A stretch of 64,000 nucleotides of DNA, from positions 54,786 to 118,785 of the forward strand of contig JBGVQN010000009.1 of the NCBI GenBank assembly GCA_045127535.1. The letters run 5' to 3'. The translations under genes and the position numbers were made by a program. Position 1 is the stretch's first letter, and the number at the start of each line of letters is the position of its first letter. This DNA is from Lachnospiraceae bacterium (GTDB lineage Bacteria > Bacillota > Clostridia > Lachnospirales > Lachnospiraceae). Below are positions 1 through 64,000 of this stretch, piece by piece. The notes under the pieces are model-generated. The model had not been told where the DNA came from and made no database searches. It worked only from the letters and a program-made list of their open reading frames with translations.

Positions 1-1350
1 CTGAACCGGCTGACCTCGGATACAGTTGTATGTGCCAGCGGTGTAACCGAGATTTTGCCGGGAATGGCAGGGATGCTGGTGAAAATGATTGGCGCTCTGG
101 TGATGATTCTGGCTCTTGAACCACGATTTGCATATGTTTTCATTCCAGGGGGTGCAGCGCTGATTTTTCTGACTTATGGGTTCCGAAGGGTGCTGAAGCA
201 GCTGCACAAAAAGATACAGGAGCAGGATGGAAAACTGCGGGTTTTCCTGCAGGAACATCTGGAAAGCCTTCTTGTTGTCCGTTCTTTTACAGTTGAAAAG
301 CAGGCGGAAGCAGAGGCGGAGGAAAAGATGGAAAATCACAAGGATGCGCGAATGAAGAAAAATCACTTTTCCAATCTGTGCAATACTGGATTTTCAGGAG
401 TTATGAATGGAATGTATCTGTTTGGACTGGGATACTGCAGCTATGGGATTTTGGCAGGAACGGTTTCTTACGGAACACTTACGGCTATATTGCGGCTGGT
501 TTCACAAATTCAGTCTCCATTTGCCAATATTACGGGGTATTTGCCCAAGTTTTATGCGATGACAGCCAGTGCGGAGCGGTTGATGGAAGCGGAGCAGATG
601 AAGGACGATTGTCCTGGCGGAGTCATAGAGGCATCCGAAATTCACCGGTTTTACAGAGATGAATTTGCAGCAATGGGTTTTGAAAATGCGGATTTTACTT
701 ATCGGAGGTCTGTGGATGGAAAGGAAATTCCACTGGTTCTTCAAGGGATTGATCTGCAAATAAAGAGGGGAGAATATATAGCGTTTACGGGGCAGTCCGG
801 ATGTGGAAAATCCACATTGCTGAAATTGTTCATGTGTCTGTATCCACTGGATGGCGGAAAACGCTATTTGCTGAAAAAAGACAATGAAATGCAGGAACTG
901 ACCAGTGCGTGGCACAGGCTGTTTGCTTATGTCCCCCAGGGAAATCAGCTGATGAGCGGTACCATTCGGGAGATTGTTGCATTTTCAGATAAGGGAAAAA
1001 TGCAGCAGGAAGATAAGATCTGGCGCTCTCTGGAAATTGCCTGTGCAGATGAATTTGTAAAGAATCTGGAAAATGGCATGGATGCACTTTTGGGAGAGCG
1101 AGGCTTGGGACTTTCAGAAGGACAGATGCAGAGAATCGCCATTGCAAGGGCTATTTTCTCAGATAATCCTATTCTTTTGCTGGATGAGTCTACCAGTGCT
1201 TTGGACGAGCAAACGGAGAAACAGCTGCTTGAAAATCTCCGCAGTATGACGAATAAAACGGTGTTGATCGTAACACACCGCCCTGCAGTGCTGGATATTT
1301 GTGACAGGGTGGTTGTGATGGATGAAGCAGGAATTGAGGTGAGGGGATGA
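1..1350 (+). CDS. ABC transporter ATP-binding/permease protein, C-terminal part (5' end outside window)
   Basis: The frame is open from base 1 and the first in-frame ATG is at 55. Walker A GQSGCGKST, ABC signature LSEGQMQRIAIARA and Walker B ILLLDEST are present. The upstream hydrophobic segment fits the end of a fused TMD, so this is an exporter type. Confidence 0.85.
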   Translation: MNRLTSDTVVCASGVTEILPGMAGMLVKMIGALVMILALEPRFAYVFIPGGAALIFLTYGFRRVLKQLHKKIQEQDGKLRVFLQEHLESLLVVRSFTVEKQAEAEAEEKMENHKDARMKKNHFSNLCNTGFSGVMNGMYLFGLGYCSYGILAGTVSYGTLTAILRLVSQIQSPFANITGYLPKFYAMTASAERLMEAEQMKDDCPGGVIEASEIHRFYRDEFAAMGFENADFTYRRSVDGKEIPLVLQGIDLQIKRGEYIAFTGQSGCGKSTLLKLFMCLYPLDGGKRYLLKKDNEMQELTSAWHRLFAYVPQGNQLMSGTIREIVAFSDKGKMQQEDKIWRSLEIACADEFVKNLENGMDALLGERGLGLSEGQMQRIAIARAIFSDNPILLLDESTSALDEQTEKQLLENLRSMTNKTVLIVTHRPAVLDICDRVVVMDEAGIEVRG

Positions 1351-2474
1351 AACAGGCTGGATATGATATGCTGTATTTGTCGGCCTGTGCATTAAACAAT
1401 GTGCAGCCGGATTATGAGAAAGTTGGGGCAATGGATCTGGACAAACTGTATCAGATGTGCAGGTCTCACAGTATGACTGCCATCGTCTGTGATGGGCTGG
1501 AAATGGCGGGGATGAAGCCGGAACAGAAGTGGGTGGAAGCAAAAGCCAAAGCGATCCGGAAAATTGTGCTGCTGGATGCGGAGCGAAAGAAACTTCTTGA
1601 TTTCATGGAGCAGAATGGCATCTGGTATATGCCCATGAAAGGGATTATTCTGAAAGAATTCTATCCAAAGCTTGGTATGCGGCAGATGGGAGATAATGAT
1701 ATTTTGTATGATGAAAAATATCGGGCACAAATTGCAGCATTTATGAAACAGAATGGTTATACAGCAGAAAGCGTGGGAGAAAGCAATCATGATGTCTACC
1801 AGAAAAAGCCGATTTACAATTTTGAACTCCATCGGAATTTATTTTGTGAAATTGTAAATGAGGATATTCTTGCATACTATGCAGATGAGAAACAGCGTCT
1901 TAAAAAAGACAAAGGGAATCAATATGGCTTTCATTTTTCGGATGAAGATTTTTATATTTATATGATCGTTCATGAATATAAGCACTACAGCATTTCAGGA
2001 ACCGGACTGAGATCCCTGATGGATGATTTTGTGTATCTGCGTGCCAAAGGTGAAAGTTTGGATTGGAGTTATATACAAAATGAGTTGCAAAAGCTGGGAA
2101 TACGGGAGTTTGAACAAAGATCCCGCACCCTGAGCAGCAAAGTGTTTTCAGACCCGGGGTGCAGCAGGCTGACAGAAGCAGAGCGGGAGATATTAGAGGA
2201 GTATCTGTTTTCGGGAACATACGGTACTGCACGGAAAACCATTGAAAAGCGTATGGAACTATTTCAGGAACCTGGTGGAAAGGTGTTAAAAATCCGTTAT
2301 CTATGGAGCCGGTTGTTTCCGGATATGAAATTTTACAAAATGAACTATCCGTTTTTCTATCGGCATAAATGCTTACTGCCGGTTGCCTGGATTTACCGAT
2401 TTTTCCGGGGAATTACTGTGAACAGTGCAAAAACCCGAATGGAGATACAGATTGTAAGGAAAAGGGGCCAATAG
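1347..2474 (+). CDS. nucleotidyltransferase-family protein (NTP_transf_5-like, as found in RiPP/lasso-peptide clusters)
   Basis: Its ATGA overlaps the stop of the ABC gene. The 375-aa product resembles the uncharacterised nucleotidyltransferase family that accompanies ABC exporters in lasso and sactipeptide clusters. This is recalled similarity, not a computed match. Confidence 0.45.
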   Translation: MKQAGYDMLYLSACALNNVQPDYEKVGAMDLDKLYQMCRSHSMTAIVCDGLEMAGMKPEQKWVEAKAKAIRKIVLLDAERKKLLDFMEQNGIWYMPMKGIILKEFYPKLGMRQMGDNDILYDEKYRAQIAAFMKQNGYTAESVGESNHDVYQKKPIYNFELHRNLFCEIVNEDILAYYADEKQRLKKDKGNQYGFHFSDEDFYIYMIVHEYKHYSISGTGLRSLMDDFVYLRAKGESLDWSYIQNELQKLGIREFEQRSRTLSSKVFSDPGCSRLTEAEREILEEYLFSGTYGTARKTIEKRMELFQEPGGKVLKIRYLWSRLFPDMKFYKMNYPFFYRHKCLLPVAWIYRFFRGITVNSAKTRMEIQIVRKRGQ

Positions 2475-2591
2475 TGCTTTCCAGCCTCTGGTCATACCCC
2501 AAGAAATCTCCTTGCCTATTTCAATGAGGGAGATGAAAAGGGTTTTCAAGTCTGAATGGTTCCATAAATTTGGATCTTACGGAGGAAAAAT

Positions 2592-3431
2592 ATGAATTTT
2601 AAAGTAGCAATTTTACAAAAACGTTCCGTTGACAGGGAAATGGATCGAAATACCGATACCATCATTGCCAATATGGTGCTTGCTGCAGAAGAAAAAGCAG
2701 ACATTCTGCTGATACCGGAGTGTTTCATTACAGGATATGAATTGCCAATAGACAATCAGGATGCACTGACAGACAACTGTACATACATAGACAGGCTGTG
2801 TGCTGCTGCAAAGCAGTATCATATCGGTGTAGTGGCAACTGCCTTGACACAGGGAGCAGAGAAACCCCAGAATTCTGCTTATGTGATCGATCAGGACGGA
2901 CAGGTTTTGATGAAGTATTCTAAGGTCCACACCTGCGATTTTGCAGATGAGCGCTGCTTGGAAAGCGGCAGTGAATTTAAGGTCTGCGATTTTCATGGAG
3001 TGAAGTTAGGCATTATGATCTGCTATGACAGAGAGTATCCGGAAAGTGCCAGGGTACTGATGATGAAAGGGGCTGAGATCATTCTGGTGCCCAATGACTG
3101 CGGCGCTATGAAGCCCAGAATCCAGGCTCTTTCCACACGTGCATATGAAAATATGGTAGGTATCGCAATGGCAAATCCAAATGGAGCCAATGCAGGTAAT
3201 TCCTGTGCCTATAGCCCCATCTGCTGGGACAGAGATGGAATGTGTGTAGACAATACCATCCTGCTGGCAGATGATATGACAGAAGGCTTGTATTATGCAG
3301 AGTTTGATATGGATGAGCTTCGTGTATACCGGGAGCGGGAGATGATGGGGAATACATTCCGTAAGGTGAAAGCGTATGCGGAGCTGATGGGTACGGATAT
3401 TGGGTATCCATTTGTGAGAGAGGGGCAGTAA
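2592..3431 (+). CDS. carbon-nitrogen hydrolase family protein (nitrilase/amidase superfamily)
   Basis: The Glu (IPECF), Lys and Cys (ICYDREYPE) catalytic-triad context typical of CN hydrolases is present. An RBS, GGAGG, lies before the ATG at 2592. Confidence 0.75.
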   Translation: MNFKVAILQKRSVDREMDRNTDTIIANMVLAAEEKADILLIPECFITGYELPIDNQDALTDNCTYIDRLCAAAKQYHIGVVATALTQGAEKPQNSAYVIDQDGQVLMKYSKVHTCDFADERCLESGSEFKVCDFHGVKLGIMICYDREYPESARVLMMKGAEIILVPNDCGAMKPRIQALSTRAYENMVGIAMANPNGANAGNSCAYSPICWDRDGMCVDNTILLADDMTEGLYYAEFDMDELRVYREREMMGNTFRKVKAYAELMGTDIGYPFVREGQ

Positions 3432-3943
3432 GGTGTGACTGAACAGGTTGCAGCGTCAGGGCGTCAGTGTTCTCATTGACAAAAAGAATAGGAGATGCTA
3501 GAATAACGCTATCTGAAAAACGTTTGCAAGAGTCCTGTGTGAAATGATTCTGATACGGAGGCTCTTGCAATTGCGTGATATGATCTGACGGAGAGAGGTG
3601 AAAAGATGAGAAGATAATTTGCTTTTTGTGTACATGAAGATCGATAGCAGTATGGGTAAACATGCGCATACTGTTTCATCATGTTGCCAAAAGTGGATTA
3701 TGTTCTCATAACCTCTCTTTTTGTGTGCAGAAATGGATGAAAAGTGATGATGGTGCTATCATTCTTTTCTGAATATGAGGTGGTAGGATGTAATGGAACT
3801 GTTTGGCAGCAAATGGTTCCTGTTTTTGTTTATGGATCAGGAGCCGGCACTCTGCTTGTGAAGCAGAGAAATGGTAAATGTGTTACCAGGTAATGTGTTT
3901 CACAATTACCTGAAAGAGGTTACAGCAGATAGGAGAAAACCGT

Positions 3944-4744
3944 ATGAAAAATATTTTTATAGAAGGAATTCAGGGAATGGGCAAGTCCACCTTATTGAAT
4001 CGTATTGCTGCAGAACTGCCGGAATTACATGTGTGCAGAGAGGGAGATTATTCGCCCATTGAGCTGGCCTGGTGTGCATGGATGACAGAGGCAGAATATG
4101 ATCAGATGCTGGATTGCTATGAATCTATCCGTGAAGACATCATACAAAATACTGTTAGAGAAGGAAATCACTATATTGTTTCCTACACCAGGATCATTAC
4201 AGATGTGCCAAACTTCCACAGAGAACTGGAGAAATTTGAAATATACAATGGCAGAAGGACATTGCAGGAGCTGGAAAAAATCGTGCTTTCCAGATATGAG
4301 GGGTTTACGCAAAATGGGTATCTGTTTGAATGTGCATTTTTCCAGAATATCATAGAGGACTTGATTTTATTCCACCAGTTGGGGGATGATGAGATCGCAG
4401 CATTTTATAAAAGACTATACAGCAAAGTGAAGAAAGAAGATTTCCTGTTGCTGTATCTGTATGAGGATGGGATAGAGGATAATATAAAGATTATCCAAAA
4501 GGAGCGTTGTGACCAGCAGGGACAGGAGTTGTGGTATCCGCTGATGCTGCAGTATTTGATCAATTCGCCTTATGGAAAGCAGCAGGGGTATTGTGGCTTT
4601 GCAGATATGATCACCCATTTCCGACACAGACAGGAGCTGGAGCTGCGCATCATCCGTGAGATCATTGGAGACCATGCAGTGATCCTTCCGGCGAAGCAAT
4701 GGGACATGGATGCAATCCTGGCATTGATAAAATCAGGCAATTGA
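3944..4744 (+). CDS. P-loop NTPase, putative (deoxy)nucleoside/small-molecule kinase
   Basis: The N-terminus carries a Walker A, GIQGMGKST. The protein is 266 aa with no other recognisable motif. An RBS, AGGAGAAAA, precedes the ATG. Confidence 0.45.
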   Translation: MKNIFIEGIQGMGKSTLLNRIAAELPELHVCREGDYSPIELAWCAWMTEAEYDQMLDCYESIREDIIQNTVREGNHYIVSYTRIITDVPNFHRELEKFEIYNGRRTLQELEKIVLSRYEGFTQNGYLFECAFFQNIIEDLILFHQLGDDEIAAFYKRLYSKVKKEDFLLLYLYEDGIEDNIKIIQKERCDQQGQELWYPLMLQYLINSPYGKQQGYCGFADMITHFRHRQELELRIIREIIGDHAVILPAKQWDMDAILALIKSGN

Positions 4745-5130
4745 GAAATGCATGAACAGACACTTCGCAAAGCTGATATTAAGCATACTTTTGCAATTGC
4801 CTATTGATAAAATAAAAGGAGGAAGCAGGTTTTGCTGCGCAAAACGTTGCAGTACCTGCCAAAATGCACTTGTATATGAAAAAATCCTTCGTTATAATAC
4901 TCATATATGAATTGCAGATCTGAAACAAGGTCAATGCAGGGCATTTTGAAGTCTGAGAAGTTGGAACCTTTGGGATAGGTGAGGAATATGGCAAAAAAGA
5001 AAAGAGAGCATATGGTGTTTGATCAAATGTGGAAGCAGAAAAAAAAGCATTCCCTTTTCTGTAGTGAACAAACAAAGTGCCAAAAAGAAACAGATAAATG
5101 ATATATTGAAAACAAGGCATAGGAGTGAGT

Positions 5131-5913
5131 ATGAGCAATAAACGTACTTCCATAGCAGTTGTTCTGCTGACGATTATCATGACATTTATGGAAATGACTG
5201 GTTTACCGGCAAGATTATTTTTGAATATCCAGGCTGCAGACATCAATCCAATTTACTTTACGTTGATGGTGAATTTTGTCATAGCCGTTGCCATCTGCTG
5301 GCTGTTCCAAAAAACCATCATCAAAGACTGGAAGTTTGGATTGGGATGGAAAGGAGTATTCAATGGATGTATCCAATATGGAAAACCAGCAGCTATTGCA
5401 ACCATATGTGTAACCATAGCCTTTTGCGTAGGATTGGCACCCTTTGACAACACATCAACCATATGGCGGGTACTGATTGAGGGGATCGTGTATTACATTG
5501 GTGTAGGCATTATGGAGGAGCTTTATCTACGAGGGTTGCTGCAGAATATCATCGAAAAGTGGTTTGGAAAGAGTAAGAATGGAACACTGTATGCAATATT
5601 GATTGCAGCAGTATTATTTGGTCTGGGGCATATTTTTGGCGCACTGGGACAGCCAATTGGGACGATTGTATGTAAAACAGTTTGGGCAGCTGCTCTGGGC
5701 GTGTATTTTGGTGCAGTTTATGTAAAGACCCGTAATCTGTGGGTTCCCATCATTTTGCATTTGATAATTAATTTGTGTGGAATTCCATTCTGTTTTTCAA
5801 CCAGCAATCAGTATCCAACCATAGCATTGATTACCTGCCTGACATCGTATCTGTTGTTGGCAGTTTATGGGGTGTGGATCTTGAAAGAAGATCAGGAGAT
5901 AACATGTGAATAA
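5131..5913 (+). CDS. CPBP family intramembrane metalloprotease (CAAX protease-like)
   Basis: A multi-TM protein with the EELYLRG, FGLGH and HLIIN motifs, which are CPBP motifs 1-3. An RBS, AGGAG, lies 5 nt before the ATG at 5131. Confidence 0.75.
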   Translation: MSNKRTSIAVVLLTIIMTFMEMTGLPARLFLNIQAADINPIYFTLMVNFVIAVAICWLFQKTIIKDWKFGLGWKGVFNGCIQYGKPAAIATICVTIAFCVGLAPFDNTSTIWRVLIEGIVYYIGVGIMEELYLRGLLQNIIEKWFGKSKNGTLYAILIAAVLFGLGHIFGALGQPIGTIVCKTVWAAALGVYFGAVYVKTRNLWVPIILHLIINLCGIPFCFSTSNQYPTIALITCLTSYLLLAVYGVWILKEDQEITCE

Positions 5914-6004
5914 ATTTCAATCAATCTACAGGAGTATACAATTATGAGATTGACAACAAACAGACTGATTTTAAGGTAATCTGGTGACAGTTAGGAGGAC
6001 ACAT

Positions 6005-6559
6005 ATGAAGCATGCAGGAACCATACAAATGGAAACCAAACGTCTGATTTTAAGACGATTTACAGTAGAAGATGCCCCGGCGGCTTTTCGCAACTGGACC
6101 AGTGAAGACCAGGTTACCAAATTTTTGACCTGGCCTACCCATACAGATATTTCGGTTACAGAGGCTATTTTCAAGGATTGGGTGGAACACTATCAGGATA
6201 AAGCCTATTACCAGTGGGCCATTGTGCCAAAGGACTTAGGAGAACCAATTGGTTCCATCAGTGTAGTGGAGATGGATGAAAAGACAGAAAAGGTGCATAT
6301 TGGCTACTGTATTGGCAGTACATGGTGGAAAAATGGTTATACCAGCGAAGCCTTTGCAGCTATCATTCCCTTTTTATTTGAAACTGTGGAGGCAAAACGG
6401 ATTGAAGCCAGACACGATCCCAACAATCCAAACTCCGGAAAAGTGATGCAGAAATGTGGGCTGAAATACGAAGGGACACTGCGAAAGGCAGACTGGAACA
6501 ATCAGGGAATCGTGGATGCCAGTATGTATGGATTATTGGCAGAGGAGTATTATGCATGA
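6005..6559 (+). CDS. GNAT family N-acetyltransferase (RimJ/RimL-like)
   Basis: The N-terminus reads KRLILRRFTVEDA, which is typical of GNAT acetyltransferases. An RBS, AGGAGG, lies 7 nt before the ATG at 6005. Confidence 0.75.
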   Translation: MKHAGTIQMETKRLILRRFTVEDAPAAFRNWTSEDQVTKFLTWPTHTDISVTEAIFKDWVEHYQDKAYYQWAIVPKDLGEPIGSISVVEMDEKTEKVHIGYCIGSTWWKNGYTSEAFAAIIPFLFETVEAKRIEARHDPNNPNSGKVMQKCGLKYEGTLRKADWNNQGIVDASMYGLLAEEYYA

Positions 6560-6638
6560 ATATTGATTCATCTGAAACCATACCGGAAATACAGATACAA
6601 CAATGCTGCTGAAAAATCACACAGAAAAGAGGTTTTTT

Positions 6639-7130
6639 ATGAAATACCATAATATTACCAAAGACGATATGTTAAATGGAGATGGTCTGCGCACAGTGCT
6701 GTGGGTGTCCGGCTGCACCCACAGATGCCCAGGCTGTCACAATCCTATGACTTGGGACATTCAGGATGGGCTGCAGTTTGACCAGACTGCAAAAGCAGAA
6801 CTGTTTGCAGCCTTAGACAAGGAGTATATTTCCGGTGTCACATTCAGCGGCGGAGACCCCCTCCATCCGGATAACCGGCAGGAGATTGGAGAACTGATTG
6901 GAGAGATCTGCAGCACATTTCCAGACAAAACCATCTGGGTGTATACTGGCTATCGGTGGGAAGACTTGCAGGAGCTTGGATATTTGGAAAACATAGATGT
7001 ATTGGTAGATGGTGTGTTCATACAGGCGCAAAAGGACAATACCCTTATGTGGAGGGGCAGTGCCAATCAGCGTGTGATCGATGTGAAAAAAAGTCTGGCA
7101 GAGCAGAAAGTGATCCTGCACTGCCAGTAA
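6639..7130 (+). CDS. nrdG: anaerobic ribonucleoside-triphosphate reductase activating protein-like radical SAM enzyme (NrdG family)
   Basis: The N-terminus YHNITKDDMLNGDGLRTVLWVSGCTHRCPGCHNP carries the CxxxCxxC cluster and the size expected of NrdG. No nrdD gene is adjacent. Confidence 0.7.
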   Translation: MKYHNITKDDMLNGDGLRTVLWVSGCTHRCPGCHNPMTWDIQDGLQFDQTAKAELFAALDKEYISGVTFSGGDPLHPDNRQEIGELIGEICSTFPDKTIWVYTGYRWEDLQELGYLENIDVLVDGVFIQAQKDNTLMWRGSANQRVIDVKKSLAEQKVILHCQ

Positions 7131-7139
7131 CAGATGGAT

Positions 7140-7574
7140 TTATTGTTTACCGGTACTTCCAATCCCGCCCCGGTCTGCGTTCCCCAGATGGGCACATTCT
7201 GCAAAGGAAAGTGCAGGCTGGTGTGCCATCAGGCGGAACTGGCAGATGCGGTCGTTGACATGGATCACTGTGTCACGGAGTGCATATGCAGGCATATACC
7301 ACTGGTCGTTGTCGCCGCAGTAGCTTTCATCTACAACACCCATATGGTTGGTCTGGATGATGCCAAAGTTCTTGAAAGTAGAGCTGCGAGGTACGATATG
7401 AGCCTCATAACCCTGTGGCAGCTCCATGGCGATGCCCAGAGGGATCAGTTTGAATTCTCCCTGCTTCATGGTAATTTCCTCTGCGCAGCGTAAGTCGATC
7501 CAGTCGGACTTGCCGTCAATGTAGCGCAGCTTTTCGATTTGGTCACTGAAATATCTGATTTTTACTGAAATCAT
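7140..7574 (-). CDS. dut: dUTP diphosphatase
   Basis: A 144-aa dUTPase fold with motifs including [17 protein letters not shown] and the RGGIGSTG tail. An RBS, GGAGG, precedes the start. Confidence 0.8.
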
Positions 7575-7618
7575 TAGAATCCTCCATTGTGAAGCGGCTG
7601 ACCGCTTCTTTTTTATTT

Positions 7619-7708
7619 AGGGAATTGCGAAATATAGTTATTGTAATGAATGCTTTAAAAACACAAATACTTCCCAAAGCTGATACGGACGCTGGTTTCG
7701 CAATGTCC
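7619..7708 (-). repeat. MITE-like palindromic intergenic repeat, minimal copy
   Basis: The termini are GGAATTGCGAA ... GGTTTCGCAATGTCC. The internal ACTTCCCAAAGCTGATA matches the TIR of the full copies. Confidence 0.6.
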
Positions 7709-7734
7709 TATTGGGATGTGCAGCAAGAGTAGTA

Positions 7735-8367
7735 TTATGCTTTCTGAGACGGATCAAAAGTCAGCAGCTCCTGTGCATAAGGCAGTGTCTCCACCCAGTC
7801 ACAGAAGGTGTGCCACTCAGCCAGCTTATGGTGTCGTCTGGCATGGTAAATATTGAACAATGTCTCATAATTAAAGGTACAGGTACGCATCTGGTTATAG
7901 CTGGTAGGCAGAAGCTGGATCATATCATACCAGTCCTCCTTAGACTTGCTTTCCAGATACCGCAGACGGATCACCTCTAACTGCTTTACAACCGTCTCCA
8001 TAAATTCATAGGTATCCGGTGTCATATGGTCACAGCTGAAATCCTCCATGGAAAATTCCTTGCTGTGGATCTTATGCATGGTGCTGGTAGAATTGGCAAC
8101 CGTAGCAACCTTATACGTATCATACTCCTTCCACCAGTAAAGGGGGCCTGTAATATCCACAGATACAAAAATCATACGCATATATTTTCTATGGTCACTT
8201 CCTGCACGGGCCAGACGGGCAGCCAGACTTAAATCATTGGGTCCCAACACATAGTTGCCCTCATCATCATAACTGCTGTCCATACGATCCCAGCTGTTCA
8301 TAGGATTTCTCGCCCCACGAATCGCATTCTCCAGATTCATCACCTGGTCACGCTCAATCTTTAACAT
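7735..8367 (-). CDS. ThyX-like (flavin-dependent thymidylate synthase fold) protein with divergent active-site motif
   Basis: In a by-eye alignment to ThyX, the ITG segment and the C-terminal N-x-x-x-L-x-N-[FI]...R...A-x-W block are recognisable. The canonical RHRx7S motif is not seen; the position reads W-K-E-Y-D-T-Y-K. An RBS, GGAGG, lies 5 nt before the start. Confidence 0.5.
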   Translation of the reverse strand: MLKIERDQVMNLENAIRGARNPMNSWDRMDSSYDDEGNYVLGPNDLSLAARLARAGSDHRKYMRMIFVSVDITGPLYWWKEYDTYKVATVANSTSTMHKIHSKEFSMEDFSCDHMTPDTYEFMETVVKQLEVIRLRYLESKSKEDWYDMIQLLPTSYNQMRTCTFNYETLFNIYHARRHHKLAEWHTFCDWVETLPYAQELLTFDPSQKA

Positions 8368-8805
8368 TGCAACCTCCTATACATACAGAGAAAATGACAC
8401 AGACACCCATGCCCCTTTCACTGTGTAATTCAAAACAATAGAAACCCCAAAAAAGGATCCTCTACTGCATTCCAAAACCATAAAAAGCCTGACAACTACA
8501 CACACTCACCAGACTCCACCCAATATCATACCATGTCTGCCCCCGTTTGTGTAAAAAAAATGCAGGCTTGTGCAAGGAATCTCTATTGTCAGACAGTGCC
8601 AGATTCGTTTATAATAATATCAAAATACAAGCATATGGAATCTGACATAGGATACTCCTGATACACCGGTGAGACCTCATGACACATCCAATGTCAGCAT
8701 TTTTAGAGATTTCGGGCATACTTACCGGCTAAAGCAAAACGTGTCCAGTGAAAAACAATTACCCCAGCCCGTAAGTCCGTTCTAAATCTCCTAAAGTGCA
8801 TCCAT

Positions 8806-9026
8806 AGACAATTATGAAACGATATTCAAAATCAGCTTTGGGAAGTATCTGCAAGCAAATATTTGCTAAGCAGGACTCTTGAAAACGCCGGCACTTTAAA
8901 TTTTGTGCTGTAGGCACAAAATTTATTAGTACCGCTGCGTTTTCACCGAAGCGAGAGCGTGTCCTGCGTGCAAATATTTGCTTGCAGATACTTCCCAAAG
9001 CGTCCGGTACCGAGTTGTGCAATTGC
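8806..9026 (+). repeat. MITE-like palindromic intergenic repeat, full copy
   Basis: Left TIR, CAATTATGAAACGATATTCAAAATCAGCTTTGGGAAGTATCTGCAAGCAAATATTTGC. Core, TAAGCAGGACTCTTGAAAACGCCGGCACTTTAAATTTTGTGCTGTAGGCACAAAATTTATTAGTACCGCTGCGTTTTCACCGAAGCGAGAGCG. Right TIR, ...GCAAATATTTGCTTGCAGATACTTCCCAAAGCGTCCGGTACCGAGTTGTGCAATTGCC. Confidence 0.8.
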
Positions 9027-9058
9027 CTGTCCATATGCCAAAATGAAAGGAGAAAAAT

Positions 9059-10189
9059 ATGCAGTATAGAGAGTTTGGTTCCACAGGTGAAAAGGTGTCT
9101 GCACTGGGGTACGGATGTATGAGACTTCCGTTGTTAGATCCAAAGGATGGTAAGTCCATTAATGAGGCAGAAGCCATCCGCATGATCCGCACCGCCATTG
9201 ATGCCGGTCTGAATTATGTAGATACCGCCTATCCATACCACGACGGTGAAAGCGAAAGACTGGTAGGCAAGGCATTAAAGGACGGGTATCGTGAAAGAGT
9301 CTTTCTGGCCACCAAGCTGCCAATGTGGATGGTACATAAGACAGAGGATTTTGATCTGTACTTAAATGAGCAGTTAGGAAAGTTAGACACAGACCACATA
9401 GATATGTACATGCTGCATGCCATGGACAAGAGCCGCTATGAGGAGATGTGCAAATATCATTTGACAGACAAGCTGACAGAAGCCAAGGCCTCCGGCAAGA
9501 TTCGTTATGCAGGATTTTCCTTCCATGATGATGCAGAGACCTTCCGCACCATCATTGACGCATATGACTGGGATTTCTGCCAGATTCAGATGAACTATAT
9601 TGATGTCAACAATCAGGCAACCATAGCAGGTATGGAGTATGCAGCGTCTAAGGGCATTGCAGTGATCATTATGGAGCCTCTGTTAGGAGGCAAGCTGGCA
9701 AATCCGCCAAAGCAGGTAGCCAAGGCGCTTTCTCCGGAAAAGACAGCAGTAGAATGGGCGCTGGATTTCCTCTGGAACCGTCCGGAGGTCAGTGTGATCT
9801 TGAGCGGTATGAGCGATATGCAGCAGACCATGGACAATATGCTTTATGCAGACCGCTCTGCAGCAGGCATGCTTTCTGATGCAGAGCTGGAGATGTTTGT
9901 CCAGGCCAAGGAGATCTACGATACCAAGGCAGTGGTGCCATGTACCAAGTGCCGCTACTGTATGCCATGTCCATTTGGACTGGATATCCCGGAATTGTTT
10001 GAGTCCTATAACCGTACTGCCACTCAAGGTATGAAGGAGGCACGCAAGCTGTATGACAGCATGGAGGTAAAGGCAGATGCCTGCCGCAAGTGCCACCGCT
10101 GTGAAAAAGAGTGTCCACAGCACATCAAGATCAGTGAAACTATGGAAGAACTGGCAGGTGTTTTTGCAGAGGAATCATGCTGTGACTAA
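9059..10189 (+). CDS. aldo/keto reductase fused to C-terminal 4Fe-4S ferredoxin-like domain
   Basis: An AKR N-terminus with a YDTAxxY-like motif, and two Cys clusters, CTKCRYCMPCP and CRKCHRCEKECP. An RBS, AAAGGAG, precedes the start. Confidence 0.8.
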   Translation: MQYREFGSTGEKVSALGYGCMRLPLLDPKDGKSINEAEAIRMIRTAIDAGLNYVDTAYPYHDGESERLVGKALKDGYRERVFLATKLPMWMVHKTEDFDLYLNEQLGKLDTDHIDMYMLHAMDKSRYEEMCKYHLTDKLTEAKASGKIRYAGFSFHDDAETFRTIIDAYDWDFCQIQMNYIDVNNQATIAGMEYAASKGIAVIIMEPLLGGKLANPPKQVAKALSPEKTAVEWALDFLWNRPEVSVILSGMSDMQQTMDNMLYADRSAAGMLSDAELEMFVQAKEIYDTKAVVPCTKCRYCMPCPFGLDIPELFESYNRTATQGMKEARKLYDSMEVKADACRKCHRCEKECPQHIKISETMEELAGVFAEESCCD

Positions 10190-10405
10190 AAGGTTTCAAA
10201 ATTGCCTGCAAAAAATCCTGATCATGATACAAAAAGAACCAGAAAGTGAAAATTTTATCATGAAAAAGACCAATTATCGTAAGAGAAGCGTAAAGATATT
10301 GTGTATATCCTATGCTAAAATTACCCTATATCAATAGAAGAAACAGATAGTTGCGTTTCATCACCACCTGGAAAAAGTATCAGTGATGTGATATAAGGAT
10401 AGCGC

Positions 10406-10843
10406 ATGGAGAAAGGCTCGGATGGGTATATGTCAATATTATTATGGGTGATGCTTGCCATGATGACCGTCATCGGTTATTTTTGCAACGGTGCAATTGG
10501 AAATCATGCACTGATTGGTAATTTTCTGGTTTCTGTAGTGCTGATTCTGGCATGGGGGTATTATATTGCTTTTGGAATAAAATCCAAATGTGGATATAAG
10601 ATCACACTGGGATATTGTTTTTTGATCTTTGCAGCAGCAATGATACAGCTTGTGTTGTCTTTCAATGACAGAAACAGCATTTTATGGACAGTCTGCAGCA
10701 TGTTGATTGCACCATTTCAAGGAATGCAATATATTGCCAGTTCTGCGCTGCAGTTTTATGCTGTGGTTGGAGTGGTGTCACTGACAGGAATAGCAGGCAG
10801 CATTTATAAACTGTGGAAAAAAGAGACAGATAAGAGACAATGA
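10406..10843 (+). CDS. small integral membrane protein, function unknown
   Basis: A 145-aa product with four predicted TM helices. It overlaps the downstream start. Confidence 0.45.
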   Translation: MEKGSDGYMSILLWVMLAMMTVIGYFCNGAIGNHALIGNFLVSVVLILAWGYYIAFGIKSKCGYKITLGYCFLIFAAAMIQLVLSFNDRNSILWTVCSMLIAPFQGMQYIASSALQFYAVVGVVSLTGIAGSIYKLWKKETDKRQ

Positions 10844-11634
10844 AAAAATTATTTTTATTTGATATTGACGGAACCATTGCCATTGACAATGACTTGTTAG
10901 ATGGAACAATGGATTTACTGAACTATATTGATGGAATTGGAGGAAAGGCAATTTATATTACCAATAATTCCACCAAAAGCAGAAAAGATTATATAGAAAA
11001 GTTTGCCTGCTGGAAAATTTCTGCGGCAGCAGATCAGTTTATTACGGCTTCTTATGCAACAGCAGTATATTTGCGGGAGCATCATATGCAGGATAAGATT
11101 TTTGTACTGGGAACGGCTTCTCTGGTGAAGGAGCTGAGAGAAGAAGGGTTTCTGGTGACAGAAGAGGCAGAGCCGGATGTGGCAGCTGTGCTGGTTGGAT
11201 TTGACAATGAACTGACCTACAGCAAAGTGGAAAAAGCCTGCCAATTGCTATTGACCCATCCGGATATGCCGTATCTGGCAACCAATCCGGATTTATGCTG
11301 TCCCACCAGTTTTGGCAGCGTGCCGGACTGCGGTGCGATCTGCAGGCTGTTAGAGTGTGCAGTAGGCAGACAACCAGTGTATCTTGGGAAACCAAGTCCC
11401 AATATTGTACAGCTTTGCCTGGAGCAGACAGGCTTTGCAGCAGAAGAAACATTGGTAGTAGGAGACCGGCTGTATACAGATATTGCCTGTGGATTGAATG
11501 CAGGAGTGGATACTGCAGTGGTATTTACAGGAGAAGCCAGACCAGAAGATTGTGTGGAGACAGAATATAAACCTACGTATGCATTTCCTACAGTAAGAGA
11601 GCTGTATGAATGGTGTTTCGAAGGAAAACTGTAG
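10840..11634 (+). CDS. HAD-IIA family hydrolase (NagD-like sugar-phosphatase)
   Basis: The N-terminus FLFDIDGT is HAD motif I, and the C-terminus VGDRLYTDI is motif IV. Confidence 0.7.
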   Translation: MKKLFLFDIDGTIAIDNDLLDGTMDLLNYIDGIGGKAIYITNNSTKSRKDYIEKFACWKISAAADQFITASYATAVYLREHHMQDKIFVLGTASLVKELREEGFLVTEEAEPDVAAVLVGFDNELTYSKVEKACQLLLTHPDMPYLATNPDLCCPTSFGSVPDCGAICRLLECAVGRQPVYLGKPSPNIVQLCLEQTGFAAEETLVVGDRLYTDIACGLNAGVDTAVVFTGEARPEDCVETEYKPTYAFPTVRELYEWCFEGKL

Positions 11635-11781
11635 CATCCACGTACTTATAAAAAGATATTCTGGGGAAAATCATCATACAGATAGGTCTGAAAAAATGGA
11701 ACCAAAAGAACTGCATCTGTATATACATAATTTTCTAAAAAAAGGCTATACTGATTCATAAATGTCCCTTTGGAGGAACTT

Positions 11782-12762
11782 ATGAAAAAGATAGCCTTTT
11801 TTGATGCAAAATCATATGACAAGATCTGGTTTGACCATTGGAATAATGGACGTTTTCAGATCAAATACCTGGAAAATAAGCTGACAGCAGATACAGTATC
11901 CATGGCAGCAGGATATGATGCAGTCTGTGCTTTTGTCAATGACAATTTGGATAAGACGGTCATTGACAGTCTGTACAGGGAAGGGATCCGGGTAGTTGGC
12001 ATGCGTTGTACCGGATACAACAATGTAGATCTGCAGGCAGCAGCAGGGCAGGTTGCCATCCTCAGGGTGCCAGCTTATTCTCCCTATGCAGTAGCAGAAC
12101 ATGCCATTGCCATGTTACAGACCTTGAACCGGAAGATCCACAAAGCTTATATCCGTACCAGAGATTACAATTTCAGCCTGGAACGCCTGATTGGATTTGA
12201 TTTACATGGAAAAACAGTAGGAGTGATCGGAACCGGACAGATTGGAAGGGTCTTTGTACAGATTTGCAACGGGTTTGGCATGAAGGTACTGGCATATGAC
12301 CCATATCCAGTGGAAAATCTGGCAGCAGAATATGTACCATTGGAGCGGATTTTTAAAGAAAGCGATATCATTTCTCTTCATTGTCCTTTGACAGAAGACT
12401 CACGTCACATCATCAACGCAGACAGTCTTGGACAAATGAAGAAAAATACCATATTGATCAATACATCCAGAGGCGCCCTGGTTGACTCAAGAGCGCTGGT
12501 GGATGCGCTGGAAAATGGTCAGATAGCAGGAGCCTGCCTGGATGTATATGAAGAAGAAACCAGTCTGTTTTTTGAAGACAATTCCAATGAAACCAGAAGA
12601 GATGAGGTGCTGGTAAAGATCGTGTCTATGCCAAATGTGATCCTGACCTCTCATCAGGCATATCTGACCCATGAAGCATTAAGCAACATTGCCAGTACCA
12701 CTCTTCAGAATCTGGAAGACTATTTTGACGGAAAAGAACTGAAAAATGCAATCAAAGCTTGA
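11782..12762 (+). CDS. ldhA: D-lactate dehydrogenase / D-isomer-specific 2-hydroxyacid dehydrogenase
   Basis: The product appears collinear with fermentative LdhA in a by-eye comparison; it carries VPAYSPYAVAEHA, the NAD-binding GxGxxG motif, and the catalytic R, E and H context. An RBS, GGAGG, lies 5 nt before the ATG at 11782. Confidence 0.8.
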   Translation: MKKIAFFDAKSYDKIWFDHWNNGRFQIKYLENKLTADTVSMAAGYDAVCAFVNDNLDKTVIDSLYREGIRVVGMRCTGYNNVDLQAAAGQVAILRVPAYSPYAVAEHAIAMLQTLNRKIHKAYIRTRDYNFSLERLIGFDLHGKTVGVIGTGQIGRVFVQICNGFGMKVLAYDPYPVENLAAEYVPLERIFKESDIISLHCPLTEDSRHIINADSLGQMKKNTILINTSRGALVDSRALVDALENGQIAGACLDVYEEETSLFFEDNSNETRRDEVLVKIVSMPNVILTSHQAYLTHEALSNIASTTLQNLEDYFDGKELKNAIKA

Positions 12763-12805
12763 TTGCTGCAGGAATCAGGCTTGACAGAAAACAGAATGGC
12801 TTTGA

Positions 12806-13843
12806 TTACAGGTCTAATTTTAAATCACCTTCACGGATCCAGTCTATTCTGCGGAAGAACAGGCCGATTGCCCAGGTGAGCACTGCCGGCAGTAAAAAGC
12901 TGATTAAAATCAGTCCTGCCCAGTCAAAAGCAGTAATCATATGACCTGTCTCTAACCATCCGGTGTATACGCCGATCTGTCCTACCAGACCGCAGGTGCC
13001 CATACCGGAGGAAATGGCAGCACCGTTCATTTTCAGATGGAAAATGCAGGTAGCAATAGGGCCTGTAATGGCAGAGCAGATGATTGGAGGAAGCCAGATT
13101 CGGGGATTTTTTACAATATTGCCCATCTGCAGCATAGAAGTACCAATCCCCTGTGCCAGCAGACCGCCCCATTTGTTTTCCCGGAAGCTCATTACTGCAA
13201 AGCCTACCATCTGGGCACAGCAGCCTGCTACAGCAGCGCCTCCAGCCAGACCGGTTAAGGACAGGGCGGCACAGATGGCAGCACTGCTGATGGGCAGAGT
13301 CAGGGCAATCCCCACCACAACAGATACAACAATACCCATAAGGAATGGCTGCTGCTCCGTTGCCCACATGATGATCTGGCCTACGGAAGAAGCAGCTTTT
13401 CCTATGTACGGTGCAACATAAATGGAAAGAAGGCAGCCAATGGTAATGGTAACCAGAGGGGTTACAATAATATCGATCTTGGTTTCTTTTGAAACTGCCT
13501 TACCAAATTCTGCGGAAATAATGGTGATGACCAGTACTGCCAAAGGGCCTCCTGCACCGCCGCAGGTACAGGCGGCACCACCTACAGCTGCAAGAGAAAA
13601 GAGTACCAGTGGAGGGCACTGGAGAGCGTAGCCAATGGAAATGGCCATTGCATAGCCCTGGGCGCCGGAGGCATATCCCCCGATTTCTACTAACAGGTCA
13701 ATGCCAAGCTGCTGTCCAAGTGTCTTAATAATGGTACCAATTAACAGGGAAGCAAAGAGACCCTGAGCCATGGCACCTAATGCATCAATACCGTAACGTT
13801 TTGCAGAGAAAACAATATTTTTCCGCTTGAGAAATTCTTTCAT
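12806..13843 (-). CDS. integral membrane permease, possibly PTS EIIC-like family
   Basis: About 10 TM segments with Gly/Ala-rich helices. The start is at MKEFLKRK with the RBS AAGGAAG. The family assignment rests on recollection only. Confidence 0.4.
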   Translation of the reverse strand: MKEFLKRKNIVFSAKRYGIDALGAMAQGLFASLLIGTIIKTLGQQLGIDLLVEIGGYASGAQGYAMAISIGYALQCPPLVLFSLAAVGGAACTCGGAGGPLAVLVITIISAEFGKAVSKETKIDIIVTPLVTITIGCLLSIYVAPYIGKAASSVGQIIMWATEQQPFLMGIVVSVVVGIALTLPISSAAICAALSLTGLAGGAAVAGCCAQMVGFAVMSFRENKWGGLLAQGIGTSMLQMGNIVKNPRIWLPPIICSAITGPIATCIFHLKMNGAAISSGMGTCGLVGQIGVYTGWLETGHMITAFDWAGLILISFLLPAVLTWAIGLFFRRIDWIREGDLKLDL

Positions 13844-14163
13844 AAAAAACACTTCCTTTGTTAAAAAAATAACAATACAGGCTATAAAAAAGTACCACTG
13901 GGAATGACGGGGCACATTACCGTACATTTGTGGTACATTCCTGGTAATTTATCCGCAAAAAGCCATTTTTACAAAGGCCGGATACTATAAATTGCTGCAT
14001 GTTGTGACTTAGTGTAGCATAGGACAGCTGCCTTGGCAACTATTTTTTGGTAAAAATTGAAAAAATTTCGTCTGTTTTTTGTTAAAAGGTTAACAAAAAA
14101 ACCCATTCACAAGGACAGGTAATACAGCATAGACTAAAGCAAAGTGATGTCGCAGGTGGCTGT

Positions 14164-14808
14164 TTGAAAACATTTCCCCAACCGCTGACGGCTAAAGAAG
14201 AAAAGAGGTATTTAGAAGAATTTCGGAAGGGTGATCAGGCTGCAAAGGACATCTTAATAGAGCGGAATATGCGGCTGGTTGCCCATATGGTAAAAAAGTA
14301 CACGGTAACAGACAGAGAGATGGAAGATTTGATTTCCGTAGGAAGCATCGGCCTCATTAAGGCTGTGCATACCTTTGATCCGGAAAAAGGCAGCCGTCTG
14401 GGTACCTATGCCGCCAAATGTATTGACAATGAAATCCTCATGCTGCTGCGCTCCCAGAAAAAACAAAGCAGAGAGGTCAGCCTACAGGAGCCGGTAGGCA
14501 TAGACAAAGAGGGCAATGAGATCACATTGTTAGATCTGTTGGAATCAGAGGGAGAACCCATAGAGCTTTTGTATGCCAGGAAAGAGTCCATTGTGCGGAT
14601 GGCAGCAGCATTCCAGACCTGTCTTACAGAGAAGGAAAAAACGGTGATCCGTATGCGGTATGGCTTGGATGGAAAGGCAGAGGCAACTCAGAGAGAAATT
14701 GCAGCCAGACTGGGTATTTCCCGGTCTTACGTCAGCCGGATCGAAAAATGCGCTCTGCAGAAAATGCGTACAGAGATGGAGAAAAAAGGGCACAGCAATC
14801 CCTTGTAG
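14164..14808 (+). CDS. sigK: sporulation sigma factor SigK (sigma-27), encoded without N-terminal pro-sequence
   Basis: The product appears collinear with mature B. subtilis SigK in a by-eye comparison (FPQPL...GDxxA...LRLVAHIVKK...GISRSYVSRIEK). It starts at TTG 14164, with the RBS AGGTGG 5 nt upstream. There is no in-frame ATG upstream before the stop at 14083. Confidence 0.85.
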   Translation: MKTFPQPLTAKEEKRYLEEFRKGDQAAKDILIERNMRLVAHMVKKYTVTDREMEDLISVGSIGLIKAVHTFDPEKGSRLGTYAAKCIDNEILMLLRSQKKQSREVSLQEPVGIDKEGNEITLLDLLESEGEPIELLYARKESIVRMAAAFQTCLTEKEKTVIRMRYGLDGKAEATQREIAARLGISRSYVSRIEKCALQKMRTEMEKKGHSNPL

Positions 14809-14920
14809 TTTCATGGAAAACATTGTATACTGAAACGGAGGGAATTACAAAAGCAGGGTATGTAAACGCTGCGTGAATAACCTTGAAGACTCTTTTGAAA
14901 GATACAGAGGAATCTATAAT

Positions 14921-15661
14921 ATGATAGATATGCACATTCATATCGTTCCAGGCATTGATGATGGTGCCAGAACAACAGAGGAAGCCCGCCGTATGCTGCT
15001 GCAGGCAGCAGATGGCGGTACCACAGGAATGATTGTGACCCCTCATTGTAATATAGAGGGGTATTTTGAAAATTTTGAAAGCCCCAGGTTAGAAGCGGCA
15101 TTTCAAAGCTTTGCTGAACTGGCAAAGCAGACGGTACCGAATATGAAGATTGGTTTTGGACAGGAAGTATACGGTACATTTGAGGCACCGGAGCTCATAC
15201 GGGAAGGGAGACTGCGTACTTTACATAACAGCAGATATGTATTAATGGAGTTTCCATTTGACGGCAGTTTTGGATACATGACGGAAATTCTCATGCGCAC
15301 CTGTGATTATGGATTTGTATCTGTGGTAGCACATCCGGAGCGATATGACGTGATACAGGAAGTACCATGGAAAGTAGAAGACTGGGTAGATGCAGGACTT
15401 TGCATTCAGGTGAATAAAGGCAGTATCCTGGGCCGTTTTGGTTCCAGACCCTATTATGCAGCAGAATATCTGCTGCAGCATGGACTGGTTCATCTGTCTG
15501 CCAGTGATGCCCACCGCACCAATACCCGGACTGCTTATTTAAATGAGCTTAGGAGCGTATTAAACCGAGATTATGGACGGGCTATTACACAGATGATGTT
15601 AGAGGAGAATCCTGACCGCATCTGGAATAATCAGGAGCTGTTATTGCCAAAGGATTTGTGA
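14921..15661 (+). CDS. CpsB/YwqE-family protein-tyrosine phosphatase (PHP domain)
   Basis: The N-terminus reads MIDMHIHIVPGIDDGA, which is a PHP-domain signature. An alternative start lies at 14873. Confidence 0.65.
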   Translation: MIDMHIHIVPGIDDGARTTEEARRMLLQAADGGTTGMIVTPHCNIEGYFENFESPRLEAAFQSFAELAKQTVPNMKIGFGQEVYGTFEAPELIREGRLRTLHNSRYVLMEFPFDGSFGYMTEILMRTCDYGFVSVVAHPERYDVIQEVPWKVEDWVDAGLCIQVNKGSILGRFGSRPYYAAEYLLQHGLVHLSASDAHRTNTRTAYLNELRSVLNRDYGRAITQMMLEENPDRIWNNQELLLPKDL

Positions 15662-15730
15662 TGATCCTGAAAATGTCCGGTAATGTGTTTCACAATTGCC
15701 TAATCCTTTATTAAAGTGAAAGGAAACAAC

Positions 15731-16687
15731 ATGAGAAAAGAATACAAAGTACCTTCCAGCGCAGGAAACCAGATGCTGCGTACAGTAATCTGGACTCCTG
15801 CAAAAAGACCCAAGGCAGCAGTGGTAATGCTGCACGGTATGCTTGAGCACATTGACCGTTATGAGGAATTTGCTCTGTATCTGTGTGACCAGGGGTATGC
15901 AGCTGCAGGTTATGACCAGCTGGGTCATGGAAAAACTGTCATGCATCAGAAAGATCTGGGCTTTTTTGCAGAAAAGCATGGAGAAAAGATTCTCATCCAG
16001 GATATACAGAGGGTGGTCTCCTGTACCAAAAAGTTGTTTCCAGGTGTCCCGGTAGTGTTGTTTGGACATAGCATGGGTTCCTTTTTTGTGCGGAAATATG
16101 TGACTGTTTATGGAAAGGAAATAGATGGTGCAGTATTTTGCGGAACCGGTTCCACACCTATGCCTGTCTTGCTGGCAGGACTTGCAGCAGCACGGTTTTT
16201 GAAAGTGGTGAAAGGGAGTCATTACCGCAGCAGCTTTTTGCACAATCAGGTATTTGAGGGGAACAACCGGCAGATTGAAAATCCCCAGACAGAGAAGGAC
16301 TGGCTGACCAAAGATCCGGACAAGCTTCGGGAAAATATGGAGGACCCTTATTGTAATTTCATGTTTACTGCCAGTGCATATGCAGATTTTATGAAAATTA
16401 TGATGGATCTGCAAAGAAAGAAGGGCCTGAGCCATATGCCAAAGGACTTGCCGATCCTTATGATTGCAGGGGGCCAGGACCCGGTGGGACATCAGGGAGA
16501 GGATGTGGCAGCGTTGTGTGATTTGTTCCGGGAGATCGGGATGGAGCAGGTAACCTTGATCCTCTGTGAAGAAGACAGGCATGAGATTTTAAATGAAACA
16601 AACAGGCAGGCCGTATACCGCCAGATTGATCAGTGGATGGATACGTTCCTGAAAGAAAAAGGTATTGCGGAAAGAGGTAACAGATGA
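15731..16687 (+). CDS. alpha/beta hydrolase (lysophospholipase/monoacylglycerol lipase-like)
   Basis: A GHSMGS nucleophile elbow is present. An RBS, AAAGGAAA, precedes the ATG at 15731. Confidence 0.7.
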   Translation: MRKEYKVPSSAGNQMLRTVIWTPAKRPKAAVVMLHGMLEHIDRYEEFALYLCDQGYAAAGYDQLGHGKTVMHQKDLGFFAEKHGEKILIQDIQRVVSCTKKLFPGVPVVLFGHSMGSFFVRKYVTVYGKEIDGAVFCGTGSTPMPVLLAGLAAARFLKVVKGSHYRSSFLHNQVFEGNNRQIENPQTEKDWLTKDPDKLRENMEDPYCNFMFTASAYADFMKIMMDLQRKKGLSHMPKDLPILMIAGGQDPVGHQGEDVAALCDLFREIGMEQVTLILCEEDRHEILNETNRQAVYRQIDQWMDTFLKEKGIAERGNR

Positions 16688-17301
16688 TTCGTACAATTGT
16701 ATTGGATATTGGTATGGTATTGGTAGACTTTCCCTGGAGAAAGTATGTAAAAAGCTTTGGATTTTCCCAGGAAAAAGAGGAAAAAATCGTTCAGGCAGTT
16801 TTTGAAAATCCAAACTGGAATGAGTTTGACAGAGGTGTACTGGCAGATGAAGAGATTTTGGATCTGTTTAGCCAGGCGGCTCCAGACTGCGAAGAGGAGA
16901 TTCACAGGATTTTTGCCGGTCCTATAGAGCAGATGGTTGAAGAATATCCATTTGCAGCTGCCTGGGTACAGGAGTTAAAGGCAGCGGGGTATCAGGTATT
17001 GCTGCTTTCTAATTTTGGCAGTACCTTATTTAGCCGGATGCATTTTCAGTTCCTCCCTTATGCGGATGGCGGCATTATTTCCTTCAAAGTGAAATGCATC
17101 AAACCAGATCCCCAGATTTACCATATTTTAATGAAGAAATATGGACTTACGGGGGAGGAAATTCTGTTTTTGGATGATAATCCTGCCAATATTAAAGCTG
17201 CCCAGGCAGAGGGATGGAACACCATATGGTCTCCTGACCATAAAACTGCCCTGGAAGGTCTGGAATCATATGGCATTCTCTGCAGCGCCGGCAGAGAATA
17301 A
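16684..17301 (+). CDS. HAD superfamily hydrolase
   Basis: VLDIGMVLVDF is HAD motif I and the C-terminus carries LFLDDNPANI. The start overlaps the upstream gene by 4 nt. Confidence 0.65.
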   Translation: MIRTIVLDIGMVLVDFPWRKYVKSFGFSQEKEEKIVQAVFENPNWNEFDRGVLADEEILDLFSQAAPDCEEEIHRIFAGPIEQMVEEYPFAAAWVQELKAAGYQVLLLSNFGSTLFSRMHFQFLPYADGGIISFKVKCIKPDPQIYHILMKKYGLTGEEILFLDDNPANIKAAQAEGWNTIWSPDHKTALEGLESYGILCSAGRE

Positions 17302-17318
17302 ATGAGAGGAGGGACAGA

Positions 17319-18005
17319 ATGTACCAGCATTTGCAAAAAGAAACATATACATTTGAAGATTTGAAAGAGATTATTGCAGCATTGAGAAGCGAAAATGGCT
17401 GCCCATGGGACAAGGTACAGACGCATGAAAGCTTGAAAGGATGTATGAAAGAGGAAGCTTATGAGGTGATTGAAGCCATTGATGAGCTTAAGGAAGATAG
17501 AAAAGGGGAGCATCTGCGTGAGGAACTGGGAGATGTATTGCTGCAGGTGATGATGCACAGCCAGATTGCCAGTGAGCAGCAGCATTTTACAGTGGAGGAT
17601 GTGGTGCAGGAAGTTGCAGAAAAGATGGTGCGCAGACATCCACACGTATTTGGAACCATCTCTGCAGATACACCAGAGGCAGCACTGGATACCTGGGAAC
17701 AGGCCAAGGAAAAGGAAAAAGGCAAATCTGCAGATAAGTCATCAGAAATGGAACGGGTGGCCAAGGCGCTTCCAGCGCTGATTCGCTGTCAGAAAGTACT
17801 GAAAAAGGGCGGTCTGGTAACAGATAAAAAGACTGCTTTCACAAGATTGACAGAGACGATACAGGCAATGGGTGAAGAACCTGATGAAACGCAGATCGGG
17901 CAGCTGCTGGCAGAGACAGTGAATCTGGCTGCATCCCGGAAAATTTCCAGTGAGGATGCTCTGATCAGAACCATAGAAAGTATCATTGCAGAGGCAAAGG
18001 AATGA
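17319..18005 (+). CDS. mazG: MazG nucleoside triphosphate pyrophosphohydrolase
   Basis: An EExxE motif in EEAYEVIEAIDE, and the tandem-domain architecture of MazG. Confidence 0.8.
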   Translation: MYQHLQKETYTFEDLKEIIAALRSENGCPWDKVQTHESLKGCMKEEAYEVIEAIDELKEDRKGEHLREELGDVLLQVMMHSQIASEQQHFTVEDVVQEVAEKMVRRHPHVFGTISADTPEAALDTWEQAKEKEKGKSADKSSEMERVAKALPALIRCQKVLKKGGLVTDKKTAFTRLTETIQAMGEEPDETQIGQLLAETVNLAASRKISSEDALIRTIESIIAEAKE

Positions 18006-18085
18006 AACCAATGCTTTTGAAAATTGCTGTGATATCAGGTATAGTGATTATCAGGAAAATAGAACGGAAAAGGAGGTGATTGCCA

Positions 18086-18172
18086 TGTCAGGAAAATTCA
18101 GTGATTACAATTGCATTATTTATCTACAGAACAGACAGGCGCAGTCATCTCTGTGTATGAGAATCGGTTAGA
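18086..18172 (+). CDS. possible 28-aa small protein
   Basis: A strong RBS, AAGGAGGTGAT, lies 4 nt before the ATG. The ORF ends just before a rho-independent terminator. Confidence 0.25.
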
Positions 18173-18219
18173 CCGCAAATAGGTTGCAGCTATTTGGTTC
18201 TTTTACGTGATAGAAAAAA

Positions 18220-18252
18220 TGGGCACCTCATTGTTGAGGTGTCTTTTTTGCG
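18220..18252 (+). terminator. rho-independent terminator after mazG region
   Basis: Hairpin GCACCTCA-ttgt-TGAGGTGTC followed by TTTTTTG. Confidence 0.6.
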
Positions 18253-18386
18253 CCTTTTTTTAGGCAAAAAAAGGTAAGGTGTTTCACAATCGCTGTTTTC
18301 AAAAAAGAATAAAGGTTGACAAAATACGACACTGGTTATAATATATAGCTATCAGCATAAAAATATAACCAAAAGGGAATGATATA

Positions 18387-19916
18387 ATGTTCGGACGAGT
18401 AAACAGCGGTGCGATTTTAGGGATTGACGGGTATCTGGTGCAGGTGGAGGCAGATGTATGCAGCGGCCTGCCGGGATTTGATATGGTAGGGTTTCTGGCA
18501 TCAGAGGTCAGGGAGGCCAGAGAGCGTGTGCGGACAGCTCTGCGTAATTCCGGTTATGAGATGCCTCCAGCCAGAACTACCATCAATCTTTCTCCCGCAG
18601 ATTTGCGCAAAGAGGGGAATTATTTTGACCTGCCCATAGCCATAGCCATTTTAATGGCCATAGGAATACTGAGCAAAGAGGCATTGGAGGATGTATTTTT
18701 GGTAGGGGAGCTGAGCCTGGATGGAACCCTGCAGCCAGTAAATGGAGTGATCTCCCTGATTGGTACTGCCAGACAGGAGGGGATTCATACCTGCATCGTT
18801 CCTGCGGCCAATGGCAGGGAGGGTGCTGTCATAGAGGGCATACAGGTGTATGGGATGCATACCCTTTCTGATGTCATTGCATTTCTTTCGGGAAAAGGAC
18901 AGTTTGCTCCTGAACAGCCTGCAGAGGATGAACCATGTCTGGAGGATGATGCAGATGTGGATTTTGGAGAAATCAACGGACAGGAGACGGTGAAGCGTGC
19001 CACAATAGTGGCTGCAGCCGGCATGCACAATATTCTTTACATAGGTCCTCCAGGCTCTGGTAAGACGATGATCGCCAGACGGCTGCCTACCATACTGCCG
19101 CCTCTGACCAAAGAAGAACGCATAGAAATTTCTAAGATATACAGTATTTGCGGCCTGCTGCCCCCGGAACAGGGGCTGATCTGGAAGCGGCCGTTTCGCT
19201 GTCCTCATCATACCATTTCTGCCACTGCCCTTACCGGAGGCGGGCGGATTCCAAGACCTGGAGAGATTTCCCTGGCCAACAGAGGGGTATTGTTTTTAGA
19301 TGAGCTGCCGGAATTTCAGAAAAGTACTCTGGAGATTCTGCGCCAGCCCTTAGAGGATAAAAAAGTGGTCATTTCCAGAGTTCATGGTACTTACGAATAT
19401 CCCACCAATTTTGTATTGGCAGCTGCCATGAATCCCTGTAAATGTGGTTTTTATCCGGACAGGCGGTTATGCCGCTGCAGTGAAGCAGAGGTACAGAAGT
19501 ATTTAAATCATATTTCACAGCCGCTGCTGGACCGGATCGACATCTGCATTGAGGTGCCAAGGCTTGCTTATCAGGAGTTTTCCGCAGACCGCCCAGTTCC
19601 TACATCTGCCCAGCTGCGAAAGATGGTGGTTAGAGCTATGGAGATTCAAAAAGAACGGTATGCAGGTACTTCAGTATTATTTAACAGTGCCCTGTCGCCT
19701 GCCCAGATAAAAAAATACTGCAGACTGCAAAAAGAAGAGCAGACATTTTTAAAGGAAGTATTTGAAACCATGGAACTAAGCGCCAGAGCTTATCACAAAA
19801 TTTTGAAAGTAGCCCGTACCATAGCAGATTTAGAAGAAGCGGAGGAGATTTCAGGAGCACATCTGGCAGAAGCCATTGGGTATCGGAGTCTGGATAAAAA
19901 GTACTGGGGGCAGTAG
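18387..19916 (+). CDS. comM: YifB/ComM family Mg-chelatase-like ATPase
   Basis: The product is 509 aa with a ChlI-like AAA+ core. The N-terminus reads MFGRVNSGAILGIDGYLVQVEADV. Confidence 0.85.
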   Translation: MFGRVNSGAILGIDGYLVQVEADVCSGLPGFDMVGFLASEVREARERVRTALRNSGYEMPPARTTINLSPADLRKEGNYFDLPIAIAILMAIGILSKEALEDVFLVGELSLDGTLQPVNGVISLIGTARQEGIHTCIVPAANGREGAVIEGIQVYGMHTLSDVIAFLSGKGQFAPEQPAEDEPCLEDDADVDFGEINGQETVKRATIVAAAGMHNILYIGPPGSGKTMIARRLPTILPPLTKEERIEISKIYSICGLLPPEQGLIWKRPFRCPHHTISATALTGGGRIPRPGEISLANRGVLFLDELPEFQKSTLEILRQPLEDKKVVISRVHGTYEYPTNFVLAAAMNPCKCGFYPDRRLCRCSEAEVQKYLNHISQPLLDRIDICIEVPRLAYQEFSADRPVPTSAQLRKMVVRAMEIQKERYAGTSVLFNSALSPAQIKKYCRLQKEEQTFLKEVFETMELSARAYHKILKVARTIADLEEAEEISGAHLAEAIGYRSLDKKYWGQ

Positions 19917-19928
19917 GAGGATAAAAGG

Positions 19929-21023
19929 ATGACAAATGACGAATACTGGTACTGGTTTTGCACCATCCCGGGATTTGGAGCCAGAAAGCTGCAGGCGATA
20001 TTAGAATATTTTGGCAGTCCGGCAGATGCATTTAAGGCAGATCCGGAATACATTGGCCAGATTCCTCCTGTGCGGAAAAAAGATGTGGAAGCATGGAGAG
20101 AAAGTATTAGGAATGTGCATTTTGCCTGCAGACAGTATCATCTTCTCCAGCAGAAGCACATACAATTTATCACAAAAGTCCACTCTGCATATCCAAAGCG
20201 TCTTTTGCAGATCTATGACCCTCCTATGGGATTGTTTTACAGAGGCAGCCTGCCGTCAGATGATCAGCCTGCTGCTGCTATTATAGGAGCCAGAAGCTGC
20301 ACTTCTTATGGGAGAGAGGCGGCTTATCTTCTTGGAAAAGAGCTTGGCAGCAGGGACATCCAGATCGTCAGCGGCATGGCTCTGGGCATTGACGGTGCAG
20401 GACAGCGGGGAGCCATTGCAGGAGGAGGGCGGACCTTTGGCATTTTGGGTTCAGGGGTAGATGTGTGTTATCCAAAGGAAAATATAGAGCTATATTGCCA
20501 GATCCCGGCTCATGGAGGACTGATCTCCGAGTATTGTCCGGGACAAAAAGGGCTGCCCCAGCTCTTCCCAGTGCGTAATCGGATCATTGCTGCTTTATCA
20601 GACTGTATTATTGTAGTAGAGGCACGGGAAAAGAGTGGTACCTTGATTACGGTAGACCAGGGATTGGAGCAGGGAAAAGATATATTTGCAGTACCGGGCA
20701 GGTTAGGAGATCCCTTAAGTGCAGGGTGTAACCGGCTGATTCAAAACGGTGCTGCTATTTTGACGGATATACAGGATATTTATGCATATTTTCATATGGA
20801 AACGGTTTTGGAGGGCACAAAGGAGAAAAAGAAGAAAAAAACACTTGCAAATGACGAGAAAATAATATATAGTTGTTTGCGTTTAGAACCCAAACATTTA
20901 GAGGAGATTTTAAGCGAAACAGGGCTTTCCGTGAATCAGGCTGTATGGGGATTGATGCAGCTGGAGATGAAAGGATATATCACCCAGCCGCGGAAAAACT
21001 ATTACAAACGCAGAAGCAGCTGA
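19929..21023 (+). CDS. dprA: DNA processing protein DprA (Smf)
   Basis: A Rossmann-like DprA core, with GMALGIDGAGQRGA, and the conserved comM-dprA-topA synteny. Confidence 0.85.
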   Translation: MTNDEYWYWFCTIPGFGARKLQAILEYFGSPADAFKADPEYIGQIPPVRKKDVEAWRESIRNVHFACRQYHLLQQKHIQFITKVHSAYPKRLLQIYDPPMGLFYRGSLPSDDQPAAAIIGARSCTSYGREAAYLLGKELGSRDIQIVSGMALGIDGAGQRGAIAGGGRTFGILGSGVDVCYPKENIELYCQIPAHGGLISEYCPGQKGLPQLFPVRNRIIAALSDCIIVVEAREKSGTLITVDQGLEQGKDIFAVPGRLGDPLSAGCNRLIQNGAAILTDIQDIYAYFHMETVLEGTKEKKKKKTLANDEKIIYSCLRLEPKHLEEILSETGLSVNQAVWGLMQLEMKGYITQPRKNYYKRRSS

Positions 21024-21127
21024 TTGCTGTGCAGTCTGAGGAAACGGTTTCTGTTTTCAAAATAGATATCGGATATGAAATACCGGATATCAAAAACTGA
21101 CAGAATATGAAACGGTGAGGTATTGAA

Positions 21128-23203
21128 ATGGCCAAAAATCTGGTTATTGTGGAGTCACCTGCAAAGGTAAAAACAATTAAAAAGTTTCTGGGTAAGAATT
21201 ATGAGGTAATGGCCTCTAACGGACATGTCCGGGATCTGCCCAAAAGTCAGATGGGTATTGATGCAGAAAATGATTTCGAACCCAAATATATTACCATCCG
21301 AGGCAAAGGTGATGTACTGGCTGCCCTTCGTAAGGAAGTCAAAAAGGCAGACCATGTATACCTGGCAACGGACCCTGACCGGGAGGGAGAAGCCATTTCC
21401 TGGCATCTTTCGAATGCCTTGAAGCTGGAAGGGAAGGATGTACACCGGATTACCTTTAATGAAATCACCAAGAATGCAGTAAATGCATCGATTAAGAATC
21501 CAAGAAGCATCAATATGGATCTGGTCAACGCCCAGCAGACCAGACGTATTCTGGACAGAATGGTAGGTTACCGTATCAGTCCTCTGCTCTGGCAGAAAGT
21601 AAAAAGAGGTTTAAGTGCAGGCCGCGTACAGTCTGTCGCTTTGCGTATCATATGTGACAGAGAGGCAGAAATTGCTGCATTTATTCCGGAGGAATACTGG
21701 ACACTGGATGCTTTCCTGCAGGTGGCAGGAGAAAAGAAGCTTTTGGAGGCCAAATTTTACGGAAAAGAGGGCAGAAAGCAGACCATCGGTTCCAAAGAAG
21801 AATTGGATGGGATTATGCAGGCCATTGATGGCAAGCCTTTTCAGGTAAAGGAGATCAAGGAAAAAGAGCGCATCAAAAAAGCACCTCTTCCATTTACTAC
21901 CAGTACATTACAGCAGGAAGCTGCCAATCGTCTGAACTTTTCTACTCAGAAAACCATGCGTCTGGCCCAGCAGCTGTATGAAGGTGTAGATGTGGAGGGA
22001 GAAGGTACCATTGGTATTATTACGTATCTGCGTACCGATTCTACCCGTATTGCAGAGGAAGCAGATGCCTCTGCAAGAGCATATATTTCCCAGGTGTATG
22101 GAGATGCGTATGTAGGAGTCAGGGAAGAAAAGGAGCAGAAGAGTCAGAAAATTCAGGATGCGCATGAAGCCATACGTCCTACCAATATCAGCCTGACACC
22201 GGAGCGGTTAAAGAGCTCTTTAAGCAGAGACCAGTACCGCCTGTATCAATTGATCTGGAAACGGTTTGCAGCCAGCCGTATGGCAGAGGCAAAGTATGGT
22301 ACGGTACAGATCAAACTGCAGGCAGGAGAGTATCTTTTTACTGCATCTGCCACCAAGCTGGTTTTTGAAGGATTTTTGCAGGTATATAATGATGAAGAAA
22401 AGCAGCAGAACAATGGGGCAGTGCGCAGTGTAACGAAGGATTCTGCATTGACAGTGGATTCCCTGGTCAGCAAGCAGCATTTTACCCAGCCGCCGGCACA
22501 CTTTACAGAGGCATCCCTGGTAAAGGCATTGGAGGAACAGGGCATTGGACGTCCTTCTACCTATGCGCCTACCATTACTACTATTCTGGCAAGACATTAC
22601 ATTGTAAAGGAAAATAAAAATCTATATGTAACAGCATTGGGAGAAGTGGTAAATGATATTATGGTACATTCTTTTGCCAGCATTGTAGATGTCTCCTTTA
22701 CGGCCAATCTGGAATATTTGTTAGATATGGTAGGAGAGGGAAAGGTAGAGTGGAAGACCGTGATCCGCAATTTCTATCCCGATCTGGATGCGGCAGTCAT
22801 TGCTGCAGAAAAGGAATTGGAAAATGTGACGATCCAGGAAGAAGTCAGTGACGAAATCTGTGATGTATGCGGCCGGAATATGGTCATCAAGTATGGTCCT
22901 CATGGTAAATTCCTGGCATGCCCGGGATTTCCAGAATGCCGTAATACCAAGCCTTATTATGAAAAGATCGGTGTAGCATGCCCTAAATGCGGGAAAGATG
23001 TGGTAATCAAGATGTCTAAAAAGGGCAGACGTTACTATGGCTGTATTGATAATCCGGATTGTGATTTTATGTCCTGGGCAAAACCTTCCCAGAAAACCTG
23101 CCCGGAATGTGGAAGCTACATGGTAGAAAAAGGCAATAAGCTGATTTGTGCAGCAGAAGGATGCGGTTATATGGAAAACCGCCCTCAGGAAGAAGAGGAT
23201 TAA
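21128..23203 (+). CDS. topA: DNA topoisomerase I
   Basis: A TOPRIM N-terminus reading LVIVESPAKVKTIKKFLG, and three C-terminal Cys4 zinc ribbons. Confidence 0.9.
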   Translation: MAKNLVIVESPAKVKTIKKFLGKNYEVMASNGHVRDLPKSQMGIDAENDFEPKYITIRGKGDVLAALRKEVKKADHVYLATDPDREGEAISWHLSNALKLEGKDVHRITFNEITKNAVNASIKNPRSINMDLVNAQQTRRILDRMVGYRISPLLWQKVKRGLSAGRVQSVALRIICDREAEIAAFIPEEYWTLDAFLQVAGEKKLLEAKFYGKEGRKQTIGSKEELDGIMQAIDGKPFQVKEIKEKERIKKAPLPFTTSTLQQEAANRLNFSTQKTMRLAQQLYEGVDVEGEGTIGIITYLRTDSTRIAEEADASARAYISQVYGDAYVGVREEKEQKSQKIQDAHEAIRPTNISLTPERLKSSLSRDQYRLYQLIWKRFAASRMAEAKYGTVQIKLQAGEYLFTASATKLVFEGFLQVYNDEEKQQNNGAVRSVTKDSALTVDSLVSKQHFTQPPAHFTEASLVKALEEQGIGRPSTYAPTITTILARHYIVKENKNLYVTALGEVVNDIMVHSFASIVDVSFTANLEYLLDMVGEGKVEWKTVIRNFYPDLDAAVIAAEKELENVTIQEEVSDEICDVCGRNMVIKYGPHGKFLACPGFPECRNTKPYYEKIGVACPKCGKDVVIKMSKKGRRYYGCIDNPDCDFMSWAKPSQKTCPECGSYMVEKGNKLICAAEGCGYMENRPQEEED

Positions 23204-23459
23204 GGCTGCAGCAGGCTGCCTGAGATGATGTATTGCTTATCAATATTCTGTGTTGCGTGTGTTTTACAGGTAAAAAAAGCAAGATTGAGAAAATATGCAG
23301 GACTTAAGAGACTAATTAACAGAATAAATTGGAAAAATTATAAATTTTCTGACAAAAGATAGAATTACCGCTTGTTTAATTGATAAATATATGATACTCT
23401 AGTTATAGATTCTAATATAAATGCATGTGTGATAACTGCAGAGGGAAAGGAAGGGTATC

Positions 23460-24239
23460 ATGAGTGTACAGTTGTTAGACAAGACAAGAAAAATTAATAA
23501 GCTGCTTCACAATAATAATTCCAGCAAGGTTGTTTTCAATGATATTTGTCTGGTACTGAGTGAAATTCTCAATTCCAATATTCTGGTCATCAGTAAAAAA
23601 GGCAAAGTATTAGGAATTGGACACAGAAACGGTGTGGATGAAATCAATGAGCTGCTGCAGGGACAGGTGGGCGGTTTTATTGACCATATGCTCAATGAGC
23701 GTCTGTTAAGTGTATTGTCTACCAAGGAAAATGTCAATCTGGCAACCTTGGGATTCACAGAGGAAAATGTGAGAAAATACCAGGCCATTATTACACCCAT
23801 TGATATTGCCGGGGAGCGTCTGGGAACCTTGTTCATTTACAAGAGCGGAGAGGGATATGAAATTGATGACATTATTCTCAGTGAATACGGTACGACTGTA
23901 GTGGGATTGGAAATGATGCGTTCTGTCAATGAGGAAAATGCAGAAGAAAACCGGAAGGTCAGCATTGTAAAATCAGCAATTAATACATTGAGCTTTTCAG
24001 AACTGGAAGCCATTACCCATATCTTTGATGAACTGGATGGCAATGAGGGCATACTGGTAGCCAGCAAGATTGCAGACAGAGTGGGTATTACCCGTTCTGT
24101 GATTGTGAATGCACTCCGTAAGTTCGAAAGCGCTGGTGTCATTGAATCCCGTTCCTCTGGTATGAAGGGAACCTATATTAAGATCCTCAATGATGCGGTA
24201 TTTGACGAGCTGAAGAAGATCGATACCAAGAATATGTAA
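23460..24239 (+). CDS. codY: GTP-sensing pleiotropic transcriptional repressor CodY
   Basis: A GAF N-terminus and a C-terminal wHTH reading ASKIADRVGITRSVIVNALRKFES. Confidence 0.9.
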   Translation: MSVQLLDKTRKINKLLHNNNSSKVVFNDICLVLSEILNSNILVISKKGKVLGIGHRNGVDEINELLQGQVGGFIDHMLNERLLSVLSTKENVNLATLGFTEENVRKYQAIITPIDIAGERLGTLFIYKSGEGYEIDDIILSEYGTTVVGLEMMRSVNEENAEENRKVSIVKSAINTLSFSELEAITHIFDELDGNEGILVASKIADRVGITRSVIVNALRKFESAGVIESRSSGMKGTYIKILNDAVFDELKKIDTKNM

Positions 24240-24512
24240 TGCTATTTCTCAATAGAGAGACCCGCCCAGAGCAGTATATTATATGGAAGAAACTCCTGTA
24301 AAAGCAGCAAGTGGATTTGCAGAAGATGTTTTGCCAGATCCGGATATAGAATATGCAGAAAAGATAGAATTCATGCTTGATTTCTATCTTTTTTTGTGTT
24401 ATAGTGGTAAGGCTGAACATACACGTATGGGAATGACGTGGACGGTGCCGCAATGCGGTCCCATGGGAACGAACCATACGGAAGCAAAAACCAAATCAAA
24501 AGGAGAACGAAA

Positions 24513-25256
24513 ATGAGCGTTATTTCTATGAAGCAGCTGCTGGAAGCAGGCGTACACTTTGGACATCAGACAAGAAGATGGAACCCTAAGATGGCTCCAT
24601 ACATCTACACCGAGAGAAACGGTATTTACATCATCGACTTACAGAAGTCTGTAGGTAAGGTAGACGAAGCTTACAAGGCTGTAGCTGATATCGCAGCTGA
24701 AGGTGGTACAATCTTATTCGTTGGTACTAAGAAGCAGGCTCAGGATGCTGTAGCAAGCGAAGCACAGAGATGTGGTATGTACTATGTAAACCAGAGATGG
24801 TTAGGTGGTATGCTGACCAACTTCAAGACCATCCAGAGCAGAATTGAGCGTCTTCGTGCAATTGAGAAGATGTCTGAGGATGGAACTTTCGACGTACTGC
24901 CAAAGAAGGAAGTAGTTGAATTAAAGAAGGAATGGGACAAGTTAGAGAAGAACCTTGGCGGTATCAAGGATATGAAGAAGATCCCAGATGCAATCTTCGT
25001 TGTTGACCCTAAGAAGGAGAAGAACTGTGTACAGGAGGCTCACAACTTAGGCATCACTCTGATCGGTATTGCAGATACCAACTGTGATCCAGAAGAATTA
25101 GATTATGTAATCCCAGGCAATGATGATGCAATCAGAGCCGTTAAGTTAATTGTTTCCAAGATGGCAGATGCTGTAATCGAGGCTAAGCAGGGTGAAGTAA
25201 CTGTTGAGACTGAGGAAGCAGAGGTTGTTGAAGAGGAAACAGCAGTAGAAGAGTAA
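24513..25256 (+). CDS. rpsB: 30S ribosomal protein S2
   Basis: The N-terminus reads [27 protein letters not shown]. Confidence 0.9.
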
Positions 25257-25398
25257 TCTTCACAATCTGAACCTAAGAAGGCGGCATTCCACAGGGATGC
25301 CTGCCGCTTTCATTCATGACAGCGGAAAGTTCGCAAGGCATACTTTTGCTGTTTGAAACAAGAGAAAGCATATTATCATATATCAGGAGGGTTTTACA

Positions 25399-26340
25399 AT
25401 GGCAGCTATTTCTGCAAAGATGGTAAAAGATTTAAGAGAAATGACTGGCGCTGGTATGATGGACTGTAAGAAGGCTCTTGCAGCTACAGACGGCGATATG
25501 GATAAGGCAGTAGAGTTCTTAAGAGAAAAAGGACTTGCTGCAGCTGCAAAGAAGGCTGGCAGAATTGCAGCTGAGGGTATTGTTTACGCAGTAGTAAACA
25601 ACGACACTACAGCTACTATCGTTGAGGTTAACTCTGAGACAGACTTCGTTGCAAAGAATGCTGATTTCCAGGCATATGTTGCTGAGGTTGCTGAGCAGGC
25701 AATCGCTTCTGCAAACGAGAACGATATGGATGCATTCATGGCTGAGACATGGTGCAAGGACGCTTCCAAGACTGTTGCTGAGGAGCTGTCTTCTAAGACT
25801 GCTATCATCGGTGAGAAGTTAAGCATCCGTAGATTCAAGAACATCCAGGTTACCGACGGCTGTGTAGTTTCCTACATTCACGGCGGCGGAAGAATCGGTG
25901 TTCTGTTAGAGGCTGCTACTGCAACTGTAAATGACAACGTAAAGGAAGCATTAAAGAACGTTGCAATGCAGATCGCTGCATTAAAGCCAATGTATCTGGA
26001 CAGAGCTTCTGTATCTGAAGAATTCATTGCTCATGAGAAGGAAATCCTGATGGCTCAGATCATGAACGATCCTAAGGAAGCAAGCAAGCCAGAGAAGGTA
26101 ATCGCTGGTATGATCAATGGACGTCTGAACAAGGAATTAAAGGAATTCTGTCTGTTAGATCAGGTTTATGTAAAGGCTGAGGATGGCAAGCAGACTGTAG
26201 GTCAGTATCTGGCAGCAGTATCTAAGGCAGAAGGTACAGACATCACATTAAAGAGCTTCGTTCGTTTCGAGACCGGTGAAGGTATGGAAAAGAAGGAAGA
26301 GAACTTTGCTGAGGAAGTAGCAAAGCAGATGGGATGCTAA
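25399..26340 (+). CDS. tsf: elongation factor Ts
   Basis: A UBA-like N-terminus reading VKDLREMTGAGMMDCKKAL. The position follows rpsB. Confidence 0.9.
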   Translation: MAAISAKMVKDLREMTGAGMMDCKKALAATDGDMDKAVEFLREKGLAAAAKKAGRIAAEGIVYAVVNNDTTATIVEVNSETDFVAKNADFQAYVAEVAEQAIASANENDMDAFMAETWCKDASKTVAEELSSKTAIIGEKLSIRRFKNIQVTDGCVVSYIHGGGRIGVLLEAATATVNDNVKEALKNVAMQIAALKPMYLDRASVSEEFIAHEKEILMAQIMNDPKEASKPEKVIAGMINGRLNKELKEFCLLDQVYVKAEDGKQTVGQYLAAVSKAEGTDITLKSFVRFETGEGMEKKEENFAEEVAKQMGC

Positions 26341-26361
26341 AAAGAAGTGTTTAAGTATAAA

Positions 26362-26405
26362 ATAGAGTGCTATTGTTTACAAGATAATAGCACTCTATTT
26401 TTTGT
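26362..26405 (+). terminator. rho-independent terminator of rpsB-tsf
   Basis: A 13-bp stem, ATAGAGTGCTATT / AATAGCACTCTAT, followed by TTTTTTG. Confidence 0.7.
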
Positions 26406-26424
26406 GAAAATAATTTTTAAAAAT

Positions 26425-26462
26425 CGTAAAAAAATAGGAGTAACTTACTAGTTACTCCTATT
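26425..26462 (-). terminator. rho-independent terminator of the amidase cassette
   Basis: Hairpin AGGAGTAACT-tact-AGTTACTCCT, followed by TTTTTTT on the minus strand. Confidence 0.65.
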
Positions 26463-26469
26463 CGTCTTA

Positions 26470-27459
26470 TTATTTTGCGGGAATTAACAAAATTTGTCCT
26501 ACATTAATGACAGTGCTTTTTAATCCATTTAATTCCATAATTTCCGTATATCTATTTTCAGCACCCAGATGTTTCTTTGCGATACTGGATAATGTGTCGC
26601 CAGATTTAACAGTATACTCTTTATGATTTGGAACATAAGAGTAGTATTTGCCATTCTGATAAGAAGTATAAGCATAACCACATTCTTCGCCCGCCCAAAC
26701 AATTTTGAACCATCCGTTTGAAGTAATTTCTAATACTTCGACTGCAGTTCCTTTTGTAATAGTTGCATAAGCTTTATAGTTAGTTCCTGCACCGCTACGG
26801 ATAGCCATTGAGTCTAATGCAAATGCAGAACCAATTCCTTTTCCAACATAAGATGTATTGCCGTCACTGCTTGCTGTTAAATTAAACCCCTCAGTAATAC
26901 CTTTAATATAGGCTTGTGCAATTTTATTTTTATTGTTTTGATACCAAGTCACATCATCCTTATCAGAAATAAAACATGTCTCAAATAATCCATGAGATAC
27001 ACCTTGCGCTCTGACACGTTCCTGCACCAATAAACCACCACTATATTGTCTTTGAGATACTACAATTCCGTCCCATGCTTTACAGCTTCCAATTGCATAC
27101 ATATTTTTCAAAATTGCATCTTCTACGCTGTGTCCTGTTTCTGACTGACTGATATAAAACATAGACCCCTTCATCTTACCATCACCAGTTGTATCGTTTG
27201 TGGTTGAAGAATTAAAATGGATCTCACCAACATATGTATATGGAGTAAAATCATAAGAACCACCATTTTTTAAAAATGTATAGTAGTTTTTTGATGTATC
27301 AGCAATAGTACAATTAATACCTGCGGTATCAGCAGCAGACTTAATTAATTTCACAAGTTCTCTTGTCAAATCAGCCTCTTTATATCCATTGCCGCATGCG
27401 CCAGAATCGCCGTTTCCATGTCCAGCAATTAACAATAATTTAAACTCTTTCTTTTCCAT
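26470..27459 (-). CDS. N-acetylmuramoyl-L-alanine amidase (Amidase_3) with SH3b and C-terminal LysM domains
   Basis: The amidase_3 N-terminus reads LLIAGHGNGDSGACGNGYKEADL. The LysM at the C-terminus reads YTVKSGDTLSSIAKKHLG. An RBS, GGAGGACG, lies 5 nt before the start at MEKKEF. Confidence 0.75.
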   Translation of the reverse strand: MEKKEFKLLLIAGHGNGDSGACGNGYKEADLTRELVKLIKSAADTAGINCTIADTSKNYYTFLKNGGSYDFTPYTYVGEIHFNSSTTNDTTGDGKMKGSMFYISQSETGHSVEDAILKNMYAIGSCKAWDGIVVSQRQYSGGLLVQERVRAQGVSHGLFETCFISDKDDVTWYQNNKNKIAQAYIKGITEGFNLTASSDGNTSYVGKGIGSAFALDSMAIRSGAGTNYKAYATITKGTAVEVLEITSNGWFKIVWAGEECGYAYTSYQNGKYYSYVPNHKEYTVKSGDTLSSIAKKHLGAENRYTEIMELNGLKSTVINVGQILLIPAK

Positions 27460-27474
27460 ATAATCGTCCTCCAT

Positions 27475-27939
27475 TTATCGTAATTTTTTAGGAAATTCTA
27501 AAATAACATAGCCAAATACTTTATAATAAGGAACCGGAAGCTCCTTAAAAATATAATAATTTATAGCATCCGCTATAAAAATACCAATAACCGATAAAAA
27601 ACACCATATAATACTAAATGGCAAACAAATAACTCCCATAAAGTTCAGTGGAATATTTGAATAGTCCCACATTTGTGGTATAGAAGTGTGTAATGCTAAT
27701 AATCCTATAATCAACTCAAAAAATGTGATTATTATAGACCCTATTATTGACTGAATTATCAAATCTGTTTCCCATGATATTTTGTTATTAATTTTATCTA
27801 GTATTACAATTGCTAATCCACCACACAATCCCATTAAAGGAAACGTATATTGCCTCCACAATAACTCTATCAACATGTATCCAAAAAATCCAACCGAAAA
27901 CAAAGTAATAAATTTTACTATTTTTCGTCTAATTTTCAT
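27475..27939 (-). CDS. small 4-TM membrane protein (holin-like?), translationally coupled to amidase
   Basis: A 154-aa hydrophobic protein. Its stop abuts the amidase RBS. The region is low-GC. Confidence 0.45.
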   Translation of the reverse strand: MKIRRKIVKFITLFSVGFFGYMLIELLWRQYTFPLMGLCGGLAIVILDKINNKISWETDLIIQSIIGSIIITFFELIIGLLALHTSIPQMWDYSNIPLNFMGVICLPFSIIWCFLSVIGIFIADAINYYIFKELPVPYYKVFGYVILEFPKKLR

Positions 27940-28254
27940 TTATACCTCCAACAATTCTTTTAGAATTTCAGACTGATATTCTTCTGGGATTTCACATCCG
28001 TATTCAATAATTGCAATCTCTTCGATTGTTGCTAATGATTCTACATATGCTTTTAACGAATTAAAATATGTAACATGATATGTTTTGAATGCTGTTGCAG
28101 TATTCAAGATTGTATTGATATCTTGTGCTGAGTAATAACGGCATAACTCACCATCTGCATGATATGGAATTTCGGTCTGACCAGAGGCAGCCAAAGAAGA
28201 AAGAGTGATCAAATTCAATTGATTCATATAAAATATCGTATTCAGATTTTTCAA
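27940..28254 (-). CDS. hypothetical 104-aa protein, first gene of the low-GC cassette
   Basis: Its stop codon overlaps the ATG of the 4-TM gene. No recognisable motifs. Confidence 0.4.
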   Translation of the reverse strand: MKNLNTIFYMNQLNLITLSSLAASGQTEIPYHADGELCRYYSAQDINTILNTATAFKTYHVTYFNSLKAYVESLATIEEIAIIEYGCEIPEEYQSEILKELLEV

Positions 28255-28347
28255 TACTTATTACAGTATTTCTTCATAAACATATTTATCAGAAGTAATT
28301 GGCAACATCCAATATGTATGATATGATTTATCTTTATATTGAATATA

Positions 28348-28569
28348 TTATGCTTCAGATTCGTTACATTTTAGGATAATTTGATGTTTTTCTTGAAATT
28401 TTCTGAAGTCAGAAGTAGTACCAATTCCTATAAAATTAGTATTAATAATTAATTTGTAATAGTTCATTATACCACGTATAATCCAATTATCCTCTTTTGA
28501 GGGTAATGGATTATTCTCCTTTTTGATAAGTATAATCTGTTCAACGTGTCCATAGTTATATCTTAGCAC
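28348..28569 (-). pseudogene. possible remnant of a group II intron maturase/RT (domain X-like 'RGxxNYY')
   Basis: A 73-aa ORF containing IRGIMNYYKL, reminiscent of the RGWxNYY maturase motif. The region is AT-rich. Confidence 0.2.
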
Positions 28570-28911
28570 CAGAACTGGTCAGATATCAAAGTGGAATCCA
28601 TTCATCATAGCGTATCTCTGGATACCAAAAAGAAAGTCTATTTTAATGCACATATATGGGGATTGTAAAAACATAGGAAGAAAACTCCATTATAGAAAAA
28701 AGTTGCATTTAGATAAATAAGGAAGTATAGTACAAGTATCAGATCTACACCTGATGCTTTATCAGTGTGTCTTGGACAGAGTCAGTCCTTTTATTTCCGA
28801 AGGTAAATTTACGCAATCGAAGAAAGCTTTTATACATTGCCTCTCTGCTGACTTTCTGTTATTCTGTTATTATTCCCAATATTTTCCCATAGGAGAGAAA
28901 CGGAGTACTTT

Positions 28912-30459
28912 ATGAAAAATATTTATGTTCGTGCCGGAATGTCCCCTTTTGAAAGTTTTCCAGCAGAAAAAATACTGAATGAAAATTCAATTGGAACCAA
29001 TGTCGGCAATTTTTTATATTTATTTGGAACTCTGCGCAATCTTGTGCAGGAAGATACCATAGTGACCCCAAGCTATTACAAGTTAAACCACACCAAAGAA
29101 GAAATTGACCGGATCAATCAGGAGTGTGACTGCTTCCTGATCCCTCTGGCAGATGCATTCCGTCCGGATTTTCGTGGAGAGATGCGTGCATTGACCAGAC
29201 TGGTAGAGCAGTTAACCATTCCCTGTGTGGTAACTGGTGTGGGATTATGCGCTCCGTATGATGCATCTCCTGACCAGTCTTATCCTTTTGACGAGGATGC
29301 AAAAGCATTTGTAAAAGCGGTACTAAATAAATCAGCCAAGATAGGTGTCCGTGGAGAAATTACATCTGCCTATCTGTCTCATCTGGGGTTCAGAGAGGGC
29401 ATTGACCATACACCCATTGGCTGTCCGTCTTTGTATATGAATGGACCTAAGCTGCAGATCAGGGAGGCAAATATCACGCCTGATTCATTTGTATGCTACA
29501 ATACCACTTTCACGACTCCGGACAATGTGCATGAGTTTGTACACAGAAGCCTTGCACAGTTTCATGATACCCATTTTGTGCCCCAGGTACGCAATGAATT
29601 AAAGCTTTTGTATACAGGAGCGCCGTATATCTGTAATGCAAATCCATTGTATCCTACCAAAATCACAGATGAAGCATACCGGGGCAATCAGTCCAGATTT
29701 TTCCTGAATGTACCTACCTGGATCGAATATATGAAGGGAGCGGATTTCTGTTTTGGTACCAGACTCCACGGTAATGTGGCTGCCATGCTGGCAGGAACCC
29801 CAAGCATTCTGCTGGCAAAGGATGCCCGTGTCAGAGAACTGGCTGAGTATCACGATATGACCCGTTTCCCTGTGGAACAGATTGATGAGAAGACAGATAT
29901 CTGGGATCTGATTGCAAAGGCAGATTTCCACCAGGCAGAAAAGTGCCAGTATGCCAACTATACCCATTTCATTGATTTTCTGGAGGAAAATCATTTGTCA
30001 CCTTACCGCCAGGATCCTGCACATATGGAGGAACTTCCTTTTGAAGAGCGGATGAAGCATGTGAAGTTAGAACCCCCTGTGGAATCCATTGCCACCTGTA
30101 GCTTGGAGGAAATGGCAAAGCGCTGGGGCACATACTGGCCTTTGCAGGAGCAGCGTGTAAATCGGTTGGAAACTGAGGTGAAAACCCTTAAAAAAGAGAA
30201 AAAAGAATTCCAGGGTGAAGCAAAGAAACTTCAACAGGAAAAGACTGTTCTGCAGGCAGAAAATAAAGAACTCCAAAAAGAAACGTCTGCTTTGCAGGCA
30301 GAGAAGAAAACGCTGGCAAAAGAGAAAAAACGTCTTCAGTCTGAATTGGAAAAACCTCTGCTGATTCAGCTGGGTAAGCGGATAGAAAAGAGGTGCCCAT
30401 CTATTGGAACACTTCTTAGAAAAGTGAAAAAGATGGTTTGCCATGGCAAAAAAGAATAA
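28912..30459 (+). CDS. polysaccharide pyruvyl transferase-like protein with C-terminal coiled-coil repeat tail
   Basis: A CFGTRLHGNVAAM motif is shared with WcaK and CsaB-type pyruvyl transferases. About 110 C-terminal residues are Lys/Glu/Gln-rich heptad-like repeats, such as EKKEFQGEAKKLQQEKTVLQAENKELQKE. Confidence 0.5.
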   Translation: MKNIYVRAGMSPFESFPAEKILNENSIGTNVGNFLYLFGTLRNLVQEDTIVTPSYYKLNHTKEEIDRINQECDCFLIPLADAFRPDFRGEMRALTRLVEQLTIPCVVTGVGLCAPYDASPDQSYPFDEDAKAFVKAVLNKSAKIGVRGEITSAYLSHLGFREGIDHTPIGCPSLYMNGPKLQIREANITPDSFVCYNTTFTTPDNVHEFVHRSLAQFHDTHFVPQVRNELKLLYTGAPYICNANPLYPTKITDEAYRGNQSRFFLNVPTWIEYMKGADFCFGTRLHGNVAAMLAGTPSILLAKDARVRELAEYHDMTRFPVEQIDEKTDIWDLIAKADFHQAEKCQYANYTHFIDFLEENHLSPYRQDPAHMEELPFEERMKHVKLEPPVESIATCSLEEMAKRWGTYWPLQEQRVNRLETEVKTLKKEKKEFQGEAKKLQQEKTVLQAENKELQKETSALQAEKKTLAKEKKRLQSELEKPLLIQLGKRIEKRCPSIGTLLRKVKKMVCHGKKE

Positions 30460-30605
30460 CGCACAGGTGGGTGACGGAGAACGTGTTTTTCTAAATGTCT
30501 GCTTTACTTCTGCGCAAGTTTGCGATAGAATGAAATGCACAGATGATTCATGGCAATAGAATGTTTTTCTATTGTTTGTAAACAAAGGGATTCAAAGGGG
30601 ACATT

Positions 30606-33600
30606 TTGAAAGAACGGATTATACAAATCGCAAAAGGAATAGTTTCATATGATGCACCTCAGTTCCGCATTTATCCGGAACAGCTTACTGGAGAACTGGC
30701 AGTAAATCAGTCAGTAAAGAAGGAAGTGGAGATACGCACTTGTAATGGCAAGCCTGTAAAAGGGGTTGCCTGTTCTGATTGTCCTCATGTACGGATCAAA
30801 GGAGACACCTTTCAGGGATATGTAAACCGGGTGACGGTAGAAATAGATGCTGCAGGACTGGAAGCAGGAGAGATACTGGCAGGAGAACTGGTATTGCTTA
30901 CCGATGGTGGAGAAAATTACATTCCTTACCGGTATCAGGTGTGCAGTGAGGAAAAGGCATTGGAAGAAGGAGAGAATACACCAGAGGGCAATGGCTGTAA
31001 GGATACTGAAAAAACAGAGTCTGATGCTGATGATGGGCACTGCAATAATATAGAAGAAAATGGGACTGCCAGAGAGCAGGAAAATCAAACAGAGCAGAAA
31101 GAGCAGCCAATACCGGAATCTCCAAATATGCAAAGAGAGTCTGCTCATAAAACTGCGGAACTGATGAAGCTGATGCTACACTGTCTGACAGAGCATTACA
31201 GCCAGGATGCCATGGAAGACCTGGAACTGAATCTGATGGTCTGGCAGGATGAGCCAGAGCCTTTTCTCACAGAAGCCCAAAACAACCTGCTGCAGGTATT
31301 GGTCATGTACCATACAGGCTGTAGGGAGGAAGGTATTAACCTGTATGAGCAGATCAGGGAGCAGATTTATGCTGACCGGGAAAATACCTCCTGGGCTTAT
31401 CTGCTGGGTTTATATTTAGAAGACAGACTGTTGCCTGAGGAAGAACGCGGCGCCCAGGTACATCAGCTGCAGCAGTATAGGCAACAGTATAAAGATGATT
31501 TCAGTCTGCTGCTTTTATCAGAAATGGACTTAAATCGTCTGTTTCATCCGAAAACAGCAGCAGAAGAATTGTGTGCTGCTTATGAAAATGGATATCACAG
31601 TCCGTTTTTACTCTGGAGGTTGTTTCAGATTTTAGAAGAAGCACCTCAGATCATGGATTTACACAGCCGGCCTATGATACAGGCTTTTGGATCTGTCATT
31701 CGTTATGGCATGGTACCGGTGCATATGCTGAGAGAAATCCTCAGACAGATGAAACCGGAAACAGAACCAGCTTGTGCCCCGGTACTCCTTCGGGCATTTT
31801 TGCGCCTGATGGAGAATGAAGCATATGAAGGCCCGGATTTGTTAAATGCTGCAGTACAGCTTATGCTGCAGCTTCAGTATGCAGGAACACAGTATTTCCC
31901 TCTGTATCATCAGGCCGCTTGTGCCAATATGCATTCAGAAGAACTGTTTGTGTATTATCTGAATTCCGTGCCAGGAGGATACAGAAAGCCCATTGCCAGA
32001 CCTGTGGTTCTGTATTATACTTATGGAGATACGCTTTCAGAACCTTTGAGAGAGCTTTTATATACCAATGTGCAGCTTTTTTACAGCGATGAAGAACGCA
32101 TCTATACCGGGTACCGCAACCGGATAGAGCGGTTTATGATAGATCACCTGCTGCAGGGGCAGATAAATGAAAATCTGCTGTTTTTGTATACCACTTTGCT
32201 GCATCCGGAGATGCTGGATGAGCGGGCGGCAGCTGCATTAACGGATATACTCTCTTTAGCGCATATTTCTGAGGAAAAGAGTGGGGCAGAAACTGTAGTG
32301 GTACGGTATCCTCTGCTGGAACAGGAGTGGAGCTATCCTTTGGCCAAAGGAGAAGGAAATGTGCCTGTATGGAGTCAGGATGCAGAGATCATCTGTCTGG
32401 ATGCTGCAGGAAATCCATTGGAGGATCAGGGGGGAAAGCGCTCCCTGTGGATGGAACACCAGGAGCTGGAAAAGCGGTGCAGACAGTTATATCCTTCTCA
32501 TATCAGATTTCAGCTGACTGATTTGAAAAAGCTGTTGGAGTATGGTGTGGATACAAAGGAACAGTTAGACCAGGTAATCGGACTGGCCAATGCATTGCCA
32601 GTGTGTTGGGAGGCTGTGTGCCGGATCGTATCTATGGTCATCGCATACTGCAATGTACATCCGGAGGATACTGCATATGATGGTGTATTGGTAGGGGCTT
32701 CCTGGGAAGATCTAGGAAAAGAGGAACAGAGGCAGGTATTTGACCTGCTGCTGCGCCGGGGATATGTAAAAGAGGCAGAAAGCCGCATTCGCAGCTATGG
32801 CTGGAAGGAACTGTCGGATGAAAGTCTGTCTGTATTTTTAAGACTGCGCAGCGAAAAGTCCGCAAAGACAGATAACTGGCAGACGGCTATGTGTTATGAG
32901 CTGTATGTCAGGGGCAGCAGAGAAAGCTGGCTTTTAAACGAGCTTTGTCTGCATTACAGCAGCAGCCAGGAAAAAATGCTGGCATTGCTGCAGGATTGTC
33001 TGCAGTCAGGAATGCAGGCAGAAAATCATCAGACAGACTGCCGTGCAGACAGGTTAGGAGAACGTCTCCTGACACAAAGTATGTTCACCGGAAAGTGGGA
33101 AAAGCTGCCGGAAATTATGAACGGGTACATAGATGGAAATGGACAGGATGGCCTTTTAATGAGCAGCTATCTGGTGATTCGCTGTCAGGTTTATTATATG
33201 ACTGGAACAGCAGATTCGGTATTGGAAGGGTGGTTTTCCTATGCATCTGTTCAAGAGCCGTTTCAGGGAAAACTGCCGGAGATCTGCTGTATGGCATTGT
33301 TAAAGTGGTACGGAGAGAAAGGGCAGCTTACAAATCAGGAGCAGCAGCTTTGTATTCCATTGTTAGAGGGACTGCTGCAAAGAAACAGATGCTACAGTTT
33401 CTTCCATAGATATGCAGAGCTGGTATCTATGCCATCTGTTTTGGAAGGAAAAACGATATTAGAATATCATGGAGCAGCAAACCGGCAGGTCATGCTGGTT
33501 TACCAAAGAGACAAACTGGAAACAGATGAAAACGTAATTTTGCTGAAAGAGCAGTATCCAGGTGTATATTGTGCGGCCATCTCCCTGTTCGCAGGAGAAG

Positions 33601-33827
33601 AACTGCATTATCGTCTGCTGGAGGACGGGGAATATCAGGCAGTATGTTTTACACTGGAAGAACCCTTTGCCGGAAAAGATGAAGGATATGTAAGCCTGAA
33701 TCAGATCATTTCAGCATATCAAAGAAACGACTGGCAGAAGGTACAGGATGCAGTGCGCACAAGGGAACTTGGCAGATGCATGCTGGACCGGCTGTTCCCA
33801 TTAAATTATATTTCAGAGGAAAGGTAG
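30606..33827 (+). CDS. large (1073 aa) uncharacterised protein: N-terminal beta-rich domain, acidic linker, long alpha-helical body
   Basis: A continuous ORF starting at TTG. No recognisable catalytic motif. Its stop abuts the next start. Confidence 0.55.
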   Translation: MKERIIQIAKGIVSYDAPQFRIYPEQLTGELAVNQSVKKEVEIRTCNGKPVKGVACSDCPHVRIKGDTFQGYVNRVTVEIDAAGLEAGEILAGELVLLTDGGENYIPYRYQVCSEEKALEEGENTPEGNGCKDTEKTESDADDGHCNNIEENGTAREQENQTEQKEQPIPESPNMQRESAHKTAELMKLMLHCLTEHYSQDAMEDLELNLMVWQDEPEPFLTEAQNNLLQVLVMYHTGCREEGINLYEQIREQIYADRENTSWAYLLGLYLEDRLLPEEERGAQVHQLQQYRQQYKDDFSLLLLSEMDLNRLFHPKTAAEELCAAYENGYHSPFLLWRLFQILEEAPQIMDLHSRPMIQAFGSVIRYGMVPVHMLREILRQMKPETEPACAPVLLRAFLRLMENEAYEGPDLLNAAVQLMLQLQYAGTQYFPLYHQAACANMHSEELFVYYLNSVPGGYRKPIARPVVLYYTYGDTLSEPLRELLYTNVQLFYSDEERIYTGYRNRIERFMIDHLLQGQINENLLFLYTTLLHPEMLDERAAAALTDILSLAHISEEKSGAETVVVRYPLLEQEWSYPLAKGEGNVPVWSQDAEIICLDAAGNPLEDQGGKRSLWMEHQELEKRCRQLYPSHIRFQLTDLKKLLEYGVDTKEQLDQVIGLANALPVCWEAVCRIVSMVIAYCNVHPEDTAYDGVLVGASWEDLGKEEQRQVFDLLLRRGYVKEAESRIRSYGWKELSDESLSVFLRLRSEKSAKTDNWQTAMCYELYVRGSRESWLLNELCLHYSSSQEKMLALLQDCLQSGMQAENHQTDCRADRLGERLLTQSMFTGKWEKLPEIMNGYIDGNGQDGLLMSSYLVIRCQVYYMTGTADSVLEGWFSYASVQEPFQGKLPEICCMALLKWYGEKGQLTNQEQQLCIPLLEGLLQRNRCYSFFHRYAELVSMPSVLEGKTILEYHGAANRQVMLVYQRDKLETDENVILLKEQYPGVYCAAISLFAGEELHYRLLEDGEYQAVCFTLEEPFAGKDEGYVSLNQIISAYQRNDWQKVQDAVRTRELGRCMLDRLFPLNYISEER

Positions 33828-35117
33828 TTGGTACAGAGGATGAATGATGCAGATGGTTTGATAATTGGATATGATTTATGCCCGGATTTTGTACGCATCA
33901 GCTGTTACTGTCCCGGCAAAGATGAGCCGGAAGACTTTTCCTTTGATGAAGAGGGATTAAAACAATCCATTGCTACCCTGCTCTGCAAAAAAAGGGGAGC
34001 AGATGAGTGGCTGATTGGAGAAGAAGCCCTGCAGAATGCCCTGACCGGCAGCGGAATTATGGTAGATAACCTTTTGGGGATGATTCAGCGCAAGGGAGAA
34101 ACTGTTTTAGAGGGCGTTCACTATACTGCTGACAGGCTGCTGGATATTTTTCTGCGGAAAACCATTCAGATGGTTCTGGATACCTATCATCAGTCAAGGC
34201 TTGTAAAAATATTTTTTACTATTCCCAAAATGGAACCGGCATGGATGGAAACCATTTATCAGGCAGCAGCAGGCATGGGGCTGGAAAGCAGCCAGGTGCG
34301 GATTCTCTGCCATGCAGACAGCTTTGGCTGTTATATTGCCAACCATTCCAGAGGCGGACTCTCTGGCATTACAGCCTTGTTTGACCTGACCAAAATGGGT
34401 CTGGATTATTATGAAATCAGATGCAACAAATCTGTAAAGCCTCAGCAACTCCTGGTACAGCATGAGACGTTAGAGGAACGGTTCAGCCTGGATATATTAA
34501 AAGAAAAGACAGGAGTCCGTATGGCTGACTCCATCCTCACCTCCTGTGCAGACAGGCTGTTTCACGGAAAAGTGGTAACACAGGTATTTCTGGCAGGAGA
34601 AGGGCTGGCACACTGCCAGGAGTGGTCAGAAAAATTCCTTGCTACCATCTGTAAACAGAGAAAGGTCTATTACCACCACAACCTGTTTGCCCAAGGTGCT
34701 CTGGCAGCAGCTCTTGCATCCTTAGATGCAGGGGGGAATCCGCCTTATCTGTTGCTTTGCGAAGGCAGGATCCCTTCTGACATTTCTATGGAAGTGGTAC
34801 AGCAAAACACCAGAAAAAAACTCGTACTCTGTCAGGGTGGAAGTGACTGGTACGAAGCTGGCGCTACAGTAGAACTGATACCGGATATTTGCGACAGTCT
34901 CCAGTTACAGATCTGCAGATTGACAGACAGACGTACCAGAACCTGTTCTATTTCTCTGGAAGCGCTGCCAAAGCGTCCAGAACGTACCACCCGCCTGGAA
35001 GTAAAGATTTATTTCCGCTCGTCAGAAGAAATGACAGTGCGGGTAAAAGATCTTGGTTTTGGAGAGCTGTATCCGGCTACAGACACTATAATAGAAGAAA
35101 AAGTTTATATCGGCTAA
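33828..35117 (+). CDS. Hsp70/actin-fold (ASKHA) ATPase-domain protein lacking a substrate-binding domain (YegD-like)
   Basis: DGLIIGYDLCPDFVRIS matches Hsp70 phosphate-1. TIPKMEPAWMETIYQAAAGMGLESSQVRILCHADSFGCYIA parallels Hsp70 TVPAYFNDAQRQATKDAG...IINEPTAAALAY. The connect-1 and adenosine motifs ALFDLTKMGLDY and VFLAGEGLA are also present. The protein is only 429 aa. Confidence 0.55.
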   Translation: MVQRMNDADGLIIGYDLCPDFVRISCYCPGKDEPEDFSFDEEGLKQSIATLLCKKRGADEWLIGEEALQNALTGSGIMVDNLLGMIQRKGETVLEGVHYTADRLLDIFLRKTIQMVLDTYHQSRLVKIFFTIPKMEPAWMETIYQAAAGMGLESSQVRILCHADSFGCYIANHSRGGLSGITALFDLTKMGLDYYEIRCNKSVKPQQLLVQHETLEERFSLDILKEKTGVRMADSILTSCADRLFHGKVVTQVFLAGEGLAHCQEWSEKFLATICKQRKVYYHHNLFAQGALAAALASLDAGGNPPYLLLCEGRIPSDISMEVVQQNTRKKLVLCQGGSDWYEAGATVELIPDICDSLQLQICRLTDRRTRTCSISLEALPKRPERTTRLEVKIYFRSSEEMTVRVKDLGFGELYPATDTIIEEKVYIG

Positions 35118-35187
35118 CGGGTAAAACAATATCCCCCATAATCTGATGCCCACACTCTTGTAAACGTCCGGGAAAGGAGAATGAAAG

Positions 35188-35988
35188 ATGAACCGATATC
35201 TGTTATGCAGAAAAAGAGTGAACAGGCCATATGTAGTAAAGGAGCTTGGACTGCGGATCTATTCTCCGGAGGAACTCTGTTATTTTATTTATCAGAATCT
35301 TCCCTTGATTGAAAACAGCTTTCTGGATGAGAATTTCTATGAATTTATTGGGCAGGACTGTGGCATGCCGGAGACTGCAAGACAAATGGAGCGATATGCC
35401 AGAGCCAGTCAGTCTCCCTTAGAAGCACTGCGGATTTTATTTTCGGCAGTAGGGTATTATACAGAAGAAGAATGCAGTCGGTTTTGCAAACGTCTGATGC
35501 AGCAGCTGCACAACTCTCCTGACCGGATTTATGAAGAAAAAGCAGATCTGCTGGTTCAGCTTGGGCGGTATCAGGAAGCTGTGCAGTATTATGAAAAGAT
35601 AAGCAGCGCCAGACATGGACAGTCTGCTGCACCGGTGTTGGAAAAAATGGCAGGACTGTATTTGAGAATGGGACAGCAGAAAAAGGCAATGGAGCATTTG
35701 ATTTCCTTATGGAAGCTGACCAAAGAAAAGAAAGCTGCCAGGGCACTGTGCTTTGGCTGCCTGTTTACAGGACAGGAAGTGAGCGAATTGGGGGCAGATA
35801 TCCCAGAGGCATTGCAGCAGCAGTACAGTCAGGAGTATGAGCTCATCCGTCAGGAAGTGGAAAACCAGGTTGGAGAAGGTCCAGTAGAGACAGTTATGAC
35901 AGATCATTTTCAGGGGCGGAGAGAAGAACTGGAGCAGTATTTTTACCTAGAAAAGCAGGCATACCGGAAAATGATGGGGATTGCATAA
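35188..35988 (+). CDS. TPR-like helical repeat protein
   Basis: A 266-aa protein with repeated LxxxGxYxEAxxYYEK-like helix pairs. An RBS, GGAGA, precedes the ATG. Confidence 0.5.
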   Translation: MNRYLLCRKRVNRPYVVKELGLRIYSPEELCYFIYQNLPLIENSFLDENFYEFIGQDCGMPETARQMERYARASQSPLEALRILFSAVGYYTEEECSRFCKRLMQQLHNSPDRIYEEKADLLVQLGRYQEAVQYYEKISSARHGQSAAPVLEKMAGLYLRMGQQKKAMEHLISLWKLTKEKKAARALCFGCLFTGQEVSELGADIPEALQQQYSQEYELIRQEVENQVGEGPVETVMTDHFQGRREELEQYFYLEKQAYRKMMGIA

Positions 35989-35996
35989 AAACCTGC

Positions 35997-36025
35997 TTGA
36001 CAAAAACCATATAAATAGCTATGAT
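35997..36025 (+). promoter_or_regulatory. sigma-A-type promoter for valS leader
   Basis: TTGACA, a 17-nt spacer, then TATGAT. Confidence 0.5.
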
Positions 36026-36029
36026 GAAA

Positions 36030-36305
36030 ACAGTCACATCTAAGGAAAGGTGATGAAGCAGAGGAGTACTGTTTGGAGGCGGACAGAGAGGTGGCCGGAT
36101 GTTGAGAGGCCATTACGTACAGAAGGATAGGAAGGTAGCTGCTGAACTGGATTTTTGAACGGCAAGACTCATTAGAGAATCCCGGTTAGTCCCCGTTATC
36201 GGTCACAAGGGAATCGGAGCAGCAGCTCCCGTTCTGAAATGAAGGTGGTACCGTGCATATGCGCCCTTTATGGAGATCATTCCATAAAGGGCTTTTTTAT
36301 TTTAT
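36030..36305 (+). ncRNA. T-box riboswitch leader (tRNA-Val-responsive) with terminator
   Basis: The T-box sequence AATGAAGGTGGTACCGTG is at 36238-36255. A terminator, GCGCCCTTTATGGA...TCCATAAAGGGC followed by TTTTTTATTTT, comes next. The position upstream of valS fits. Confidence 0.7.
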
Positions 36306-36491
36306 TTCATCGCATGCAAAGAGGGTACCGGAAAAAGGTATTGTAAAATTCACCTGCAGGGAGAGTCGTGTGGACAACAGTGGGACAGCTGTTGCGTCAC
36401 AGGGCAGTTTGTGCGGAAGCGTCACAAATTGTCTGATTGCAGAGGGGTATGATAGGCCCATTGCAATTGTTACCCGGCAAGTCGCTTCAGA

Positions 36492-39143
36492 ATGGAGGAT
36501 ATGATGAAAGAATTAGAAAAAACATACAGCCCTGCTGATATAGAGGAGCGTCTGTATGAAAAGTGGTTGGACAAAAAGTATTTTCACGCAGAAGTAGATA
36601 GAAGCAAGAAGCCATTTACCATTGTAATGCCGCCGCCAAATGTAACCGGTCAGCTGCACATGGGTCATGCATTGGACAACACCATGCAGGACATTCTCTG
36701 CCGTTATAAGAGAATGCAGGGGTATAACGTATTATGGCAGCCAGGTACAGACCATGCAGCCATTGCCACAGAGGTAAAGGTCATTGACAAGCTGAAAAAA
36801 GAAGGCATTGATAAGAATGACATTGGACGTGAGAAGTTTTTAGAGCATGCCTGGGAGTGGAAGCGTGAGTACGGCGGAAGAATCATCAACCAGTTAAAGA
36901 AGTTAGGTTCTTCTGCAGACTGGGACAGAGAGCGTTTTACCATGGACGAGGGCTGCTCCAAGGCAGTAGAGGAAGTCTTTATCCGTCTGTATGAAAAAGG
37001 CTGGATCTACAAAGGCTCCCGTATCGTAAACTGGTGTCCTGTATGTAAGACCTCCATTTCTGATGCAGAGGTAGAGCATACAGAGCAGGCAGGCCATTTC
37101 TGGCATATTAAGTACCCGATCGTAGGGGAGGAAGGCAGATTCGTAGAGATCGCCACCACCAGACCGGAGACCATGCTTGGAGATACTGCAGTGGCAGTCA
37201 ATCCGGAGGATGACCGTTACAAGGATATCGTAGGCAAGATGCTGCTGCTGCCTCTGGTCAACAAGGAGATCCCGGTAGTGGCAGATCCATATGTAGACAA
37301 AGAGTTTGGAACCGGTTGTGTCAAGATCACCCCAGCCCATGATCCTAACGACTTTGAAGTAGGAAAGCGTCACAGCCTGCCGGAGATCAACATCATGAAT
37401 GATGATGCCACCATCAACAATCACGGCGGTAAATATGCAGGCATGGATCGTTACGAGGCAAGAAAGCTGATCGTACAGGAATTAGATGAGCTGGGCTTAC
37501 TGGTAAAGATCGAAGACCACGTACACAATGTAGGTACCCATGACCGTTGTAAGACCACCATTGAGCCACTGATCAAGCAGCAGTGGTTTGTAAAGATGGA
37601 TGAGATGATCAAGCCTGCTGTAGAGGCAGTAAAGTCCGGTGAGATCAAGCTGCTGCCGGAGCGCATGGACCGTACTTACTTTAACTGGACAGACAACATC
37701 CGTGACTGGTGTATTTCCAGACAGCTGTGGTGGGGACACAGGATCCCGGCTTACTATTGTAAGGATTGTGGTGAAATGGTTGTGTCCAGAGACGCAGTGA
37801 CGGTATGCCCTAAGTGCGGCAGCGTACACATGGAGCAGGATCCGGATACATTGGACACCTGGTTTTCTTCTGCACTGTGGCCATTCTCCACATTGGGCTG
37901 GCCGGAGCAGACAGAGGATCTGGATTACTTCTATCCGACAGACGTACTGGTAACCGGCTATGATATTATCTTCTTCTGGGTCATCCGTATGATCTTCTCC
38001 GGCTATGAGCAGACCGGTAAGGCGCCGTTCCATACGGTACTGTTCCATGGTCTGGTCAGAGACTCTCAGGGACGTAAGATGAGTAAGTCTCTGGGCAATG
38101 GTATCGATCCATTAGAGGTCATTGATAAATATGGTGCAGATGCCCTGCGTCTCACCCTGATTACCGGTAATGCACCAGGTAATGACATGCGTTTCTACTG
38201 GGAGAGAGTAGAAGCATCCCGTAACTTTGCCAACAAGCTGTGGAACGCATCCCGTTTCATTATGATGAACATGGAAAAGGCATCCTCAGACAATGTCACT
38301 CTGGCAGATCTGACCAACGCAGACAAGTGGATTCTGTCCAAGGCAAACCGTCTTGCCAAGGAAGTGACTGAAAATATGGACAAGTATGAAATGGGTATTG
38401 CTGTACAAAAGGTTTACGATTTTGTATGGGAAGAATTCTGCGACTGGTATATCGAGATGGTAAAGCCACGTCTGTGGAATGCAGAGGACAAGACCCAGGC
38501 AGCTGCCATCTGGACATTAAAGACTGTCCTGATCCAGTCCTTAAAGCTGCTGCACCCATTCATTCCATTTATTACAGAGGAGATCTTCTGCAACCTGCAG
38601 GATGCAGAGGAATCCATTATGATCTCTGAATGGCCGCAGTTCCAGAATGCATGGGACTTCGCCCAGGAGGAAAATGCAGTAGAGACCATCAAGGAAGCAG
38701 TACGCAGCATCCGTGCAGTACGTCTGTCCATGAATGTACCACCAAGCAAAAAGGCTACCATCTATGTAGTCAGCGAGCAGGACAAGGTACGTGAGATCTT
38801 TGAGACCTCCAAGGTATTCTTTGCACAGCTTGGTTCTGCAAGTGAGGTACTGGTACAGGCTGATAAGACCGGCATCGGGGAAGATGCAGTCTCTGCTGTG
38901 ACAGCAGATGCAGTGCTGTATATGCCTCTGGCAGAGCTGGTTGACATCTCCAAGGAGATCGAGCGCCTGCAGAAGGAAGCAGAAAAGCTGACCAAGGAGC
39001 TGGCACGTTCCAAGGGCATGTTAAGCAATGAGAAGTTTATCAGCAAGGCACCTGCTGCCAAGATCGCAGAGGAACAGGAGAAGCTGGCACGCTACGAAGC
39101 AATGATGGCCCAGGTACAGGAGAGACTGGAGGCACTGCAGTAA
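36492..39143 (+). CDS. valS: valine--tRNA ligase
   Basis: The class I HIGH motif PPNVTGQLHMGHA, KMSKS, and a C-terminal coiled coil. Alternative starts lie at 36501 and 36504. Confidence 0.9.
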   Translation: MEDMMKELEKTYSPADIEERLYEKWLDKKYFHAEVDRSKKPFTIVMPPPNVTGQLHMGHALDNTMQDILCRYKRMQGYNVLWQPGTDHAAIATEVKVIDKLKKEGIDKNDIGREKFLEHAWEWKREYGGRIINQLKKLGSSADWDRERFTMDEGCSKAVEEVFIRLYEKGWIYKGSRIVNWCPVCKTSISDAEVEHTEQAGHFWHIKYPIVGEEGRFVEIATTRPETMLGDTAVAVNPEDDRYKDIVGKMLLLPLVNKEIPVVADPYVDKEFGTGCVKITPAHDPNDFEVGKRHSLPEINIMNDDATINNHGGKYAGMDRYEARKLIVQELDELGLLVKIEDHVHNVGTHDRCKTTIEPLIKQQWFVKMDEMIKPAVEAVKSGEIKLLPERMDRTYFNWTDNIRDWCISRQLWWGHRIPAYYCKDCGEMVVSRDAVTVCPKCGSVHMEQDPDTLDTWFSSALWPFSTLGWPEQTEDLDYFYPTDVLVTGYDIIFFWVIRMIFSGYEQTGKAPFHTVLFHGLVRDSQGRKMSKSLGNGIDPLEVIDKYGADALRLTLITGNAPGNDMRFYWERVEASRNFANKLWNASRFIMMNMEKASSDNVTLADLTNADKWILSKANRLAKEVTENMDKYEMGIAVQKVYDFVWEEFCDWYIEMVKPRLWNAEDKTQAAAIWTLKTVLIQSLKLLHPFIPFITEEIFCNLQDAEESIMISEWPQFQNAWDFAQEENAVETIKEAVRSIRAVRLSMNVPPSKKATIYVVSEQDKVREIFETSKVFFAQLGSASEVLVQADKTGIGEDAVSAVTADAVLYMPLAELVDISKEIERLQKEAEKLTKELARSKGMLSNEKFISKAPAAKIAEEQEKLARYEAMMAQVQERLEALQ

Positions 39144-39158
39144 AATAGCATGGATACC

Positions 39159-39360
39159 CGACTACCCGGACGGAGTTAGCCAGACTGGATGCATTTGCAC
39201 GCAAAACACGCTCTCGCTTCGGGAAGTACGCAGCGGTTCTAAGGCCGCAGACAGGCAAAATCAGTCGTAAGTAAACTTACGGCTGATTTCACCTGTCTGC
39301 GGCCTAAGAACCGGCGTCCTTCAGAGTTTTGTTTAGCAAAGGCAGCCAGCCTGGCTAACT
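39159..39360 (-). repeat. diverged variant of the repeat family containing a ~75-nt near-perfect palindrome
   Basis: CGCTCTCGCTTCGG...CGCAGCGG matches the reverse-complement core. Its own TIRs are GGAGTTAGCCAGACTGG and CCAGCCTGGCTAACTCC. The internal hairpin spans 39236-39311. Confidence 0.55.
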
Positions 39361-39633
39361 CCTGGGTATTGGTAAATCTCCAGGTGTATTTGTAAATGTG
39401 GAATGTGGTCGACTTAGCAGGAAACTGGTTGCTGCAGAGTGCAAAGTATATTTGCAAGCATGGAAATGCGTCTATGCGGGCAAGGCCTGTGAGCTGGTGC
39501 ATAAAGTGGACTGCAGTGTAGCATGGCAGTTGTGAATAAGAAGGTAGGGAAGCAGGTTTTCACGGGGGATTCGTATAAATGCGGAGCGTGGAGATCTGCT
39601 TTTTATATCGATGTTTTACAGAGTGTCAGGGAA

Positions 39634-39904
39634 GGTGTTTTGCAATCGACTATTCTCATATTTGAACAATAACGAAAGTCTGCTACGTATCAGCTTTGTG
39701 AAGTGCCTGTCAGAAAATGTTTTCTAAGCAGGCTCTTAAAAACGCCGGCACTTTAAATTTTGCACCGTAGGTGCAAAATTTATTAGTACCGCTGGGTTTT
39801 TACCGAAGCGAGAGCATGCAAACGTATCATAAATGATACGTCGCGTGCAAACATTTTCTGACAGGCACTTCACAAAGCGTCCGGTAACAAGTTGTGCAAT
39901 TGTC
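39634..39904 (+). repeat. MITE-like palindromic intergenic repeat, full copy
   Basis: It shares the core with 8806-9026. The central hairpin is TTTTGCACCGTAGGTGCAAAA. There is an extra CGTATCAT-aa-ATGATACG hairpin. The TIR reads CTTTGTGAAGTGCCTGTCAGAAAATGTTTT. Confidence 0.8.
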
Positions 39905-39930
39905 TATTTCAGATTAGTTGGAAGGAGAAG

Positions 39931-40908
39931 GTTTTGGAGAATAAGAAGACAAATTTTTATAGTATTATACATGAGATCTGCAGGGAGCAGGGGATCGTCT
40001 GCAGGGATTATGCAGATGGATGGGCGTTTGAATTGTCCAGAGAGGGGAAACACAGTTTTATTTTTGGCTATCAGTTTGGGCTGAATCTTTCTGCAGTGCA
40101 GCAGATCTGCAATGACAAGGGGGCAGCCAGTGAGGTGATGGCGGCTAAGGGGATCGCCCATGTGCATCATCAGGCTTTTATGTGTCCTCCTATGCAGAAG
40201 TTTGTTGGAGGAGATGGGTGCTTTCAGGAGATTTTGGATCTGTTTGAGGCACAGGGACGTGACCTGGTGGTGAAGGATAATGAGGGCACCGGAGGCAATC
40301 TGGTGTTTCATGTGACCAGCCGCAAGGCACTGGAGCTGGCAGCTTTTGAGATCTTTTCTTCCTGTAACTCCATTGCTTTGTGCCCTTATTATGATATTTT
40401 GCAGGAGTATCGGGTGGTGCTGTTGGATGGAGAGGTCAAGGTGATCTTCTCCAAGCTCCGTCAGGGGATTACAGGAGATGGTACCTCCAGCCTGCTTGCA
40501 TTGTATCAGCAGTATCTGGCAGAGGAAGGCGCAAAAGAGGATGGTGCGGCAAAGAGCGCTGCGATCGAGCAGGCAGCAGCTGAAAGCGGATTTTTACTGC
40601 AGGATCTGAGCCGGATTTCTGAGAAAGGAAAGTTTTATCCCTTCCAGTGGAAGCACAACTTAGGACAGGGAGCAGGCGCGCAGCTCATTGTACCAGAGGA
40701 CGTACCGGAAGCAGTGGCGCTGGCCAGACAGACAGCAGAGGCGCTGCAGGTGCGGTTTGGTTCCTTTGATGTGATACGGACAGCAGAGGGGATGTTGGTA
40801 TTAGAGGTGAACACCGGCGTGATGATGGAAAATCTGGCTGGTATGAGTGAGAAAAATTACAGGATGGTAAAGTCTGTTTATACGGAGGCCATTGAAAAAA
40901 TGCTCTGA
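39931..40908 (+). CDS. ATP-grasp domain protein
   Basis: TTG start, with the RBS GGAAGGAGAAGG 5 nt upstream. The ATP-grasp assignment is a tentative by-eye guess from the Gly-rich segment KDNEGTGGNLV and the overall size and order. Confidence 0.4.
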   Translation, partial: VLENKKTNFYSIIHEICREQGIVCRDYADGWAFELSREGKHSFIFGYQFGLNLSAVQQICNDKGAASEVMAAKGIAHVHHQAFMCPPMQKFVGGDGCFQEILDLFEAQGRDLVVKDNEGTGGNLVFHVTSRKALELAAFEIFSSCNSIALCPYYDILQEYRVVLLDGEVKVIFSKLRQGITGDGTSSLLALYQQYLAEEGAKEDGAAKSAAIEQAAAESGFLLQDLSRISEKGKFYPFQWKHNLGQGAGAQLIVPEDVPEAVALARQTAEALQVRFGSFDVIRTAEGMLVLEVNTGVMMENLAGMSEKNYRMVKSVYTEAIEKML

Positions 40909-41106
40909 TAGGGGTTTCGCCATTTTCGATATTATGCTATAATAAAATAATGAGTGTGGTTTTACATCCATCACCATATAACACAGATAATTGACAGGCA
41001 GCTGCGGTCAGTTTGTCTGCCTGATGGCACAAAGGCAGCAACAGATGGCAGGATTTGATAGAATCATAGAGCAAGGGGAAGTCTGTTTCCCGAATTGGAG
41101 GTTATT

Positions 41107-41256
41107 ATGATTAATTTCGAAGAAGAATTGGCAAAATTCCGCCCCAGCGAAGAAATCAGTCAGAATAAAGACGAGGCAGTACACGATAAATCCACTGATT
41201 TATCCGATATTATGATGGAAATTTTAAAGCAGATGAATGAAACAACCAAAAGTTGA
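41107..41256 (+). CDS. possible 49-aa acidic small protein
   Basis: The RBS GGAGG lies 6 nt before the ATG. The product reads MINFEEELAKFRPSEEISQNKDEAVHDKSTDLSDIMMEILKQMNETTKS. Confidence 0.3.
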   Translation: MINFEEELAKFRPSEEISQNKDEAVHDKSTDLSDIMMEILKQMNETTKS

Positions 41257-41279
41257 TTCATACAATAGGGGTGAAAAGC

Positions 41280-42767
41280 ATGAATTGTTGCAATTGTGAT
41301 GTGAGTTTAACAAAGAATCACATCTGTCCAAACTGCGGTACAGATTACAGCTTGTACGTGCGGATACTGGAATTATCTAACGAGTATTATAATGACGGTC
41401 TCATGAAAGCCCGTGCCAGGGATTTATCCGGTGCTGCAGAAAAATTACGAACCAGTCTGCAGTTGAATAAGCGAAATGTACCGGCCAGAAATCTTCTTGG
41501 CCTTATTTACTATGAAATGGGAGATGCCGACCTGGCATTGAAGGAATGGAATGTCAGCCGTATGCTGAAATTCCGCAGCAATCCTGCGGACAAGTATGTA
41601 GAAGAACTGCTGTCAGACACAGAGTCTGTTAACAGTTATAATAATTCCATCTGCAAGTTTAATCTGGCTCTGCAGAATGTGCAGGAGGAAAATAACGTTG
41701 ATCTGGCCATTGTCCAGCTGAAAAAAGTGATCAACATCAATCCAAGACTGTTAAAAGCCTATCAGTTGCTGGCACTGCTTTACATCAAAACAGGCCAGTA
41801 TGCCAAGGCACTGGCGGTGTTAAACAGATGTCTGGAAGTGGACAGAGGCAATATCTGTGCCAGAGCATATATCAATGAGTTAAAGACCAGAAAGCTGGTA
41901 CAGGATAAAAAAGAACGCCTGACTGCAGGAGAAAAGGAACGGGCAGACGTAGTTGTTCCTACTAAAATACGGGATGTGGGTACTTATGTTTCCAATGGAT
42001 TGTATATTTTGCTGGGTGTTGTTCTGGCGATTGGAATCTTCTGGTATGCCATTGTGCCGGAGATCCGTACCGAGTATGAAAGCGTAAGCCGCTATACGGC
42101 CAGTGAATACGAAGGAAAAATTGATGACCTGAACAGAGAAGTGACAGAACTGACGGATCAGGTGGAAGAATTGAACGACACCATCGAAGAGATGGAAAAG
42201 GATTCCCAAGAAGCCAGGGCAGATTATGAGGCGAATGCAAGCAATTCAGAAGGCATTATTGCAGACTATAACAAGCTGCTGGATATTTTTGCATTGTATG
42301 TGAATCATGATTATATGAATGTAGAGACAGCTTTTGATGGACTGTCTCTGCGGGATTCTGAGGAAACTGCTTATCAGGATATGTATCGCCAGGTGCGGGA
42401 CAACATTCAGAATGAAATGCCTACCCAGCTGTTGGTATGGGCAAATTATTACCGGGACAGCGGGGATTATCAGCATGCGGCGGAATATTATGATCAGGTG
42501 CTTACCTATCAGCAGGATGCCAATACCTTATATTGGGCTGGTGTAAGTTATCAGAATCTGAATAACAAGGATAAAGCTGTGAGCTATTATACCATGGTGG
42601 CGGAGAATTATGTGGAAACAGAGTTTTTCGAACCAGCTGTGGAGCAGATTGCGGCTTTACAGGGCGGACATGCAGATACTTTGAAGGCCCAGTATAGACA
42701 GCTGTGGCAGGAGAAACAGGCAGCGGCTCAGGGGGATGAGCAGGGCGGAGAGAATCAGAATCCGTAA
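41280..42767 (+). CDS. TPR-repeat protein with N-terminal zinc-ribbon, single TM helix and coiled coil
   Basis: The zinc ribbon reads CCNCDVSLTKNHICPNCG. TPR-like helices flank a TM segment reading LYILLGVVLAIGIFWYAIV. An acidic coiled coil is also present. Confidence 0.55.
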   Translation: MNCCNCDVSLTKNHICPNCGTDYSLYVRILELSNEYYNDGLMKARARDLSGAAEKLRTSLQLNKRNVPARNLLGLIYYEMGDADLALKEWNVSRMLKFRSNPADKYVEELLSDTESVNSYNNSICKFNLALQNVQEENNVDLAIVQLKKVININPRLLKAYQLLALLYIKTGQYAKALAVLNRCLEVDRGNICARAYINELKTRKLVQDKKERLTAGEKERADVVVPTKIRDVGTYVSNGLYILLGVVLAIGIFWYAIVPEIRTEYESVSRYTASEYEGKIDDLNREVTELTDQVEELNDTIEEMEKDSQEARADYEANASNSEGIIADYNKLLDIFALYVNHDYMNVETAFDGLSLRDSEETAYQDMYRQVRDNIQNEMPTQLLVWANYYRDSGDYQHAAEYYDQVLTYQQDANTLYWAGVSYQNLNNKDKAVSYYTMVAENYVETEFFEPAVEQIAALQGGHADTLKAQYRQLWQEKQAAAQGDEQGGENQNP

Positions 42768-43305
42768 GGTTGTATAAAGAATAAATGTGAGAAAGACTGT
42801 TACGAACAGGGAAAATGACCTGTAGTAGCAGTCTTTTTTTGTGTACAAAAATTAGTTCTTTGAAAAGAGTTATATACAATGGAGATATATAATGTAGCAT
42901 GGTGGAGAACTGTTCTTATAAACAATTTTAACATTATTTACTATATAATATCCAATGATTTTTAATTAATAACGGAAATAAGCCATGGTTTATTGACGTG
43001 TCGGAATATAAATGATAAAATATAAAAAAATGTAATAAAAAGGGAATTTGTATAAAAATAACTTAAAATTCTGACATATATTGACAAAATTGTGCGACAA
43101 ATAAACATTAACATTGAGAAATGCAAACAATAGATGGATATAGAATACTTTCTAGATATTACTTATATTCATGATTCCTGAAATACCAGAACTTCATTGA
43201 AAACGGAACTCAAAGAATATAATGAGTATGTAATTATAAGTTTTACAAATAACGTATCGTAATGTTCAGTCTTTCAAAATAAAAAATACAAAAGGAGTGT
43301 GCGGA

Positions 43306-44295
43306 ATGAATCAATGGCAGGAATGGATCAAGAAAAACGCAGCATTATTGCTTCACATTACAGTGGGAGTTACAGCAAGTATACTAGCAGCCATTCTATA
43401 CGAACAGCTGACCCCATGTCACCTATTCATCAACATAGTATTCATCATCATACTGCTTTACAGTGCAGTGAACTTCGTACTGACCCCTCAAAAGAAACAC
43501 TGGAAATGGAAGTGTTTTGTACTCATAGCTGTTATGATCGGAATGAACCGATTATATGAGTATCAGACGATCCTTGAGCTGTGTCCTTTTTTAGAGGATT
43601 ATTCACCAGCCGCATTAGGCAGCTGTGCCATACTGATCATCGTCAGTATCATCACTACGATCAAATTGCTGCAATATATAGATTGGAGTACTCTCCTAAC
43701 CCCAGACGAACCCCGGTCTCCCAATAAAACCAGAATAGATGGCAGATGGATCTTCATTTTCGTAGGTCTGATCCTTGTGATGACAATAGTAATGGTAGGA
43801 AGTGTCTGGGTCAGTAAGCATGATGGCGTCTCATACAAGGAAGTGCTAAAAGATGTTATAATACTTGTGGCTGTCATATATGCCGGCACCATGGGCATAC
43901 TGCTTTGTATCAAATATACAGGATCAAAAAACAAGACCAAGATGGTGGTAAAGCCTGTAAATGCAGAAAATCAAGCAGAAGAAGATCTGAATCCTGGAGC
44001 AATCAAAAGTCCCAATCCGGAATATGTCTATCCGGATGAAACAGATGAGGACTGGAAGGAAATCAAATCAGCTGCAAAAAGCAAGGTCATCGCAATTGTA
44101 AAATACTTATTTGTGGATCTGATCCTGGGATTTTTCCTGTCCATAGTCACCTATATGAAATTTATCCCGGAATTTCTTCTGGAAATATATGAACTGATAT
44201 TTGAAAATGAAGAGAGCGACGATACTGTAGAGGGTGAGACTGCAGCTGCGACAGCAGAAAGCGAACCATTGGCATTTCAGGAAACAGAAGAGTAA
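43306..44295 (+). CDS. polytopic membrane protein with acidic C-terminal tail, function unknown
   Basis: The RBS AAAGGAG lies 8 nt before the ATG. There are about 6 TM helices, and the C-terminus reads ESDDTVEGETAAATAESEPLAFQETEE. Confidence 0.5.
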   Translation: MNQWQEWIKKNAALLLHITVGVTASILAAILYEQLTPCHLFINIVFIIILLYSAVNFVLTPQKKHWKWKCFVLIAVMIGMNRLYEYQTILELCPFLEDYSPAALGSCAILIIVSIITTIKLLQYIDWSTLLTPDEPRSPNKTRIDGRWIFIFVGLILVMTIVMVGSVWVSKHDGVSYKEVLKDVIILVAVIYAGTMGILLCIKYTGSKNKTKMVVKPVNAENQAEEDLNPGAIKSPNPEYVYPDETDEDWKEIKSAAKSKVIAIVKYLFVDLILGFFLSIVTYMKFIPEFLLEIYELIFENEESDDTVEGETAAATAESEPLAFQETEE

Positions 44296-44310
44296 GGGGG
44301 GAGGAATGGT

Positions 44311-45900
44311 ATGGCAGAAAAAAGCAAAAATACAAAACAGATAGATCATCAGAAAAAAGGCGGCAACGGAATCCGGGTTTTGAAAGTAGCTGCCCTGTAC
44401 TTTGCAATCATTTCTTTCATAGCCACCGCACAGGGATTAGAGGAATTTATATTTCATGATGGGATACAGGCCAGCATACTGTCATTTGCAATACAGGGAA
44501 CCCTTTTTGTTCTGAACCTGCGGCTCCCCAGTTATATTGGCAGACTGAAAAGAATGTACAGAGTGTGCCTGATTACCTTATATGCGGGAACTCTGTGTAC
44601 AAGCTCCATATTTTCATTCATTTACATTGCCAATTTTAACTATGAGTCTACAAGATATATCAATTCTGAAATTGATTTAAAAAACAGCTATCAGGCAGCT
44701 CTGACAGATGCAGATGAATATATTGAAGAGGGTATGAAGCTGACCCTGGATCTGATGGTTACATATGCAGGGGATCTGGTGGAACTGTCAGGAACAGGCA
44801 GCAAAACGCCGCTGGAATATTATGAAGAGATACTGGCAGGAAAGACACCAGCAGAACGTGAAGAATTCATGGCGTACGGCGAATACAAAACATTAACAGA
44901 CCTGCAAAACAGCAGCAATGAGCTGTGGATAGAGACAATTGATACGATCCTTGCAGATTTTGAAAAAAAGGCTGCTGATAAGGATGTTGAGGTTGCAAAA
45001 TACAACAGCATGTGTGAAAGAGATCCGGCCAATTCTGCGGCCTATGAGGCTGCCCGTGATGAGATGGAAGCAGAATACGAAGGGTTGCGAATCGAAAGCA
45101 GGACTTCTGTCATGAAAAGTCTGAAAGAAAAGATTGCCAATGGCAGCACCGATCTGATGAATGAGTTTCTGGCAGAAGCGTTAAAACCAAGCCCGGATGC
45201 AGATGTGCTGGAAAGCAAAATTGGAGAATTTGTTGAAGTTGTAGTAGATGGGGTGAACAGCAATGGTTCGGGTACTGCAGGGGCTGCTGTCAATGAAGAC
45301 GTTGCCTATTCTGATATCATTGATGCCACCCAGAAATTAAGGGCAGTGGTAGAGCAGTACATAGAGCTGGTAGAATTGACTGACAATACAGATGACAGTT
45401 TGTCAATCCAGGGATTAAAGGAAGAATTCTATGGCCGGGCAGATCTGGTACCAGATGCCGCAATAGGAAGCATGTCACAGGAAGAATTAGAGGAAAAAGG
45501 CAATGCATCCTTACTGGAAGCCAAAAATCTGTGGATCAGCGACTGGGATGCAAGGTACAAAAATCTGGAACGCCTGATTGGTTCCCTTCCGGTTTTCTCT
45601 GAAGAAGCACGAAACAGCGTATCAGAAAATGCAGTTGTGAATACAGAAATACTGGAAACATTTGATAAAGACCAGGTGGTAGAAGCGTTAAGCTTTACAT
45701 CCAGAGCCAATTTAGCAGAAGTCAGTGTAATGGAACGGGTATTTAGAAGTTTAAGCAAAGGACCCATCCGTACACCAGCGGTGGCTGCGCTGCTTCTGGC
45801 TTTTATGTGTGATTTGGCATCTTTGGCATCTGGTATATTTATTTATGGTATTACCAAGAAAGAGGATAAAAACGACTTACGTATTACTCCTGTGAAATAA
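44311..45900 (+). CDS. membrane-anchored protein with long acidic coiled-coil ectodomain and C-terminal TM helix, function unknown
   Basis: The RBS GGGGGGAGG precedes the ATG. N-terminal TM helices, a helical segment of about 350 aa, and a C-terminal hydrophobic helix. Confidence 0.5.
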   Translation: MAEKSKNTKQIDHQKKGGNGIRVLKVAALYFAIISFIATAQGLEEFIFHDGIQASILSFAIQGTLFVLNLRLPSYIGRLKRMYRVCLITLYAGTLCTSSIFSFIYIANFNYESTRYINSEIDLKNSYQAALTDADEYIEEGMKLTLDLMVTYAGDLVELSGTGSKTPLEYYEEILAGKTPAEREEFMAYGEYKTLTDLQNSSNELWIETIDTILADFEKKAADKDVEVAKYNSMCERDPANSAAYEAARDEMEAEYEGLRIESRTSVMKSLKEKIANGSTDLMNEFLAEALKPSPDADVLESKIGEFVEVVVDGVNSNGSGTAGAAVNEDVAYSDIIDATQKLRAVVEQYIELVELTDNTDDSLSIQGLKEEFYGRADLVPDAAIGSMSQEELEEKGNASLLEAKNLWISDWDARYKNLERLIGSLPVFSEEARNSVSENAVVNTEILETFDKDQVVEALSFTSRANLAEVSVMERVFRSLSKGPIRTPAVAALLLAFMCDLASLASGIFIYGITKKEDKNDLRITPVK

Positions 45901-46149
45901 AAAGTTTTCATAGCAGCTGTGTGACCAACTGCGTCACTAACTTTGTCACCATCAAGTGGCGAAGCTGGTGACGCAGTTTTTTTGATTGCAGCCAATATGC
46001 TTTGCGGGCATCATGCAGGTAACCACCGCGTGATCTACTAATTCAATTGAAAAGCATACATATATCCAGTCATGAACCTCTTCCCTTGCGCATAAATTAT
46101 AATAGTATGCCCCGCAGTCTTTACTTCTGCCCGGCAAAAGGAGGAACTA

Positions 46150-46469
46150 TGAATCCAAAATCACTCACGCAATATTCCGGCTCCAATCTCATCATCCACC
46201 TGCCATCCGAACTGGATGAAAATACCTGCCCACAGATCACCAGCGAACTGAAATCCCGTATGGCCAACCGCCATCCCACAGCCATCATATTTGACTTCAC
46301 CAATACCATTTTCATGGACAGTGCTGCCATTGGTATGCTTCTTGCCCGCTATAAGGAGTTATCTCTCACTGGGACTGCCATCTGCCTGACCGGAGAGCGT
46401 GACCGCATTCAGAGAATCCTCCGTATGTCCGGCATATACACCATTATAAAACACATAGACAGGCCTTGA
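46150..46469 (+). CDS. spoIIAA: anti-sigma F factor antagonist SpoIIAA (STAS domain)
   Basis: A 106-aa STAS protein carrying the phospho-Ser context DSAAIGML. An RBS, AAAGGAGGA, precedes the ATG. Confidence 0.8.
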
Positions 46470-46515
46470 AGCAGTGCCAGATACATTGCCAAAAACCCAG
46501 CAGAAAGGACGCAAA

Positions 46516-47046
46516 ATGAACGAGCAAATGCAATTGCAAATCCAAAGCGACTGCCGAAACGTCTCTTTTGCCAGAGTCGTAGTAGCAGCATTTATATCCA
46601 GACTGGATCCTACCATTGAGGAATTAGAAGACGTAAAAACGGCTGTCTCCGAAGCTGTCACCAATGCCATCATCCATGGCTACCGTGACCAGCCAGGTAT
46701 TGTAACCATTACCTGCCGGATTACAGAGCAGCAGCCGGTGCAGCAGGCTTTAAAAACACAGACAAGCATGCCCACCCAGAAGTCCCTGCAGTATGACATT
46801 GCGCCACAGACAAGAACGGCGCAAACTCCATCCCCGGAAATCACCATTAGCATTCAGGATACCGGCATCGGCATTCCCGATATCAAACAGGCTATGGAAC
46901 CGATGTACACAGGCCGTCCAGACCTGGAACGTTCCGGTATGGGCTTTTCTTTCATGGAAGCCTTTATGGACAACCTGCAGGTAGAGTCTGCCCTGGGAAA
47001 AGGCACCACTGTCACTATGAAAAAATCATTCAGAAAGGAAGCATAA
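46516..47046 (+). CDS. spoIIAB: anti-sigma F factor SpoIIAB (GHKL serine kinase) with ~35-aa Q/T/P-rich insertion
   Basis: SFARVVVAAF...AVSEAVTNAIIHGY, DTGIGIPD and ERSGMGF appear collinear with B. subtilis SpoIIAB. There is an extra low-complexity loop at about 46720-46830. Confidence 0.8.
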   Translation: MNEQMQLQIQSDCRNVSFARVVVAAFISRLDPTIEELEDVKTAVSEAVTNAIIHGYRDQPGIVTITCRITEQQPVQQALKTQTSMPTQKSLQYDIAPQTRTAQTPSPEITISIQDTGIGIPDIKQAMEPMYTGRPDLERSGMGFSFMEAFMDNLQVESALGKGTTVTMKKSFRKEA

Positions 47047-47053
47047 CTGCATT

Positions 47054-47773
47054 ATGGATAATCGTCTGCTGTTGATAGAACAGGCTCAGGCGGGAGATAA
47101 GGCTGCAAGGGAATTGGTGGTCAGCACGAATTTAGGGCTGGTTTGGAGCATTGTCAAACGATTCACCGGCAGGGGATACGATGCAGAGGATTTGTTTCAG
47201 TTAGGGTGCATAGGATTGATCAAGGCTGTAGACCGGTTTGACAACAGCTTTGGAGTACAGTTTTCTACATATGCGGTTCCTATGATCACAGGAGAGATCA
47301 AGCGCTTTCTGCGGGACGACGGCATGGTTAAGGTCAGCCGCTCCATGAAAGAGCTGTCTTTTGCTGCAAAAAAAAAGGTAGAGGAATTTCAAAGTAAAGA
47401 GGGCAGAGACCCTACTATAGAGGAACTTTCCGCTCTGGTAGGGGTTTCAAGGGAAGAACTGGCAGCAGCCATGGAATCAGGGGCTGAGGTAGAAAGCCTG
47501 CAGCAGGTGATTTATCAGGGAGAGGGACAGGCGATTACCAGAATGGATCATTTAGAACAGGAGCGTGACGAGCAGGCAGAGCTGGTAGACCGTATGACCG
47601 TGTACCAGCTGGTAGAGGAATTGGAGGAAAATGAGCAGAAGCTGATCATCCTGCGCTTTTTCCTGGACCAGACTCAGAACCAGATCGCAGCTACCCTTGG
47701 AATCTCCCAGGTACAAGTCAGCCGTATGGAAAAAAGAATATTGAAAAAAATGCGGGAAAAAATCACTACATAA
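47054..47773 (+). CDS. sigF: sporulation sigma factor SigF
   Basis: Sigma-70 regions 2 to 4, with GLIKAVDRFD and QIAATLGISQVQVSRMEKR. The position after spoIIAA-spoIIAB fits. Confidence 0.85.
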   Translation: MDNRLLLIEQAQAGDKAARELVVSTNLGLVWSIVKRFTGRGYDAEDLFQLGCIGLIKAVDRFDNSFGVQFSTYAVPMITGEIKRFLRDDGMVKVSRSMKELSFAAKKKVEEFQSKEGRDPTIEELSALVGVSREELAAAMESGAEVESLQQVIYQGEGQAITRMDHLEQERDEQAELVDRMTVYQLVEELEENEQKLIILRFFLDQTQNQIAATLGISQVQVSRMEKRILKKMREKITT

Positions 47774-47997
47774 AGAATGAAAAGCAGCTGAATCAAATCC
47801 AGAAATTTCCAGCATACAAAATTTGTATTGGATAACACTATCTACAAAGAGTTCCAGTAATCATACTGGAATGGGCACCAGAAAATGCCGGAAGATCTGA
47901 AACGGAACTTTTTATAAAAAGTTCAGCAGGAGTGCTGGCAAATGATTTGGAAAAGCAATACATGCGTTTTCCTATATAGGTGCAGATTGGAGACACT

Positions 47998-48189
47998 ATG
48001 AGCAAACCTATGATTCGAACTGGATTGATAATTGCGTTGATTACAGTTATGATGCTGTGTGCATGGTACTTTCTGCAAAGCGGCAAAAAGGCAGTCTACA
48101 CAGATGCAGTTCTGGTGCAGAACAATGCTCAGGTAGCAGAGGAAACCAAAGATTGTTTTCTGCTGCAGGAGGATGATACTTCTATATGA
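47998..48189 (+). CDS. possible small membrane protein upstream of spoVAA
   Basis: A 63-aa protein with one TM helix. Its stop overlaps the spoVAA start. Confidence 0.3.
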   Translation: MSKPMIRTGLIIALITVMMLCAWYFLQSGKKAVYTDAVLVQNNAQVAEETKDCFLLQEDDTSI

Positions 48190-48806
48190 GTGAAACATTA
48201 TATTTGAAACTGGAGCAAAATCCACAAGTGACCGCAGATTCTGTCCATATTTCAGACATCAGCGAAACCTGGTGCAAGGATAAGCACATCTTAGCCGAGT
48301 GCAGGGCAGTAAAGGTAAAAAATCTGAATCCAGGTCCCAAAAGCAGAACCATTTACTCTGCAATGGAGCTTGTACAGATGATTCAGGAGTCAGTGGAGGA
48401 TGTAGAGGTAACGGTGCTTGGAGAGCAGGATATCATTATTTCCCGCCATCCCGGTGAACAATGCAATCCAGTGTGGGAGTGGTGCAAGACCATTGGCATA
48501 TCCCTGGTGATCTTTTTTGGCTCTGCCTTTGCCATTATGACCTTTAACAATGACGTAGGGGTAAAAGACGTATTTGACGAGCTGCATGTATGGGTAATGG
48601 GCAGCGCATCAGAAGGCTTGTCTGCTCTGGAAATATCGTATACAGTAGGACTTGCAGTGGGGATCCTGGTGTTTTATAACCATTTCCGTAAAAAGACCAG
48701 AATTTCCGATCCTACCCCTCTGGAAGTGGAGATGCGACAGTATGAAACAGACGTCAATACTGCCATCATTCAGGAGGATTCCAGATTAAAGAAGTCAGGC
48801 AGTTGA
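48186..48806 (+). CDS. spoVAA: stage V sporulation protein AA
   Basis: The product appears collinear with B. subtilis SpoVAA in a by-eye comparison (AIMTFNNDV, SPLEVEM). Confidence 0.8.
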   Translation: MSETLYLKLEQNPQVTADSVHISDISETWCKDKHILAECRAVKVKNLNPGPKSRTIYSAMELVQMIQESVEDVEVTVLGEQDIIISRHPGEQCNPVWEWCKTIGISLVIFFGSAFAIMTFNNDVGVKDVFDELHVWVMGSASEGLSALEISYTVGLAVGILVFYNHFRKKTRISDPTPLEVEMRQYETDVNTAIIQEDSRLKKSGS

Positions 48807-49092
48807 TGTGAGTCTGCCACACCTATTGTAAAGTAAGAAAATGTTCTGAAAAATCAGCTTTGTATCGAAAAAACTGATAGGGCACAAGCTTGAATGCAGA
48901 ACATCTATCCCAAAATAGGGATTCAATGAGGATAGAAGGAACAATATCAGTTGGCATTTGATCAAACGATATACAGCAGGCTCAAATGAAAGGATCATGC
49001 AATTGTGACTTACACACAGATGAGTGTAATGGTAATGAACAAGCAGATATTAAAAAACAGATACTTAAGTCTATATACAAAGGGGAGTGCAT

Positions 49093-49509
49093 ATGCGGTG
49101 GATAATACTTTGGCTGATAGGGGTGTCATCTGGACTGGTAACTTCTGCCGGTGTGTTTGCACTGATTACGGTAATTGGCATCATTCCAAGACTGGCAGGT
49201 AAGAGCCGGACAGCTTCACGTGTCCGTATTTATGAATGGGCCATCATTTTAGGCGGCGTACTTGGAAACCTGCAGTATCTTCTGGGTACGAAGCTTCCTG
49301 TGGGACAGGTGGGTCTTGGGATGTTTGGATTGGGATGCGGCATCTTTGTCAGCTGTCTGGTCATGTCTCTGGCAGAGACATTGGATGTATTCCCGATCAT
49401 GATCCGCCGAACCAGAATGAAGGTGGGACTGCCCTGGCTGGTGCTTGCATTTGCTTTGGGCAAAAGTGTAGGGGCATTTCTGTTTTTCTGGTATGGATGG
49501 CATGTGTAG
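49093..49509 (+). CDS. spoVAB: stage V sporulation protein AB
   Basis: The product appears collinear with B. subtilis SpoVAB in a by-eye comparison (VIGIIPRL..., FPIMIRR). An RBS, AGGGGAG, lies 5 nt before the ATG. Confidence 0.8.
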   Translation: MRWIILWLIGVSSGLVTSAGVFALITVIGIIPRLAGKSRTASRVRIYEWAIILGGVLGNLQYLLGTKLPVGQVGLGMFGLGCGIFVSCLVMSLAETLDVFPIMIRRTRMKVGLPWLVLAFALGKSVGAFLFFWYGWHV

Positions 49510-49545
49510 GCTGGTCTGATTAATAGATTAAGGTGATTTAAGAAT

Positions 49546-49590
49546 CAGACACTTCACAAAGCGTCCAGTAACGTGTTTTTCGTAATTGTC
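49546..49590 (+). repeat. solo right-terminus fragment of the repeat
   Basis: CAGACACTTCACAAAGCGTCCAGTAACGTGTTTTTCGTAATTGTC. Confidence 0.6.
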
Positions 49591-49623
49591 TATAAAAAAT
49601 AATATAATGAGAGGAGACACAGT

Positions 49624-50094
49624 ATGAATCAGCAGGAAAGCAAGCAGAAGCTTGCAGAAGAATACAACGCTTACATCAAAGCAGTCACACCCACATTCAG
49701 TACAGCCAAAAATATGTTTCGGGCTTTCTGGACAGGCGGTGTGGTCTGTGTCATTGGGCAGGCACTGAACAACCTGTTTACAGGCATGGGGCTGGAGAAA
49801 AAGGATGCGTCTGCCTGGACATTGCTGGTGCTGATCTTTGTGGCCATTGTACTGACTGGCTTTAATCTGTTCAGCAAGATTGCAAAGTATGCAGGTGCAG
49901 GCGTATTGGTGCCCATTACTGGTTTTGCCAATGGTGTGGCTTCCCCTGCCATAGAGTATAAGAAAGAGGGATGGGTGTTTGGCGTAGGCTGCAAGATCTT
50001 TACCATTGCAGGGCCGGTGATCTTGTATGGAATCATTACCAGCTGGGTGTTGGGGGTGATCTGTTGGGTGTTGCAGATGATGGGAGTGGCGTGA
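49624..50094 (+). CDS. spoVAC: stage V sporulation protein AC
   Basis: A SpoVAC/SpoVAEB-family membrane protein with GVLVPITGFANGVASPAIEYKKEG. An RBS, GAGAGGAG, precedes the start. Confidence 0.8.
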   Translation: MNQQESKQKLAEEYNAYIKAVTPTFSTAKNMFRAFWTGGVVCVIGQALNNLFTGMGLEKKDASAWTLLVLIFVAIVLTGFNLFSKIAKYAGAGVLVPITGFANGVASPAIEYKKEGWVFGVGCKIFTIAGPVILYGIITSWVLGVICWVLQMMGVA

Positions 50095-50402
50095 GGCTAC
50101 TCCTGTTTGCGTTTGCTGGTACATTTTTGGGGCATTATACAGCATAAATACAAAACAAAATGGCTCAAAAATATAAAATAAAACACATCAAAAAACCGGA
50201 TTTGCTGATGGTAATTACTGGTGGCAATATGGCATATACGAGACCGGATGGTGTGAAGATCATACCAATCGGGTGTCTGAAAGACTAGTAACAGGACAGA
50301 GGGAACTGGGTAAAATACGGAAAATGTGAAAAATGCAGAAAAAGTCGCTCATCTTTTTGTGATATACTTCAAAAAGTCGCTCATTTTTTTGTATATTGTA
50401 TA

Positions 50403-50508
50403 GGTAATTGCGGAACGGTATTCCATATCAGATTTGAGAAGTATTTGTAAGAAAATATTTTCTTACAGATACTTCTCAAAGCGTCCGTTCAGATGTTTCG
50501 TAATTACC
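50403..50508 (+). repeat. core-less copy of the repeat (left and right TIR fused into one long hairpin)
   Basis: GGTAATTGCGGAACGGTATTCCATATCAGATTTGAGAAGTATTTGTAAGAAAATATTTTCTTACAGATACTTCTCAAAGCGTCCGTTCAGATGTTTCGTAATTACC. The central 42 nt form a perfect palindrome. Confidence 0.75.
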
Positions 50509-51015
50509 TAATATTGTATAAAGAAGGGAGTGTGCGTATGGGCGAAATATATTTAAAACGTAAAGTGAATACGTTTTTGCTGAAGGATTATTTGAATGAA
50601 CCATAACTGCCTACAAGCCGTAGGCTGTATGAGATTGTATCTGTTAGCGGTTGCAGTTTTTATGAAAGACATGGCTTGCATAGAGCAGAAATGGCTGGTG
50701 GAGCTTGGCAAAAATGAATGATGTGCAGAAAAAATATAGATAAATGGTATTTTTTACAAAATTGTGCTATAATGAAAAAGGGTCATATATGAGCTATTTT
50801 GGTTCAAAAAGCAAAAAAAGGATAATATATTATCCTTATCAGCAGGAGGAAATATGTTTGAGCAGCTGAAATTTCCTAGTGAAATTGCAAAAGATGTTGC
50901 TGTAAAAGAAAAAAATGTCCATTTTAAAAAGATATAAAAATTTGTAGAGAACATAGGATCGTATTGATTGAAATGGAATCAATGAACCGACTAAAAAATG
51001 ATTTAAAAATGTTTT

Positions 51016-51160
51016 GACAAAAAATCCGTAAGATGCTATATTGTTTTTAGTTCAATAAGAGTCTGCCACCGGGTAGAAGATGCCAAAAGCATCCGTAAAC
51101 GTATCGTTAGGTCTGAGAAGATACGTTACGGATGCTTTTTTAGAGAAATCCTGCCAGGAG
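51016..51160 (+). promoter_or_regulatory. promoter plus structured leader with intrinsic terminator upstream of pnuC (candidate riboswitch/attenuator)
   Basis: TTGACA, 17 nt, then TATATT. A leader follows in which the small hairpin GATGC-caaaa-GCATC overlaps the left arm of a 17-bp terminator stem, GCATCCGTAAACGTATC...GATACGTTACGGATGC, followed by TTTTTT. Confidence 0.4.
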
Positions 51161-51197
51161 CGCTGCATGAAATATATTTCAGGAGTTGGAGGTAATT

Positions 51198-51884
51198 ATG
51201 CATATTGTGAAATCATTTCAGAATCTGAACAGATTAGAGAGGGGGTTATGGATCAGCTCGGTACTGGTATTGGTGATATCCTTTGGAATGAGCCCGAATC
51301 AGGATTATCTGACTCTGACAGCATCTTTGATTGGAGTAACTGCTTTGATATTTGTATCCAAAGGAGATGTACTGGGGCAGATGCTGACAGTTGGATTCAG
51401 CCTTTTTTATGCTGTGATTTCCTGGCGGTTCCGATATTATGGAGAAATGATTACGTATCTGTGTATGACAACACCCATTGCATTATTGTCAGTCATTACC
51501 TGGCTGCGCAATCCCTATTCCGAGCAAGAGGTAAAAGTGAATCATCTGACAAGCAAAATATGGGGCATATTGCTTGTATCTGCGGTATTGGTAACAGCAG
51601 TCTTTTATTGGATTTTAAAAGCCTTTGATACACCAAATCTGTTTTTCAGTACGGCTTCCATTGCCACCAGCTTTCTGGCTTCTGGTCTGATGATGCTGCG
51701 CAGTCCTTATTATGCAGTGGCATATGCGGCCAATGACATTGTACTGATTATATTGTGGGTTTTGGCAGCTGTTTCTGATATAATATATTTGCCAATGGTG
51801 CTGTGTTTTGGAATGTTTCTGCTCAATGATCTGTATGGATTTGTGAACTGGAACCGAATGAAGTGCAGGCAGCAGATGGAATAA
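51198..51884 (+). CDS. pnuC: nicotinamide riboside transporter PnuC-like
   Basis: A 7-8 TM protein of PnuC size and hydropathy. The C-terminus reads LNDLYGFVNW. The RBS GGAGG lies 5 nt before the ATG at 51198. Confidence 0.6.
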   Translation: MHIVKSFQNLNRLERGLWISSVLVLVISFGMSPNQDYLTLTASLIGVTALIFVSKGDVLGQMLTVGFSLFYAVISWRFRYYGEMITYLCMTTPIALLSVITWLRNPYSEQEVKVNHLTSKIWGILLVSAVLVTAVFYWILKAFDTPNLFFSTASIATSFLASGLMMLRSPYYAVAYAANDIVLIILWVLAAVSDIIYLPMVLCFGMFLLNDLYGFVNWNRMKCRQQME

Positions 51885-52221
51885 ACAAATAAAATGTGAG
51901 AAAGCAATTACAGCAGAGGAATGTGATTGTAAAAAATGTGAAAAAGTGTTTGCAGAATTGAAATCAGAATAAGAAAAAAAGGTGAATGGGTCTGTCAGTC
52001 TGAGAGGATTGGCAGGCTTTTTTATGCTATCTGGATAGTAAAAAAGCCGTCCTTGTATAAAAAATAGAATAGAAAGTGTGATAGGATTGAATAAAAGTGT
52101 AGAAAAAAATAAAAAGTATGCTATAATGAGAAAAAGAACATTTGTTTGGTCTGGATTATAAAAAAAGATAATTTCCACAAATAGGGTTTCTGACAGCAGG
52201 ACATAGAGATAGGAAAGAGGG

Positions 52222-52794
52222 ATGGAAATGGATTATGAAATACGCTACAGCCAACGTAAATCAGTTGGAATTGAGGTGACAAAGGAGGCAAAGGTGCTGG
52301 TCAGGGCGCCTTATGGCACATCGGTTAAGCAAATACAGTATTTTGTAGAAGCACATGCAGACTGGATCATAAAGCACAGACAAAAGGTACTGCAGCAGAT
52401 ACAGGCAGTGCAAACCAGAGAACCCATTGATGTTTTGGAGATCGAGCAGCTGGCACAGCAGGCAGCTAAGGTGATACCAGAGCGTGCTGCATATTTTGCA
52501 GGAGTCATGGGGGTTACCTATGGCAGGATCACCATACGCAATCAAAAGACCCGTTGGGGCAGCTGCAGCAGCAAAGGCAATCTGAATTTTAACTGTCTTT
52601 TGATGCTGGTACCGGCAGAGGTGTTGGATTATGTGGTAGTACATGAGCTGTGCCATCGAAAAGAGATGAATCACTCTCCCAGATTTTGGAGAGAGGTGGA
52701 GAAGGTGCTGCCCCGTTATAGAGAGCAGGAAAGATGGCTGAAGGAGCATGGCAGCACCATCATAAGGAGTGTGGACAGAAGCGGATCAGCGTAA
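52222..52794 (+). CDS. YgjP-like (DUF45/M48-related) zinc metallohydrolase
   Basis: A HELCHRKEMNHSPRFW zincin-like motif in the C-terminal half. Confidence 0.65.
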   Translation: MEMDYEIRYSQRKSVGIEVTKEAKVLVRAPYGTSVKQIQYFVEAHADWIIKHRQKVLQQIQAVQTREPIDVLEIEQLAQQAAKVIPERAAYFAGVMGVTYGRITIRNQKTRWGSCSSKGNLNFNCLLMLVPAEVLDYVVVHELCHRKEMNHSPRFWREVEKVLPRYREQERWLKEHGSTIIRSVDRSGSA

Positions 52795-52996
52795 GTAAGC
52801 CCTATGGATATAAAATAAGACCTATAGCTTTCGCGTAGAAAGAGGCTGATTACAATAAAGCAAAGAAATATTTGAAAAATTGGGTATGGCAGCTCTGATA
52901 AAGCGGGCATCAGACAGGTACATTGGCCATGAGATCTTAAAAAAGAAAGGTGCCGGGGAATAGACAGTATAAACGGATCAGGAGGAAAAGAGCAGC

Positions 52997-53419
52997 ATGC
53001 AGAAGGAAAAATTGATTTGTTGCACATATGATAAGGAAACATTGGCAGATTGCAAGTATGTTGTGGTGCTGTCCCACTATCAGGGACAGATCCTGTTAAG
53101 CAGGCATAAGGACAGAGCCACCTGGGAGACCCAGGGCGGTCATATTGAGCCAGGGGAAGCGCCCGTAGAGGCTGCAAGGCGTGAGCTGTATGAGGAATCC
53201 GGGGCTTTGGAGTATGAGCTGCAGTATCTGTGTGACTACCGGGCAGAGCATCCGGTGACCCGCAGGGGTGCCAATGGAGCAGTATTTGCAGCAGAGATCC
53301 ATACATTGGGGCCAATGCCGGAAAGTGAAATGGCAGAGGTCAGAACGTTTGATGTGCTGCCGGACAACCTGACCTATCCGGAGATCACACCGGTTTTATT
53401 TATGAAACTAGAAAGCTAG
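52997..53419 (+). CDS. NUDIX hydrolase
   Basis: A Nudix box reading GGHIEPGEAPVEAARRELYEESG. Confidence 0.75.
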   Translation: MQKEKLICCTYDKETLADCKYVVVLSHYQGQILLSRHKDRATWETQGGHIEPGEAPVEAARRELYEESGALEYELQYLCDYRAEHPVTRRGANGAVFAAEIHTLGPMPESEMAEVRTFDVLPDNLTYPEITPVLFMKLES

Positions 53420-53538
53420 GGAAAGATGCGGTTGCATGTTGGGAAAGCTGGAAAAAGGTTTTGGCGCAATGTGCAGCGTATCAGAAATGATGCCATAGAG
53501 CAAAGAAAAATCATAACGATAGAAACAGAGGAAACACA

Positions 53539-54312
53539 ATGGATGTGATAGATCAGCAGACTGCTGCAAATGCGGATGAAATTTTAGAAAAGGTATTTCG
53601 CCTGGTAGCCCTTCACAAATCAGGGGCACTTGGGGGAGAAAAGATGCCGGAGGACGAAAATCCAGGACTGGATCCGGCATCTAAGGAGAATTATATGTAC
53701 TTTACCTTACCAATGGCACTCAATTACCAGCGCAATTCTTATGTACTTTGGCAGTGTGCCAATGCAATGTACAAGGAGGCGCAGGACAGAGTGGTATTTA
53801 ACAGTGAGGCGGTTTGCAGGATGTCCATAGAGCAGCTGCGACAGATCCTGGTACAGTATAAGGTGGCACTGCAGCCCAATAAGCAGCCGGTCATTTGGCA
53901 GAAGCTGTGTGAGACCATTTCCAATCAGTTTGACGGAGATATCCGCCGCCTGTTTGTACAGCAGGGATATTCAGCTGCAGGTGTAAGAGAGTATATTGCA
54001 GGTCATAAAAAGGACTTTCCCTATTTGGGCGGCAACAAGATCTGCAATTACTGGCTGTATGTGCTGGAGCAGTATACAGATATGCGCTTTGTAGACAGGG
54101 AAGCCATTACGGTGGCACCGGATACCCATGTGATACAGGCCAGCATCCGTCTGGGGCTTTTGACGGAGGAAGAGGGCAGGCAGTCTCAGGTGCAGGTACT
54201 GGCAGCAGACAGGTGGAAAGCGCTGTTACAGGGGACCGGGCTGGTGCCCATTGATGTACATACGCCCATGTGGCTGTGGAGCAGGGGTGGATTCAAAGTG
54301 CCATTACAGTAG
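53539..54312 (+). CDS. hypothetical protein (possibly HhH-GPD/queuosine-salvage-like fold)
   Basis: A 257-aa protein with no certain motif. A helical HhH-like segment reads VAPDTHVIQASIRLGLL. Confidence 0.35.
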   Translation: MDVIDQQTAANADEILEKVFRLVALHKSGALGGEKMPEDENPGLDPASKENYMYFTLPMALNYQRNSYVLWQCANAMYKEAQDRVVFNSEAVCRMSIEQLRQILVQYKVALQPNKQPVIWQKLCETISNQFDGDIRRLFVQQGYSAAGVREYIAGHKKDFPYLGGNKICNYWLYVLEQYTDMRFVDREAITVAPDTHVIQASIRLGLLTEEEGRQSQVQVLAADRWKALLQGTGLVPIDVHTPMWLWSRGGFKVPLQ

Positions 54313-54480
54313 GTATCATTTCCATCCTGAAAAATGGAAAGGCCAAGGCGCTGAAAATATCTACTTTAGCCAAGCTGTATGCAGCGCTGGACTGCCAGCC
54401 GGGAGATCTTCTGGAATACAGAAAAAAAGAAGCAGAAAAATCAGTTTTGCAAAAATGAATTCAAGAGAAAGAGGCATAAT

Positions 54481-55233
54481 ATGACTGAACTGGAACTGAC
54501 ACAGCAGATGGCATACAGGGTAAAGGCCTGCAGCGCCATTATGTTAGAGGCCAAACATATAGAAAAGGACACCATCGCCAAAGAGGGGCGTGCCAATTTT
54601 GTAACAGCATATGACAAAAAAGTACAGGAAAGACTGTATCAGGATCTGTTAGAGCTGCTGCCGGAAGCAGAATTTCTGGGAGAAGAAGGGGAGCAGGGAC
54701 AGATCGATGTATCTAAGGGCTATGTATATATTGTAGACCCAATTGATGGCACCACCAATTTTATGAAGGGGTACCAGATGAGTGCTATTTCTGTAGCGCT
54801 GGCCAAAGATGGTCAGGTGATCTGCGGTGTAGTGTATAATCCTTATCTGGATGAACTGTTTACTGCAGCTAAGGGACAGGGGGCATTTTTAAATGGAGTC
54901 TCCATTCATGTATCCAAAGCACCATTATCAGAGGGACTGGTATTGTTTGGGACTTCCCCATATCATGAAAGCCTGGCAGAAAAGTCCTTTCAGACTGCAT
55001 ATCAATATTTTAAGCAGGCACTGGATGTGCGCAGAAGTGGTTCTGCAGCTTTGGATCTGTGCAGCATTGCAGCAGGCAGGGCAGAACTGTTTTTTGAATT
55101 GATTTTGCAGCCTTGGGATTATGCAGCTGGTTCCCTGCTGATCCAGGAAGCAGGAGGGGTGGTTACAGATATGGAGGGTAGTGAAATTATCCTGGATGGT
55201 CCATGCAGTATACTGGCAACAAATGGTGTGTAA
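54481..55233 (+). CDS. inositol monophosphatase family protein (SuhB-like)
   Basis: The IMPase motifs FLGEEG, IVDPIDGTTNF and WDYAAG. An RBS, AAAGAGG, precedes the ATG at 54481. Confidence 0.75.
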   Translation: MTELELTQQMAYRVKACSAIMLEAKHIEKDTIAKEGRANFVTAYDKKVQERLYQDLLELLPEAEFLGEEGEQGQIDVSKGYVYIVDPIDGTTNFMKGYQMSAISVALAKDGQVICGVVYNPYLDELFTAAKGQGAFLNGVSIHVSKAPLSEGLVLFGTSPYHESLAEKSFQTAYQYFKQALDVRRSGSAALDLCSIAAGRAELFFELILQPWDYAAGSLLIQEAGGVVTDMEGSEIILDGPCSILATNGV

Positions 55234-55348
55234 GGAGGAAAGGTACAATAACTTGGGATTGATTGCAGCCGGGAATTGTGATAGTATGTATACGTTGGTG
55301 TTTGTACAAGATGGAAATACCATTTATGTAGATTGGGGAGAAAATACA

Positions 55349-56704
55349 GTGAAGATTATCATTATCGGTTGTGGAAAAGTAGGCCAGACACTAGCTGTTG
55401 TGTTAAGTGAGGAAAACAATGATGTAACAGTTGTGGATCAGCAGAGAAGCAAAATGGAGGTTTTGTGTAACCAGTATAATATCATTGGTGTGGTAGGCAA
55501 TGGTGCCAGCTATGCAGTACAAAAGGAGGCAGGCGTAGAGCAGGCAGATCTGCTGATCGCAGTAACGGGTTCTGACGAACTGAATCTGTTAAGCTGTCTG
55601 ATAGCCAAGAAAGCCGGAAACTGTAATACCATAGCCAGAGTTCGTAAACCGGAATACAATGAGCAGCTGGATTTGATAAAAGAAGAATTAGGACTTGCCA
55701 TGGTTATTAATCAGGAGTGGGCTTCTGCTCAGGAAGTTTCCAGAGTGTTAAAGTTCCCTTCTGCCATTAAGATCGATACATTTGCCAAGTCCAGAGTGGA
55801 AATATTGAAATACCGGGTACCCGCTGGATCCATCCTGGCAGGAATGACCTTGGAGGAAATGCATTCCAGATTAAAGTGTAACATTCTGATCTGTGCTGCG
55901 GAGCGGGACGGCCAGGTGCGTATTCCAAAAGGTGATTATGAGATCCAGGAAAAGGATGTGATTTCTATAGTAGCTACAGCAGGAGATGCCAATGATTTCT
56001 TTAAGAAAATTGGTGTTGCTTCTGCAAAAGTGAAAAATATCATTATGGTAGGAGGCGGCGAAATAGCCTATTATCTGGCCAAAATGCTTCTGCCTCTGGG
56101 AATCCGTGTGAAAATCATTGAAAAGAATCTGTCCAGATGTGAAGAACTTGCCAGACTGCTGCCAAAAGCAACCATTATTAATGGGGATGGTACAGACAAG
56201 CAGCTACTGCTGGAAGAAGGGATTCAGGACTGTGATTCCTTTGCAGCACTGACAGATTTTGACGAAGAAAATATTTTGATTTCCCTATACTTTAAGGGGC
56301 TTGGAAAGAAAAAGTCTATTACCAAAATCAACCGCATTGCCTTTGATGAGGTAGTAAGAGAACTGGATCTGGATACCGTATTTTATCCTAAAAATATTAC
56401 AGCAGAAAATATTATACGATATGTAAGGGCTATGAAACAGTCCTTTGGCAGCAATGTGGAGACAGTTCATCGCCTGGAGAATAATGTAGAAGCCCTGGAG
56501 TTTGTGGTAGATGAAAAGGCTGATTTTACAGATATTGAGCTGCAGAAACTGTCTTTAAAGGATACCATATTGCTGGCTTACATTGGAAGAAAAGGAGAAC
56601 ATATTATACCAAGAGGTAATGATGTACTGAAAACAGGAGATACTGTGATTGTGGTGACCACCAAAACCGGTTTCCATGACATATCAGATATTTTCCAGAA
56701 GTAA
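55349..56704 (+). CDS. trkA: Trk system potassium uptake protein TrkA (two RCK/NAD-binding domains)
   Basis: VKIIIIGCGKVG is a Rossmann motif. A second one reads IIMVGGGEIAYYLA. GTG start, with the RBS GGGGAG 7 nt upstream. Confidence 0.75.
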   Translation: MKIIIIGCGKVGQTLAVVLSEENNDVTVVDQQRSKMEVLCNQYNIIGVVGNGASYAVQKEAGVEQADLLIAVTGSDELNLLSCLIAKKAGNCNTIARVRKPEYNEQLDLIKEELGLAMVINQEWASAQEVSRVLKFPSAIKIDTFAKSRVEILKYRVPAGSILAGMTLEEMHSRLKCNILICAAERDGQVRIPKGDYEIQEKDVISIVATAGDANDFFKKIGVASAKVKNIIMVGGGEIAYYLAKMLLPLGIRVKIIEKNLSRCEELARLLPKATIINGDGTDKQLLLEEGIQDCDSFAALTDFDEENILISLYFKGLGKKKSITKINRIAFDEVVRELDLDTVFYPKNITAENIIRYVRAMKQSFGSNVETVHRLENNVEALEFVVDEKADFTDIELQKLSLKDTILLAYIGRKGEHIIPRGNDVLKTGDTVIVVTTKTGFHDISDIFQK

Positions 56705-56747
56705 GAAAAAGTATGGGAAGCTCCTTTCTTTGAACGGGAACAATTTA

Positions 56748-56989
56748 GGCAATTGCGAAACTCTTTACCGGACGTTTTGCGAAGTGCTTGTCAGAAAATA
56801 TTTTCACGCGACGTATCATTTATGATACGTTTGGCGCGCTCTCGCTTCGGTAAAAACGCAGTGGTACTAATAAATTTTGCACCTGTGGCACAAAATTTAA
56901 AGTACTGGCGTTTTTAAGAGCCTGCTTAGAAAACATGTTCTGACAGACATTTCACAAAGCTGGTACGAAACCTAGTTTCGCAATTATCT
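56748..56989 (-). repeat. MITE-like palindromic intergenic repeat, full copy, reverse orientation
   Basis: It is the reverse complement of the 39634-39904 type. The termini are GGCAATTGCGAAACTC ... AGTTTCGCAATTATC. The central hairpin is TTTTGCACCTGTGGCACAAAA. Confidence 0.8.
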
Positions 56990-57120
56990 AAGCATGAACA
57001 ACAAAAGTACTCGTAGATCTTTCTCTGTGTTTATGAATAATGGGAAAGAGGACGACAAACACGGATATTCTGGAAATATGCGGCAGAAAAATACGAAGAA
57101 CCTTGAGGTTTTGGTGAACT

Positions 57121-58560
57121 ATGAATTATGGAATGATTATCTATATATTGGGATGTGTGTTGAGTTTTGAAGCAGTATTTCTGTTTCCTTCCTGCCTGGT
57201 AGCTGTCATATACAGAGAACAGGCTGGCTGGGGATGTTTTTGGGCTGCAGCATTGTGTGCGGCAGTTGGTTTTTTGCTGACCAGAAAGAGACCCAAAAAC
57301 CGGGCAATTTATGCCAAGGAAGGATTTGTGGTAGTGGCGTTCAGCTGGATTGTACTGAGTATTTTTGGCGCGCTGCCTTTTGTGTTTTCGGGCGCCATTC
57401 CTTCTATGGTAGATGCATTGTTTGAAACGGTTTCTGGTTTTACCACCACGGGAGCCAGCATTTTGTCAGATGTGGAAGCTTTGCCTAAATGTATTCAGTT
57501 TTGGCGCAGCTTTACCCACTGGATCGGCGGTATGGGTGTGCTGGTATTTGTGATGGCAGTCATCCCCCTGTCAGGAGGCAACAGTGTGTATCTGATGAAG
57601 GCAGAAAGCCCTGGCCCCAGTGTGGAAAAACTGGTGCCCAATGTAAAGCAGACTGCATTTATTTTATATGCCATGTACATTGTCATTACGGTCATTGAGT
57701 TTGTGATTCTGGTGCTGGGAAAAATGCCGGTATTTGACAGTCTGCTGCTGACCTTTGGTACAGCAGGTACCGGTGGCTTTGGCATCAAAAATGACAGTCT
57801 GGGCAGCTATACAGATTTCCAGCAGATCGTCATTACCATCTTTATGATCTTGTTTGGTATTAATTTTAATGCATATTACTTTATCTATCGAAAGAAGTGG
57901 AAAGATGCATGCCGTATGACAGAGGTCAGGGCATATCTGCTGATCATCCTCACTGCCATTGTGCTGATCAGTATGAATACCAGAGGTATGTTTGCGTCCC
58001 TGTTCCAGACTGTCAAGCACAGTGCCTTTCAGGTGGCATCCATTATTACGACCACTGGATATTCTACAGTGGATTTTGACCTGTGGCCGGCCTTTTCCAA
58101 AACCATTCTGGTCGTGTTGATGTTTATTGGGGCCTGTGCCGGAAGCACCGGCGGCGGTATGAAGGTCTCCAGATTTATCATATGGCTGAAAGCAGTTGTA
58201 AAGGAATTGGATTATGTCATCCATCCCCGCAATATTCGTCAGCTCAGTATGGATGGAAAACCCATTGAGCGGCCCACACTGCGGTCAGTCAATGTATTTT
58301 TGTTTACGTATATTTTGATATTTGCGTTGAGCCTGCTGTTGATTTCCCTGGAAAATAAGGATATGACCACCAATTTTACAGCAGTTGCAGCTACGCTGAA
58401 CAATATTGGCCCGGGACTTTCTTTGGTAGGTCCCATGGGGAACTTTGGGGTATTTTCAGACTGGTCAAAGCTGGTGCTGATCTTTGATATGCTGGCAGGC
58501 AGACTGGAGCTGTTCCCCATGCTGATTTTATTTTCACCAAACACCTGGAAAAGAAGGTAA
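57121..58560 (+). CDS. trkH: Trk system potassium transporter TrkH
   Basis: Four MPM repeats with GFTTTGAS and GTGGFG selectivity-filter-like glycines, and GGGMKVSRF. Confidence 0.85.
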   Translation: MNYGMIIYILGCVLSFEAVFLFPSCLVAVIYREQAGWGCFWAAALCAAVGFLLTRKRPKNRAIYAKEGFVVVAFSWIVLSIFGALPFVFSGAIPSMVDALFETVSGFTTTGASILSDVEALPKCIQFWRSFTHWIGGMGVLVFVMAVIPLSGGNSVYLMKAESPGPSVEKLVPNVKQTAFILYAMYIVITVIEFVILVLGKMPVFDSLLLTFGTAGTGGFGIKNDSLGSYTDFQQIVITIFMILFGINFNAYYFIYRKKWKDACRMTEVRAYLLIILTAIVLISMNTRGMFASLFQTVKHSAFQVASIITTTGYSTVDFDLWPAFSKTILVVLMFIGACAGSTGGGMKVSRFIIWLKAVVKELDYVIHPRNIRQLSMDGKPIERPTLRSVNVFLFTYILIFALSLLLISLENKDMTTNFTAVAATLNNIGPGLSLVGPMGNFGVFSDWSKLVLIFDMLAGRLELFPMLILFSPNTWKRR

Positions 58561-58651
58561 AGCCTTGCAACCGTCCGAGATGATAGAAAAGCTATAGGTA
58601 TAAGACCTGCAGCTTTCTATAGAAAACCCAAGTGATTGAGAAACGTTGGAT

Positions 58652-58693
58652 CAGACGCTTCACAAAACGTCCGTCATGTGTTTCACAATTACC
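58652..58693 (+). repeat. solo right-terminus fragment of the repeat
   Basis: CAGACGCTTCACAAAACGTCCGTCATGTGTTTCACAATTACC. Confidence 0.6.
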
Positions 58694-58708
58694 TGTGGGA
58701 ACAGTTAA

Positions 58709-58948
58709 ACAATTGCGAAGCGGTATTCAATATCAGCTTTGGGAAGTATCTGTAAGAAAATGTTTTCTAAGCAGGACTCTTGAAAACGCCGGTACTTTAA
58801 ATTTTGCGCCACAGGCGCAAAATTTATTAGTACCGCTGCGTTTTCACCGAAGCGAGAGCGGGTCAAACGTATCATAAATAATACGTCGCGTAAAAACATT
58901 TTCTTACAGATACTTCCCAAAGCGTCCGTTCACGTGTTTCGCAATTGC
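58709..58948 (+). repeat. MITE-like palindromic intergenic repeat, full copy
   Basis: The termini are CAATTGCGAAGCGG ... GTGTTTCGCAATTGC. The central hairpin is TTTTGCGCCACAGGCGCAAAA. TIR, CTGTAAGAAAATGTTTTC / AAAACATTTTCTTACAG. Confidence 0.85.
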
Positions 58949-58983
58949 TTAATGGAAAAAGTATTTGAAAGGAACAAAAGGTC

Positions 58984-59889
58984 ATGAGCAGAAAGGTATT
59001 GGTAACTGGAGGAACTGTATTTGTCAGCAGGTATGTGGCAGAGTATTTTGCCGGTCAGGGAGATCAGGTATATGTATTAAACCGCAACAGCAGACCCCAG
59101 TCTCCCGGTGTGACTTTGATTGAGGCAGACCGGAGTCAGTTAGGAGATGTGTTAAAGGGATATGACTTTGATGCAGTATTGGATATTACTGCATATACAA
59201 AAGAGGACGTAGCACATCTGCTGGATGCGTTGGACAGTGTGGGACAGTATATTTTCATCAGCTCCAGTGCAGTATATCCGGAAACACTGCCCCAGCCTTT
59301 TACTGAGGAGCAGGTATGCGGCCCCAATGCAGTATGGGGTGCATATGGTACCAATAAATTGGAGGCTGAACAGTACCTGTCAGAGCGGGTACCGCAGGCG
59401 TACATTCTCAGACCTCCTTATCTGTATGGCCCTATGCAGAATCTGTACCGGGAAGGACTGCCCTTTGACTGCGCAGAACAGAACCGTCCCTTTTACCTGC
59501 CGGGAGATGGCAGCATGCCGCTGCAGTTTTTCCATGTAGAGGATCTGTGCCGGTTTATGGAATGTCTGTTGGACAAGCAGCCAGAGCAGCGGATCTGGAA
59601 TGTGGGAAATCCAGAGATCGTGGATATCCGTCAGTGGGTAACCTTGTGCTATGAAGCAGTAGGTGTCACGCCGGAGTTTGTATCAGTAGATCAGACCCAT
59701 GGACAGAGAAGCTATTTCTGCTTCCATGATTATGGATATCAGCTGGATGTGACAAAGCAGCAGGCGCTGATGCCGGAGGTAAAGCCTCTGGCAGAGGGAT
59801 TAAAGGAATCCTATGCATGGTATCAGGTACATAAGGATTCTGTAGTGAAAAAACCTTATCTGGAATATATTGATACAGTGTTGAGATAA
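58984..59889 (+). CDS. NAD-dependent epimerase/dehydratase family protein (SDR)
   Basis: The N-terminus VLVTGGTVFVSRYVAEYF is a GxxGxxG-like Rossmann motif. A YxxxK context is present. Confidence 0.7.
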   Translation: MSRKVLVTGGTVFVSRYVAEYFAGQGDQVYVLNRNSRPQSPGVTLIEADRSQLGDVLKGYDFDAVLDITAYTKEDVAHLLDALDSVGQYIFISSSAVYPETLPQPFTEEQVCGPNAVWGAYGTNKLEAEQYLSERVPQAYILRPPYLYGPMQNLYREGLPFDCAEQNRPFYLPGDGSMPLQFFHVEDLCRFMECLLDKQPEQRIWNVGNPEIVDIRQWVTLCYEAVGVTPEFVSVDQTHGQRSYFCFHDYGYQLDVTKQQALMPEVKPLAEGLKESYAWYQVHKDSVVKKPYLEYIDTVLR

Positions 59890-59897
59890 TCAGTCAT

Positions 59898-59940
59898 CCC
59901 CATATCCCCTTTTCAAAAGAGGGGATATGGGGATTTTTAT
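59898..59940 (+). terminator. rho-independent terminator
   Basis: A perfect 13-bp stem, CCCCATATCCCCT / AGGGGATATGGGG, with a 9-nt loop, then ATTTTTAT. Confidence 0.7.
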
Positions 59941-60475
59941 GTGATGCGTCCATGGCAGGAGCGGATCAGACAGGAGCATGGTACAAGATCATCCATTGCT
60001 TTTGTATGTATTTCCTGTTACACTGTACTTGCAGCTGCCTGCTGTGTGGTAAGCAGCACAGTGCGCCAGGGTGTCCCAAAGCGTATTCTGCGGCAGTCTG
60101 TATACGCAGGTTCGAGTCCTGCCCGAAAGAGTCCGGGGAAAGCATGCTTTTATTGCCCAAGCCGGATTCAGATCGGCCAAGTGGTTTTGGATAGCCGGAA
60201 ACGGCAGCAAGTATTTATGATCAAACCCTAAATCATCAGGTATGGGCATTTCCTTCTGTCGCTGACAGAGGGGATGTCCATGCCACGGAATATCTGCCTT
60301 GTCCTAAGGAGGATACCGGATGGGAAATGGGCAGGAGCGCCTGACTGCAAATACTCTCTGTGGGAGATCCTGCAAAGAGCTTGCAGCAGGCTTCTGCTGC
60401 GGCTCTCATTCTGAATCCTTTGGCCGCAGATATTCCGGAAAGATGAGGGATCAGATGAAGTGGGGAGGAACCAAG

Positions 60476-61576
60476 ATGAAGACAATTATTACTGAAAACC
60501 AAAGAGGTCTTTTATTTAAAAATGGCAGACTGATCAAATTATTAGAGCCGGGAGCCTATCATACCTTTGGAAACAGCCGCATTGAGGTGGTCGATACCAA
60601 TCAGGAGGTCTGTTCAGACAGCTGTGATCTGGAAAGTCTGCTGCAGAATTCTGACATTGCTGCCCGGACTGTGGCAGTAGAGGTGTCTGATGAACAGCTG
60701 GCCATTCATTTTGTCAATGGCAATTTCAGGGAGTGTCTCACTGCAGGAAAGTATGCCTTTTGGTCTGTCTCAGAAAAGCATACTTTTTTATTGGCAGATA
60801 TTTCTGCGCCTGAGGTGTCTGAGGAGATTCCGGAGTACATCCTCCATTGTGTGCCGGAGCGCCATTACACCAAGGTTTCTGTAGAAGAATACCAAAAAGC
60901 CAGATTGTATTACAATAAACGCTTTGTGCGGCTGTTGGATGCAGGTACCTATTATTTTTGGAAGAACCACATTCAGGTGGATGCAGAGCTTGTGGATACC
61001 AGACTGATCCAGATGGACATAACCGGTCAGGAGGTATTGACCAAGGACAAAGTAGCAGTGCGGATCAATTTTGTGTGCCATTACCGGATCACAGATTATG
61101 TCAAGATCGTAACAGAAATAGATGATTTTAAGGGACAGATGCATGTGGCAGCTCAGCTGGCGCTTCGGGAGTACATAGGCAAGTATAGCATTGATGAGAT
61201 CCTGGATAACAAGGAGCAGCTGTCTCAGTATGTATTTGAAAAGTTAAAGGAGAAGGAAAATCAGTTTTACATTGAGCTGGCAGATGCAGGCATTCGGGAT
61301 ATTATCCTGCCGGGAGAGGTGCGGGAAATCATGAACACAGTCCTGCTGGCAGAAAAGCGTGCCCAGGCCAATGTGATCACCCGCAGGGAAGAAGTGGCGT
61401 CCACCCGTTCTCTTTTAAATACAGCCAGACTGATGGATGAAAACAAGACCCTGTATCAGTTAAAGGAGTTAGAGTATATTGAACGTATCTGCGAAAATGT
61501 AGGCAGCATCCATGTCACCGGCGGCGGAGATCTGCTGACCCAGCTTATGAGCATGATACAGAAACCCAAAGAATAA
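60476..61576 (+). CDS. SPFH/band-7 domain protein with triplicated N-terminal beta-hairpin segment
   Basis: The RBS GGGGAGGAA lies 5 nt before the ATG. Three tandem copies of an x-G-x-L-x-x-L-x-PG-x-Y-x-F segment occur, then an SPFH core reading VAVRINFVCHYRI...AQLALREYIGKYSIDEIL. Confidence 0.6.
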   Translation: MKTIITENQRGLLFKNGRLIKLLEPGAYHTFGNSRIEVVDTNQEVCSDSCDLESLLQNSDIAARTVAVEVSDEQLAIHFVNGNFRECLTAGKYAFWSVSEKHTFLLADISAPEVSEEIPEYILHCVPERHYTKVSVEEYQKARLYYNKRFVRLLDAGTYYFWKNHIQVDAELVDTRLIQMDITGQEVLTKDKVAVRINFVCHYRITDYVKIVTEIDDFKGQMHVAAQLALREYIGKYSIDEILDNKEQLSQYVFEKLKEKENQFYIELADAGIRDIILPGEVREIMNTVLLAEKRAQANVITRREEVASTRSLLNTARLMDENKTLYQLKELEYIERICENVGSIHVTGGGDLLTQLMSMIQKPKE

Positions 61577-61606
61577 AAATACCAGGTGTGTCCTGACAAA
61601 ATCCAT

Positions 61607-61662
61607 AAACAGGATGAATTTGTAAACTCGTTTACAGATTCATCCTGTTTCTTGCTTTTCTG
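61607..61662 (+). terminator. rho-independent terminator
   Basis: A 20-bp stem, AAACAGGATGAATTTGTAAA / TTTACAGATTCATCCTGTTT, then CTTGCTTTTCTG. Confidence 0.55.
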
Positions 61663-61680
61663 AGATCTTAGAACCTCTGC

Positions 61681-61751
61681 GATTTCACCGAAGTGGGAGC
61701 GAGTCAAACGTGTCCTTACGACACGTTGCGTCAAACAATCCACTCATTGCC
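61681..61751 (+). repeat. degenerate partial copy of the repeat
   Basis: TTCACCGAAGTGGGAGCGAGTCAAACGTGTCCTTACGACACGTT...CATTGCC is a core-to-right-end remnant. Confidence 0.45.
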
Positions 61752-61908
61752 TGACATCACAAATGCAGCTTCTATGTATAAATTTCCTGTATGAAACCAT
61801 ACTAGCAGTAAAGCAGTGATAGTTTTCCTGGCTGCAGCAAATGGATTTGATTTGCTGCAGGGGGGAAATGGAGATAGCTGCATATAGTGCAGCGGAAAAC
61901 GAGGTTGT

Positions 61909-62919
61909 ATGGGAAGACAGGGAAAAGCCAGTTTAAAATTTGAAAATCCGCCTGGGATCATTTCTACAGGATGTGTGGCAGGAAAAAAAGAGGGAGAGGG
62001 GCCCTTGGGCAGCCTGATCGATGAGATCGTGACAGATCCAATGGCAGGAAAAAACACCTGGGAAGAAGCAGAAAGTGAGCTGCAGACCAGAGCAGCACAG
62101 CATGCCATTGAAAAAGCAGGTATTTCTGCAAATCGTATCCGGTATTTGTTTGCAGGAGATCTGCTGGGGCAGAGCATTGCGTCTACCTTTGGATTGATGG
62201 ACATGAATGTGCCTTTGTTTGGATTGTATGGAGCATGTTCTACCATGGGGGAATCCCTGGCTCTTGGCAGTGCATTTGTCAATGCAGGCTATGGAGAGTT
62301 TGTCATGTGTGTGACCTCCAGTCATTTTGCCAGTGCGGAAAAGCAGTTTCGGTTCCCACTGGATTATGGGAATCAGCGACCCTTTGCAGCGACCTGGACA
62401 GTCACCGGCTCCGGTGCAGTGATCCTGGGGCAAAATGGGGGCAATGTATGTGTAAAGGGCATTACCACGGGGAAAATCGTAGATTATGGCATCCGTGATT
62501 CCATGAATATGGGGGCAGCCATGGCTCCTGCAGCTGCTGAGACCATACACCGCAATCTTCTGGATTTTGGTGTGGATCCTGGTTATTACGATAAAATTAT
62601 TACAGGTGATTTGGGAGAAGTAGGGCAGCAGGCGCTGATCGATCTGTTGGCCAAAAAGAATTGTGACATTTCTGACTGCCATATGGACTGCGGTATAGAG
62701 ATATTTGACGGAAAGACCCAGGATACCCATGCAGGAGGCAGCGGATGCGGCTGTGCAGCAGTGACCCTGTGCGCCAAGCTGATCAGGAAATTAGAGGATA
62801 AGGAATGGAGAAGGATCCTGTTTGTACCCACAGGCGCTTTGCTGTCTCCCACCAGCTTTAATGAGGGACAGAATATTCCGGGCATTGCCCATGCAATTAT
62901 ATTAGAAAGAAGACAGTAA
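61909..62919 (+). CDS. spoVAD: stage V sporulation protein AD
   Basis: A thiolase-like SpoVAD reading ISTGCVAGKKEGEGPLG...GLYGACSTMGESLALG. Confidence 0.85.
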   Translation: MGRQGKASLKFENPPGIISTGCVAGKKEGEGPLGSLIDEIVTDPMAGKNTWEEAESELQTRAAQHAIEKAGISANRIRYLFAGDLLGQSIASTFGLMDMNVPLFGLYGACSTMGESLALGSAFVNAGYGEFVMCVTSSHFASAEKQFRFPLDYGNQRPFAATWTVTGSGAVILGQNGGNVCVKGITTGKIVDYGIRDSMNMGAAMAPAAAETIHRNLLDFGVDPGYYDKIITGDLGEVGQQALIDLLAKKNCDISDCHMDCGIEIFDGKTQDTHAGGSGCGCAAVTLCAKLIRKLEDKEWRRILFVPTGALLSPTSFNEGQNIPGIAHAIILERRQ

Positions 62920-62978
62920 AAAAGAATGGTCTATGCATATTTTGTCTGATGATGAATCATGGTGCCGGGAGGTAAGAT

Positions 62979-63335
62979 ATGGATTATGTAAAAGCATTTG
63001 TGGTAGGAGGACTGATCTGCTGTTTGGTACAGCTGCTGATGGATAAGACAAAGCTGATGCCGGGAAGAATTATGGTACTGCTGGTAGTCAGCGGGTGTAT
63101 CCTGGGGGCGATAGGAATTTATGAGCCGTTCCTGGAATGGGCAGGAGCGGGAGCGTCTGTCCCCCTTTTGGGATTCGGGAATACTCTGTGGAAAGGAATG
63201 AAAGAAGCAATTGATGCAGACGGGGCTCTTGGATTGTTTAAAGGTGGCTTTACAGCCAGTGCAGTGGGAATTTCAGGGGCACTTATATTTGGGTATCTGG
63301 CATCCCTCGTTTTCTCTCCTAGGATGAAAGGATAG
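62979..63335 (+). CDS. spoVAE: stage V sporulation protein AE (SpoVAEB-type)
   Basis: A 118-aa membrane protein with GASVPLLGFGNTLWKG. It follows spoVAD. Confidence 0.75.
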   Translation: MDYVKAFVVGGLICCLVQLLMDKTKLMPGRIMVLLVVSGCILGAIGIYEPFLEWAGAGASVPLLGFGNTLWKGMKEAIDADGALGLFKGGFTASAVGISGALIFGYLASLVFSPRMKG

Positions 63336-63370
63336 ACTGCATGAGACAAATGCAGGATACGATCAAAGAA

Positions 63371-63426
63371 CAGACAGTACAATCTGCAATTTCCTATATT
63401 GCAGAGTGCATTGTCTGTTTTTTATT
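63371..63426 (+). terminator. rho-independent terminator after spoVAD-spoVAE
   Basis: A long hairpin, ACAGACAGTACAATCTGCAAT...ATTGCAGAGTGCATTGTCTGT, then TTTTTTATT. Confidence 0.6.
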
Positions 63427-63622
63427 CATAAGATATAGAAAGTTGGGAAGGGTGCTTTCTGTTGTTTATGGCAATAGAAAGCCTGCAGCACAGGGAAAGG
63501 ATACCATTGAATTTGCGTGAAGATGATCTTGAAAAAGCAGGGATATGGATTTGTATGATTTTTCCTATGGAGAACAGGTGAAAAAATGGTATAGTAAAAA
63601 ATGAAAAAAATGAAAAAAAGTT

Positions 63623-63795
63623 GTTGACAAATTCTGCGCCTGGTGATAAGATATGTTCTGTTGCTGATGAACAACAGCGACACAATAAAAACAATTCAGA
63701 CACAATTCAATAAATTGTAAATGCTTCTTAAAAAGCTTTCATGAAAGAAAGAAAAATTTTTGAAAAAAGGTATTGACAAATCTTGAAAATGTGAT
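63623..63795 (+). promoter_or_regulatory. tandem sigma-A-type promoters at window end (possibly driving an rRNA/tRNA operon beyond the window)
   Basis: P1 is TTGACA, 17 nt, then TAAGAT. P2 is TTGACA, 16 nt, then an extended -10, TGTGATATACT. A purine-rich non-coding leader follows. Confidence 0.35.
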
Positions 63796-64000
63796 ATACT
63801 GAATAAGCTGACTTGAGAGAGAAAGAAAACAAAGCTCGAAAGAAAGCACAGAACCTTGGCAACTGAACAGTATAACCAACCTCGAAAATTCTTAAAGAAG
63901 CAGGACTGCGAACTGTAGCGGTACCTGTGGATGAGAATGTTCAAGAAAAAGAACGAACCTAAAACAGTAAGAAAACGGAAGTTTCAAACGGGAAGTTTTA

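Follow-up and report, generated by a model that had tools for sequence, protein, structure and literature searches.

The window, by which we mean the whole 64-kb stretch of Lachnospiraceae DNA that was analyzed, contains about 16 copies or fragments of a repeat, a non-coding foldback element of about 70-260 nt. Its long, imperfect terminal inverted repeats, with arms of about 65 nt that have 16-nt tips in common (TAGGCAATTGCGAAAC / GTTTCGCAATTGCCTA), flank a core that is conserved and structured; the family also includes solo ends, which are truncated, and nested copies. The inventory comprised 4 full copies, 3 short two-ended copies and 8 solo ends, and the terminus 16-mer was found 9 times in the window, with 0.9 occurrences expected. 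Apart from spurious overlapping ORFs, the copies in the window showed no ORF or transposase inside them or next to them, and Pfam scans of about 20 of its roughly 54 genes, including those flanking copies, detected no transposase. Plasmid and phage searches gave no match to the element. At gathering threshold, Rfam 15 recognized the valS T-box only and left the repeat unmatched, and Rfam E-value searches on two copies yielded nothing beyond generic hairpin (miRNA-model) noise. The repeat represents a previously undescribed family of small, mobile hairpin elements in uncultured gut-type Lachnospiraceae, and it is MITE-like in having terminal inverted repeats, target-site duplications, a small non-coding size and multiple copies with both filled and empty sites.

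Seven outward termini cited in an earlier, sequence-only reading of this DNA were all located, and each faces a start codon. With the terminus taken throughout to end at the final base of the octamer equivalent to CAATTGCC, the gaps to the start are 28-34 nt; the regular spacing reported earlier therefore holds, although the end coordinates then given had mixed definitions. All seven lie on the plus strand: a solo R-type terminus of about 27 nt at 3884..3912 (end 3910, 33 nt before ATG 3944; 24 of 26 bases match 15676-15702); a full copy without the accessory hairpin at 8805..9029, with TCCATA flanks (end 9027, R terminus 31 nt before ATG 9059); a solo R terminus at 15660..15702, between cpsB and a hydrolase gene (end 15700, 30 nt before ATG 15731); a full copy at 39663..39906, with flanks TTCTCATATT / TTTCAGATT (end 39904, R terminus 29 nt before TTG 39934); a solo R terminus at 49546..49592 (end 49590, 33 nt before ATG 49624 of a SpoVAC/SpoVAEB-family gene); an arms-only copy with no core at 50401..50510 (end 50508, 28 nt before ATG 50537, an ORF that encodes just 22 aa); and a full copy at 58706..58951, with flanks TGGGAACAG / TGGAAAAAG (end 58949, R terminus 34 nt before ATG 58984). 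Metagenome assemblies break within this last copy. The copy at 8805..9029 lies in a 5' UTR, downstream of a plus-strand sigma-A promoter of the aldo-keto-reductase gene (TTGTCA-18-TATAAT, 8586..8615) that is conserved in four species. The start at 39934 replaces the previously listed 39931 because a database protein, P0241 (324 aa), matches it exactly. Between each of the seven termini and its start, the spacer contains an A/T-rich stretch and a Shine-Dalgarno (SD) sequence, and nothing else.

Placement near a start is not universal, and roughly half of the repeat loci lie away from start codons. A short two-ended copy on the minus strand (4734..4803) provides, by its left tip, the stop codon of gene 3944-4744; 30 nt beyond its right (L-type) tip comes a TTG that has a strong SD sequence but opens an ORF of only 15 aa. 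A degenerate short two-ended copy with no assigned strand (7618..7711) separates the minus-strand genes thyX (stop 7735, 26 nt away) and dut (ATG 7574). On the plus strand, an old degenerate terminus (8750..8765) sits within an older palindrome immediately upstream of the full copy 8805..9029, a terminus fragment (10190..10208) lies 3 nt past the reductase stop codon, and a 16-nt terminus fragment (18279..18294) follows the MazG terminator and, as the earlier reading had stated, precedes a promoter (TTGACA-17-TAATAT, 18316-18344). A core copy in unrelated palindromic arms (39165..39372, minus strand) is found between the valS stop codon and the valS intrinsic terminator (39550..39606, plus strand), which is host DNA, conserved in the relative L144, and forms the upstream bound of the insertion zone. 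Next to it, an old degenerate solo R terminus on the plus strand abuts the duplication of the newer full copy; its coordinates, 39579..39652, are those of an nhmmer envelope that overlaps the 3' arm of the terminator, and the clear terminus is 39612-39652. A full copy in reverse orientation (56746..56990, minus strand) lies inside the trkA-trkH operon, where the genes of relatives are 17 nt apart or overlap, and its R end faces a minus-strand SD-like AAAGAAAGGAG with no gene there. Lastly, an old solo R terminus (58652..58695, plus strand) abuts the duplication of the next copy, and a fragment consisting of the 3' half of the core (61667..61739, plus strand) adjoins a 35-bp hairpin (61593-61664). 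Outward termini are thus also seen at 45 nt (dut), 92 nt (18294), 132 nt (trkH) and 199 nt (10206) from a start, beside stop codons (4734-4749, which overlaps the stop, 7708 and 56748) and beside other repeat copies. Either end of the element may face a start codon (L-type examples are 4801 and L145 11566); the solo ends in the window all face downstream.

We compared related species with about 68-87% protein identity to the window. The family occupies different loci in these relatives, with many copies in L135, one in L134 and copies in L145-L147; L131 contains degenerate remnants only, and no member was found in L136 or L137 (85-87% relatives) or in L140 (a 78% relative). Target-site duplications are 8-11 bp long and varied in sequence. 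Exact duplications flank the window copy 50401-50510 (ATATTGTATA), an insertion in L147 (11 bp, TGAATGGTTTC) whose spacer was originally 23 nt, and an insertion at L135 3278 (GCTGCATAG), where the window and L131 have an uninterrupted, overlapping ATGA gene junction; older copies have degenerate 9-mer duplications. An insertion in L145 (about 11530-11815) corresponds to an empty 19-nt spacer in L146, and the cpsB-hydrolase site holds a complete short copy in L135 and an empty 45-nt spacer in L134. In the empty valS to ATP-grasp spacer of L144, terminator and SD are separated by only about 12 nt, and the window's copies occupy exactly that stretch. Empty sites, present in L134, L136, L140, L144, L146 and the window itself, retain the same ribosome-binding site (RBS) and start. 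The RBS-containing spacer and the start codon are therefore host DNA, as also follows for the spacer from the sequence conservation between copies, which ends 2-3 nt past CAATTGCC. Targets were also re-used, with new copies abutting old solo ends at 58695/58706 and 39652/39663.

Placement was evaluated in a small sample, the 64-kb window and about 150 kb from relatives. The insertion point lies 15-25 nt before the start of a long gene at 6 of 14 independent repeat loci of the window, a zone that represents 4.5% of non-repeat intergenic positions (binomial p = 1.7e-5 for uniform intergenic placement, or 3.7e-8 when the 15-aa and 22-aa ORFs are counted as genes). Termini 28-34 nt from a start numbered 14 in the window and related loci, where some copies in different species may represent one ancestral insertion rather than independent events, and in 8 of these 14 the SD has its first G at +22 (7 of 13 tabulated rows plus the L135 reductase-5'UTR copy, counted by eye). 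The 30-nt spacing is made up of a tip of 2-4 nt, the duplication of 8-11 bp, a further 6-9 nt, and the SD with its usual spacer. Three termini (b, j and p) face, at the canonical distance, an SD-like motif with no real gene behind it; for this motif, which was defined post hoc, the background is 1.2% and p = 1.4e-4, and the 15-aa and 22-aa ORFs behind such motifs might be real genes. These gene-less motifs hint at active targeting.

Our results make it reasonably probable that the repeat is a non-autonomous, foldback MITE-like family that inserts just upstream of SD sequences, and that its terminus has no dedicated promoter or operator role. An insertion-site preference beside the RBS was among the possibilities raised by the sequence-only reading, and it is supported by the target-site duplications, the empty sites in sister genomes and the repeated independent insertions at the same position. 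A putative transposase would mobilize the elements in trans, cutting with an 8-11 bp stagger, and they would insert, and persist, directly upstream of SD sequences; the ends would lie about 30 bases before starts because insertion takes place directly 5' of ribosome-binding sites. In the duplicated target, the right edge falls 6-9 nt before GGAG, which leaves about 21 nt from the terminus to the SD and 28-34 nt to the start codon. We infer that this position is set jointly, in proportions that are uncertain, by a preference for the A-rich or purine-rich DNA preceding SD sequences and by purifying selection removing insertions that break a stop codon, terminator, promoter or ribosome landing zone; operon spacers in this genome are often no longer than about 20-45 nt. 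Old copies would decay to solo termini, and the regenerated target would receive new copies.

The spacing might instead arise with no targeting, if elements inserted anywhere in A/T-rich non-coding DNA and the observed positions were left by selection, short operon spacers and the ribosome footprint, which would tolerate no large hairpin less than about 28 nt from a start. Many of the spacers that were hit were originally 17-45 nt, 28-34 nt is the room that a 2-4 nt tip and an 8-11 bp duplication leave between a stop codon and an SD, and about half of the loci have other positions, downstream of stop codons or terminators. However, the distance of 28-34 nt also recurs where the spacer is long, as for 8805-9029 (in a roughly 100-nt 5' UTR), 50401-50510 (300 nt free upstream) and 58706-58951; newer copies twice took the identical target again; and the phasing of the SD at +22 and the three termini facing SD-like motifs without a long gene likewise argue against purely passive placement, which we consider unlikely.

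Less likely still is retention of the element for a cis-acting role as RNA: transcribed in 5' UTRs and operon spacers, its long hairpin or retained terminus would set an mRNA processing site, stabilize the downstream message or insulate translation, with selection fixing its distance to the SD. The copies do occupy transcribed positions (downstream of a conserved promoter, and within operons), their stems are very stable (-95 to -315 kcal/mol), the core has compensatory changes and a conserved GC-GNRA-GC mini-hairpin, the solo ends in the window are all gene-proximal, and Correia, ERIC and BOX elements offer precedents (PMC3049150, PMC10969869). However, single stem mismatches on the sense strand (G:U 12 vs. 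A:C 17) give no RNA-strand signature, and the core is sense to local transcription in 9 cases and antisense in 7. Furthermore, solo ends are unable to form the hairpin and their local folds are unexceptional (z = -2.0, -0.35 and -0.23), presence is patchy among close species, and the neighboring genes are functionally unrelated. The covarying stems, the GNRA mini-hairpin and the downstream-facing solo ends are not predicted by a plain MITE model and could reflect a function.

The earlier reading also proposed that the terminus could supply an outward promoter or a transcription start. Such a role, which would resemble that of the Correia element for the genes behind it, appears very improbable. 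TTCACA in the terminus matches five of six bases of the -35 hexamer, and Correia and other MITEs carry promoters (PMC10969869). A consensus scan of 8 termini gave two weak 9/12 matches, both using TTCACA (15689-15717 and 18283-18310), and nothing at the other six. The spacer is filled by the SD region, and a -10 placed 17 nt after TTCACA would put the start of transcription inside or after the SD (e.g., at about 15724 for ATG 15731); a promoter-bearing MITE was rejected on this geometry, which cuts off the SD, and on the weakness of the matches. Moreover, the same genes are expressed in relatives without the element. The promoter and operator roles are also unsupported because a strong conserved sigma-A promoter lies upstream of copy 8805-9029, copies lie inside operons (trkA-trkH, thyX-dut and cpsB-hydrolase), either end can face a start, and the proposed palindrome is not conserved. 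Still less probable is that the terminus serves as an operator through which a DNA-binding regulator would control the downstream genes together. A common 16-26 nt motif does recur at similar distances before several starts. However, among the copies only that at 3887 has the GGTAAT-N10-ATTACC palindrome, with an imperfect version in that at 15676, and the family consensus lacks it; the motif forms one half of a terminal inverted repeat, its true partner is the other inverted repeat of the element, and it also faces stop codons and other copies; the downstream genes are functionally unrelated (encoding a P-loop protein, an aldo-keto reductase, a hydrolase, an ATP-grasp protein, SpoVAC and an epimerase), and their orthologs in sister species do not have the motif.

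Among known systems, the Correia elements (CREE/NEMIS) of Neisseria are similarly small, non-coding and multicopy, have terminal inverted repeats, often lie directly upstream of genes, are co-transcribed and vary in presence between relatives. They differ in duplicating a TA target, in their length of 100-155 bp, and in having proven outward promoters, an IHF site and RNase III sites, whereas the present family has an 8-11 bp duplication, no convincing outward promoter, a conserved structured core and SD-phased ends. A Correia or IS630-Tc1-mariner-type MITE was rejected, as the flanking TA is inside the inverted repeat (TAGG...CCTA) and is not a duplicated target, the true duplications being 8-11 bp. 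The pneumococcal BOX, RUP and SPRITE repeats are also small, interspersed, modular and nesting elements of a Firmicute that are found in 5' UTRs and in the spacers of operons, and they interrupt short-read assemblies (PMC3049150). They share no sequence similarity with our family and are over-represented between convergent genes, and RUP duplicates TA, whereas our family is enriched just before start codons. Neisseria REP2 and the Borrelia IR-A/IR-B repeats likewise lie directly upstream of many unrelated genes (PMC3184786). In those repeats the promoter, RBS and ATG are contained in the repeat, whereas the present repeat ends some 21 nt short of the SD, and RBS and start are host DNA; a REP2-type repeat was rejected on the conservation limit past CAATTGCC and the empty sites that keep RBS and start. 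REP/REPIN elements (RAYT transposases) and IS200/IS605-derived palindromic elements are extragenic hairpin repeats that conserve structure over sequence, and the covarying stems and strand-specific mini-hairpin of our core recall them. Unlike our family, they are much shorter and make no target duplication, and this class (fixed 4-5 nt target) was rejected on the exact 8-11 bp duplications of varied sequence that flank fresh insertions here. Finally, DDE insertion sequences of the IS4, IS5(IS903) and ISAs1 types are bounded by terminal inverted repeats and duplicate about 8-12 bp of target, and their MITE derivatives are internally deleted and mobilized in trans. In its inverted repeats and its duplication size the present family is like them, but no parent with matching ends was found.

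Repeat termini were located from the sequence and a consensus scan, and the end point of each was set at the last base of the octamer equivalent to CAATTGCC. The terminal motif GTGTTTCACAATTGCC occurred nine times in the window with no more than three mismatches, compared with 0.9 occurrences expected. Seven termini lay just ahead of a start codon: those ending at 3910 (ATG at 3944, 33 nt between), 9027 (ATG at 9059, 31 nt), 15700 (ATG at 15731, 30 nt), 39904 (TTG at 39934, 29 nt), 49590 (ATG at 49624, 33 nt), 50508 (ATG at 50537 of a 22-aa ORF, 28 nt) and 58949 (ATG at 58984, 34 nt). All seven spacers contained an A/T-rich stretch and a Shine-Dalgarno sequence (SD), and nothing else. The sequence-only reading had proposed such a regular distance; six of its starts stand, while 39931 is replaced by the TTG at 39934, which is backed by a database protein of exactly 324 aa. 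It had also noted a copy ending before a TTGACA/-10 promoter, and we found there the fragment 18279-18294 followed by TTGACA-17-TAATAT. When the repeats were grouped against the curated gene map into 14 independent loci, the insertion point fell 15-25 nt before the start of a long gene at six loci, versus 4.5% of non-repeat intergenic positions (p = 1.7e-5). Thus, the regular spacing, 28-34 nt for the seven termini, is confirmed as real and statistically solid. About half of the loci are placed elsewhere, including 45 nt before dut and 92, 132 and 199 nt before other starts, and further loci adjoin stop codons or other copies rather than starts.

Repeat finding, alignment and profile searches delimited the element. 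A full copy is a non-coding unit of ~245-260 nt, in which imperfect inverted arms of ~65 nt, with tips TAGGCAATTGCGAAAC ... GTTTCGCAATTGCCTA, flank a core bearing one or two small hairpins. Within the window there are full copies at 8805-9029, 39663-39906, 56746-56990 (reversed) and 58706-58951, an arms-only copy at 50401-50510, short degenerate two-ended copies at 4734-4803 and 7618-7711, the core in different arms at 39165-39372, a core fragment at 61667-61739, and eight solo termini, i.e. single leftover ends (3884-3912, 8750-8765, 10190-10208, 15660-15702, 18279-18294, 39579-39652, 49546-49592 and 58652-58695). Together these repeats make up ~15% of the non-coding DNA of the window. Every copy is predicted to form a long rod-like hairpin, with -95 to -133 kcal/mol for ordinary copies. 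All eight solo termini of the window point downstream to the next gene and none upstream; upstream-pointing solo ends are present in stretches from related genomes (L147 11007-11027 and L148 4689-4709; such stretches are denoted by L-numbers).

Several other features accompany the repeats. Full copies 56746-56990 and 58706-58951 flank trkH in inverted orientation, are 88% complementary over 176 nt and have GGGAACA in common in their flanking target duplications (TSDs); they could serve as a substrate for inverting trkH. A 32-nt unit (AAAAAGTCGCTCATYTTTTTGTRATATA...) is repeated in direct tandem at 50342-50395, immediately 5' of the arms-only copy. Inner-arm fragments (…CTTGTAAACGTCCGG, …CTTGAAAGCGTCC) that have no terminal 20 nt abut SDs at 35145-35175 and, in L131, in the cpsB-hydrolase and reductase leaders, which suggests additional, more decayed insertions at gene starts. 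Between 24000 and 32000 there are no repeat copies, and G+C is 0.39-0.41 versus ~0.45; this region encodes a minus-strand amidase/LysM cluster, a polysaccharide pyruvyl transferase and DUF5717/DUF5716 proteins. A canonical plus-strand intrinsic terminator at 7591-7617 (GAAGCGG-CTGA-CCGCTTC-TTTTTT) lies between the minus-strand genes thyX and dut, antisense to their operon.

Orthologous regions of relatives, obtained via three protein searches, provided filled and empty sites. The family has many copies in L135 (73% protein identity) and few in L134 and L144 (77-84%), and L145-L147 (68-70%) carry copies as well; no copy was detected in the fetched regions of L136 and L137 (85%) or L140 (78%), and L131 (87%) has only degenerate remnants, as judged by eye. 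The L135 copy 3278-3508 has GCTGCATAG on each side and ends 31 nt before the downstream ATG, and its empty counterpart is seen in the window and L131, where the two genes overlap (ATGA). Copy L147 5624-5842 is flanked by an exact 11-bp TSD, TGAATGGTTTC, that includes the upstream stop codon; it entered a spacer originally of 23 nt, and its terminus ends 29 nt before the ATG. Similarly, copy L145 ~11530-11815 ends 29 nt before an ATG, and the same spacer is an uninterrupted 19 nt in L146. Between cpsB and the hydrolase gene, L134 has an empty spacer of 45 nt and L135 a short but complete copy; the window has a solo terminus in phase with that copy, and L131 a remnant of an inner arm. In L144, the 102-nt valS-ATP-grasp spacer leaves ~12 nt free, with the valS terminator on one side and the SD and start codon on the other. 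Exactly this gap is occupied in the window by an old solo terminus followed by a full copy, and a further copy separates the valS stop codon from the valS terminator. Furthermore, the trkA-trkH distance is 416 nt in the window, where a reversed copy lies between the two genes; in relatives the genes overlap or have 17 nt between them.

Window copy 50401-50510 has exact ATATTGTATA at both flanks, and older copies have degenerate 9-mer TSDs (TGGGAACAG/TGGAAAAAG and TTCTCATATT/TTTCAGATT). An assignment to IS630/mariner-type MITEs with a TA duplication was considered and is wrong, because the TA lies within the inverted repeat itself, and fresh insertions are flanked by exact 8-11 bp repeats. Insertions also remodel the ends of upstream genes: at L135 3278-3300 a membrane-protein ORF has had its final nine codons replaced, and the gene at 3944-4744 takes its stop codon from the element tip 4734-4749 (GGC AAT TGA). 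Upstream of valS (36492-39143) we observed a T-box leader (Rfam RF00230, 101.6 bits) at 36044-36271.

Thirteen termini near start codons, taken from the window and from relatives, were then aligned with the terminus as anchor. Conservation ended 2-3 nt past CAATTGCC and resumed only at the SD; therefore, the spacer is host DNA. The distance is composed of 2-4 nt of tip, the TSD of 8-11 bp, 6-9 nt (between TSD and SD in 6 of 7 datable insertions), the SD, and the usual SD-start spacer. With the copy in the L135 reductase 5' UTR, read from the printed sequence, as a fourteenth terminus, the first G of the SD was at +22 in 8 of 14 (range +16 to +23). L-type ends of the element also face starts (4801 and a copy in L145), so nothing specific to the R-type terminus of the sequence-only reading is needed. 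Altogether, the TSDs, the empty sites and the SD-phased host spacer support an insertion-site preference beside the ribosome-binding site, one of three explanations proposed initially, and the spacing is best explained by the places at which a new MITE-like element inserts and persists, rather than by regulation through its terminus.

Landing and survival could each set this position. Much of the 28-34 nt range can be accounted for by passive selection, given short operon spacers, the need to keep a stop codon, a terminator and the SD, and a probable ban on a huge hairpin in the ribosome's landing zone. However, four findings hint at a target preference on top of this. Copies in long spacers (8805-9029, 50401-50510 and 58706-58951) share the same phase, two newer copies landed exactly in the TSD left by an older one (58695|58706 and 39652|39663), and the SD phase has a sharp mode. 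The fourth concerns the nine termini with no long gene ahead, of which three have a strong SD-like motif in front of them at the canonical spacing (background 1.2%, p = 1.4e-4, for a motif chosen post hoc and with small ORFs that may be real genes): 4801, before a 15-aa ORF; 50508, before a 22-aa ORF; and 56748 on the minus strand, with no start codon. Very short ORFs with strong SDs in otherwise empty intergenic DNA were seen at 4832-4879 (15 aa), 50537-50605 (22 aa) and 50855-50935 (~26 aa), two of the three directly 3' of element termini.

We therefore entertain, as a tentative and somewhat doubtful possibility, that the element or its transposase actively recognises SD-like DNA (an A-rich tract, then GGAG) and integrates at a fixed phase. 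Under such targeting, the TSD would end 6-9 nt, and the terminus 21 nt, before GGAG, the core, with its GNRA mini-hairpin and freely covarying stems, would be what the machinery recognises, and translation-initiation regions would serve as a genomic 'safe haven', in the manner of Tn7 at glmS or Ty3 at Pol III starts. To our knowledge, such an SD-linked target rule has not been described for bacterial MITEs.

The suggestion that the terminus supplies an outward promoter or transcription start fared poorly. The consensus promoter scan gave two weak 9/12 matches that use the terminus TTCACA (15689 and 18283), whose geometry would put the transcription start inside or past the SD, and no match at the remaining termini. 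A strong promoter for the aldo-keto reductase, TTGTCA-18-TATAAT at 8586-8615, lies upstream of the repeat and is kept in 4 of 4 species; copy 8805-9029 is therefore inside the 5' UTR, and several other copies are located within operons. Regarding a role in the mRNA, single mismatches in stems, read on the sense strand, gave a negative RNA-strand signature (12 G:U versus 17 A:C), and core orientation relative to transcription (9 to 7) was not significantly biased; neither count is a pointer to selection on mRNA. R versus L ends facing SDs (7 to 2) showed no significant bias either. Folding of solo termini was not exceptional, and their small hairpin was unsupported as a conserved feature. An operator role of the GGTAAT-N10-ATTACC palindrome is not supported, since it occurs in only one or two solo copies and not in the consensus, the downstream genes are functionally unrelated, and their sister-species orthologues have no motif.

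The core carries a structural signature that is strand-specific and would not be expected of a plain MITE. It was seen in the window at 8862-8974, 39720-39852, 56801-56933 (minus strand), 58763-58896 and 39194-39340 (minus strand), and in copies of L135, L134 and L145-L147. Its unpaired nucleotides are constant (GCCGG.ACTT ... TTAG.A.CCG.TGCGTTTT.A.CGAAGCG) and a GC-GNRA-GC mini-hairpin is kept, with loops GAGA, GCAA, GGGA, GAAA and GGAA, while the surrounding stems and apical hairpin differ wholly between copies yet still pair (compensatory changes at 9 of 18 consensus pairs). The core also occurs within long, nearly perfect palindromic arms with no relation to the CAATTG-ended ones (window 39165-39372; L135 1385-1720 and 10034-10296; L134 1573-1765); the variant arms of L135 measure 85 nt at 99%. 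Several subfamilies may exist, though each variant arm set was found only once in the window and the relatives' DNA. Otherwise, the core may be an independent unit inserting at the centre of palindromes, or its arms may be regenerated by copying one from the other.

Should the phasing to the ribosome-binding site hold across the genome, a translation signal would define the landing site of a bacterial mobile element. This would explain a high copy number in a compact genome without gene killing, and many unrelated genes would have a very stable hairpin in their 5' UTR. If placement is only filtered by selection, it is an ordinary new MITE family. In practical terms, the family breaks short-read assemblies from these Lachnospiraceae at gene starts, misleads start-codon calling by extending ORFs into the repeat, alters the C-termini of upstream genes, and is usable as a strain-typing marker. 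Metagenome assemblies of this species from short reads all end within the repeat, 81 nt ahead of the epimerase gene, and matches to edge proteins beyond the window were only short metagenome contigs, breaking at repeats or the rRNA leader. The right edge (63596-64000) has leader-like sequence and two strong tandem promoters, TTGACA-17-TAAGAT (63624-63652) and TTGACA-16-TATACT with TG (63773-63800), which resemble an rRNA operon start; metagenome contigs of this species stop at ~63668. Judging from the protein names of distant homologues and the SpoVA genes, the host is an uncultured spore-forming Lachnospiraceae.

Finally, we compared the element with known systems. No curated Rfam family matched it, BLAST of a full copy against plasmid and phage collections returned nothing similar, and a literature search yielded no description. 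A genome-collection scan with CAGRYACTTCNCAAAGC, a pattern that is too degenerate, gave 113 chance matches and no real one; two metagenome scans with specific patterns gave none, and a viral-contig scan for the core a single chance match. Of the features that define a bacterial MITE, the element shows inverted repeats, a TSD, non-coding sequence, many copies and filled and empty sites, the remaining one being an autonomous partner. Correia, RUP/BOX and similar small interspersed repeats are closest in their working, but the element belongs to none of them: its TSD is 8-11 bp and not TA, and no convincing promoter is present. The ribosome-binding site and start codon lie outside it, in contrast to Neisseria REP2. 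What is unusual in the element is its SD phasing together with its conserved core, and we regard it as a new family whose placement rule is unusual and possibly targeted.

Follow-up and report, generated by a model that had tools for sequence, protein, structure and literature searches.

Correia elements (NEMIS) of Neisseria are intergenic MITEs of 100–160 bp with terminal inverted repeats and long hairpins. They are very dense, lack their own transposase, duplicate TA upon insertion, and are often co-transcribed with processing of the RNA hairpin; to our knowledge, no parent insertion sequence (IS) has been identified for them. The ERIC/IRU, BOX-type and bcr (Bacillus cereus group) repeats are imperfect palindromes that are conserved across related species, occur as modular indel variants in transcribed intergenic DNA and are predicted to form stable RNA folds with compensated changes. 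We know of no demonstrated target duplications or parent IS for ERIC and BOX. REPINs are hairpin-forming inverted doublets with abundant singletons and compensated arm differences, which need a Y1/HUH transposase (RAYT) for their movement; typical of REPIN/REP sequences are a RAYT gene alongside and a short GC-rich palindrome tagged GTAG or CGTC.

The repeat family analysed here in a 64-kb window (the whole stretch of DNA studied) is similar to the Correia elements in that it comprises small, dense, hairpin-forming intergenic elements without a transposase. Unlike them, it possesses 8–11-bp duplications, a matching IS1182-like IS and a three-way-junction core conserved across genera; the two families have no sequence similarity. 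With ERIC/IRU, BOX and bcr it shares the character of conserved, modular, structure-forming intergenic repeats; however, its duplications and matching IS distinguish it from ERIC and BOX, and ERIC, BOX and bcr differ in phylum and sequence. We suggest, with a probability of about 80%, that the repeats stem from a non-autonomous DNA transposon, namely a foldback-type MITE of ~225–245 bp, and represent its copies and remnants. The MITE class is known, while the conserved folded core and the link to an IS1182-like IS are new here.

The initial annotation proposed a recurrent intergenic repeat family, and our analysis confirmed it far above chance. An nhmmer profile built from the four full copies matched them at 8793–9036 (+), 39653–39917 (+), 56734–57003 (−) and 58695–58958 (+) with E-values of 1e-78 to 1e-91, and gave partial matches at 4756–4808, 7652–7717, 15667–15707, 39193–39340 (−), 49546–49593, 50400–50512, 58651–58696 and 61668–61739. 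The 16-nt terminus TAGGYAATTGYGAAAC was found 19 times in the window when up to 3 mismatches were allowed, versus 2.1 ± 1.6 times in shuffles. In total, the window contains four full copies of 225–246 bp, one outer-stem variant, three short two-ended copies, about seven solo ends and one degenerate core:

8805–9029, + strand: full copy of the putative MITE without the extra hairpin; termini 8805–8820 and 9014–9029, core 8867–8969
39663–39906, + strand: full copy; extra hairpin present, left terminus degenerate, core 39724–39826, arms 30/30 complementary
56746–56990, − strand: full copy in reverse orientation; core 56827–56929
58706–58951, + strand: full copy; core 58768–58870, arms 31/31 complementary
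39159–39360, − strand: variant copy; three-way-junction core 39199–39335 (covariance model, 72 bits)
50401–50510, + strand: core-less two-ended copy with the arms joined as one hairpin (nhmmer and terminus matches)
7618–7710, unoriented: degenerate core-less two-ended copy (nhmmer and terminus matches)
4734–4803, unoriented: short two-ended copy; weak left terminus 4734–4749, arm 4756–4803
3887–3912, unoriented: solo end; the start codon at 3944 follows after ~30 nt
10193–10208, unoriented: solo terminus with 2 mismatches, directly past the reductase gene
15667–15702, unoriented: solo right arm in the spacer of ORFs 14873–15661 and 15716–16687; terminus perfect
18271–18293, unoriented: weak solo end with 78% identity to the D7 reference (the 3887–3912 end)
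39637–39652, unoriented: weak solo end (terminus search)
49546–49592, unoriented: solo right arm of ~47 nt upstream of spoVAC
58651–58695, unoriented: solo right arm of ~45 nt, directly next to the full copy that starts at 58706
61631–61739, + strand: degenerate core (covariance-model match at 61631–61711, 24 bits)

Most of these places had been recognised initially, but the two-ended copy at 4734–4803, the solo end at 10193–10208 and the weak one at 39637–39652 had been missed. The solo terminus at 18271–18293 proved to be weak and is absent at up to 3 mismatches, while the sequence at 61681–61751, taken earlier for another solo terminus, belongs instead to the degenerate core, which retains its 3′ half (TTAGAACC..CCGAAGTGGGAGCG) together with the extra hairpin but has an unrelated hairpin (61593–61664) in place of the 5′ half. 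The reported density of about one copy per 5 kb is indeed high, but it is of the same order as that reached by Correia or REP elements in their own hosts.

The full and two-ended copies carry the 16-nt terminal inverted repeat TAGGYAATTGCGAAAC at each end. Such repeats had been described correctly, although the true termini lie 4 nt farther out (TAGG...CCTA). The inner arms of three full copies are 100% complementary over 30–32 bp (32/32 in the 8805–9029 copy), and the arm sequence varies from copy to copy; the predicted fold of one copy reaches −118 kcal/mol (z = −14). The element (110–246 bp) is non-coding and is covered only by spurious read-through ORFs: those named initially are read-through of the repeats, as claimed, and lie on the minus strand. 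The supposed palindrome CCGAAGCGAGAGCG / CGCTCTCGCTTCGG turned out to be one conserved motif seen in oppositely oriented copies.

About 15 loci of the family in the window adjoin unrelated genes. The 5′ UTR of the aldo/keto reductase gene that starts at 9059 contains the 8805–9029 copy, with a promoter-like site upstream of it at 8586–8615, and that of an epimerase gene (start 58984) contains the 58706–58951 copy. The 39663–39906 copy is followed directly by the ribosome-binding site of the next ORF, and the 56746–56990 copy is found 41 nt past the trkA stop and 130 nt ahead of trkH. The variant at 39159–39360, which begins 16 nt past the valS stop, differs from the full copies in its tip hairpin and outer stem and is devoid of IS-type termini. 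The 7618–7710 copy directly follows an intrinsic-terminator-like hairpin (7591–7608), and the stop codon of ORF 3944–4744 falls within the weak terminus of the 4734–4803 copy. The genes downstream of the copies have unrelated functions (aldo/keto reductase, epimerase, TrkH, Rce1-like, hydrolase, ComM-like and SpoVAC), and a Pfam scan of 20 flanking ORFs gave ordinary genes or no Pfam match. Consensus scans detected no promoter or terminator within the element; the promoters sit upstream of it.

The MITE-like, non-autonomous nature of the family, suggested by the initial annotation, is supported by target-site duplications and by an IS with matching termini. Duplications of 8–11 bp flank copies of the family, including some of those at further loci (L026–L029), and several copies in the window have no recognisable duplication. 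The core-less copy at 50401–50510 is bordered by a perfect 8/8-bp duplication, ATATTGTA, at 50393–50400 and 50511–50518. At L026, where the element is placed between a TTGACA-17-TATAAT promoter and a ribosome-binding site, the duplication is ACAGGAAGTGA (11/11); at L027 it is AAGCATTG(A/C), of 8–9 bp. Decayed duplications are present at L017 (AGACTGACAGG / AGACTGATAAG, 9/11) and around the 58706–58951 copy (TGGGAACAGT / TGGAAAAAGT, ~10–11 bp). The apparent 15-bp duplication at L028 was not counted because it requires one indel and two mismatches. Public contigs with the genes that flank copies yielded no empty site, as these contigs break off within the repeats.

A search for a related IS had been proposed together with the first description, and it revealed an IS of gut Clostridia, ~1.75 kb long, with the ends TAGGTAATTGCGAAAC (left) and GTTTCGCAAACGCCTA (right), encoding a DUF772/IS1182-like transposase. 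Its outermost end accounts for about 50 of the 120 viral-contig matches to a 15-mer that were listed, the flank being different each time. The MITE ends match the left end of the IS at 15–16 of 16 positions. The right end, on which the search placed no constraint, agrees with the right ends of the MITE at 14/16, and the right end at L017 has 14 nt (GTTTCGCAAACGCC) in common with it. The termini are the only common part of the MITE and the IS, whose interiors differ. When 100 of the 120 viral loci were searched with a covariance model, no MITE core appeared inside the IS.

The IS carries a single ORF of 485 aa that matches Pfam DUF772 (2.5e-12, 47 bits versus a cut-off of 23) and NCBIfam IS1182 (1.3e-17, 63.9 bits, below the curated cut-off of 270). 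Its predicted product is a transposase of the DDE type whose N-terminus is DUF772 and whose C-terminus is IS1182-like, probably a divergent relative of the family, and this assignment is approximate since the score lies below the IS1182 cut-off. The candidate parent IS resembles the IS1182 family in its single ORF, terminal inverted repeats and variable 10–12-bp duplications, whereas its transposase (64 bits versus 270) is divergent from that of the family proper. Homologues of the transposase that are 64–89% identical, either full length or fragments, reside on plasmids of the Lachnospiraceae genera Roseburia (89%), Agathobacter (83%, fragmentary) and Butyrivibrio (64%), and also on a plasmid of Clostridium felsineum (71%). 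The initial statement that the window has no transposase agrees with tblastn, which found no homologue of the IS transposase there, and no transposase gene is present inside the elements. The family together with this IS represents a candidate transposase–substrate pair that is open to testing.

Eight copies of the IS are flanked by duplications of 10, 10, 10, 10, 10, 11, 11 and 12 bp. Those of the MITE (8, 8–9, 11 and ~11 bp) are shorter on average, and in this small sample the two ranges overlap but are not identical. Variability in duplication length (8, 9, 11 bp) is also what target-primed insertion would give if the repeats had spread like SINEs through an RNA intermediate, with the core as the recognition site of a reverse transcriptase. 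The conserved structured core missing from the IS and the frequent siting in transcribed 5′ UTRs agree with such a route; however, the termini are perfect inverted repeats without a 3′ tail, both orientations are present and no reverse transcriptase occurs among the ORFs scanned. Since the matching DDE-type IS itself yields variable duplications of 10–12 bp, their variable length is explained by the DNA transposon, and we consider SINE-like spread highly improbable.

The same duplications bear on the similarity with REPINs, with which the family shares hairpin doublets, many single arms and compensated arm differences. The repeats might be REP-like inverted doublets of a ~50-bp unit that a domesticated HUH transposase (RAYT or IS200-IS605 type) mobilises in the form of single-stranded DNA hairpins. 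Indeed, the solo arms are ~45–50 nt long and all begin near ACAGAYACTTC, the doublets fold as perfect hairpins in which the differences between copies are compensated, both strands fold equally, and the right arm has a CGTC-containing motif (GCGTCCG). Unlike REPINs, though, the family has 8–11-bp duplications, and we know of no target duplication produced by REPIN or IS200/IS605 insertion; its termini are ends of a DDE-type IS rather than of a Y1 transposase element, and the vicinity of the copies showed no RAYT-like gene. This makes movement of the REPIN kind very unlikely.

Returning to the MITE, we suppose that the transposase of the matching IS family, encoded elsewhere in the genome, would bind the termini and move the element in trans. 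Insertions would land in A/T-rich spacers at gene borders, often between a promoter and a ribosome-binding site, due to which many copies would be co-transcribed with the neighbouring gene. The solo arms and core-less copies may be products of decay or deletion. In terms of consequences for the host, copies placed between the promoters and ribosome-binding sites of housekeeping genes add ~250 nt of strongly folding sequence there, including a perfect 30-bp duplex, and likely affect the expression of those genes.

The interior of the element is a conserved three-way junction of ~100 nt with a GNRA-type loop. Helix Pa closes the junction, the long arm Pb–Pc bears a CU bulge and a variable tip hairpin, and the mini-hairpin GC[GNRA]GC follows an invariant CCGAA. 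The core is present in other Lachnospiraceae MAGs (L001–L005, L011, L014, L017 and L019), where the outer stems around it are largely diverged yet still pair. In the structural alignment, 92% of the cells pair and 12 of the 23 pairs are changed on both sides, with covariation in all three helices; this alignment was hand-made, N-padded and fitted to the structure, so it leans toward the structure proposed. None of 500 shuffles reaches these values, and slid controls pair at 28–47%. Template-switch correction of quasi-palindromes, a replication mechanism, could keep arms paired without selection.

These features raise the question of whether the repeats are instead multi-copy structured-RNA genes or cis-elements (a small RNA, ribozyme or regulatory leader), not transposable, with stems and junction serving an RNA role at each locus. 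Besides the covariation, an RNA role is favoured by the retention of a GNRA fit in four loop variants (GAGA, GGGA, GCGA and GCAA), with the closing pairs of the mini-hairpin compensated from GC/GC to GU/AC in one diverged copy, and by the tandem 5′-GA/5′-GA in the tip hairpin of several copies. Moreover, the core follows orthologous phosphorylase genes (73% aa identity) at an equal position in two genera (L002 and L005), where the non-coding DNA around it is unalignable, and eight independent 5′-UTR copies are all sense to the downstream gene. On the other hand, target-site duplications and terminal inverted repeats identical to the IS ends, the core-less and solo copies, and the unrelated functions of the downstream genes argue against it. 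By reading of the flanks, orientation to the neighbouring transcript is mixed overall (sense ~10, antisense ~7). The core itself has no strand signal, as both strands fold equally well, and no G-U strand bias: there are 5 G-U versus 12 A-C pairs, the latter being G-U on the other strand. Rfam, singled out initially as a place where known relatives might be found, has no family match to the element: the gathering-level search of the window returned only an unrelated T-box, and an E-value search with six diverse copies only sub-threshold noise of microRNA or small-RNA hairpins; the Rfam searches covered copies from inside and outside the window. As the sole explanation of the family, structured-RNA genes are thus unlikely, and this description may still apply to the core that the MITE carries.

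The core appears to be maintained by selection rather than to be arbitrary filler, most likely owing to an effect of its fold once transcribed (processing, stability or factor binding). We lean slightly towards the view that it acts as RNA; alternatively, it may work as folded single-stranded DNA in replication or transposition. The core-bearing elements at L001, L002, L004, L005, L011, L014 and L019 have no recognisable IS-type termini and could be something other than decayed MITEs. Perhaps, and this we put forward as a tentative and rather doubtful scenario, the core is an undescribed functional RNA, for example protein-binding or self-processing, which predates the present transposition burst, occupies fixed loci in several Lachnospiraceae genera (such as that after the glycogen phosphorylase gene) and has been spread here by the MITE into many 5′ UTRs. 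The junction, missing from the IS and kept across genera, is in any case a candidate structured RNA or DNA motif.

Several other identities were considered for the family and its junction. The lack of relation among the flanking genes and the presence of both orientations led to the rejection of a riboswitch or gene-specific leader; copies also occur at the 3′ ends of genes. A phage or plasmid origin was likewise rejected: a full copy had no blastn match among PLSDB plasmids or phage records, and core and arm patterns in viral contigs returned nothing or a chance match. A hammerhead-like junction, an integron attC site and a plasmid single-strand origin (CS-6 TAGCGA) were rejected upon inspection, since they agree neither with the sequences at the junction, nor with where the conserved parts lie, nor with a tip loop that varies. 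Full-text literature searches did not turn up any account of MITEs in Lachnospiraceae or Clostridia, and judging from these together with Rfam and the plasmid and phage records, the family does not seem to be a described one.

The IS has also escaped annotation in a plasmid record, that of Roseburia sp. 831b, where no transposase is annotated at the IS; the match has a 12-nt overlap with a single CDS, labelled “hypothetical protein”, and no other CDS reaches it. Copies of the MITE have been translated into false “proteins” that are already in public databases. The family also breaks up short-read assemblies of this gut Clostridia lineage: the public contigs of the host organism, of at most ~10 kb, contain the flanking genes and stop inside the repeats, which points to a probably high copy number in the host.

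The repeats of the window constitute a foldback-type MITE family, and a profile built from its four long copies recovered these with E-values of 1e-78 to 1e-91 and additionally found 8 partial copies. The consensus terminus TAGGYAATTGYGAAAC has 19 matches in the window at ≤3 mismatches (2.1 ± 1.6 in dinucleotide shuffles). Self-comparison of the window, which gave both direct and inverted repeat families, bears out the initial annotation as to the reality and the places of the family, and the ORFs it took for read-through of repeats are such, on the minus strand. However, its copy list omitted 4734-4803, 10193-10208 and 39637-39652, and the supposed solo terminus at 61681-61751 is half a core according to a covariance-model match. 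CCGAAGCGAGAGCG and CGCTCTCGCTTCGG, described there as a palindrome, are a single motif read in two orientations. The TGA stop of the ORF at 3944-4744 falls within a weak MITE terminus (4734-4749, 3 mismatches), and an insertion there may have supplied the final codons and the stop of this ORF.

Clean target-site duplications were found around three copies, one in the window (50401-50510) and two in database loci:

50393-50400 and 50511-50518, window: duplication ATATTGTA around the copy
L026: duplication ACAGGAAGTGA
L027: duplication AAGCATTG

Decayed duplications of about 11 bp surround the metagenomic locus L017 and the window copy at 58706. The element at L026 has a TTGACA-17-TATAAT promoter on one side and the ribosome-binding site on the other. 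This locus, like L027–L029, was obtained by searching a protein database with the translated repeat; three "proteins" of a public protein collection (P0001–P0003, 123–134 aa) are themselves translated MITE copies and represent spurious gene calls. Public short-read contigs with window genes (L020–L025 and L151–L153, Logan) terminate within copies of the MITE, the usual effect of a high-copy repeat on an assembly; examples of such break points are 81 nt ahead of the epimerase start and about 380 nt past spoVAC. The family fragments the assemblies of its host organism.

A scan of viral contigs (IMG/VR) for the terminus 15-mer yielded at least 120 loci, a number which, by a rough estimate, chance alone could provide. 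Among the matches listed, about 50 viral-contig loci belong to one element family and are not chance matches, since the match forms the outermost element end and the flank is different in every copy. The element is an IS of 1727–1796 bp with a single 485-aa ORF, which matches Pfam DUF772 and, with a score below the model's cut-off, the C-terminal part of NCBIfam IS1182. The second end of this candidate parent, GTTTCGCAAACGCCTA, was not imposed by the search and matches the MITE right ends at 14 of 16 positions, and 14 nt (GTTTCGCAAACGCC) are common to the IS end and the right end of L017. Perfect duplications of 10–12 bp at A/T-rich targets flank eight IS copies. Copies of the IS include the following:

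L100, 1409-3163: IS copy
L081, L088, L103, L116, L120, L124, L136: IS copies
L150, Roseburia sp. 831b plasmid NZ_CP135163.1: IS copy

IMG/VR contigs contain at least dozens of IS copies, and many of these contigs break at IS ends. Transposase homologues occur on plasmids of Roseburia sp. 831b (89%), Agathobacter rectalis (83%, fragmentary), Clostridium felsineum (71%) and Butyrivibrio proteoclasticus (64%). The Roseburia plasmid carries both IS ends; in its record the transposase is not annotated, and the sole CDS touching the match is a "hypothetical protein" overlapping it by 12 nt. Within the 64-kb window no homologue of the IS transposase was detected, and of the 20 flanking ORFs subjected to a Pfam scan, those with a match are ordinary genes and the others match no Pfam family. 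The MITE family and the DUF772/IS1182-like IS appear to stand in a classical MITE–parent IS relationship, and we infer that this host has an active IS of the parent type, for which TAGGYAATTGCGAAAC ends are expected.

Reading inwards, a full copy has the 16-nt terminus, then about 14 nt in which the left and right arms are unlike (the right one has GCGTCCGG), then a perfectly paired stem of about 30 bp and, innermost, the core; in core-less copies (50401-50510) both arms are joined directly. The fold of every long copy is a single long hairpin (for one copy, -118 kcal/mol and z = -14). The inner arms of 30–32 bp are 100% complementary within three long copies (I15, I16, I20), and their sequence varies among these copies, each difference being compensated on the opposite arm. 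The core forms a three-way junction closed by helix Pa, from which a UCUK linker leads to a long arm composed of Pb (GAAAACGC/GCGUUUUC) and Pc (CGGUAC/GUACCG), with a CU bulge, a U-U mismatch and a variable tip hairpin at the end. It is followed 3' by an invariant CCGAA, a mini-hairpin GC[GNRA]GC and the return strand to Pa, which contains an extra small hairpin in 3 of the 4 long window copies. A covariance model from 11 copies detects six cores in the window. An inverted repeat at 61593-61664 (35-bp arms, 83% complementary), directly 3' of the Band_7 gene, stands in place of the 5' half of the degenerate core.

A degenerate core pattern matched only five loci in the genome-collection scan, all in Lachnospiraceae or Eubacterium MAGs, and the metagenome scan added L011, L014, L017 and L019 together with duplicates of L003 and L005. 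In the cores of other genomes the junction nucleotides are nearly invariant and the helices differ yet pair, while only an A/T-rich AATAT-like box adjoining the junction is kept of the outer stems. In a hand-made structural alignment of 16 sequences (N-padded, tip hairpin removed), 92% of cells pair and 12 of 23 pairs have changed on either side. These values were not attained in any of 500 shuffles, and slid partners pair at only 28–47%. The covariance model also found a very diverged second core in L003, in which Pd is GU[GCAA]AC, its loop still GNRA and its closing pair compensated. Template-switch correction of quasi-palindromes is a known replication mechanism by which the perfect arms could be maintained; it would account for the pairing but would leave the conserved unpaired junction nucleotides unexplained.

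At L017 the core occurs together with IS-type termini and an 11-bp duplication; the composite element is therefore present in two lineages or more. In L002 (4541-4667) and L005 (6589-6711), which come from different Lachnospiraceae MAGs, the core immediately follows the stop codon of a glycogen phosphorylase gene. The two genes are orthologous (73% aa identity) and the core is oriented alike at both sites; the non-coding DNA is alignable at the core only, and the downstream genes differ. An old insertion that was retained is a likelier origin of this shared site than two independent hits. No core was found in the IS, whose transposase can presumably do without one.

The core may act as RNA, which is suggested by the GNRA pattern, the tandem GA motifs present in the tip hairpins of several copies, and 8 independent 5' UTR copies that are all sense to the downstream gene. 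However, copies at gene 3' ends are mostly antisense:

Window: copies after valS and trkA
Elsewhere: copies after phosphorylase, rplA, cmk and dnaJ

Also against a simple RNA role, folding is equal on both strands, and 5 G-U pairs are seen versus 12 A-C pairs, which would be G-U on the other strand. If the core were a functional RNA dispersed by a MITE, the interest of the family could be raised. Two genomes that are not related have a head-to-head pair, in which a diverged or variant copy in minus orientation stands 130–300 nt upstream of a plus-oriented canonical one:

L003: 3669-3762 (minus), 3889-4013 (plus)
Window: 39159-39360 (minus), 39663-39906 (plus)

A promoter-like TGGTATAGT lies between the two L003 copies.

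The family has no Rfam match and no match in plasmid or phage records, and a full-text literature search found no description of MITEs in Lachnospiraceae or Clostridia. In kind it belongs with bacterial MITEs such as the Correia, ERIC, BOX and bcr elements; unlike them, it has an identifiable IS1182-like parent, makes 8–11-bp duplications and possesses an interior junction whose conservation extends across genera.

Upstream of valS (36492-39143; Pfam tRNA-synt_1 and Val_tRNA-synt_C) there is a T-box leader at 36044-36271 (Rfam RF00230, 101.6 bits), unrelated to the repeats. The spoVA genes are split into spoVAA/AB/AC (48186-50094) and spoVAD/AE (61909-63335), 11.8 kb apart. The block between them, with genes for a PnuC-like transporter, YgjP-like, inositol monophosphatase, TrkA, TrkH, epimerase and Band_7 proteins, is bounded by the MITE copies 50401-50510 and 61631-61739 and has two full copies inside; the split may represent a repeat-associated insertion or rearrangement.

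Follow-up and report, generated by a model that had tools for sequence, protein, structure and literature searches.

Repeat copies in the window

Upstream of an aldo/keto reductase gene at 9059 of the window, the whole 64-kb stretch of DNA analysed here, lies a strongly folded intergenic repeat that recurs throughout this DNA. Besides four full copies (A to D), the window contains an empty one and five or more fragments; the elements are non-coding and 112-253 nt long, the full composite copies measuring about 225-253 nt. The features are as follows, with the strand in brackets.

8804-9030 (+): composite copy A, intergenic, upstream of the aldo/keto reductase gene (nhmmer 8792-9037; four-copy alignment A1)
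8835-8866 (+): 5' arm of the long internal stem of copy A, 100% complementary over 32 nt to 8970-9001
8970-9001 (+): 3' arm of the same stem, partner of 8835-8866
8870-8970 (+): core module of copy A, made up of P1, P2, P3 and a 3' bulge (covariance model R1, 98 bits, E 2.6e-21; nhmmer against other genomes)
8897-8925 (+): P3 of copy A, a 12-bp stem with a 5-nt loop (sequence and MFE structures)
8944-8959 (+): one-sided bulge CACCGAAGCGAGAGCG on the 3' arm of copy A, in which a GC-GAGA-GC mini-hairpin is possible (arm-versus-arm alignments)
39656-39906 (+): composite copy B, with arms 39693-39722/39849-39878, module 39727-39826, P3 39754-39782 and an extra palindrome at 39822-39841
56745-56997 (-): composite copy C, decaying, between trkA and trkH, with module 56826-56926, P3 56871-56899 and the extra palindrome at 56811-56830
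58706-58950 (+): composite copy D, between trkH and an epimerase gene, with arms 58736-58766/58893-58923, module 58771-58871, P3 58798-58826 and the extra palindrome at 58867-58886
50400-50511 (+): 'empty' outer element of 112 nt without the core, whose ends match those of the full copies and whose central palindrome, GTAAGAAAAT / ATTTTCTTAC, is unbroken
39172-39362 (-): divergent family member within another long hairpin, with module 39198-39332 (68.6 bits), a 63-nt P3, P2b CGGTTCT/AGAACCG and P1 CAAAAC/GTTTTG
61605-61712 (+): partial, degenerate module, 3' half TTAGAACC..ACCGAAGTGGGAGCG (26 bits), beside a terminator-like hairpin at 61607-61650
4738-4806 (strand not assigned): short derivative of the outer element (repeat search, nhmmer)
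7621-7713, 15667-15706, 49546-49593 and 58640-58697: solo ends or short derivatives of the outer element

The full copies are thus composites, an organisation that an earlier note on the hairpin of copy A, which treated it as the central hairpin of a repeat, had not recognised as that of a nested mobile element. The outer element ends in T(A)GGCAATTGCGAAAC on the left and GTTTCGCAATTGCCTA on the right (an end motif also given as CAATTGCGAAAC), its outer helix (helix 1 of alignment A1) is 91.7% paired, and in four of four full copies an insert of about 100-126 nt occupies the centre of the outer palindrome. TA, possibly the target duplication, stands at each end of three of the five copies; it belongs, however, to the palindromic ends themselves, and the empty sites of relatives are too diverged for nucleotide-level alignment. 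A 20-nt palindrome, ACGTATCAT-AA-ATGATACGT, further splits the 3' strand of P1 in copies B, C and D and is absent from copy A. Given that the partial copy near 61700 carries a different palindrome in the same place (ACGTGTC-CTTAC-GACACGT, 61705-61723), the 20-nt palindrome seems to be either a side stem that varies or one more nested insertion. The terminator-like hairpin at 61607-61650 (+), which has 20 bp and follows a Band_7/SPFH gene (60320-61576), abuts the degenerate 3' half of the core at that site.

Pairing within the window

In the window sequence, P3 reads TTTTGTGC-tgtag-GCACAAAA at 8901-8921 of copy A (within 8897-8925), TTTTGCAC-cgtag-GTGCAAAA in copy B (39754-39782) and TTTTGCGC-cacag-GCGCAAAA in copy D (58798-58826), so that perfect stems of 12-13 bp are present in three of the four full copies. 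The reverse complement of 56871-56899, the P3 of copy C, is TTTTGTGC-cacag-GTGCAAAA, and its arms are not complementary: TGC faces GTG, which yields T·G and G·T mismatches, or C·A and A·C on the + strand of the window, the sense strand for trkA and trkH. The earlier note had quoted all four hairpin sequences correctly, and each is found in the window, but its assertion that pairing is always preserved breaks down at copy C (56748) with these two G·T mismatches. The assertion is true only if G·U wobble is allowed on the antisense strand, and it is wrong both for DNA and for the sense transcript.

Further, P3 varies at two base pairs only, and six of six changes are CpG transitions within the GCGC of each arm, leading to GTGC or GCAC. 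Because there are two outcomes per arm, compensation has a chance expectation of one half; it is seen in two of the three mutated window copies, and the co-variation of P3 alone is therefore not significant. Whether the P3 pattern is simply chance at a hypermutable GCGC, with CpG turning into TG or CA and the two arms agreeing by luck, must be asked in light of these six transitions and of a tally, two copies compensated and one not, close to the half expected. Such an explanation nevertheless seems very improbable, as it covers only two base pairs, and neither the eight long-stem positions described next nor the co-variation between genomes, and as other CpGs of the core are invariant.

The long internal stem has arms that are 100% complementary in copy A (8835-8866/8970-9001, 32 nt; I15), copy D (58736-58766/58893-58923, 31 nt; I16) and copy B (39693-39722/39849-39878, 30 nt; I20). 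These three stems differ at eight positions, every one of them compensated and four of them by transversions. The arms had been described in the earlier note as co-varying terminal inverted repeats; the co-variation is borne out, but the arms are internal stems and the true ends, T(A)GGCAATTGCGAAAC, lie further out. In copy C, 7 of 32 positions of the long stem are unpaired (three G·T, three A·C and one transversion) and two further A·C mismatches fall in CAG/CCA of P2b, beside P3, bringing the copy to 11 uncorrected mismatches. Over the whole element, the four-copy alignment contains 14 doubly changed pairs versus 7.8±1.7 in shuffles (0 of 500) and no more than 2 in slid controls. Co-variation of the arms across the whole element is real.

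Among the copies of the window, divergence amounts to 12-25% in the long stem, 11-54% in other non-core parts and 7-13% in the core. Such a rate in the long stem is more readily explained by copying between arms, or by selection among copies that replicate, than by the stepwise compensatory evolution of an RNA.

A strand-asymmetric core shared between genomes

The P3 hairpin is the variable tip of a strand-asymmetric core of about 100 nt, with the layout P1 - UCU - (G)AAAACGY-CGGYACU - P3 - AGURCCG-[CU]-RCGUUUU - YACCGAAGCGAGAGCG - P1', where YACCGAAGCGAGAGCG is an unpaired bulge. A genome scan with the pattern GTTTTNACCGAAGCGAGAGC returned 24 loci, about 17 of them real, all in Lachnospiraceae/Clostridiales and spread over at least eight assemblies from rumen, rodent and other animal-gut samples, among them isolate NC2004 and the MAGs SRR8387717_bin.46 and RUG702. 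Different genomes have in common only the inner ~100 nt (columns 78-184 of A1, nhmmer); the outer layers are genome-specific. Among 77 loci of a metagenome scan, only L025 and L052 were real. A candidate second two-copy family, L077, was likewise discarded, being a 5535-nt soil metagenome contig that is a near-perfect palindrome over its whole length and was most likely produced as a fold-back artefact of assembly or amplification, its copies being spurious.

Covariance model R1 detects 28 forward-strand copies (23 distinct) from the window and the ~17 loci, and added no new ones. Forward-strand scores are 70-98 bits for most copies, falling to 31-68 in the four that diverge most, and reverse-strand scores reach only 13-27 bits, which makes the core strongly strand-asymmetric. 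The set is small, and given that the 28 copies (23 distinct) were gathered with a pattern fixing the 3' motif, the invariance of that motif in the main set is partly by construction. Variant bulges are GCGAAAGC (L010b, L022b), GCCGAGAGGC (outer paralogue) and GTGGGAGC (61668), and a mini-hairpin of the form GC-GAGA-GC, GC-GAAA-GC or GCC-GAGA-GGC is possible in all of the divergent copies that were found incidentally, namely L010b, L022b, L104, 39198-39332 and the outer paralogue of NC2004 and L013. When UUCG on the minus strand is compared with GNRA on the plus strand, the variants keep GNRA; the three loop changes are, however, transitions unable to break a GNRA loop, and its retention is consequently not decisive.

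The stems around this framework vary widely. P3 ranges from 4 to 31 bp, perfect or nearly so, with at least ten unrelated sequences that are always paired (for example ATGCTGC/GCAGCAT, GGTTCGT/ACGAACC, AAGCGGC/GCCGCTT and the 63-nt version at 39198-39332). Likewise, P1 is unrelated in sequence and length among the ~17 lineages and yet always paired, as in GCAGGAC/GTCCTGC, GTCGGAC/GTCCGAC, CCGGGG/CCCCGG, CAGGC/GCCTG and GCTGAC/GTCAGC. Often it extends as a perfect, copy-specific stem of 20-40 bp, even inside one genome (L010a versus L010b), and such extensions need either insertion into pre-existing hairpins or growth of the palindrome. The two copies of L010, at 3259-3530 (+) and 6930-7100 (-) of one MAG, have nearly perfect basal stems of 41 bp and 33 bp with unrelated sequences, and pose the same question of whether the core was inserted into existing hairpins or the palindromes grew outward.

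P2 co-varies as well, occurring as AAAACGC/GCGTTTT, AAAACGT/ACGTTTT, AAAACAC/GTGTTTT, GAAGACG/CGTCTTC, GCCCGT/ACGGGC and CGGTTCT/AGAACCG. Ten of its 14 pairs are doubly changed, versus 3.4±1.2 in shuffles (0 of 500) and 2-4 in slid controls, in an alignment that is model-fitted and so favours structure. When 17 lineages are tabulated and curated by hand, 13 of 19 P1/P2 positions are doubly changed, a count reached by 0 of 2000 shuffles, and 93.7% of pairs are Watson-Crick as opposed to 74.6% when the 3' halves are dealt among the lineages (again 0 of 2000).

Selection on structure might not be needed to produce such stems. Intramolecular template switching or gene conversion could make the arms identical, in which case the 'compensatory' changes would be by-products of a mutational process. 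This would agree with the three window copies whose arms of 30-32 bp show neither mismatch nor G·T, with the transversions that make up four of the eight compensated long-stem differences, with a long stem that diverges about as much as other non-core parts (unexpected for classical compensatory evolution), with P1 and P3 stems that are long, perfect and unrelated between lineages and even within one genome, and with the lack of a wobble excess on either strand. According to one study, which concerns RNA genes and single loci, replication template switching both gives rise to hairpins and maintains them (PMC8794818). Hairpins of that origin, and quasi-palindrome correction, resemble the present stems in their perfection, in parallel arm changes that include transversions and in fast stem evolution; they differ in that the dispersed repeat described here keeps asymmetric bulges that such a process should remove. 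Bulges of 10 nt and 4 nt, the CU bulge and a C·A mismatch stand on the same arm across genera although homogenisation should erase asymmetry, copy C retains its 11 mismatches uncorrected, one pair column of the NC2004 family consists of G·U (four), A-U (three) and A·C (three) with no G-C, and the sequence conservation of the core is left without explanation. As a complete account, arm homogenisation is possible but unlikely. The earlier note had raised it as an alternative, and it is viable for the outer and tip stems while offering nothing for the conserved one-sided bulges of the core.

Mobility and genomic context

Comparison with relatives fits insertion. The trkA-trkH spacer is 416 nt here versus 89-149 nt in relatives with the same gene order and TrkH 82-90% identical, and the trkH-epimerase spacer is 423 nt versus 161-199 nt in the same relatives, so that the two element-bearing spacers are some 220-330 nt longer, in what is a comparison at the species level only. 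The genes that flank copies are unrelated housekeeping genes, often of one operon (trkA and trkH, trpG and trpD, cmk and ispH), and the orientation of the copies relative to their neighbours is mixed. The repeat family also fragments assemblies of the window's species: in several samples, its short-read contigs (Logan L102, L117-L120) start or stop inside the repeats or at their edges, and contigs recovered with proteins of this species are 2-5 kb long and end at repeats.

No transposase gene lies next to any copy examined, and BLAST against plasmids and phages and a pattern scan of viral contigs gave only chance pattern matches. The part that is conserved is the middle of the hairpin and not its ends, which is unusual for a MITE recognised by a transposase. 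The elements also nest within each other: a diverged paralogue of the core surrounds the core in NC2004 and bin.46, and one element is interrupted by another in L013. A tentative and rather unlikely reading is that the core is a strand-specific structured module folding into a three-way junction (P1, the P2-P3 rod and the GC-GNRA-GC mini-hairpin), and that it serves as the cis-acting site of a putative single-strand-DNA transposase, or as a functional RNA, with a preference for hairpin tips that includes its own P3. Preferential insertion into such tips would account for the self-nesting of hairpins within hairpins, both here and in NC2004.

With respect to age, the family is older than the window's species and unevenly retained. 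In related species (those of L103 and L104, with TrkH 82-85% identical), a shortened element of the outer type lies at L103 4031-4087 and a strongly diverged core module at L104 8220-8319 (-), each at another site. Orthologous copies in NC2004 and bin.46 (L017 2944-3235 versus L023, and L015 373-662 versus L004) are 98.3% and 97.2% identical, and the flanking 300-nt windows, which are largely coding, are 83-98% identical and mostly 88-96%. The non-coding repeat is therefore more conserved than most of the neighbouring DNA, which implies that copies are constrained or homogenised in place; such conservation could instead reflect a host function.

RNA or DNA

Stems that co-vary under selection on their fold could belong to a structured RNA with a host function, such as a small RNA or an element that processes or stabilises mRNA. 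Copies inside operons would be co-transcribed, the folds are very stable (RNA folding z-scores of -13 to -15 on either strand of the element), the loop of the possible mini-hairpin stays of GNRA type (GAGA, GAAA, GGGA), and orthologous copies outdo most flanking coding DNA in conservation. The composition of the stems is nevertheless hard to reconcile with RNA. When all mismatches are scored equally, the arm-versus-arm alignments contain about 1230 Watson-Crick pairs, with isolated mismatches numbering 8 for G·T and 13 for A·C (32 and 37 in the raw counts), and a strand test for wobble excess shows no bias on either strand. Given that G·T and A·C are equally rare, nothing here points to RNA: G·U makes up less than 1% of stem pairs and is no commoner than A·C, and G·U in these stems is far rarer than in typical structured RNAs. 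Perfect duplexes of 30-40 bp are likewise atypical of functional RNAs, orientation relative to flanking genes is mixed, copy C is mismatched in the sense transcript, and the distribution among close relatives is patchy.

Searches for known RNAs and transcription signals add to these objections. At the gathering score, the only match of the window in Rfam 15 is a T-box at 36044, and in E-value mode the matches at 8780-9050 up to E = 10 are chance matches to miRNA hairpins. That T-box leader (36044-36271, +; RF00230, 101.6 bits) stands directly upstream of a valyl-tRNA synthetase gene (36492-39143), an ordinary arrangement. Within 49000-62000, a promoter and terminator scan found no promoter signal and no terminator-like site at any full copy, and intrinsic terminators were discarded as an identity for the element given that no full copy in this interval has a G+C-rich stem followed by a U tract. 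A host-functional RNA is, in sum, a doubtful and quite improbable explanation. The earlier note had proposed selection on secondary structure, RNA or cruciform, as opposed to primary sequence. A constraint on pairing is upheld by unrelated but paired P1 and P3 stems and by the doubly changed pairs of P2 (10 of 14) and P1/P2 (13 of 19), whereas a preference for RNA finds no support in stems that are essentially Watson-Crick only, in the lack of a wobble excess or in a copy that decays uncompensated.

Relation to known repeats

Among described repeats, REPINs offer a close parallel to the core. They are REP doublets that form hairpins and are mobilised by RAYT tyrosine transposases, and compensatory changes are reported to be common in their hairpins (PMC3116915). 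The phenomenon of compensated changes in a mobile repeat's hairpin is therefore already known. The elements described here are similarly short, extragenic, non-coding and multi-copy, with single decaying copies; they have two conserved inverted segments (the arms of P2) around a variable spacer (P3) that fold into a long hairpin, compensatory changes across that hairpin and an asymmetric, unpaired, conserved tail. Unlike in REPINs, the unpaired tail is ACCGAAGCGAGAGCG, with no GTAG, and CGTC is confined to the paired P2a of certain lineages, so that the core lacks the GTAG or CGTC tag of REPINs. It is also enclosed by additional long stems that are specific to the copy, or by another element, and the phylum to which Lachnospiraceae belong is not listed in a survey of REPs (PMC3733652).

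The outer element invites a different comparison. Bacterial MITEs with terminal inverted repeats flanked by TA include Correia, RUP, ERIC and bcr1, and the 112-nt outer element is like them in its terminal inverted repeats, the TA at its ends, its intergenic position, its many copies and fragments and its strongly folding interior. It is unlike them in that the part conserved between genera is an internal core and not the termini. In integron attC sites, structure but not sequence is conserved, the terminal structure is variable and extrahelical bases stand on one strand, and the present element shares a conserved structure, a variable tip and extrahelical bases on one strand. An attC identity was rejected all the same: there are no R''/R' core sites (RYYYAAC / GTTRRRY) at the base of the hairpin and no cassette array or integrase context, and the neighbours belong to housekeeping operons. 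Identities as IS200/IS605-type ends, a retron, a ribozyme or an sso were likewise set aside, as none of the motifs that define these is seen in the element. The family, its conserved asymmetric core and its self-nesting appear to be undescribed.

Interpretation and implications

The family is multi-copy, intergenic, nested and strand-asymmetric, and its pairing is conserved while its sequences differ. On balance, and with considerable room for doubt, it probably represents a nested, non-autonomous mobile repeat in which a MITE-like shell encloses a REPIN-like core and the fold is needed for copying or retention of the element. The core would have come to lie inside the central palindrome of a 112-nt MITE-like element, and the resulting composite of about 250 nt would have spread to many intergenic sites. 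The element would depend for its copying or retention on this fold, most likely adopted by single-stranded or cruciform DNA, such that only hairpin-competent lineages would leave descendants. The arms would consequently co-vary between copies, and dead copies such as that at 56748 would decay. Template switching within the palindrome may also help to make the outer and tip stems as perfect as they are.

A nested mobile repeat of this kind has several implications. The dispersed hairpin repeats of gut and rumen Firmicutes break short-read assemblies and are poorly catalogued, and hairpin repeats inside operons may affect the fate of mRNA. The family is well suited to telling apart three causes of apparent compensatory evolution, namely structural selection, replicative selection among copies and templated copying from arm to arm, and its conserved asymmetric core could lead to a mobilising enzyme. 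More broadly, co-variation in the hairpin of a repeat does not on its own constitute evidence for a functional RNA.

Finally, right outer ends of the element (GTTTCGCAATTGCCTA), at 9028, 15706, 49593, 50511, 58950 and 4806, lie about 26-40 nt upstream of + strand start codons and just before the ribosome-binding site, with distances taken by eye and without statistics; this position may reflect a preference in insertion site or an effect on the downstream gene.

Follow-up and report, generated by a model that had tools for sequence, protein, structure and literature searches.

Organization of the locus

The 64,000-nucleotide stretch of Lachnospiraceae DNA analysed here (the window) carries a pyruvyl-transferase-family gene (gene 1) followed by three genes, hereafter the trio, encoding a DUF5717 protein, a DUF5716 protein and a small TPR protein (Table 1). 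The four open reading frames proposed on the + strand in an initial annotation of this DNA are all present, as is the tight linkage that it described, i.e. the DUF5717 stop codon (33825-33827) lies directly against the TTG codon at 33828 taken as the DUF5716 start, and the TPR-protein gene starts 70 nt past the DUF5716 stop. The actual DUF5716 start may be the ATG at 33840 rather than this TTG, because close homologues begin MNDADG. The GC content of the trio equals that of its flanks.

Table 1. Genes and features of the trio and its upstream neighbour, in window coordinates
Feature	Residues	Position	Strand	Remarks
Pyruvyl-transferase-family gene (gene 1)		28912-30459	+	515 aa ORF; neighbour, outside conserved module
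Promoter-like site TTTACT-17-TAGAAT		30503-30531	+	upstream of DUF5717 gene
RBS AAAGGGGA and TTG start		start at 30606	+	5' end of DUF5717 gene
DUF5717 gene (gene 2)		30606-33827	+	1073 aa ORF
MSP/ASH (PapD-like) beta sandwich (predicted), DUF5717	20-113	30663-30944	+	
Acidic disordered linker, DUF5717	117-173	30954-31124	+	
Helical TPR-like repeats, DUF5717	174-549	31125-32252	+	
Small beta domain, DUF5717	551-614	32256-32447	+	
Second helical-repeat block, DUF5717	619-936	32460-33413	+	
Second inserted beta domain, DUF5717	949-1011	33450-33638	+	
C-terminal helical hairpin and conserved tail, DUF5717	1026-1073	33681-33824	+	tail ...[DE]x[LIMY]F-x-hydrophobic (..EELFPLM)
DUF5716 gene (gene 3)		33828-35117	+	429 aa ORF
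Actin-fold nucleotide-binding domain (NBD), DUF5716	10-300	33855-34727	+	
Hydrophobic linker YLLLCEGR, DUF5716	307-314			start of SBD-beta region
SBD-beta-like sandwich, DUF5716	307-427	34746-35108	+	
TPR-protein gene (gene 4; third of trio)		35188-35988	+	266 aa ORF
Conserved N-terminal domain, third protein	1-95	35188-35472	+	motif LLC..R.PY...G..YS.EELCY.IY
Two to three TPR motifs, third protein	about 100-190	35485-35757	+	
C-terminal helical region, third protein				ends in WK.EYR motif

Consistent with the initial annotation, aa 42-302 of the gene 1 product match PS_pyruv_trans (PF04230, E 1e-15), and about aa 400-490 form a coiled-coil tail. It scores 22.7 bits against the CsaB equivalog model TIGR03609, the cut-off of which is 213.1, and so belongs to the general PF04230 family only. 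Gene 1 is separated from the DUF5717 gene by 146 nt, on the same strand. It precedes the trio in two cases only, the species from which the window comes and a relative of 86% identity (loci L003 and L088); loci L001, L002, L089 and L091 lack it, and it does not feature in the set of recurrent neighbours drawn from 80 loci of other genomes. It is thus a lineage-specific neighbour outside the module. Gene 1 lies in a lower-GC stretch (0.38), adjoining a prophage-like lysis cassette (a prophage remnant).

Conservation and inheritance of the trio

The order and strand of the trio (DUF5717-DUF5716-TPR) are the same in 78 of the 80 loci, the remaining two being cut by contig ends. Such conservation is far above chance. 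A lack of co-conservation in other genomes would have refuted the initial annotation; the genes are co-conserved, and its view of the three downstream genes as a genuinely linked module, in which a TPR protein accompanies a protein of Hsp70 fold, is borne out. A relative is encoded by at least 575 species genomes, of which essentially all are Lachnospiraceae. With clustering at 50% identity, 707 clusters reach E<=1e-30, and roughly 1300 further matches are weaker (E from 1e-30 to 1e-3). Strains in culture that have the trio belong to Lacrimispora (e.g. L. saccharolytica and L. indolis), Hungatella (H. hathewayi and H. effluvii) and Cuneatibacter (C. caecimuris).

The trio is vertically inherited and fast-evolving. 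The pairwise-identity matrices of the three proteins intercorrelate (Spearman 0.80-0.87) and also correlate with that of ValS (Spearman 0.70-0.86; none of 999 Mantel permutations reaches the observed value), all-against-all matrices being used since identities to the window sequence alone are saturated and uninformative. Median pairwise identity is 29-44% for the trio, as against 76% for ValS. The fetched loci have one trio copy each, within conserved housekeeping synteny, and the trio is absent from plasmids and true phages. Among the 'phage' matches returned by tblastn, the one record checked, MT835486 (UNVERIFIED Bacteriophage sp.), is a mislabelled bacterial chromosome fragment.

Profile searches match Pfam DUF families only. 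There is no NCBIfam model for the trio; DUF5717 and DUF5716 have no match in PHROGs or in PADLOC 2.0, the other two proteins giving only coiled-coil/TPR noise in the latter, and nothing relevant was found in the literature on DUF5716, DUF5717 or Hsp70/TPR combinations in Lachnospiraceae. This agrees with the earlier statement that no characterised bacterial system of this composition was known.

The DUF5717 protein

The 1073-residue protein had been considered to lack recognisable motifs; this is incorrect, as two Pfam families are recognised in it, DUF5717_N (E 7e-96) and DUF5717 (E 9e-38), with PF18984 and PF18983 (DUF5717) scoring 322.3 and 130.7 bits against gathering cut-offs of 25. In the AF2 model the N-terminal beta domain and succeeding acidic disordered linker are as first described, whereas the 'helical body' also includes two further beta domains. 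The predicted fold opens with an MSP/ASH-like beta sandwich and continues as TPR-like helical repeats, into which the two beta domains are inserted; the family profile has no match among PDB sequences. Identity with MSP/ASH/PapD-like domains, e.g. those of VAP, Hydin, CEP192 and pilus chaperones, is 8-17%. Unlike these, the MSP/ASH-like domain of DUF5717 would be cytoplasmic and fused to a TPR-like solenoid of about 900 aa, and is without a known FFAT-type ligand.

DUF5716, a predicted lid-less Hsp70 paralogue

The DUF5716 gene product matches Pfam DUF5716_C (E 3e-79; PF18980, 266.5 bits against a gathering cut-off of 34.7). The structural evidence, from predicted single chains, is that it belongs to the Hsp70 superfamily, with an actin-fold NBD, the closest structures to which are Hsp70s, then an interdomain linker and an SBD-beta sandwich. 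With Foldseek the whole protein aligns end-to-end with NBD plus SBD-beta Hsp70 chains (E 1.9e-19; 510 alignment columns with a 509-residue DnaK), and the top 50 matches are all two-domain Hsp70s. The description of this protein as lacking a peptide-binding domain is therefore wrong; the alpha-helical lid (SBD-alpha) alone is missing, with DUF5716 ending two residues past its last beta strand. The SBD-beta region carries a GFGELFP loop.

At the sequence level, the DUF5716 family profile matches DnaK (E 3.5e-6). None of 35 family members matches PF00012 (HSP70) at E<=1 in a per-member Pfam scan, a single-sequence PDB search gives noise only, and a profile of the C-terminal domain has no Hsp70 match among PDB sequences. 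When aligned by hhalign with Escherichia coli DnaK, the C-terminal domain falls on the correct region (DnaK 455-495), but with a probability of 1.6%, which is not significant. The homology of the SBD-beta-like region is hence weak at the sequence level, the case for it depending chiefly on predicted structure.

The nucleotide-binding residues are only partly retained. The Asp of the phosphate-1 motif, as identified in the initial annotation, is invariant (DnaK D8 is D16 in 35/35 family members), but its Thr-Thr-Asn loop is lost (T11/T12/N13 become x-D-Y); K70 is replaced by Y/L/F, E171 by H162 (34/35), and the GGGT of the phosphate-2 loop, with Thr199, by TxxG. D194 is present as D186 in 31/35, and the Mg/adenosine-binding glycines and aspartates are retained. 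The full DnaK-type set of catalytic and phosphate residues (D8, T11-T12, K70, E171, D194-GGG-T199) is thus not found in DUF5716. Because catalytic residues are lost and Mg/adenosine residues kept, DUF5716 probably binds nucleotide but turns it over slowly or never. The loss of Lys70 is, however, no proof of loss of ATPase activity, and the nearly invariant His162 and invariant Asp234 could support other chemistry. No J-domain protein (DnaJ) or nucleotide-exchange factor (GrpE) gene was found in the operon.

The third protein and its coupling to DUF5716

The third protein, of about 270 aa across the family, has homologues in the same place in L001, L002 and 78 of the 80 loci. The earlier description of it as TPR-like is supported by Pfam (TPR_8, E 1e-6) and by its family profile, which matches TPR proteins among PDB sequences down to E 1e-36, the best natural matches being HOP/STI1 (2e-9), TOM70 (5e-8), FKBP51 (1e-6) and CHIP (4e-6).

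In 33/80 loci the DUF5716 stop and the start of the third gene overlap by 4 nt, and in at least eight lineages, counted as independent representative clusters (P0197, P0200, P0214, P0223, P0235, P0237, P0246 and P0255), the third protein is fused to the C terminus of DUF5716; two of the eight fusion tails were compared by hhalign (probability 99.5%, E 6e-23; 99.1%, E 4e-19). The third protein thus appears to be placed C-terminal to SBD-beta, where the missing lid would be. Gene order, stop/start overlaps and natural fusions together suggest that it is an obligate partner of DUF5716 at the lid position. Homology of the third protein with the DnaK lid itself was considered and rejected (hhalign against E. 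coli DnaK, probability 0.2%); 'lid replacement' is therefore meant in a positional sense only. That all three proteins form one complex is implied solely by the fusions, which join two of them, DUF5716 and the third protein.

Expression and gene neighbourhood

A conserved extended -10 element of sigma-A type is present upstream of the DUF5717 gene in 49/78 loci, and SigE/K-like -10 motifs are not enriched there (8 observed against 14 expected). An apparent enrichment of sigF/G-like motifs was traced to the TAGAAT box plus RBS and discarded as an artefact. The valS gene, downstream of the trio, has its own promoter-like site and a T-box leader. Judged from the extended -10 element and the separate valS site, expression of the trio is probably of the housekeeping, i.e. 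vegetative, type. In the 80 loci the trio is directly flanked by genes of housekeeping type (valS, rarA, malic enzyme, ispE/F), and the recurrent neighbours do not point to any particular process.

Proposed function and alternatives

Our preferred proposal, to which we give an even chance of being right, is that the trio forms a dedicated non-canonical Hsp70 complex, cytoplasmic, vegetatively expressed and Lachnospiraceae-specific, and comparable to Ssz1-Zuo1. DUF5716 would be an Hsp70 paralogue comprising NBD, linker and SBD-beta, with the lid and canonical catalytic residues lost; the small TPR protein would be its obligate partner at the lid position and might act as a lid; and DUF5717 would be a 120-kDa scaffold or adaptor, in which the MSP/ASH-like sandwich and TPR-like solenoid, both modules of a kind that binds peptides and proteins, would bring in a client or hold the complex in place. 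As with Ssz1-Zuo1, DUF5716 would stay in a docked state, ATP-like and of low affinity, stabilised by partner segments on SBD-beta, and the complex would be devoted to a single specific process, not to folding in general. A bolder form of the proposal, which we consider possible but tentative, is that the trio is a 'split' Hsp70 machine, the first in bacteria, in which a degenerate lid-less Hsp70 works in an obligate heterotrimer, with the TPR protein at the lid position and the 120-kDa MSP plus TPR scaffold delivering one client or anchoring the machine.

Other readings of the trio appear less probable. DUF5716 might polymerise in the manner of ParM, MreB, FtsA or PilM, as part of an actin-like cytoskeletal or positioning system in which the other two proteins would be adaptors or link it to cargo; we regard this as unlikely. 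Slightly less likely still is an assembly factor specific to sporulation or germination in spore-forming Lachnospiraceae, although spoIIAA/AB-sigF and spoVA (L002) or a GerM-like gene (L001) lie a few kb from the trio, and SpoIIGA or sigma-factor genes occur 2-4 genes downstream in 6-7 loci. Those genes belong to separate units on the far side of valS and folC, and the housekeeping nature of the immediate neighbours and the promoter evidence above also argue against a sporulation role.

The link to the pyruvyl transferase, and with it the initial idea of an envelope or spore-surface module, fails, as gene 1 precedes the trio only in the window's own clade and is absent elsewhere. Its proximity to the trio on the same strand, retained in the 86%-identical relative, would favour assembly of the cell envelope or surface polysaccharide; yet no signal peptide or membrane segment was noted in the three sequences and models as read, and the transferase sits in the lower-GC stretch by the prophage remnant, so that we give this reading very little credence indeed. 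The initial annotation also left open a conflict system. CnuD of type III CoCoNuT (McrBC-like) systems is predicted to combine an Hsp70-like NBD/SBD, with degenerate ATPase motifs, and long helical repeats (PMC11090510), features which, as compared by description only, the trio shares; the general architecture of CnuD, with its HEAT repeats, is the same as that of DUF5716 with DUF5717, and the fast evolution of the trio would also suit a defence role. Unlike the CnuD systems, however, the trio is without McrB or McrC partners and without a nuclease; neither the operon nor the set of genes recurring near the trio in the 80 loci includes an McrB GTPase, McrC/DUF2357, a nuclease or any other effector. 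The chromosomal location, vertical inheritance, single copy per locus in housekeeping synteny, unremarkable GC content, absence from plasmids and phages (the 'phage' record examined being bacterial chromosome) and lack of a PADLOC match likewise disfavour it, and we think a conflict or defence function highly improbable.

In human and animal guts, Lachnospiraceae rank with the most abundant bacterial families. The trio, kept across at least 575 species and apparently single-copy in the loci examined, likely serves a core function, but has so far been named only by two Pfam DUF numbers. It represents a natural experiment in Hsp70 design, with no lid, a TPR protein in trans, the catalytic lysine lost and a giant scaffold. 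To our knowledge, pseudo-Hsp70 complexes have so far come from eukaryotes (Ssz1, HSPA14) and have been predicted for some defence systems; if the trio complex forms as predicted, they would extend to bacterial housekeeping biology, in a system rendered tractable by its cultured carriers. Were the split-Hsp70 reading correct, the trio would act in a core lineage-specific cell-biological process of Lachnospiraceae; its target could be, e.g., the ribosome or another large structure, making it a bacterial functional analogue of the ribosome-associated complex.

Comparison with known Hsp70 systems

DUF5716 has the same domain order (NBD-linker-SBD-beta) as DnaK and other canonical bacterial Hsp70s, including HscA and HscC. 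It aligns over its whole length with lid-truncated DnaK structures, and its predicted domain arrangement is nearest to docked DnaK states (TMq 0.63). By contrast with DnaK, it has neither lid nor C-terminal tail, and its NBD is about 85 aa shorter.

The third protein resembles the TPR co-chaperones HOP/STI1, CHIP, FKBP51 and TOM70, both in its genetic coupling to an Hsp70-like protein and in its TPR region, which is nearest to their three-TPR domains (E 2e-9 to 4e-6), though this likeness may reflect just closeness to the TPR consensus. Its TPR motifs are not accompanied by an EEVD-type C terminus on DUF5716, the C termini of which, unlike those of the partners of TPR co-chaperones, are not acidic. 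An alignment read by eye indicates an apparently conserved Asp at the clamp Asn position (KADxLF versus KxxGNxxF), and a carboxylate clamp is therefore unlikely. The conserved N-terminal domain of the third protein has no counterpart in TPR co-chaperones.

The closest functional parallel may be the fungal ribosome-associated complex, Ssz1-Zuo1, of which HSPA14-MPP11 is the metazoan counterpart. Its Hsp70, Ssz1, is lid-less and hydrolysis-deficient; DUF5716 is likewise lid-less and has lost catalytic residues. The trio differs in being bacterial and confined to one family, in that any ribosome association is putative, and in its partners, which are a TPR protein and an MSP plus TPR giant rather than a J-domain protein. 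Sequence identity is 10-15%, so the relationship is a parallel and not orthology. Ssz1, itself without a lid, binds ATP without hydrolysing it; strands of Zuo1, together with an LP motif, complement its SBD-beta (PMC7083937).

Results

All four ORFs proposed in the initial annotation are present (table), with the DUF5717 stop abutting the DUF5716 start and the third gene beginning 70 nt after the DUF5716 ORF, as had been described. The DUF5717 ORF has a TTG start, preceded by AAAGGGGA. The true DUF5716 start may be the ATG at 33840, as MNDADG is the N-terminus of its close homologues; this leaves the rest unaffected. Pfam comparison assigned the 1073-aa protein to DUF5717_N (E 7e-96) and DUF5717 (E 9e-38), and the 429-aa protein to DUF5716_C (E 3e-79); the 266-aa protein gave weak, single TPR matches, and the upstream protein matched PS_pyruv_trans (E 1e-15), its tail being a coiled coil. 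DUF5717 and DUF5716 have zero matches in NCBIfam, PADLOC and PHROGs, relatives are named at NCBI only 'DUF5717 family protein' or 'hypothetical protein', and no study was found in the full-text literature under the DUF and Pfam identifiers; the proteins are thus catalogued, but uncharacterised.

GC content across 30-36 kb (0.45-0.47) is the same as in flanking housekeeping DNA, and is lower (0.34-0.38) across 26-30 kb. A prophage-like lysis cassette there, in a stretch of GC 0.34, encodes an endolysin (Amidase_3, SH3_3 and LysM; phrog_2742, E 7e-28), a small membrane protein resembling CmpB (phrog_20274, E 8e-25) and a fragment of 104 aa with a weak tail-fibre match; its placement between tsf and the pyruvyl-transferase gene suggests a remnant insertion.

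Features of the locus (window nucleotides) and of the DUF5717 AF2 model (residues)
Feature	Window position	Residues	Detail
Lysis cassette	26470-28254		minus strand
Upstream protein ORF	28912-30459		515 aa
Promoter-like site of trio	30503-30531		TTTACT-17-TAGAAT
DUF5717 ORF	30606-33827		1073 aa
Beta sandwich		20-113
Acidic disordered linker	30954-31124	117-173
Helical repeats		174-549
Small beta domain		551-614
Helical repeats		619-936
Beta domain		949-1011
Helical hairpin		C-terminus
C-terminal motif	33800-33824		RLFPLNYISEER
DUF5716 ORF	33828-35117		429 aa
Third-protein ORF	35188-35988		266 aa
Promoter-like site of valS	35997-36025		TTGACA-17-TATGAT
T-box leader of valS	36044-36271		RF00230, 101.6 bits
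Terminator hairpin of T-box leader	36263-36292
valS	36492-39143
ORFs 3' of valS	39892-40908, 41253-42767, 43297-45900

A motif search with DUF5716, using one genome per species, confirmed at least 575 relatives, the best 80 of which are nearly all labelled Lachnospiraceae, with cultured carriers including Lacrimispora, Hungatella, Cuneatibacter, Fusibacillus, Lientehia and Hominifimenecus. When 1.84 billion representative proteins were searched exhaustively by profile, 707 clusters scored E<=1e-30. Searches with three protein profiles found DUF5717, DUF5716 and a protein of ~270 aa on one strand in constant order in 78 of 80 loci, the other two being interrupted by contig ends, so that the proposed linkage of the three genes holds well beyond the window. 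The trio is retained even at 23-26% identity (L002, L091), and the third-gene start overlaps the DUF5716 stop by 4 nt in 33/80 loci, other gaps being mostly <30 nt. A second, partial DUF5717-like ORF (E 1e-159) lies 5' of the full gene in Clostridium sp. Marseille-P2415 (L070, 1875-3398), and in another locus (L020, 4083-7964) the DUF5717 gene is broken into two ORFs, which could reflect a frameshift or pseudogene.

The AF2 model of DUF5716 is confident (pLDDT 90.4, pTM 0.88), with an actin-fold domain (residues 10-300) and, after it, a beta domain of nine strands (307-427). Each of the top 50 Foldseek matches is a Hsp70 chain of two domains that aligns over its full length, an example being lid-truncated Geobacillus DnaK (E 1.9e-19, 510 columns against 509 residues), and docked DnaK states give the top TM-scores (0.63). 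The family profile matches DnaK sequences (E 3.5e-6), and within it LPKRPERTTRLEVKIYFRSSEEMTVRVKDLG aligns collinearly with a 31-residue DnaK segment (beta6-beta8 of SBD-beta), a match individually insignificant; hhalign with E. coli DnaK recovered the same region, again without significance. From the model, Foldseek and profile matches, DUF5716 is predicted to comprise an NBD, then the linker YLLLCEGR and an SBD-beta, but to lack a lid; its earlier description as SBD-less was incorrect.

The Hsp70 motifs previously ascribed to DUF5716 stand only in part. DnaK Asp8 (D16) and the adenosine-site glycines (G257, G259, G290-A291) are invariant, and Asp194 (D186) is mostly retained (31/35 sequences), but Thr11-Thr12-Asn13 are substituted, Lys70 is replaced by Tyr, Leu or Phe, Glu171 by His162 in 34/35, and the GGG-Thr199 loop by TxxG. 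DUF5716 may therefore bind nucleotide with hydrolysis impaired or non-canonical, as in the precedent Ssz1 (PMC7083937).

The third protein is homologous throughout the family: a conserved domain at the N-terminus (LLC..R.PY...G..YS.EELCY.IY) is joined by two to three TPR motifs and, C-terminally, by WK.EYR, bearing out its TPR-like description. Its profile is consensus-TPR-like, the closest natural proteins being HOP/STI1, TOM70, FKBP51 and CHIP, a likeness that may reflect only nearness to the TPR consensus; no EEVD tail was found in DUF5716. Among the 150 best DUF5716 representatives, eight from other lineages (P0197, P0200, P0214, P0223, P0235, P0237, P0246 and P0255; 708-745 aa) are fusions in which, in those sequences that were read, the third protein comes immediately after the DUF5716 part, with full-length hhalign matches to its profile for P0197 and P0235 (probability 99.5%, E 6e-23, and 99.1%, respectively). 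The 625-aa representative P0209 has no such fusion, but a Pro/Ala-rich repetitive tail with a basic end. Being fused C-terminal to DUF5716, the third protein occupies the position of the canonical Hsp70 helical lid; in sequence it does not resemble the DnaK lid.

The DUF5717 model (pLDDT 80.6, pTM 0.50) agrees with the beta N-domain and acidic linker proposed initially, although it places two beta domains within the ~850-aa helical body. In the window's clade DUF5717 has 1039-1115 aa and a linker of 36-74 aa; in the wider family (mostly ~1190 aa) a conserved structured module stands in its place, and the DUF5717_N match to the window protein begins at profile position 299. Across 79 loci the extreme C terminus has a conserved motif, acidic-x-[LIMY]F then 2-6 mostly hydrophobic residues (e.g. 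EELFPLM, ERLFEYL, EYFPLS), which may serve as a peptide that docks on the TPR protein or on SBD-beta. On inspection of sequences and models, neither a signal peptide nor a membrane segment was noted in any of the three proteins.

An extended -10 (TGnTAnnnT, typically TGnTAGAAT) precedes DUF5717 in 49/78 loci, compared with 17 +/- 4 in shuffles, mostly 38-74 nt from its start. Given this element, and the separate promoter-like site and T-box leader of valS, the trio appears to be its own transcription unit with a vegetative-type promoter-like sequence. In the window, the valS elements mark the 3' limit of that unit. Beyond valS, an ATP-grasp-like ORF has a weak RimK match (folC being at that place in other loci) and is followed by a 504-aa TPR protein with, by inspection, a Cys-rich N-terminus, coiled coil and apparent membrane segment; nine other loci also have a similar TPR protein downstream. 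For two ORFs of this region (332 and 529 aa), Pfam gave no match.

Neighbouring genes at the 80 loci are variable, but housekeeping in type: valS downstream (28 loci), rarA upstream (21), a divergent DUF4364 gene (29), malic enzyme (15), and ispE or ispF (~9). In all-against-all identity matrices for 27 genomes in which valS is also close by, the values for ValS correlate with those for DUF5716 (Spearman 0.75; 0/999 permutations reach this value), DUF5717 (0.86) and the third protein (0.70), and the trio proteins correlate among themselves (0.80-0.87). Median pairwise identities are 44, 29 and 30% for DUF5716, DUF5717 and the third protein, respectively, versus 76% for ValS; the trio evolves much faster, and is vertically inherited and co-evolving. 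Four UNVERIFIED human faecal records labelled 'Bacteriophage sp.' match DUF5716 (MT835486, MT835719, MT835988, MT837634); the one examined, MT835486.1 (L091), has the normal chromosomal genes of Lachnospiraceae (rarA, the trio, a split valS), and so is probably bacterial DNA within a virome data set.

Discussion

The best-supported interpretation is that the trio encodes a dedicated cytoplasmic non-canonical Hsp70 complex. All three proteins would act together, with DUF5716 a lid-less, probably hydrolysis-poor Hsp70 holding nucleotide without cycling, the TPR protein its obligate C-terminal partner in a lid-like role, and DUF5717 a scaffold or adaptor; clients may be recruited by the TPR modules and the MSP-like N-terminal beta sandwich of DUF5717.

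Other readings are less well supported. An actin-like filament system is one; another is envelope assembly with the pyruvyl transferase, as the earlier joining of that gene to the trio might imply, but its place upstream is confined to the window's own species and a relative of 86% identity, and the gene was rejected as a module member. Against a sporulation factor, SigE/K-type -10 motifs are not enriched 5' of the DUF5717 gene, and the apparent upstream sigF/G matches were artefacts. Against a defence module stand the vertical inheritance, the lack of any plasmid match to the trio, and the absence at the trio of the McrBC context that defines type III CoCoNuT systems.

The trio would represent an atypical Hsp70 system; it occurs widely across an important gut family, where it is catalogued without assigned function. 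Its closest precedent is Ssz1-Zuo1. Among predicted bacterial analogues, the nearest is CnuD of type III CoCoNuT, which combines an Hsp70-like NBD/SBD with HEAT repeats (PMC11090510).
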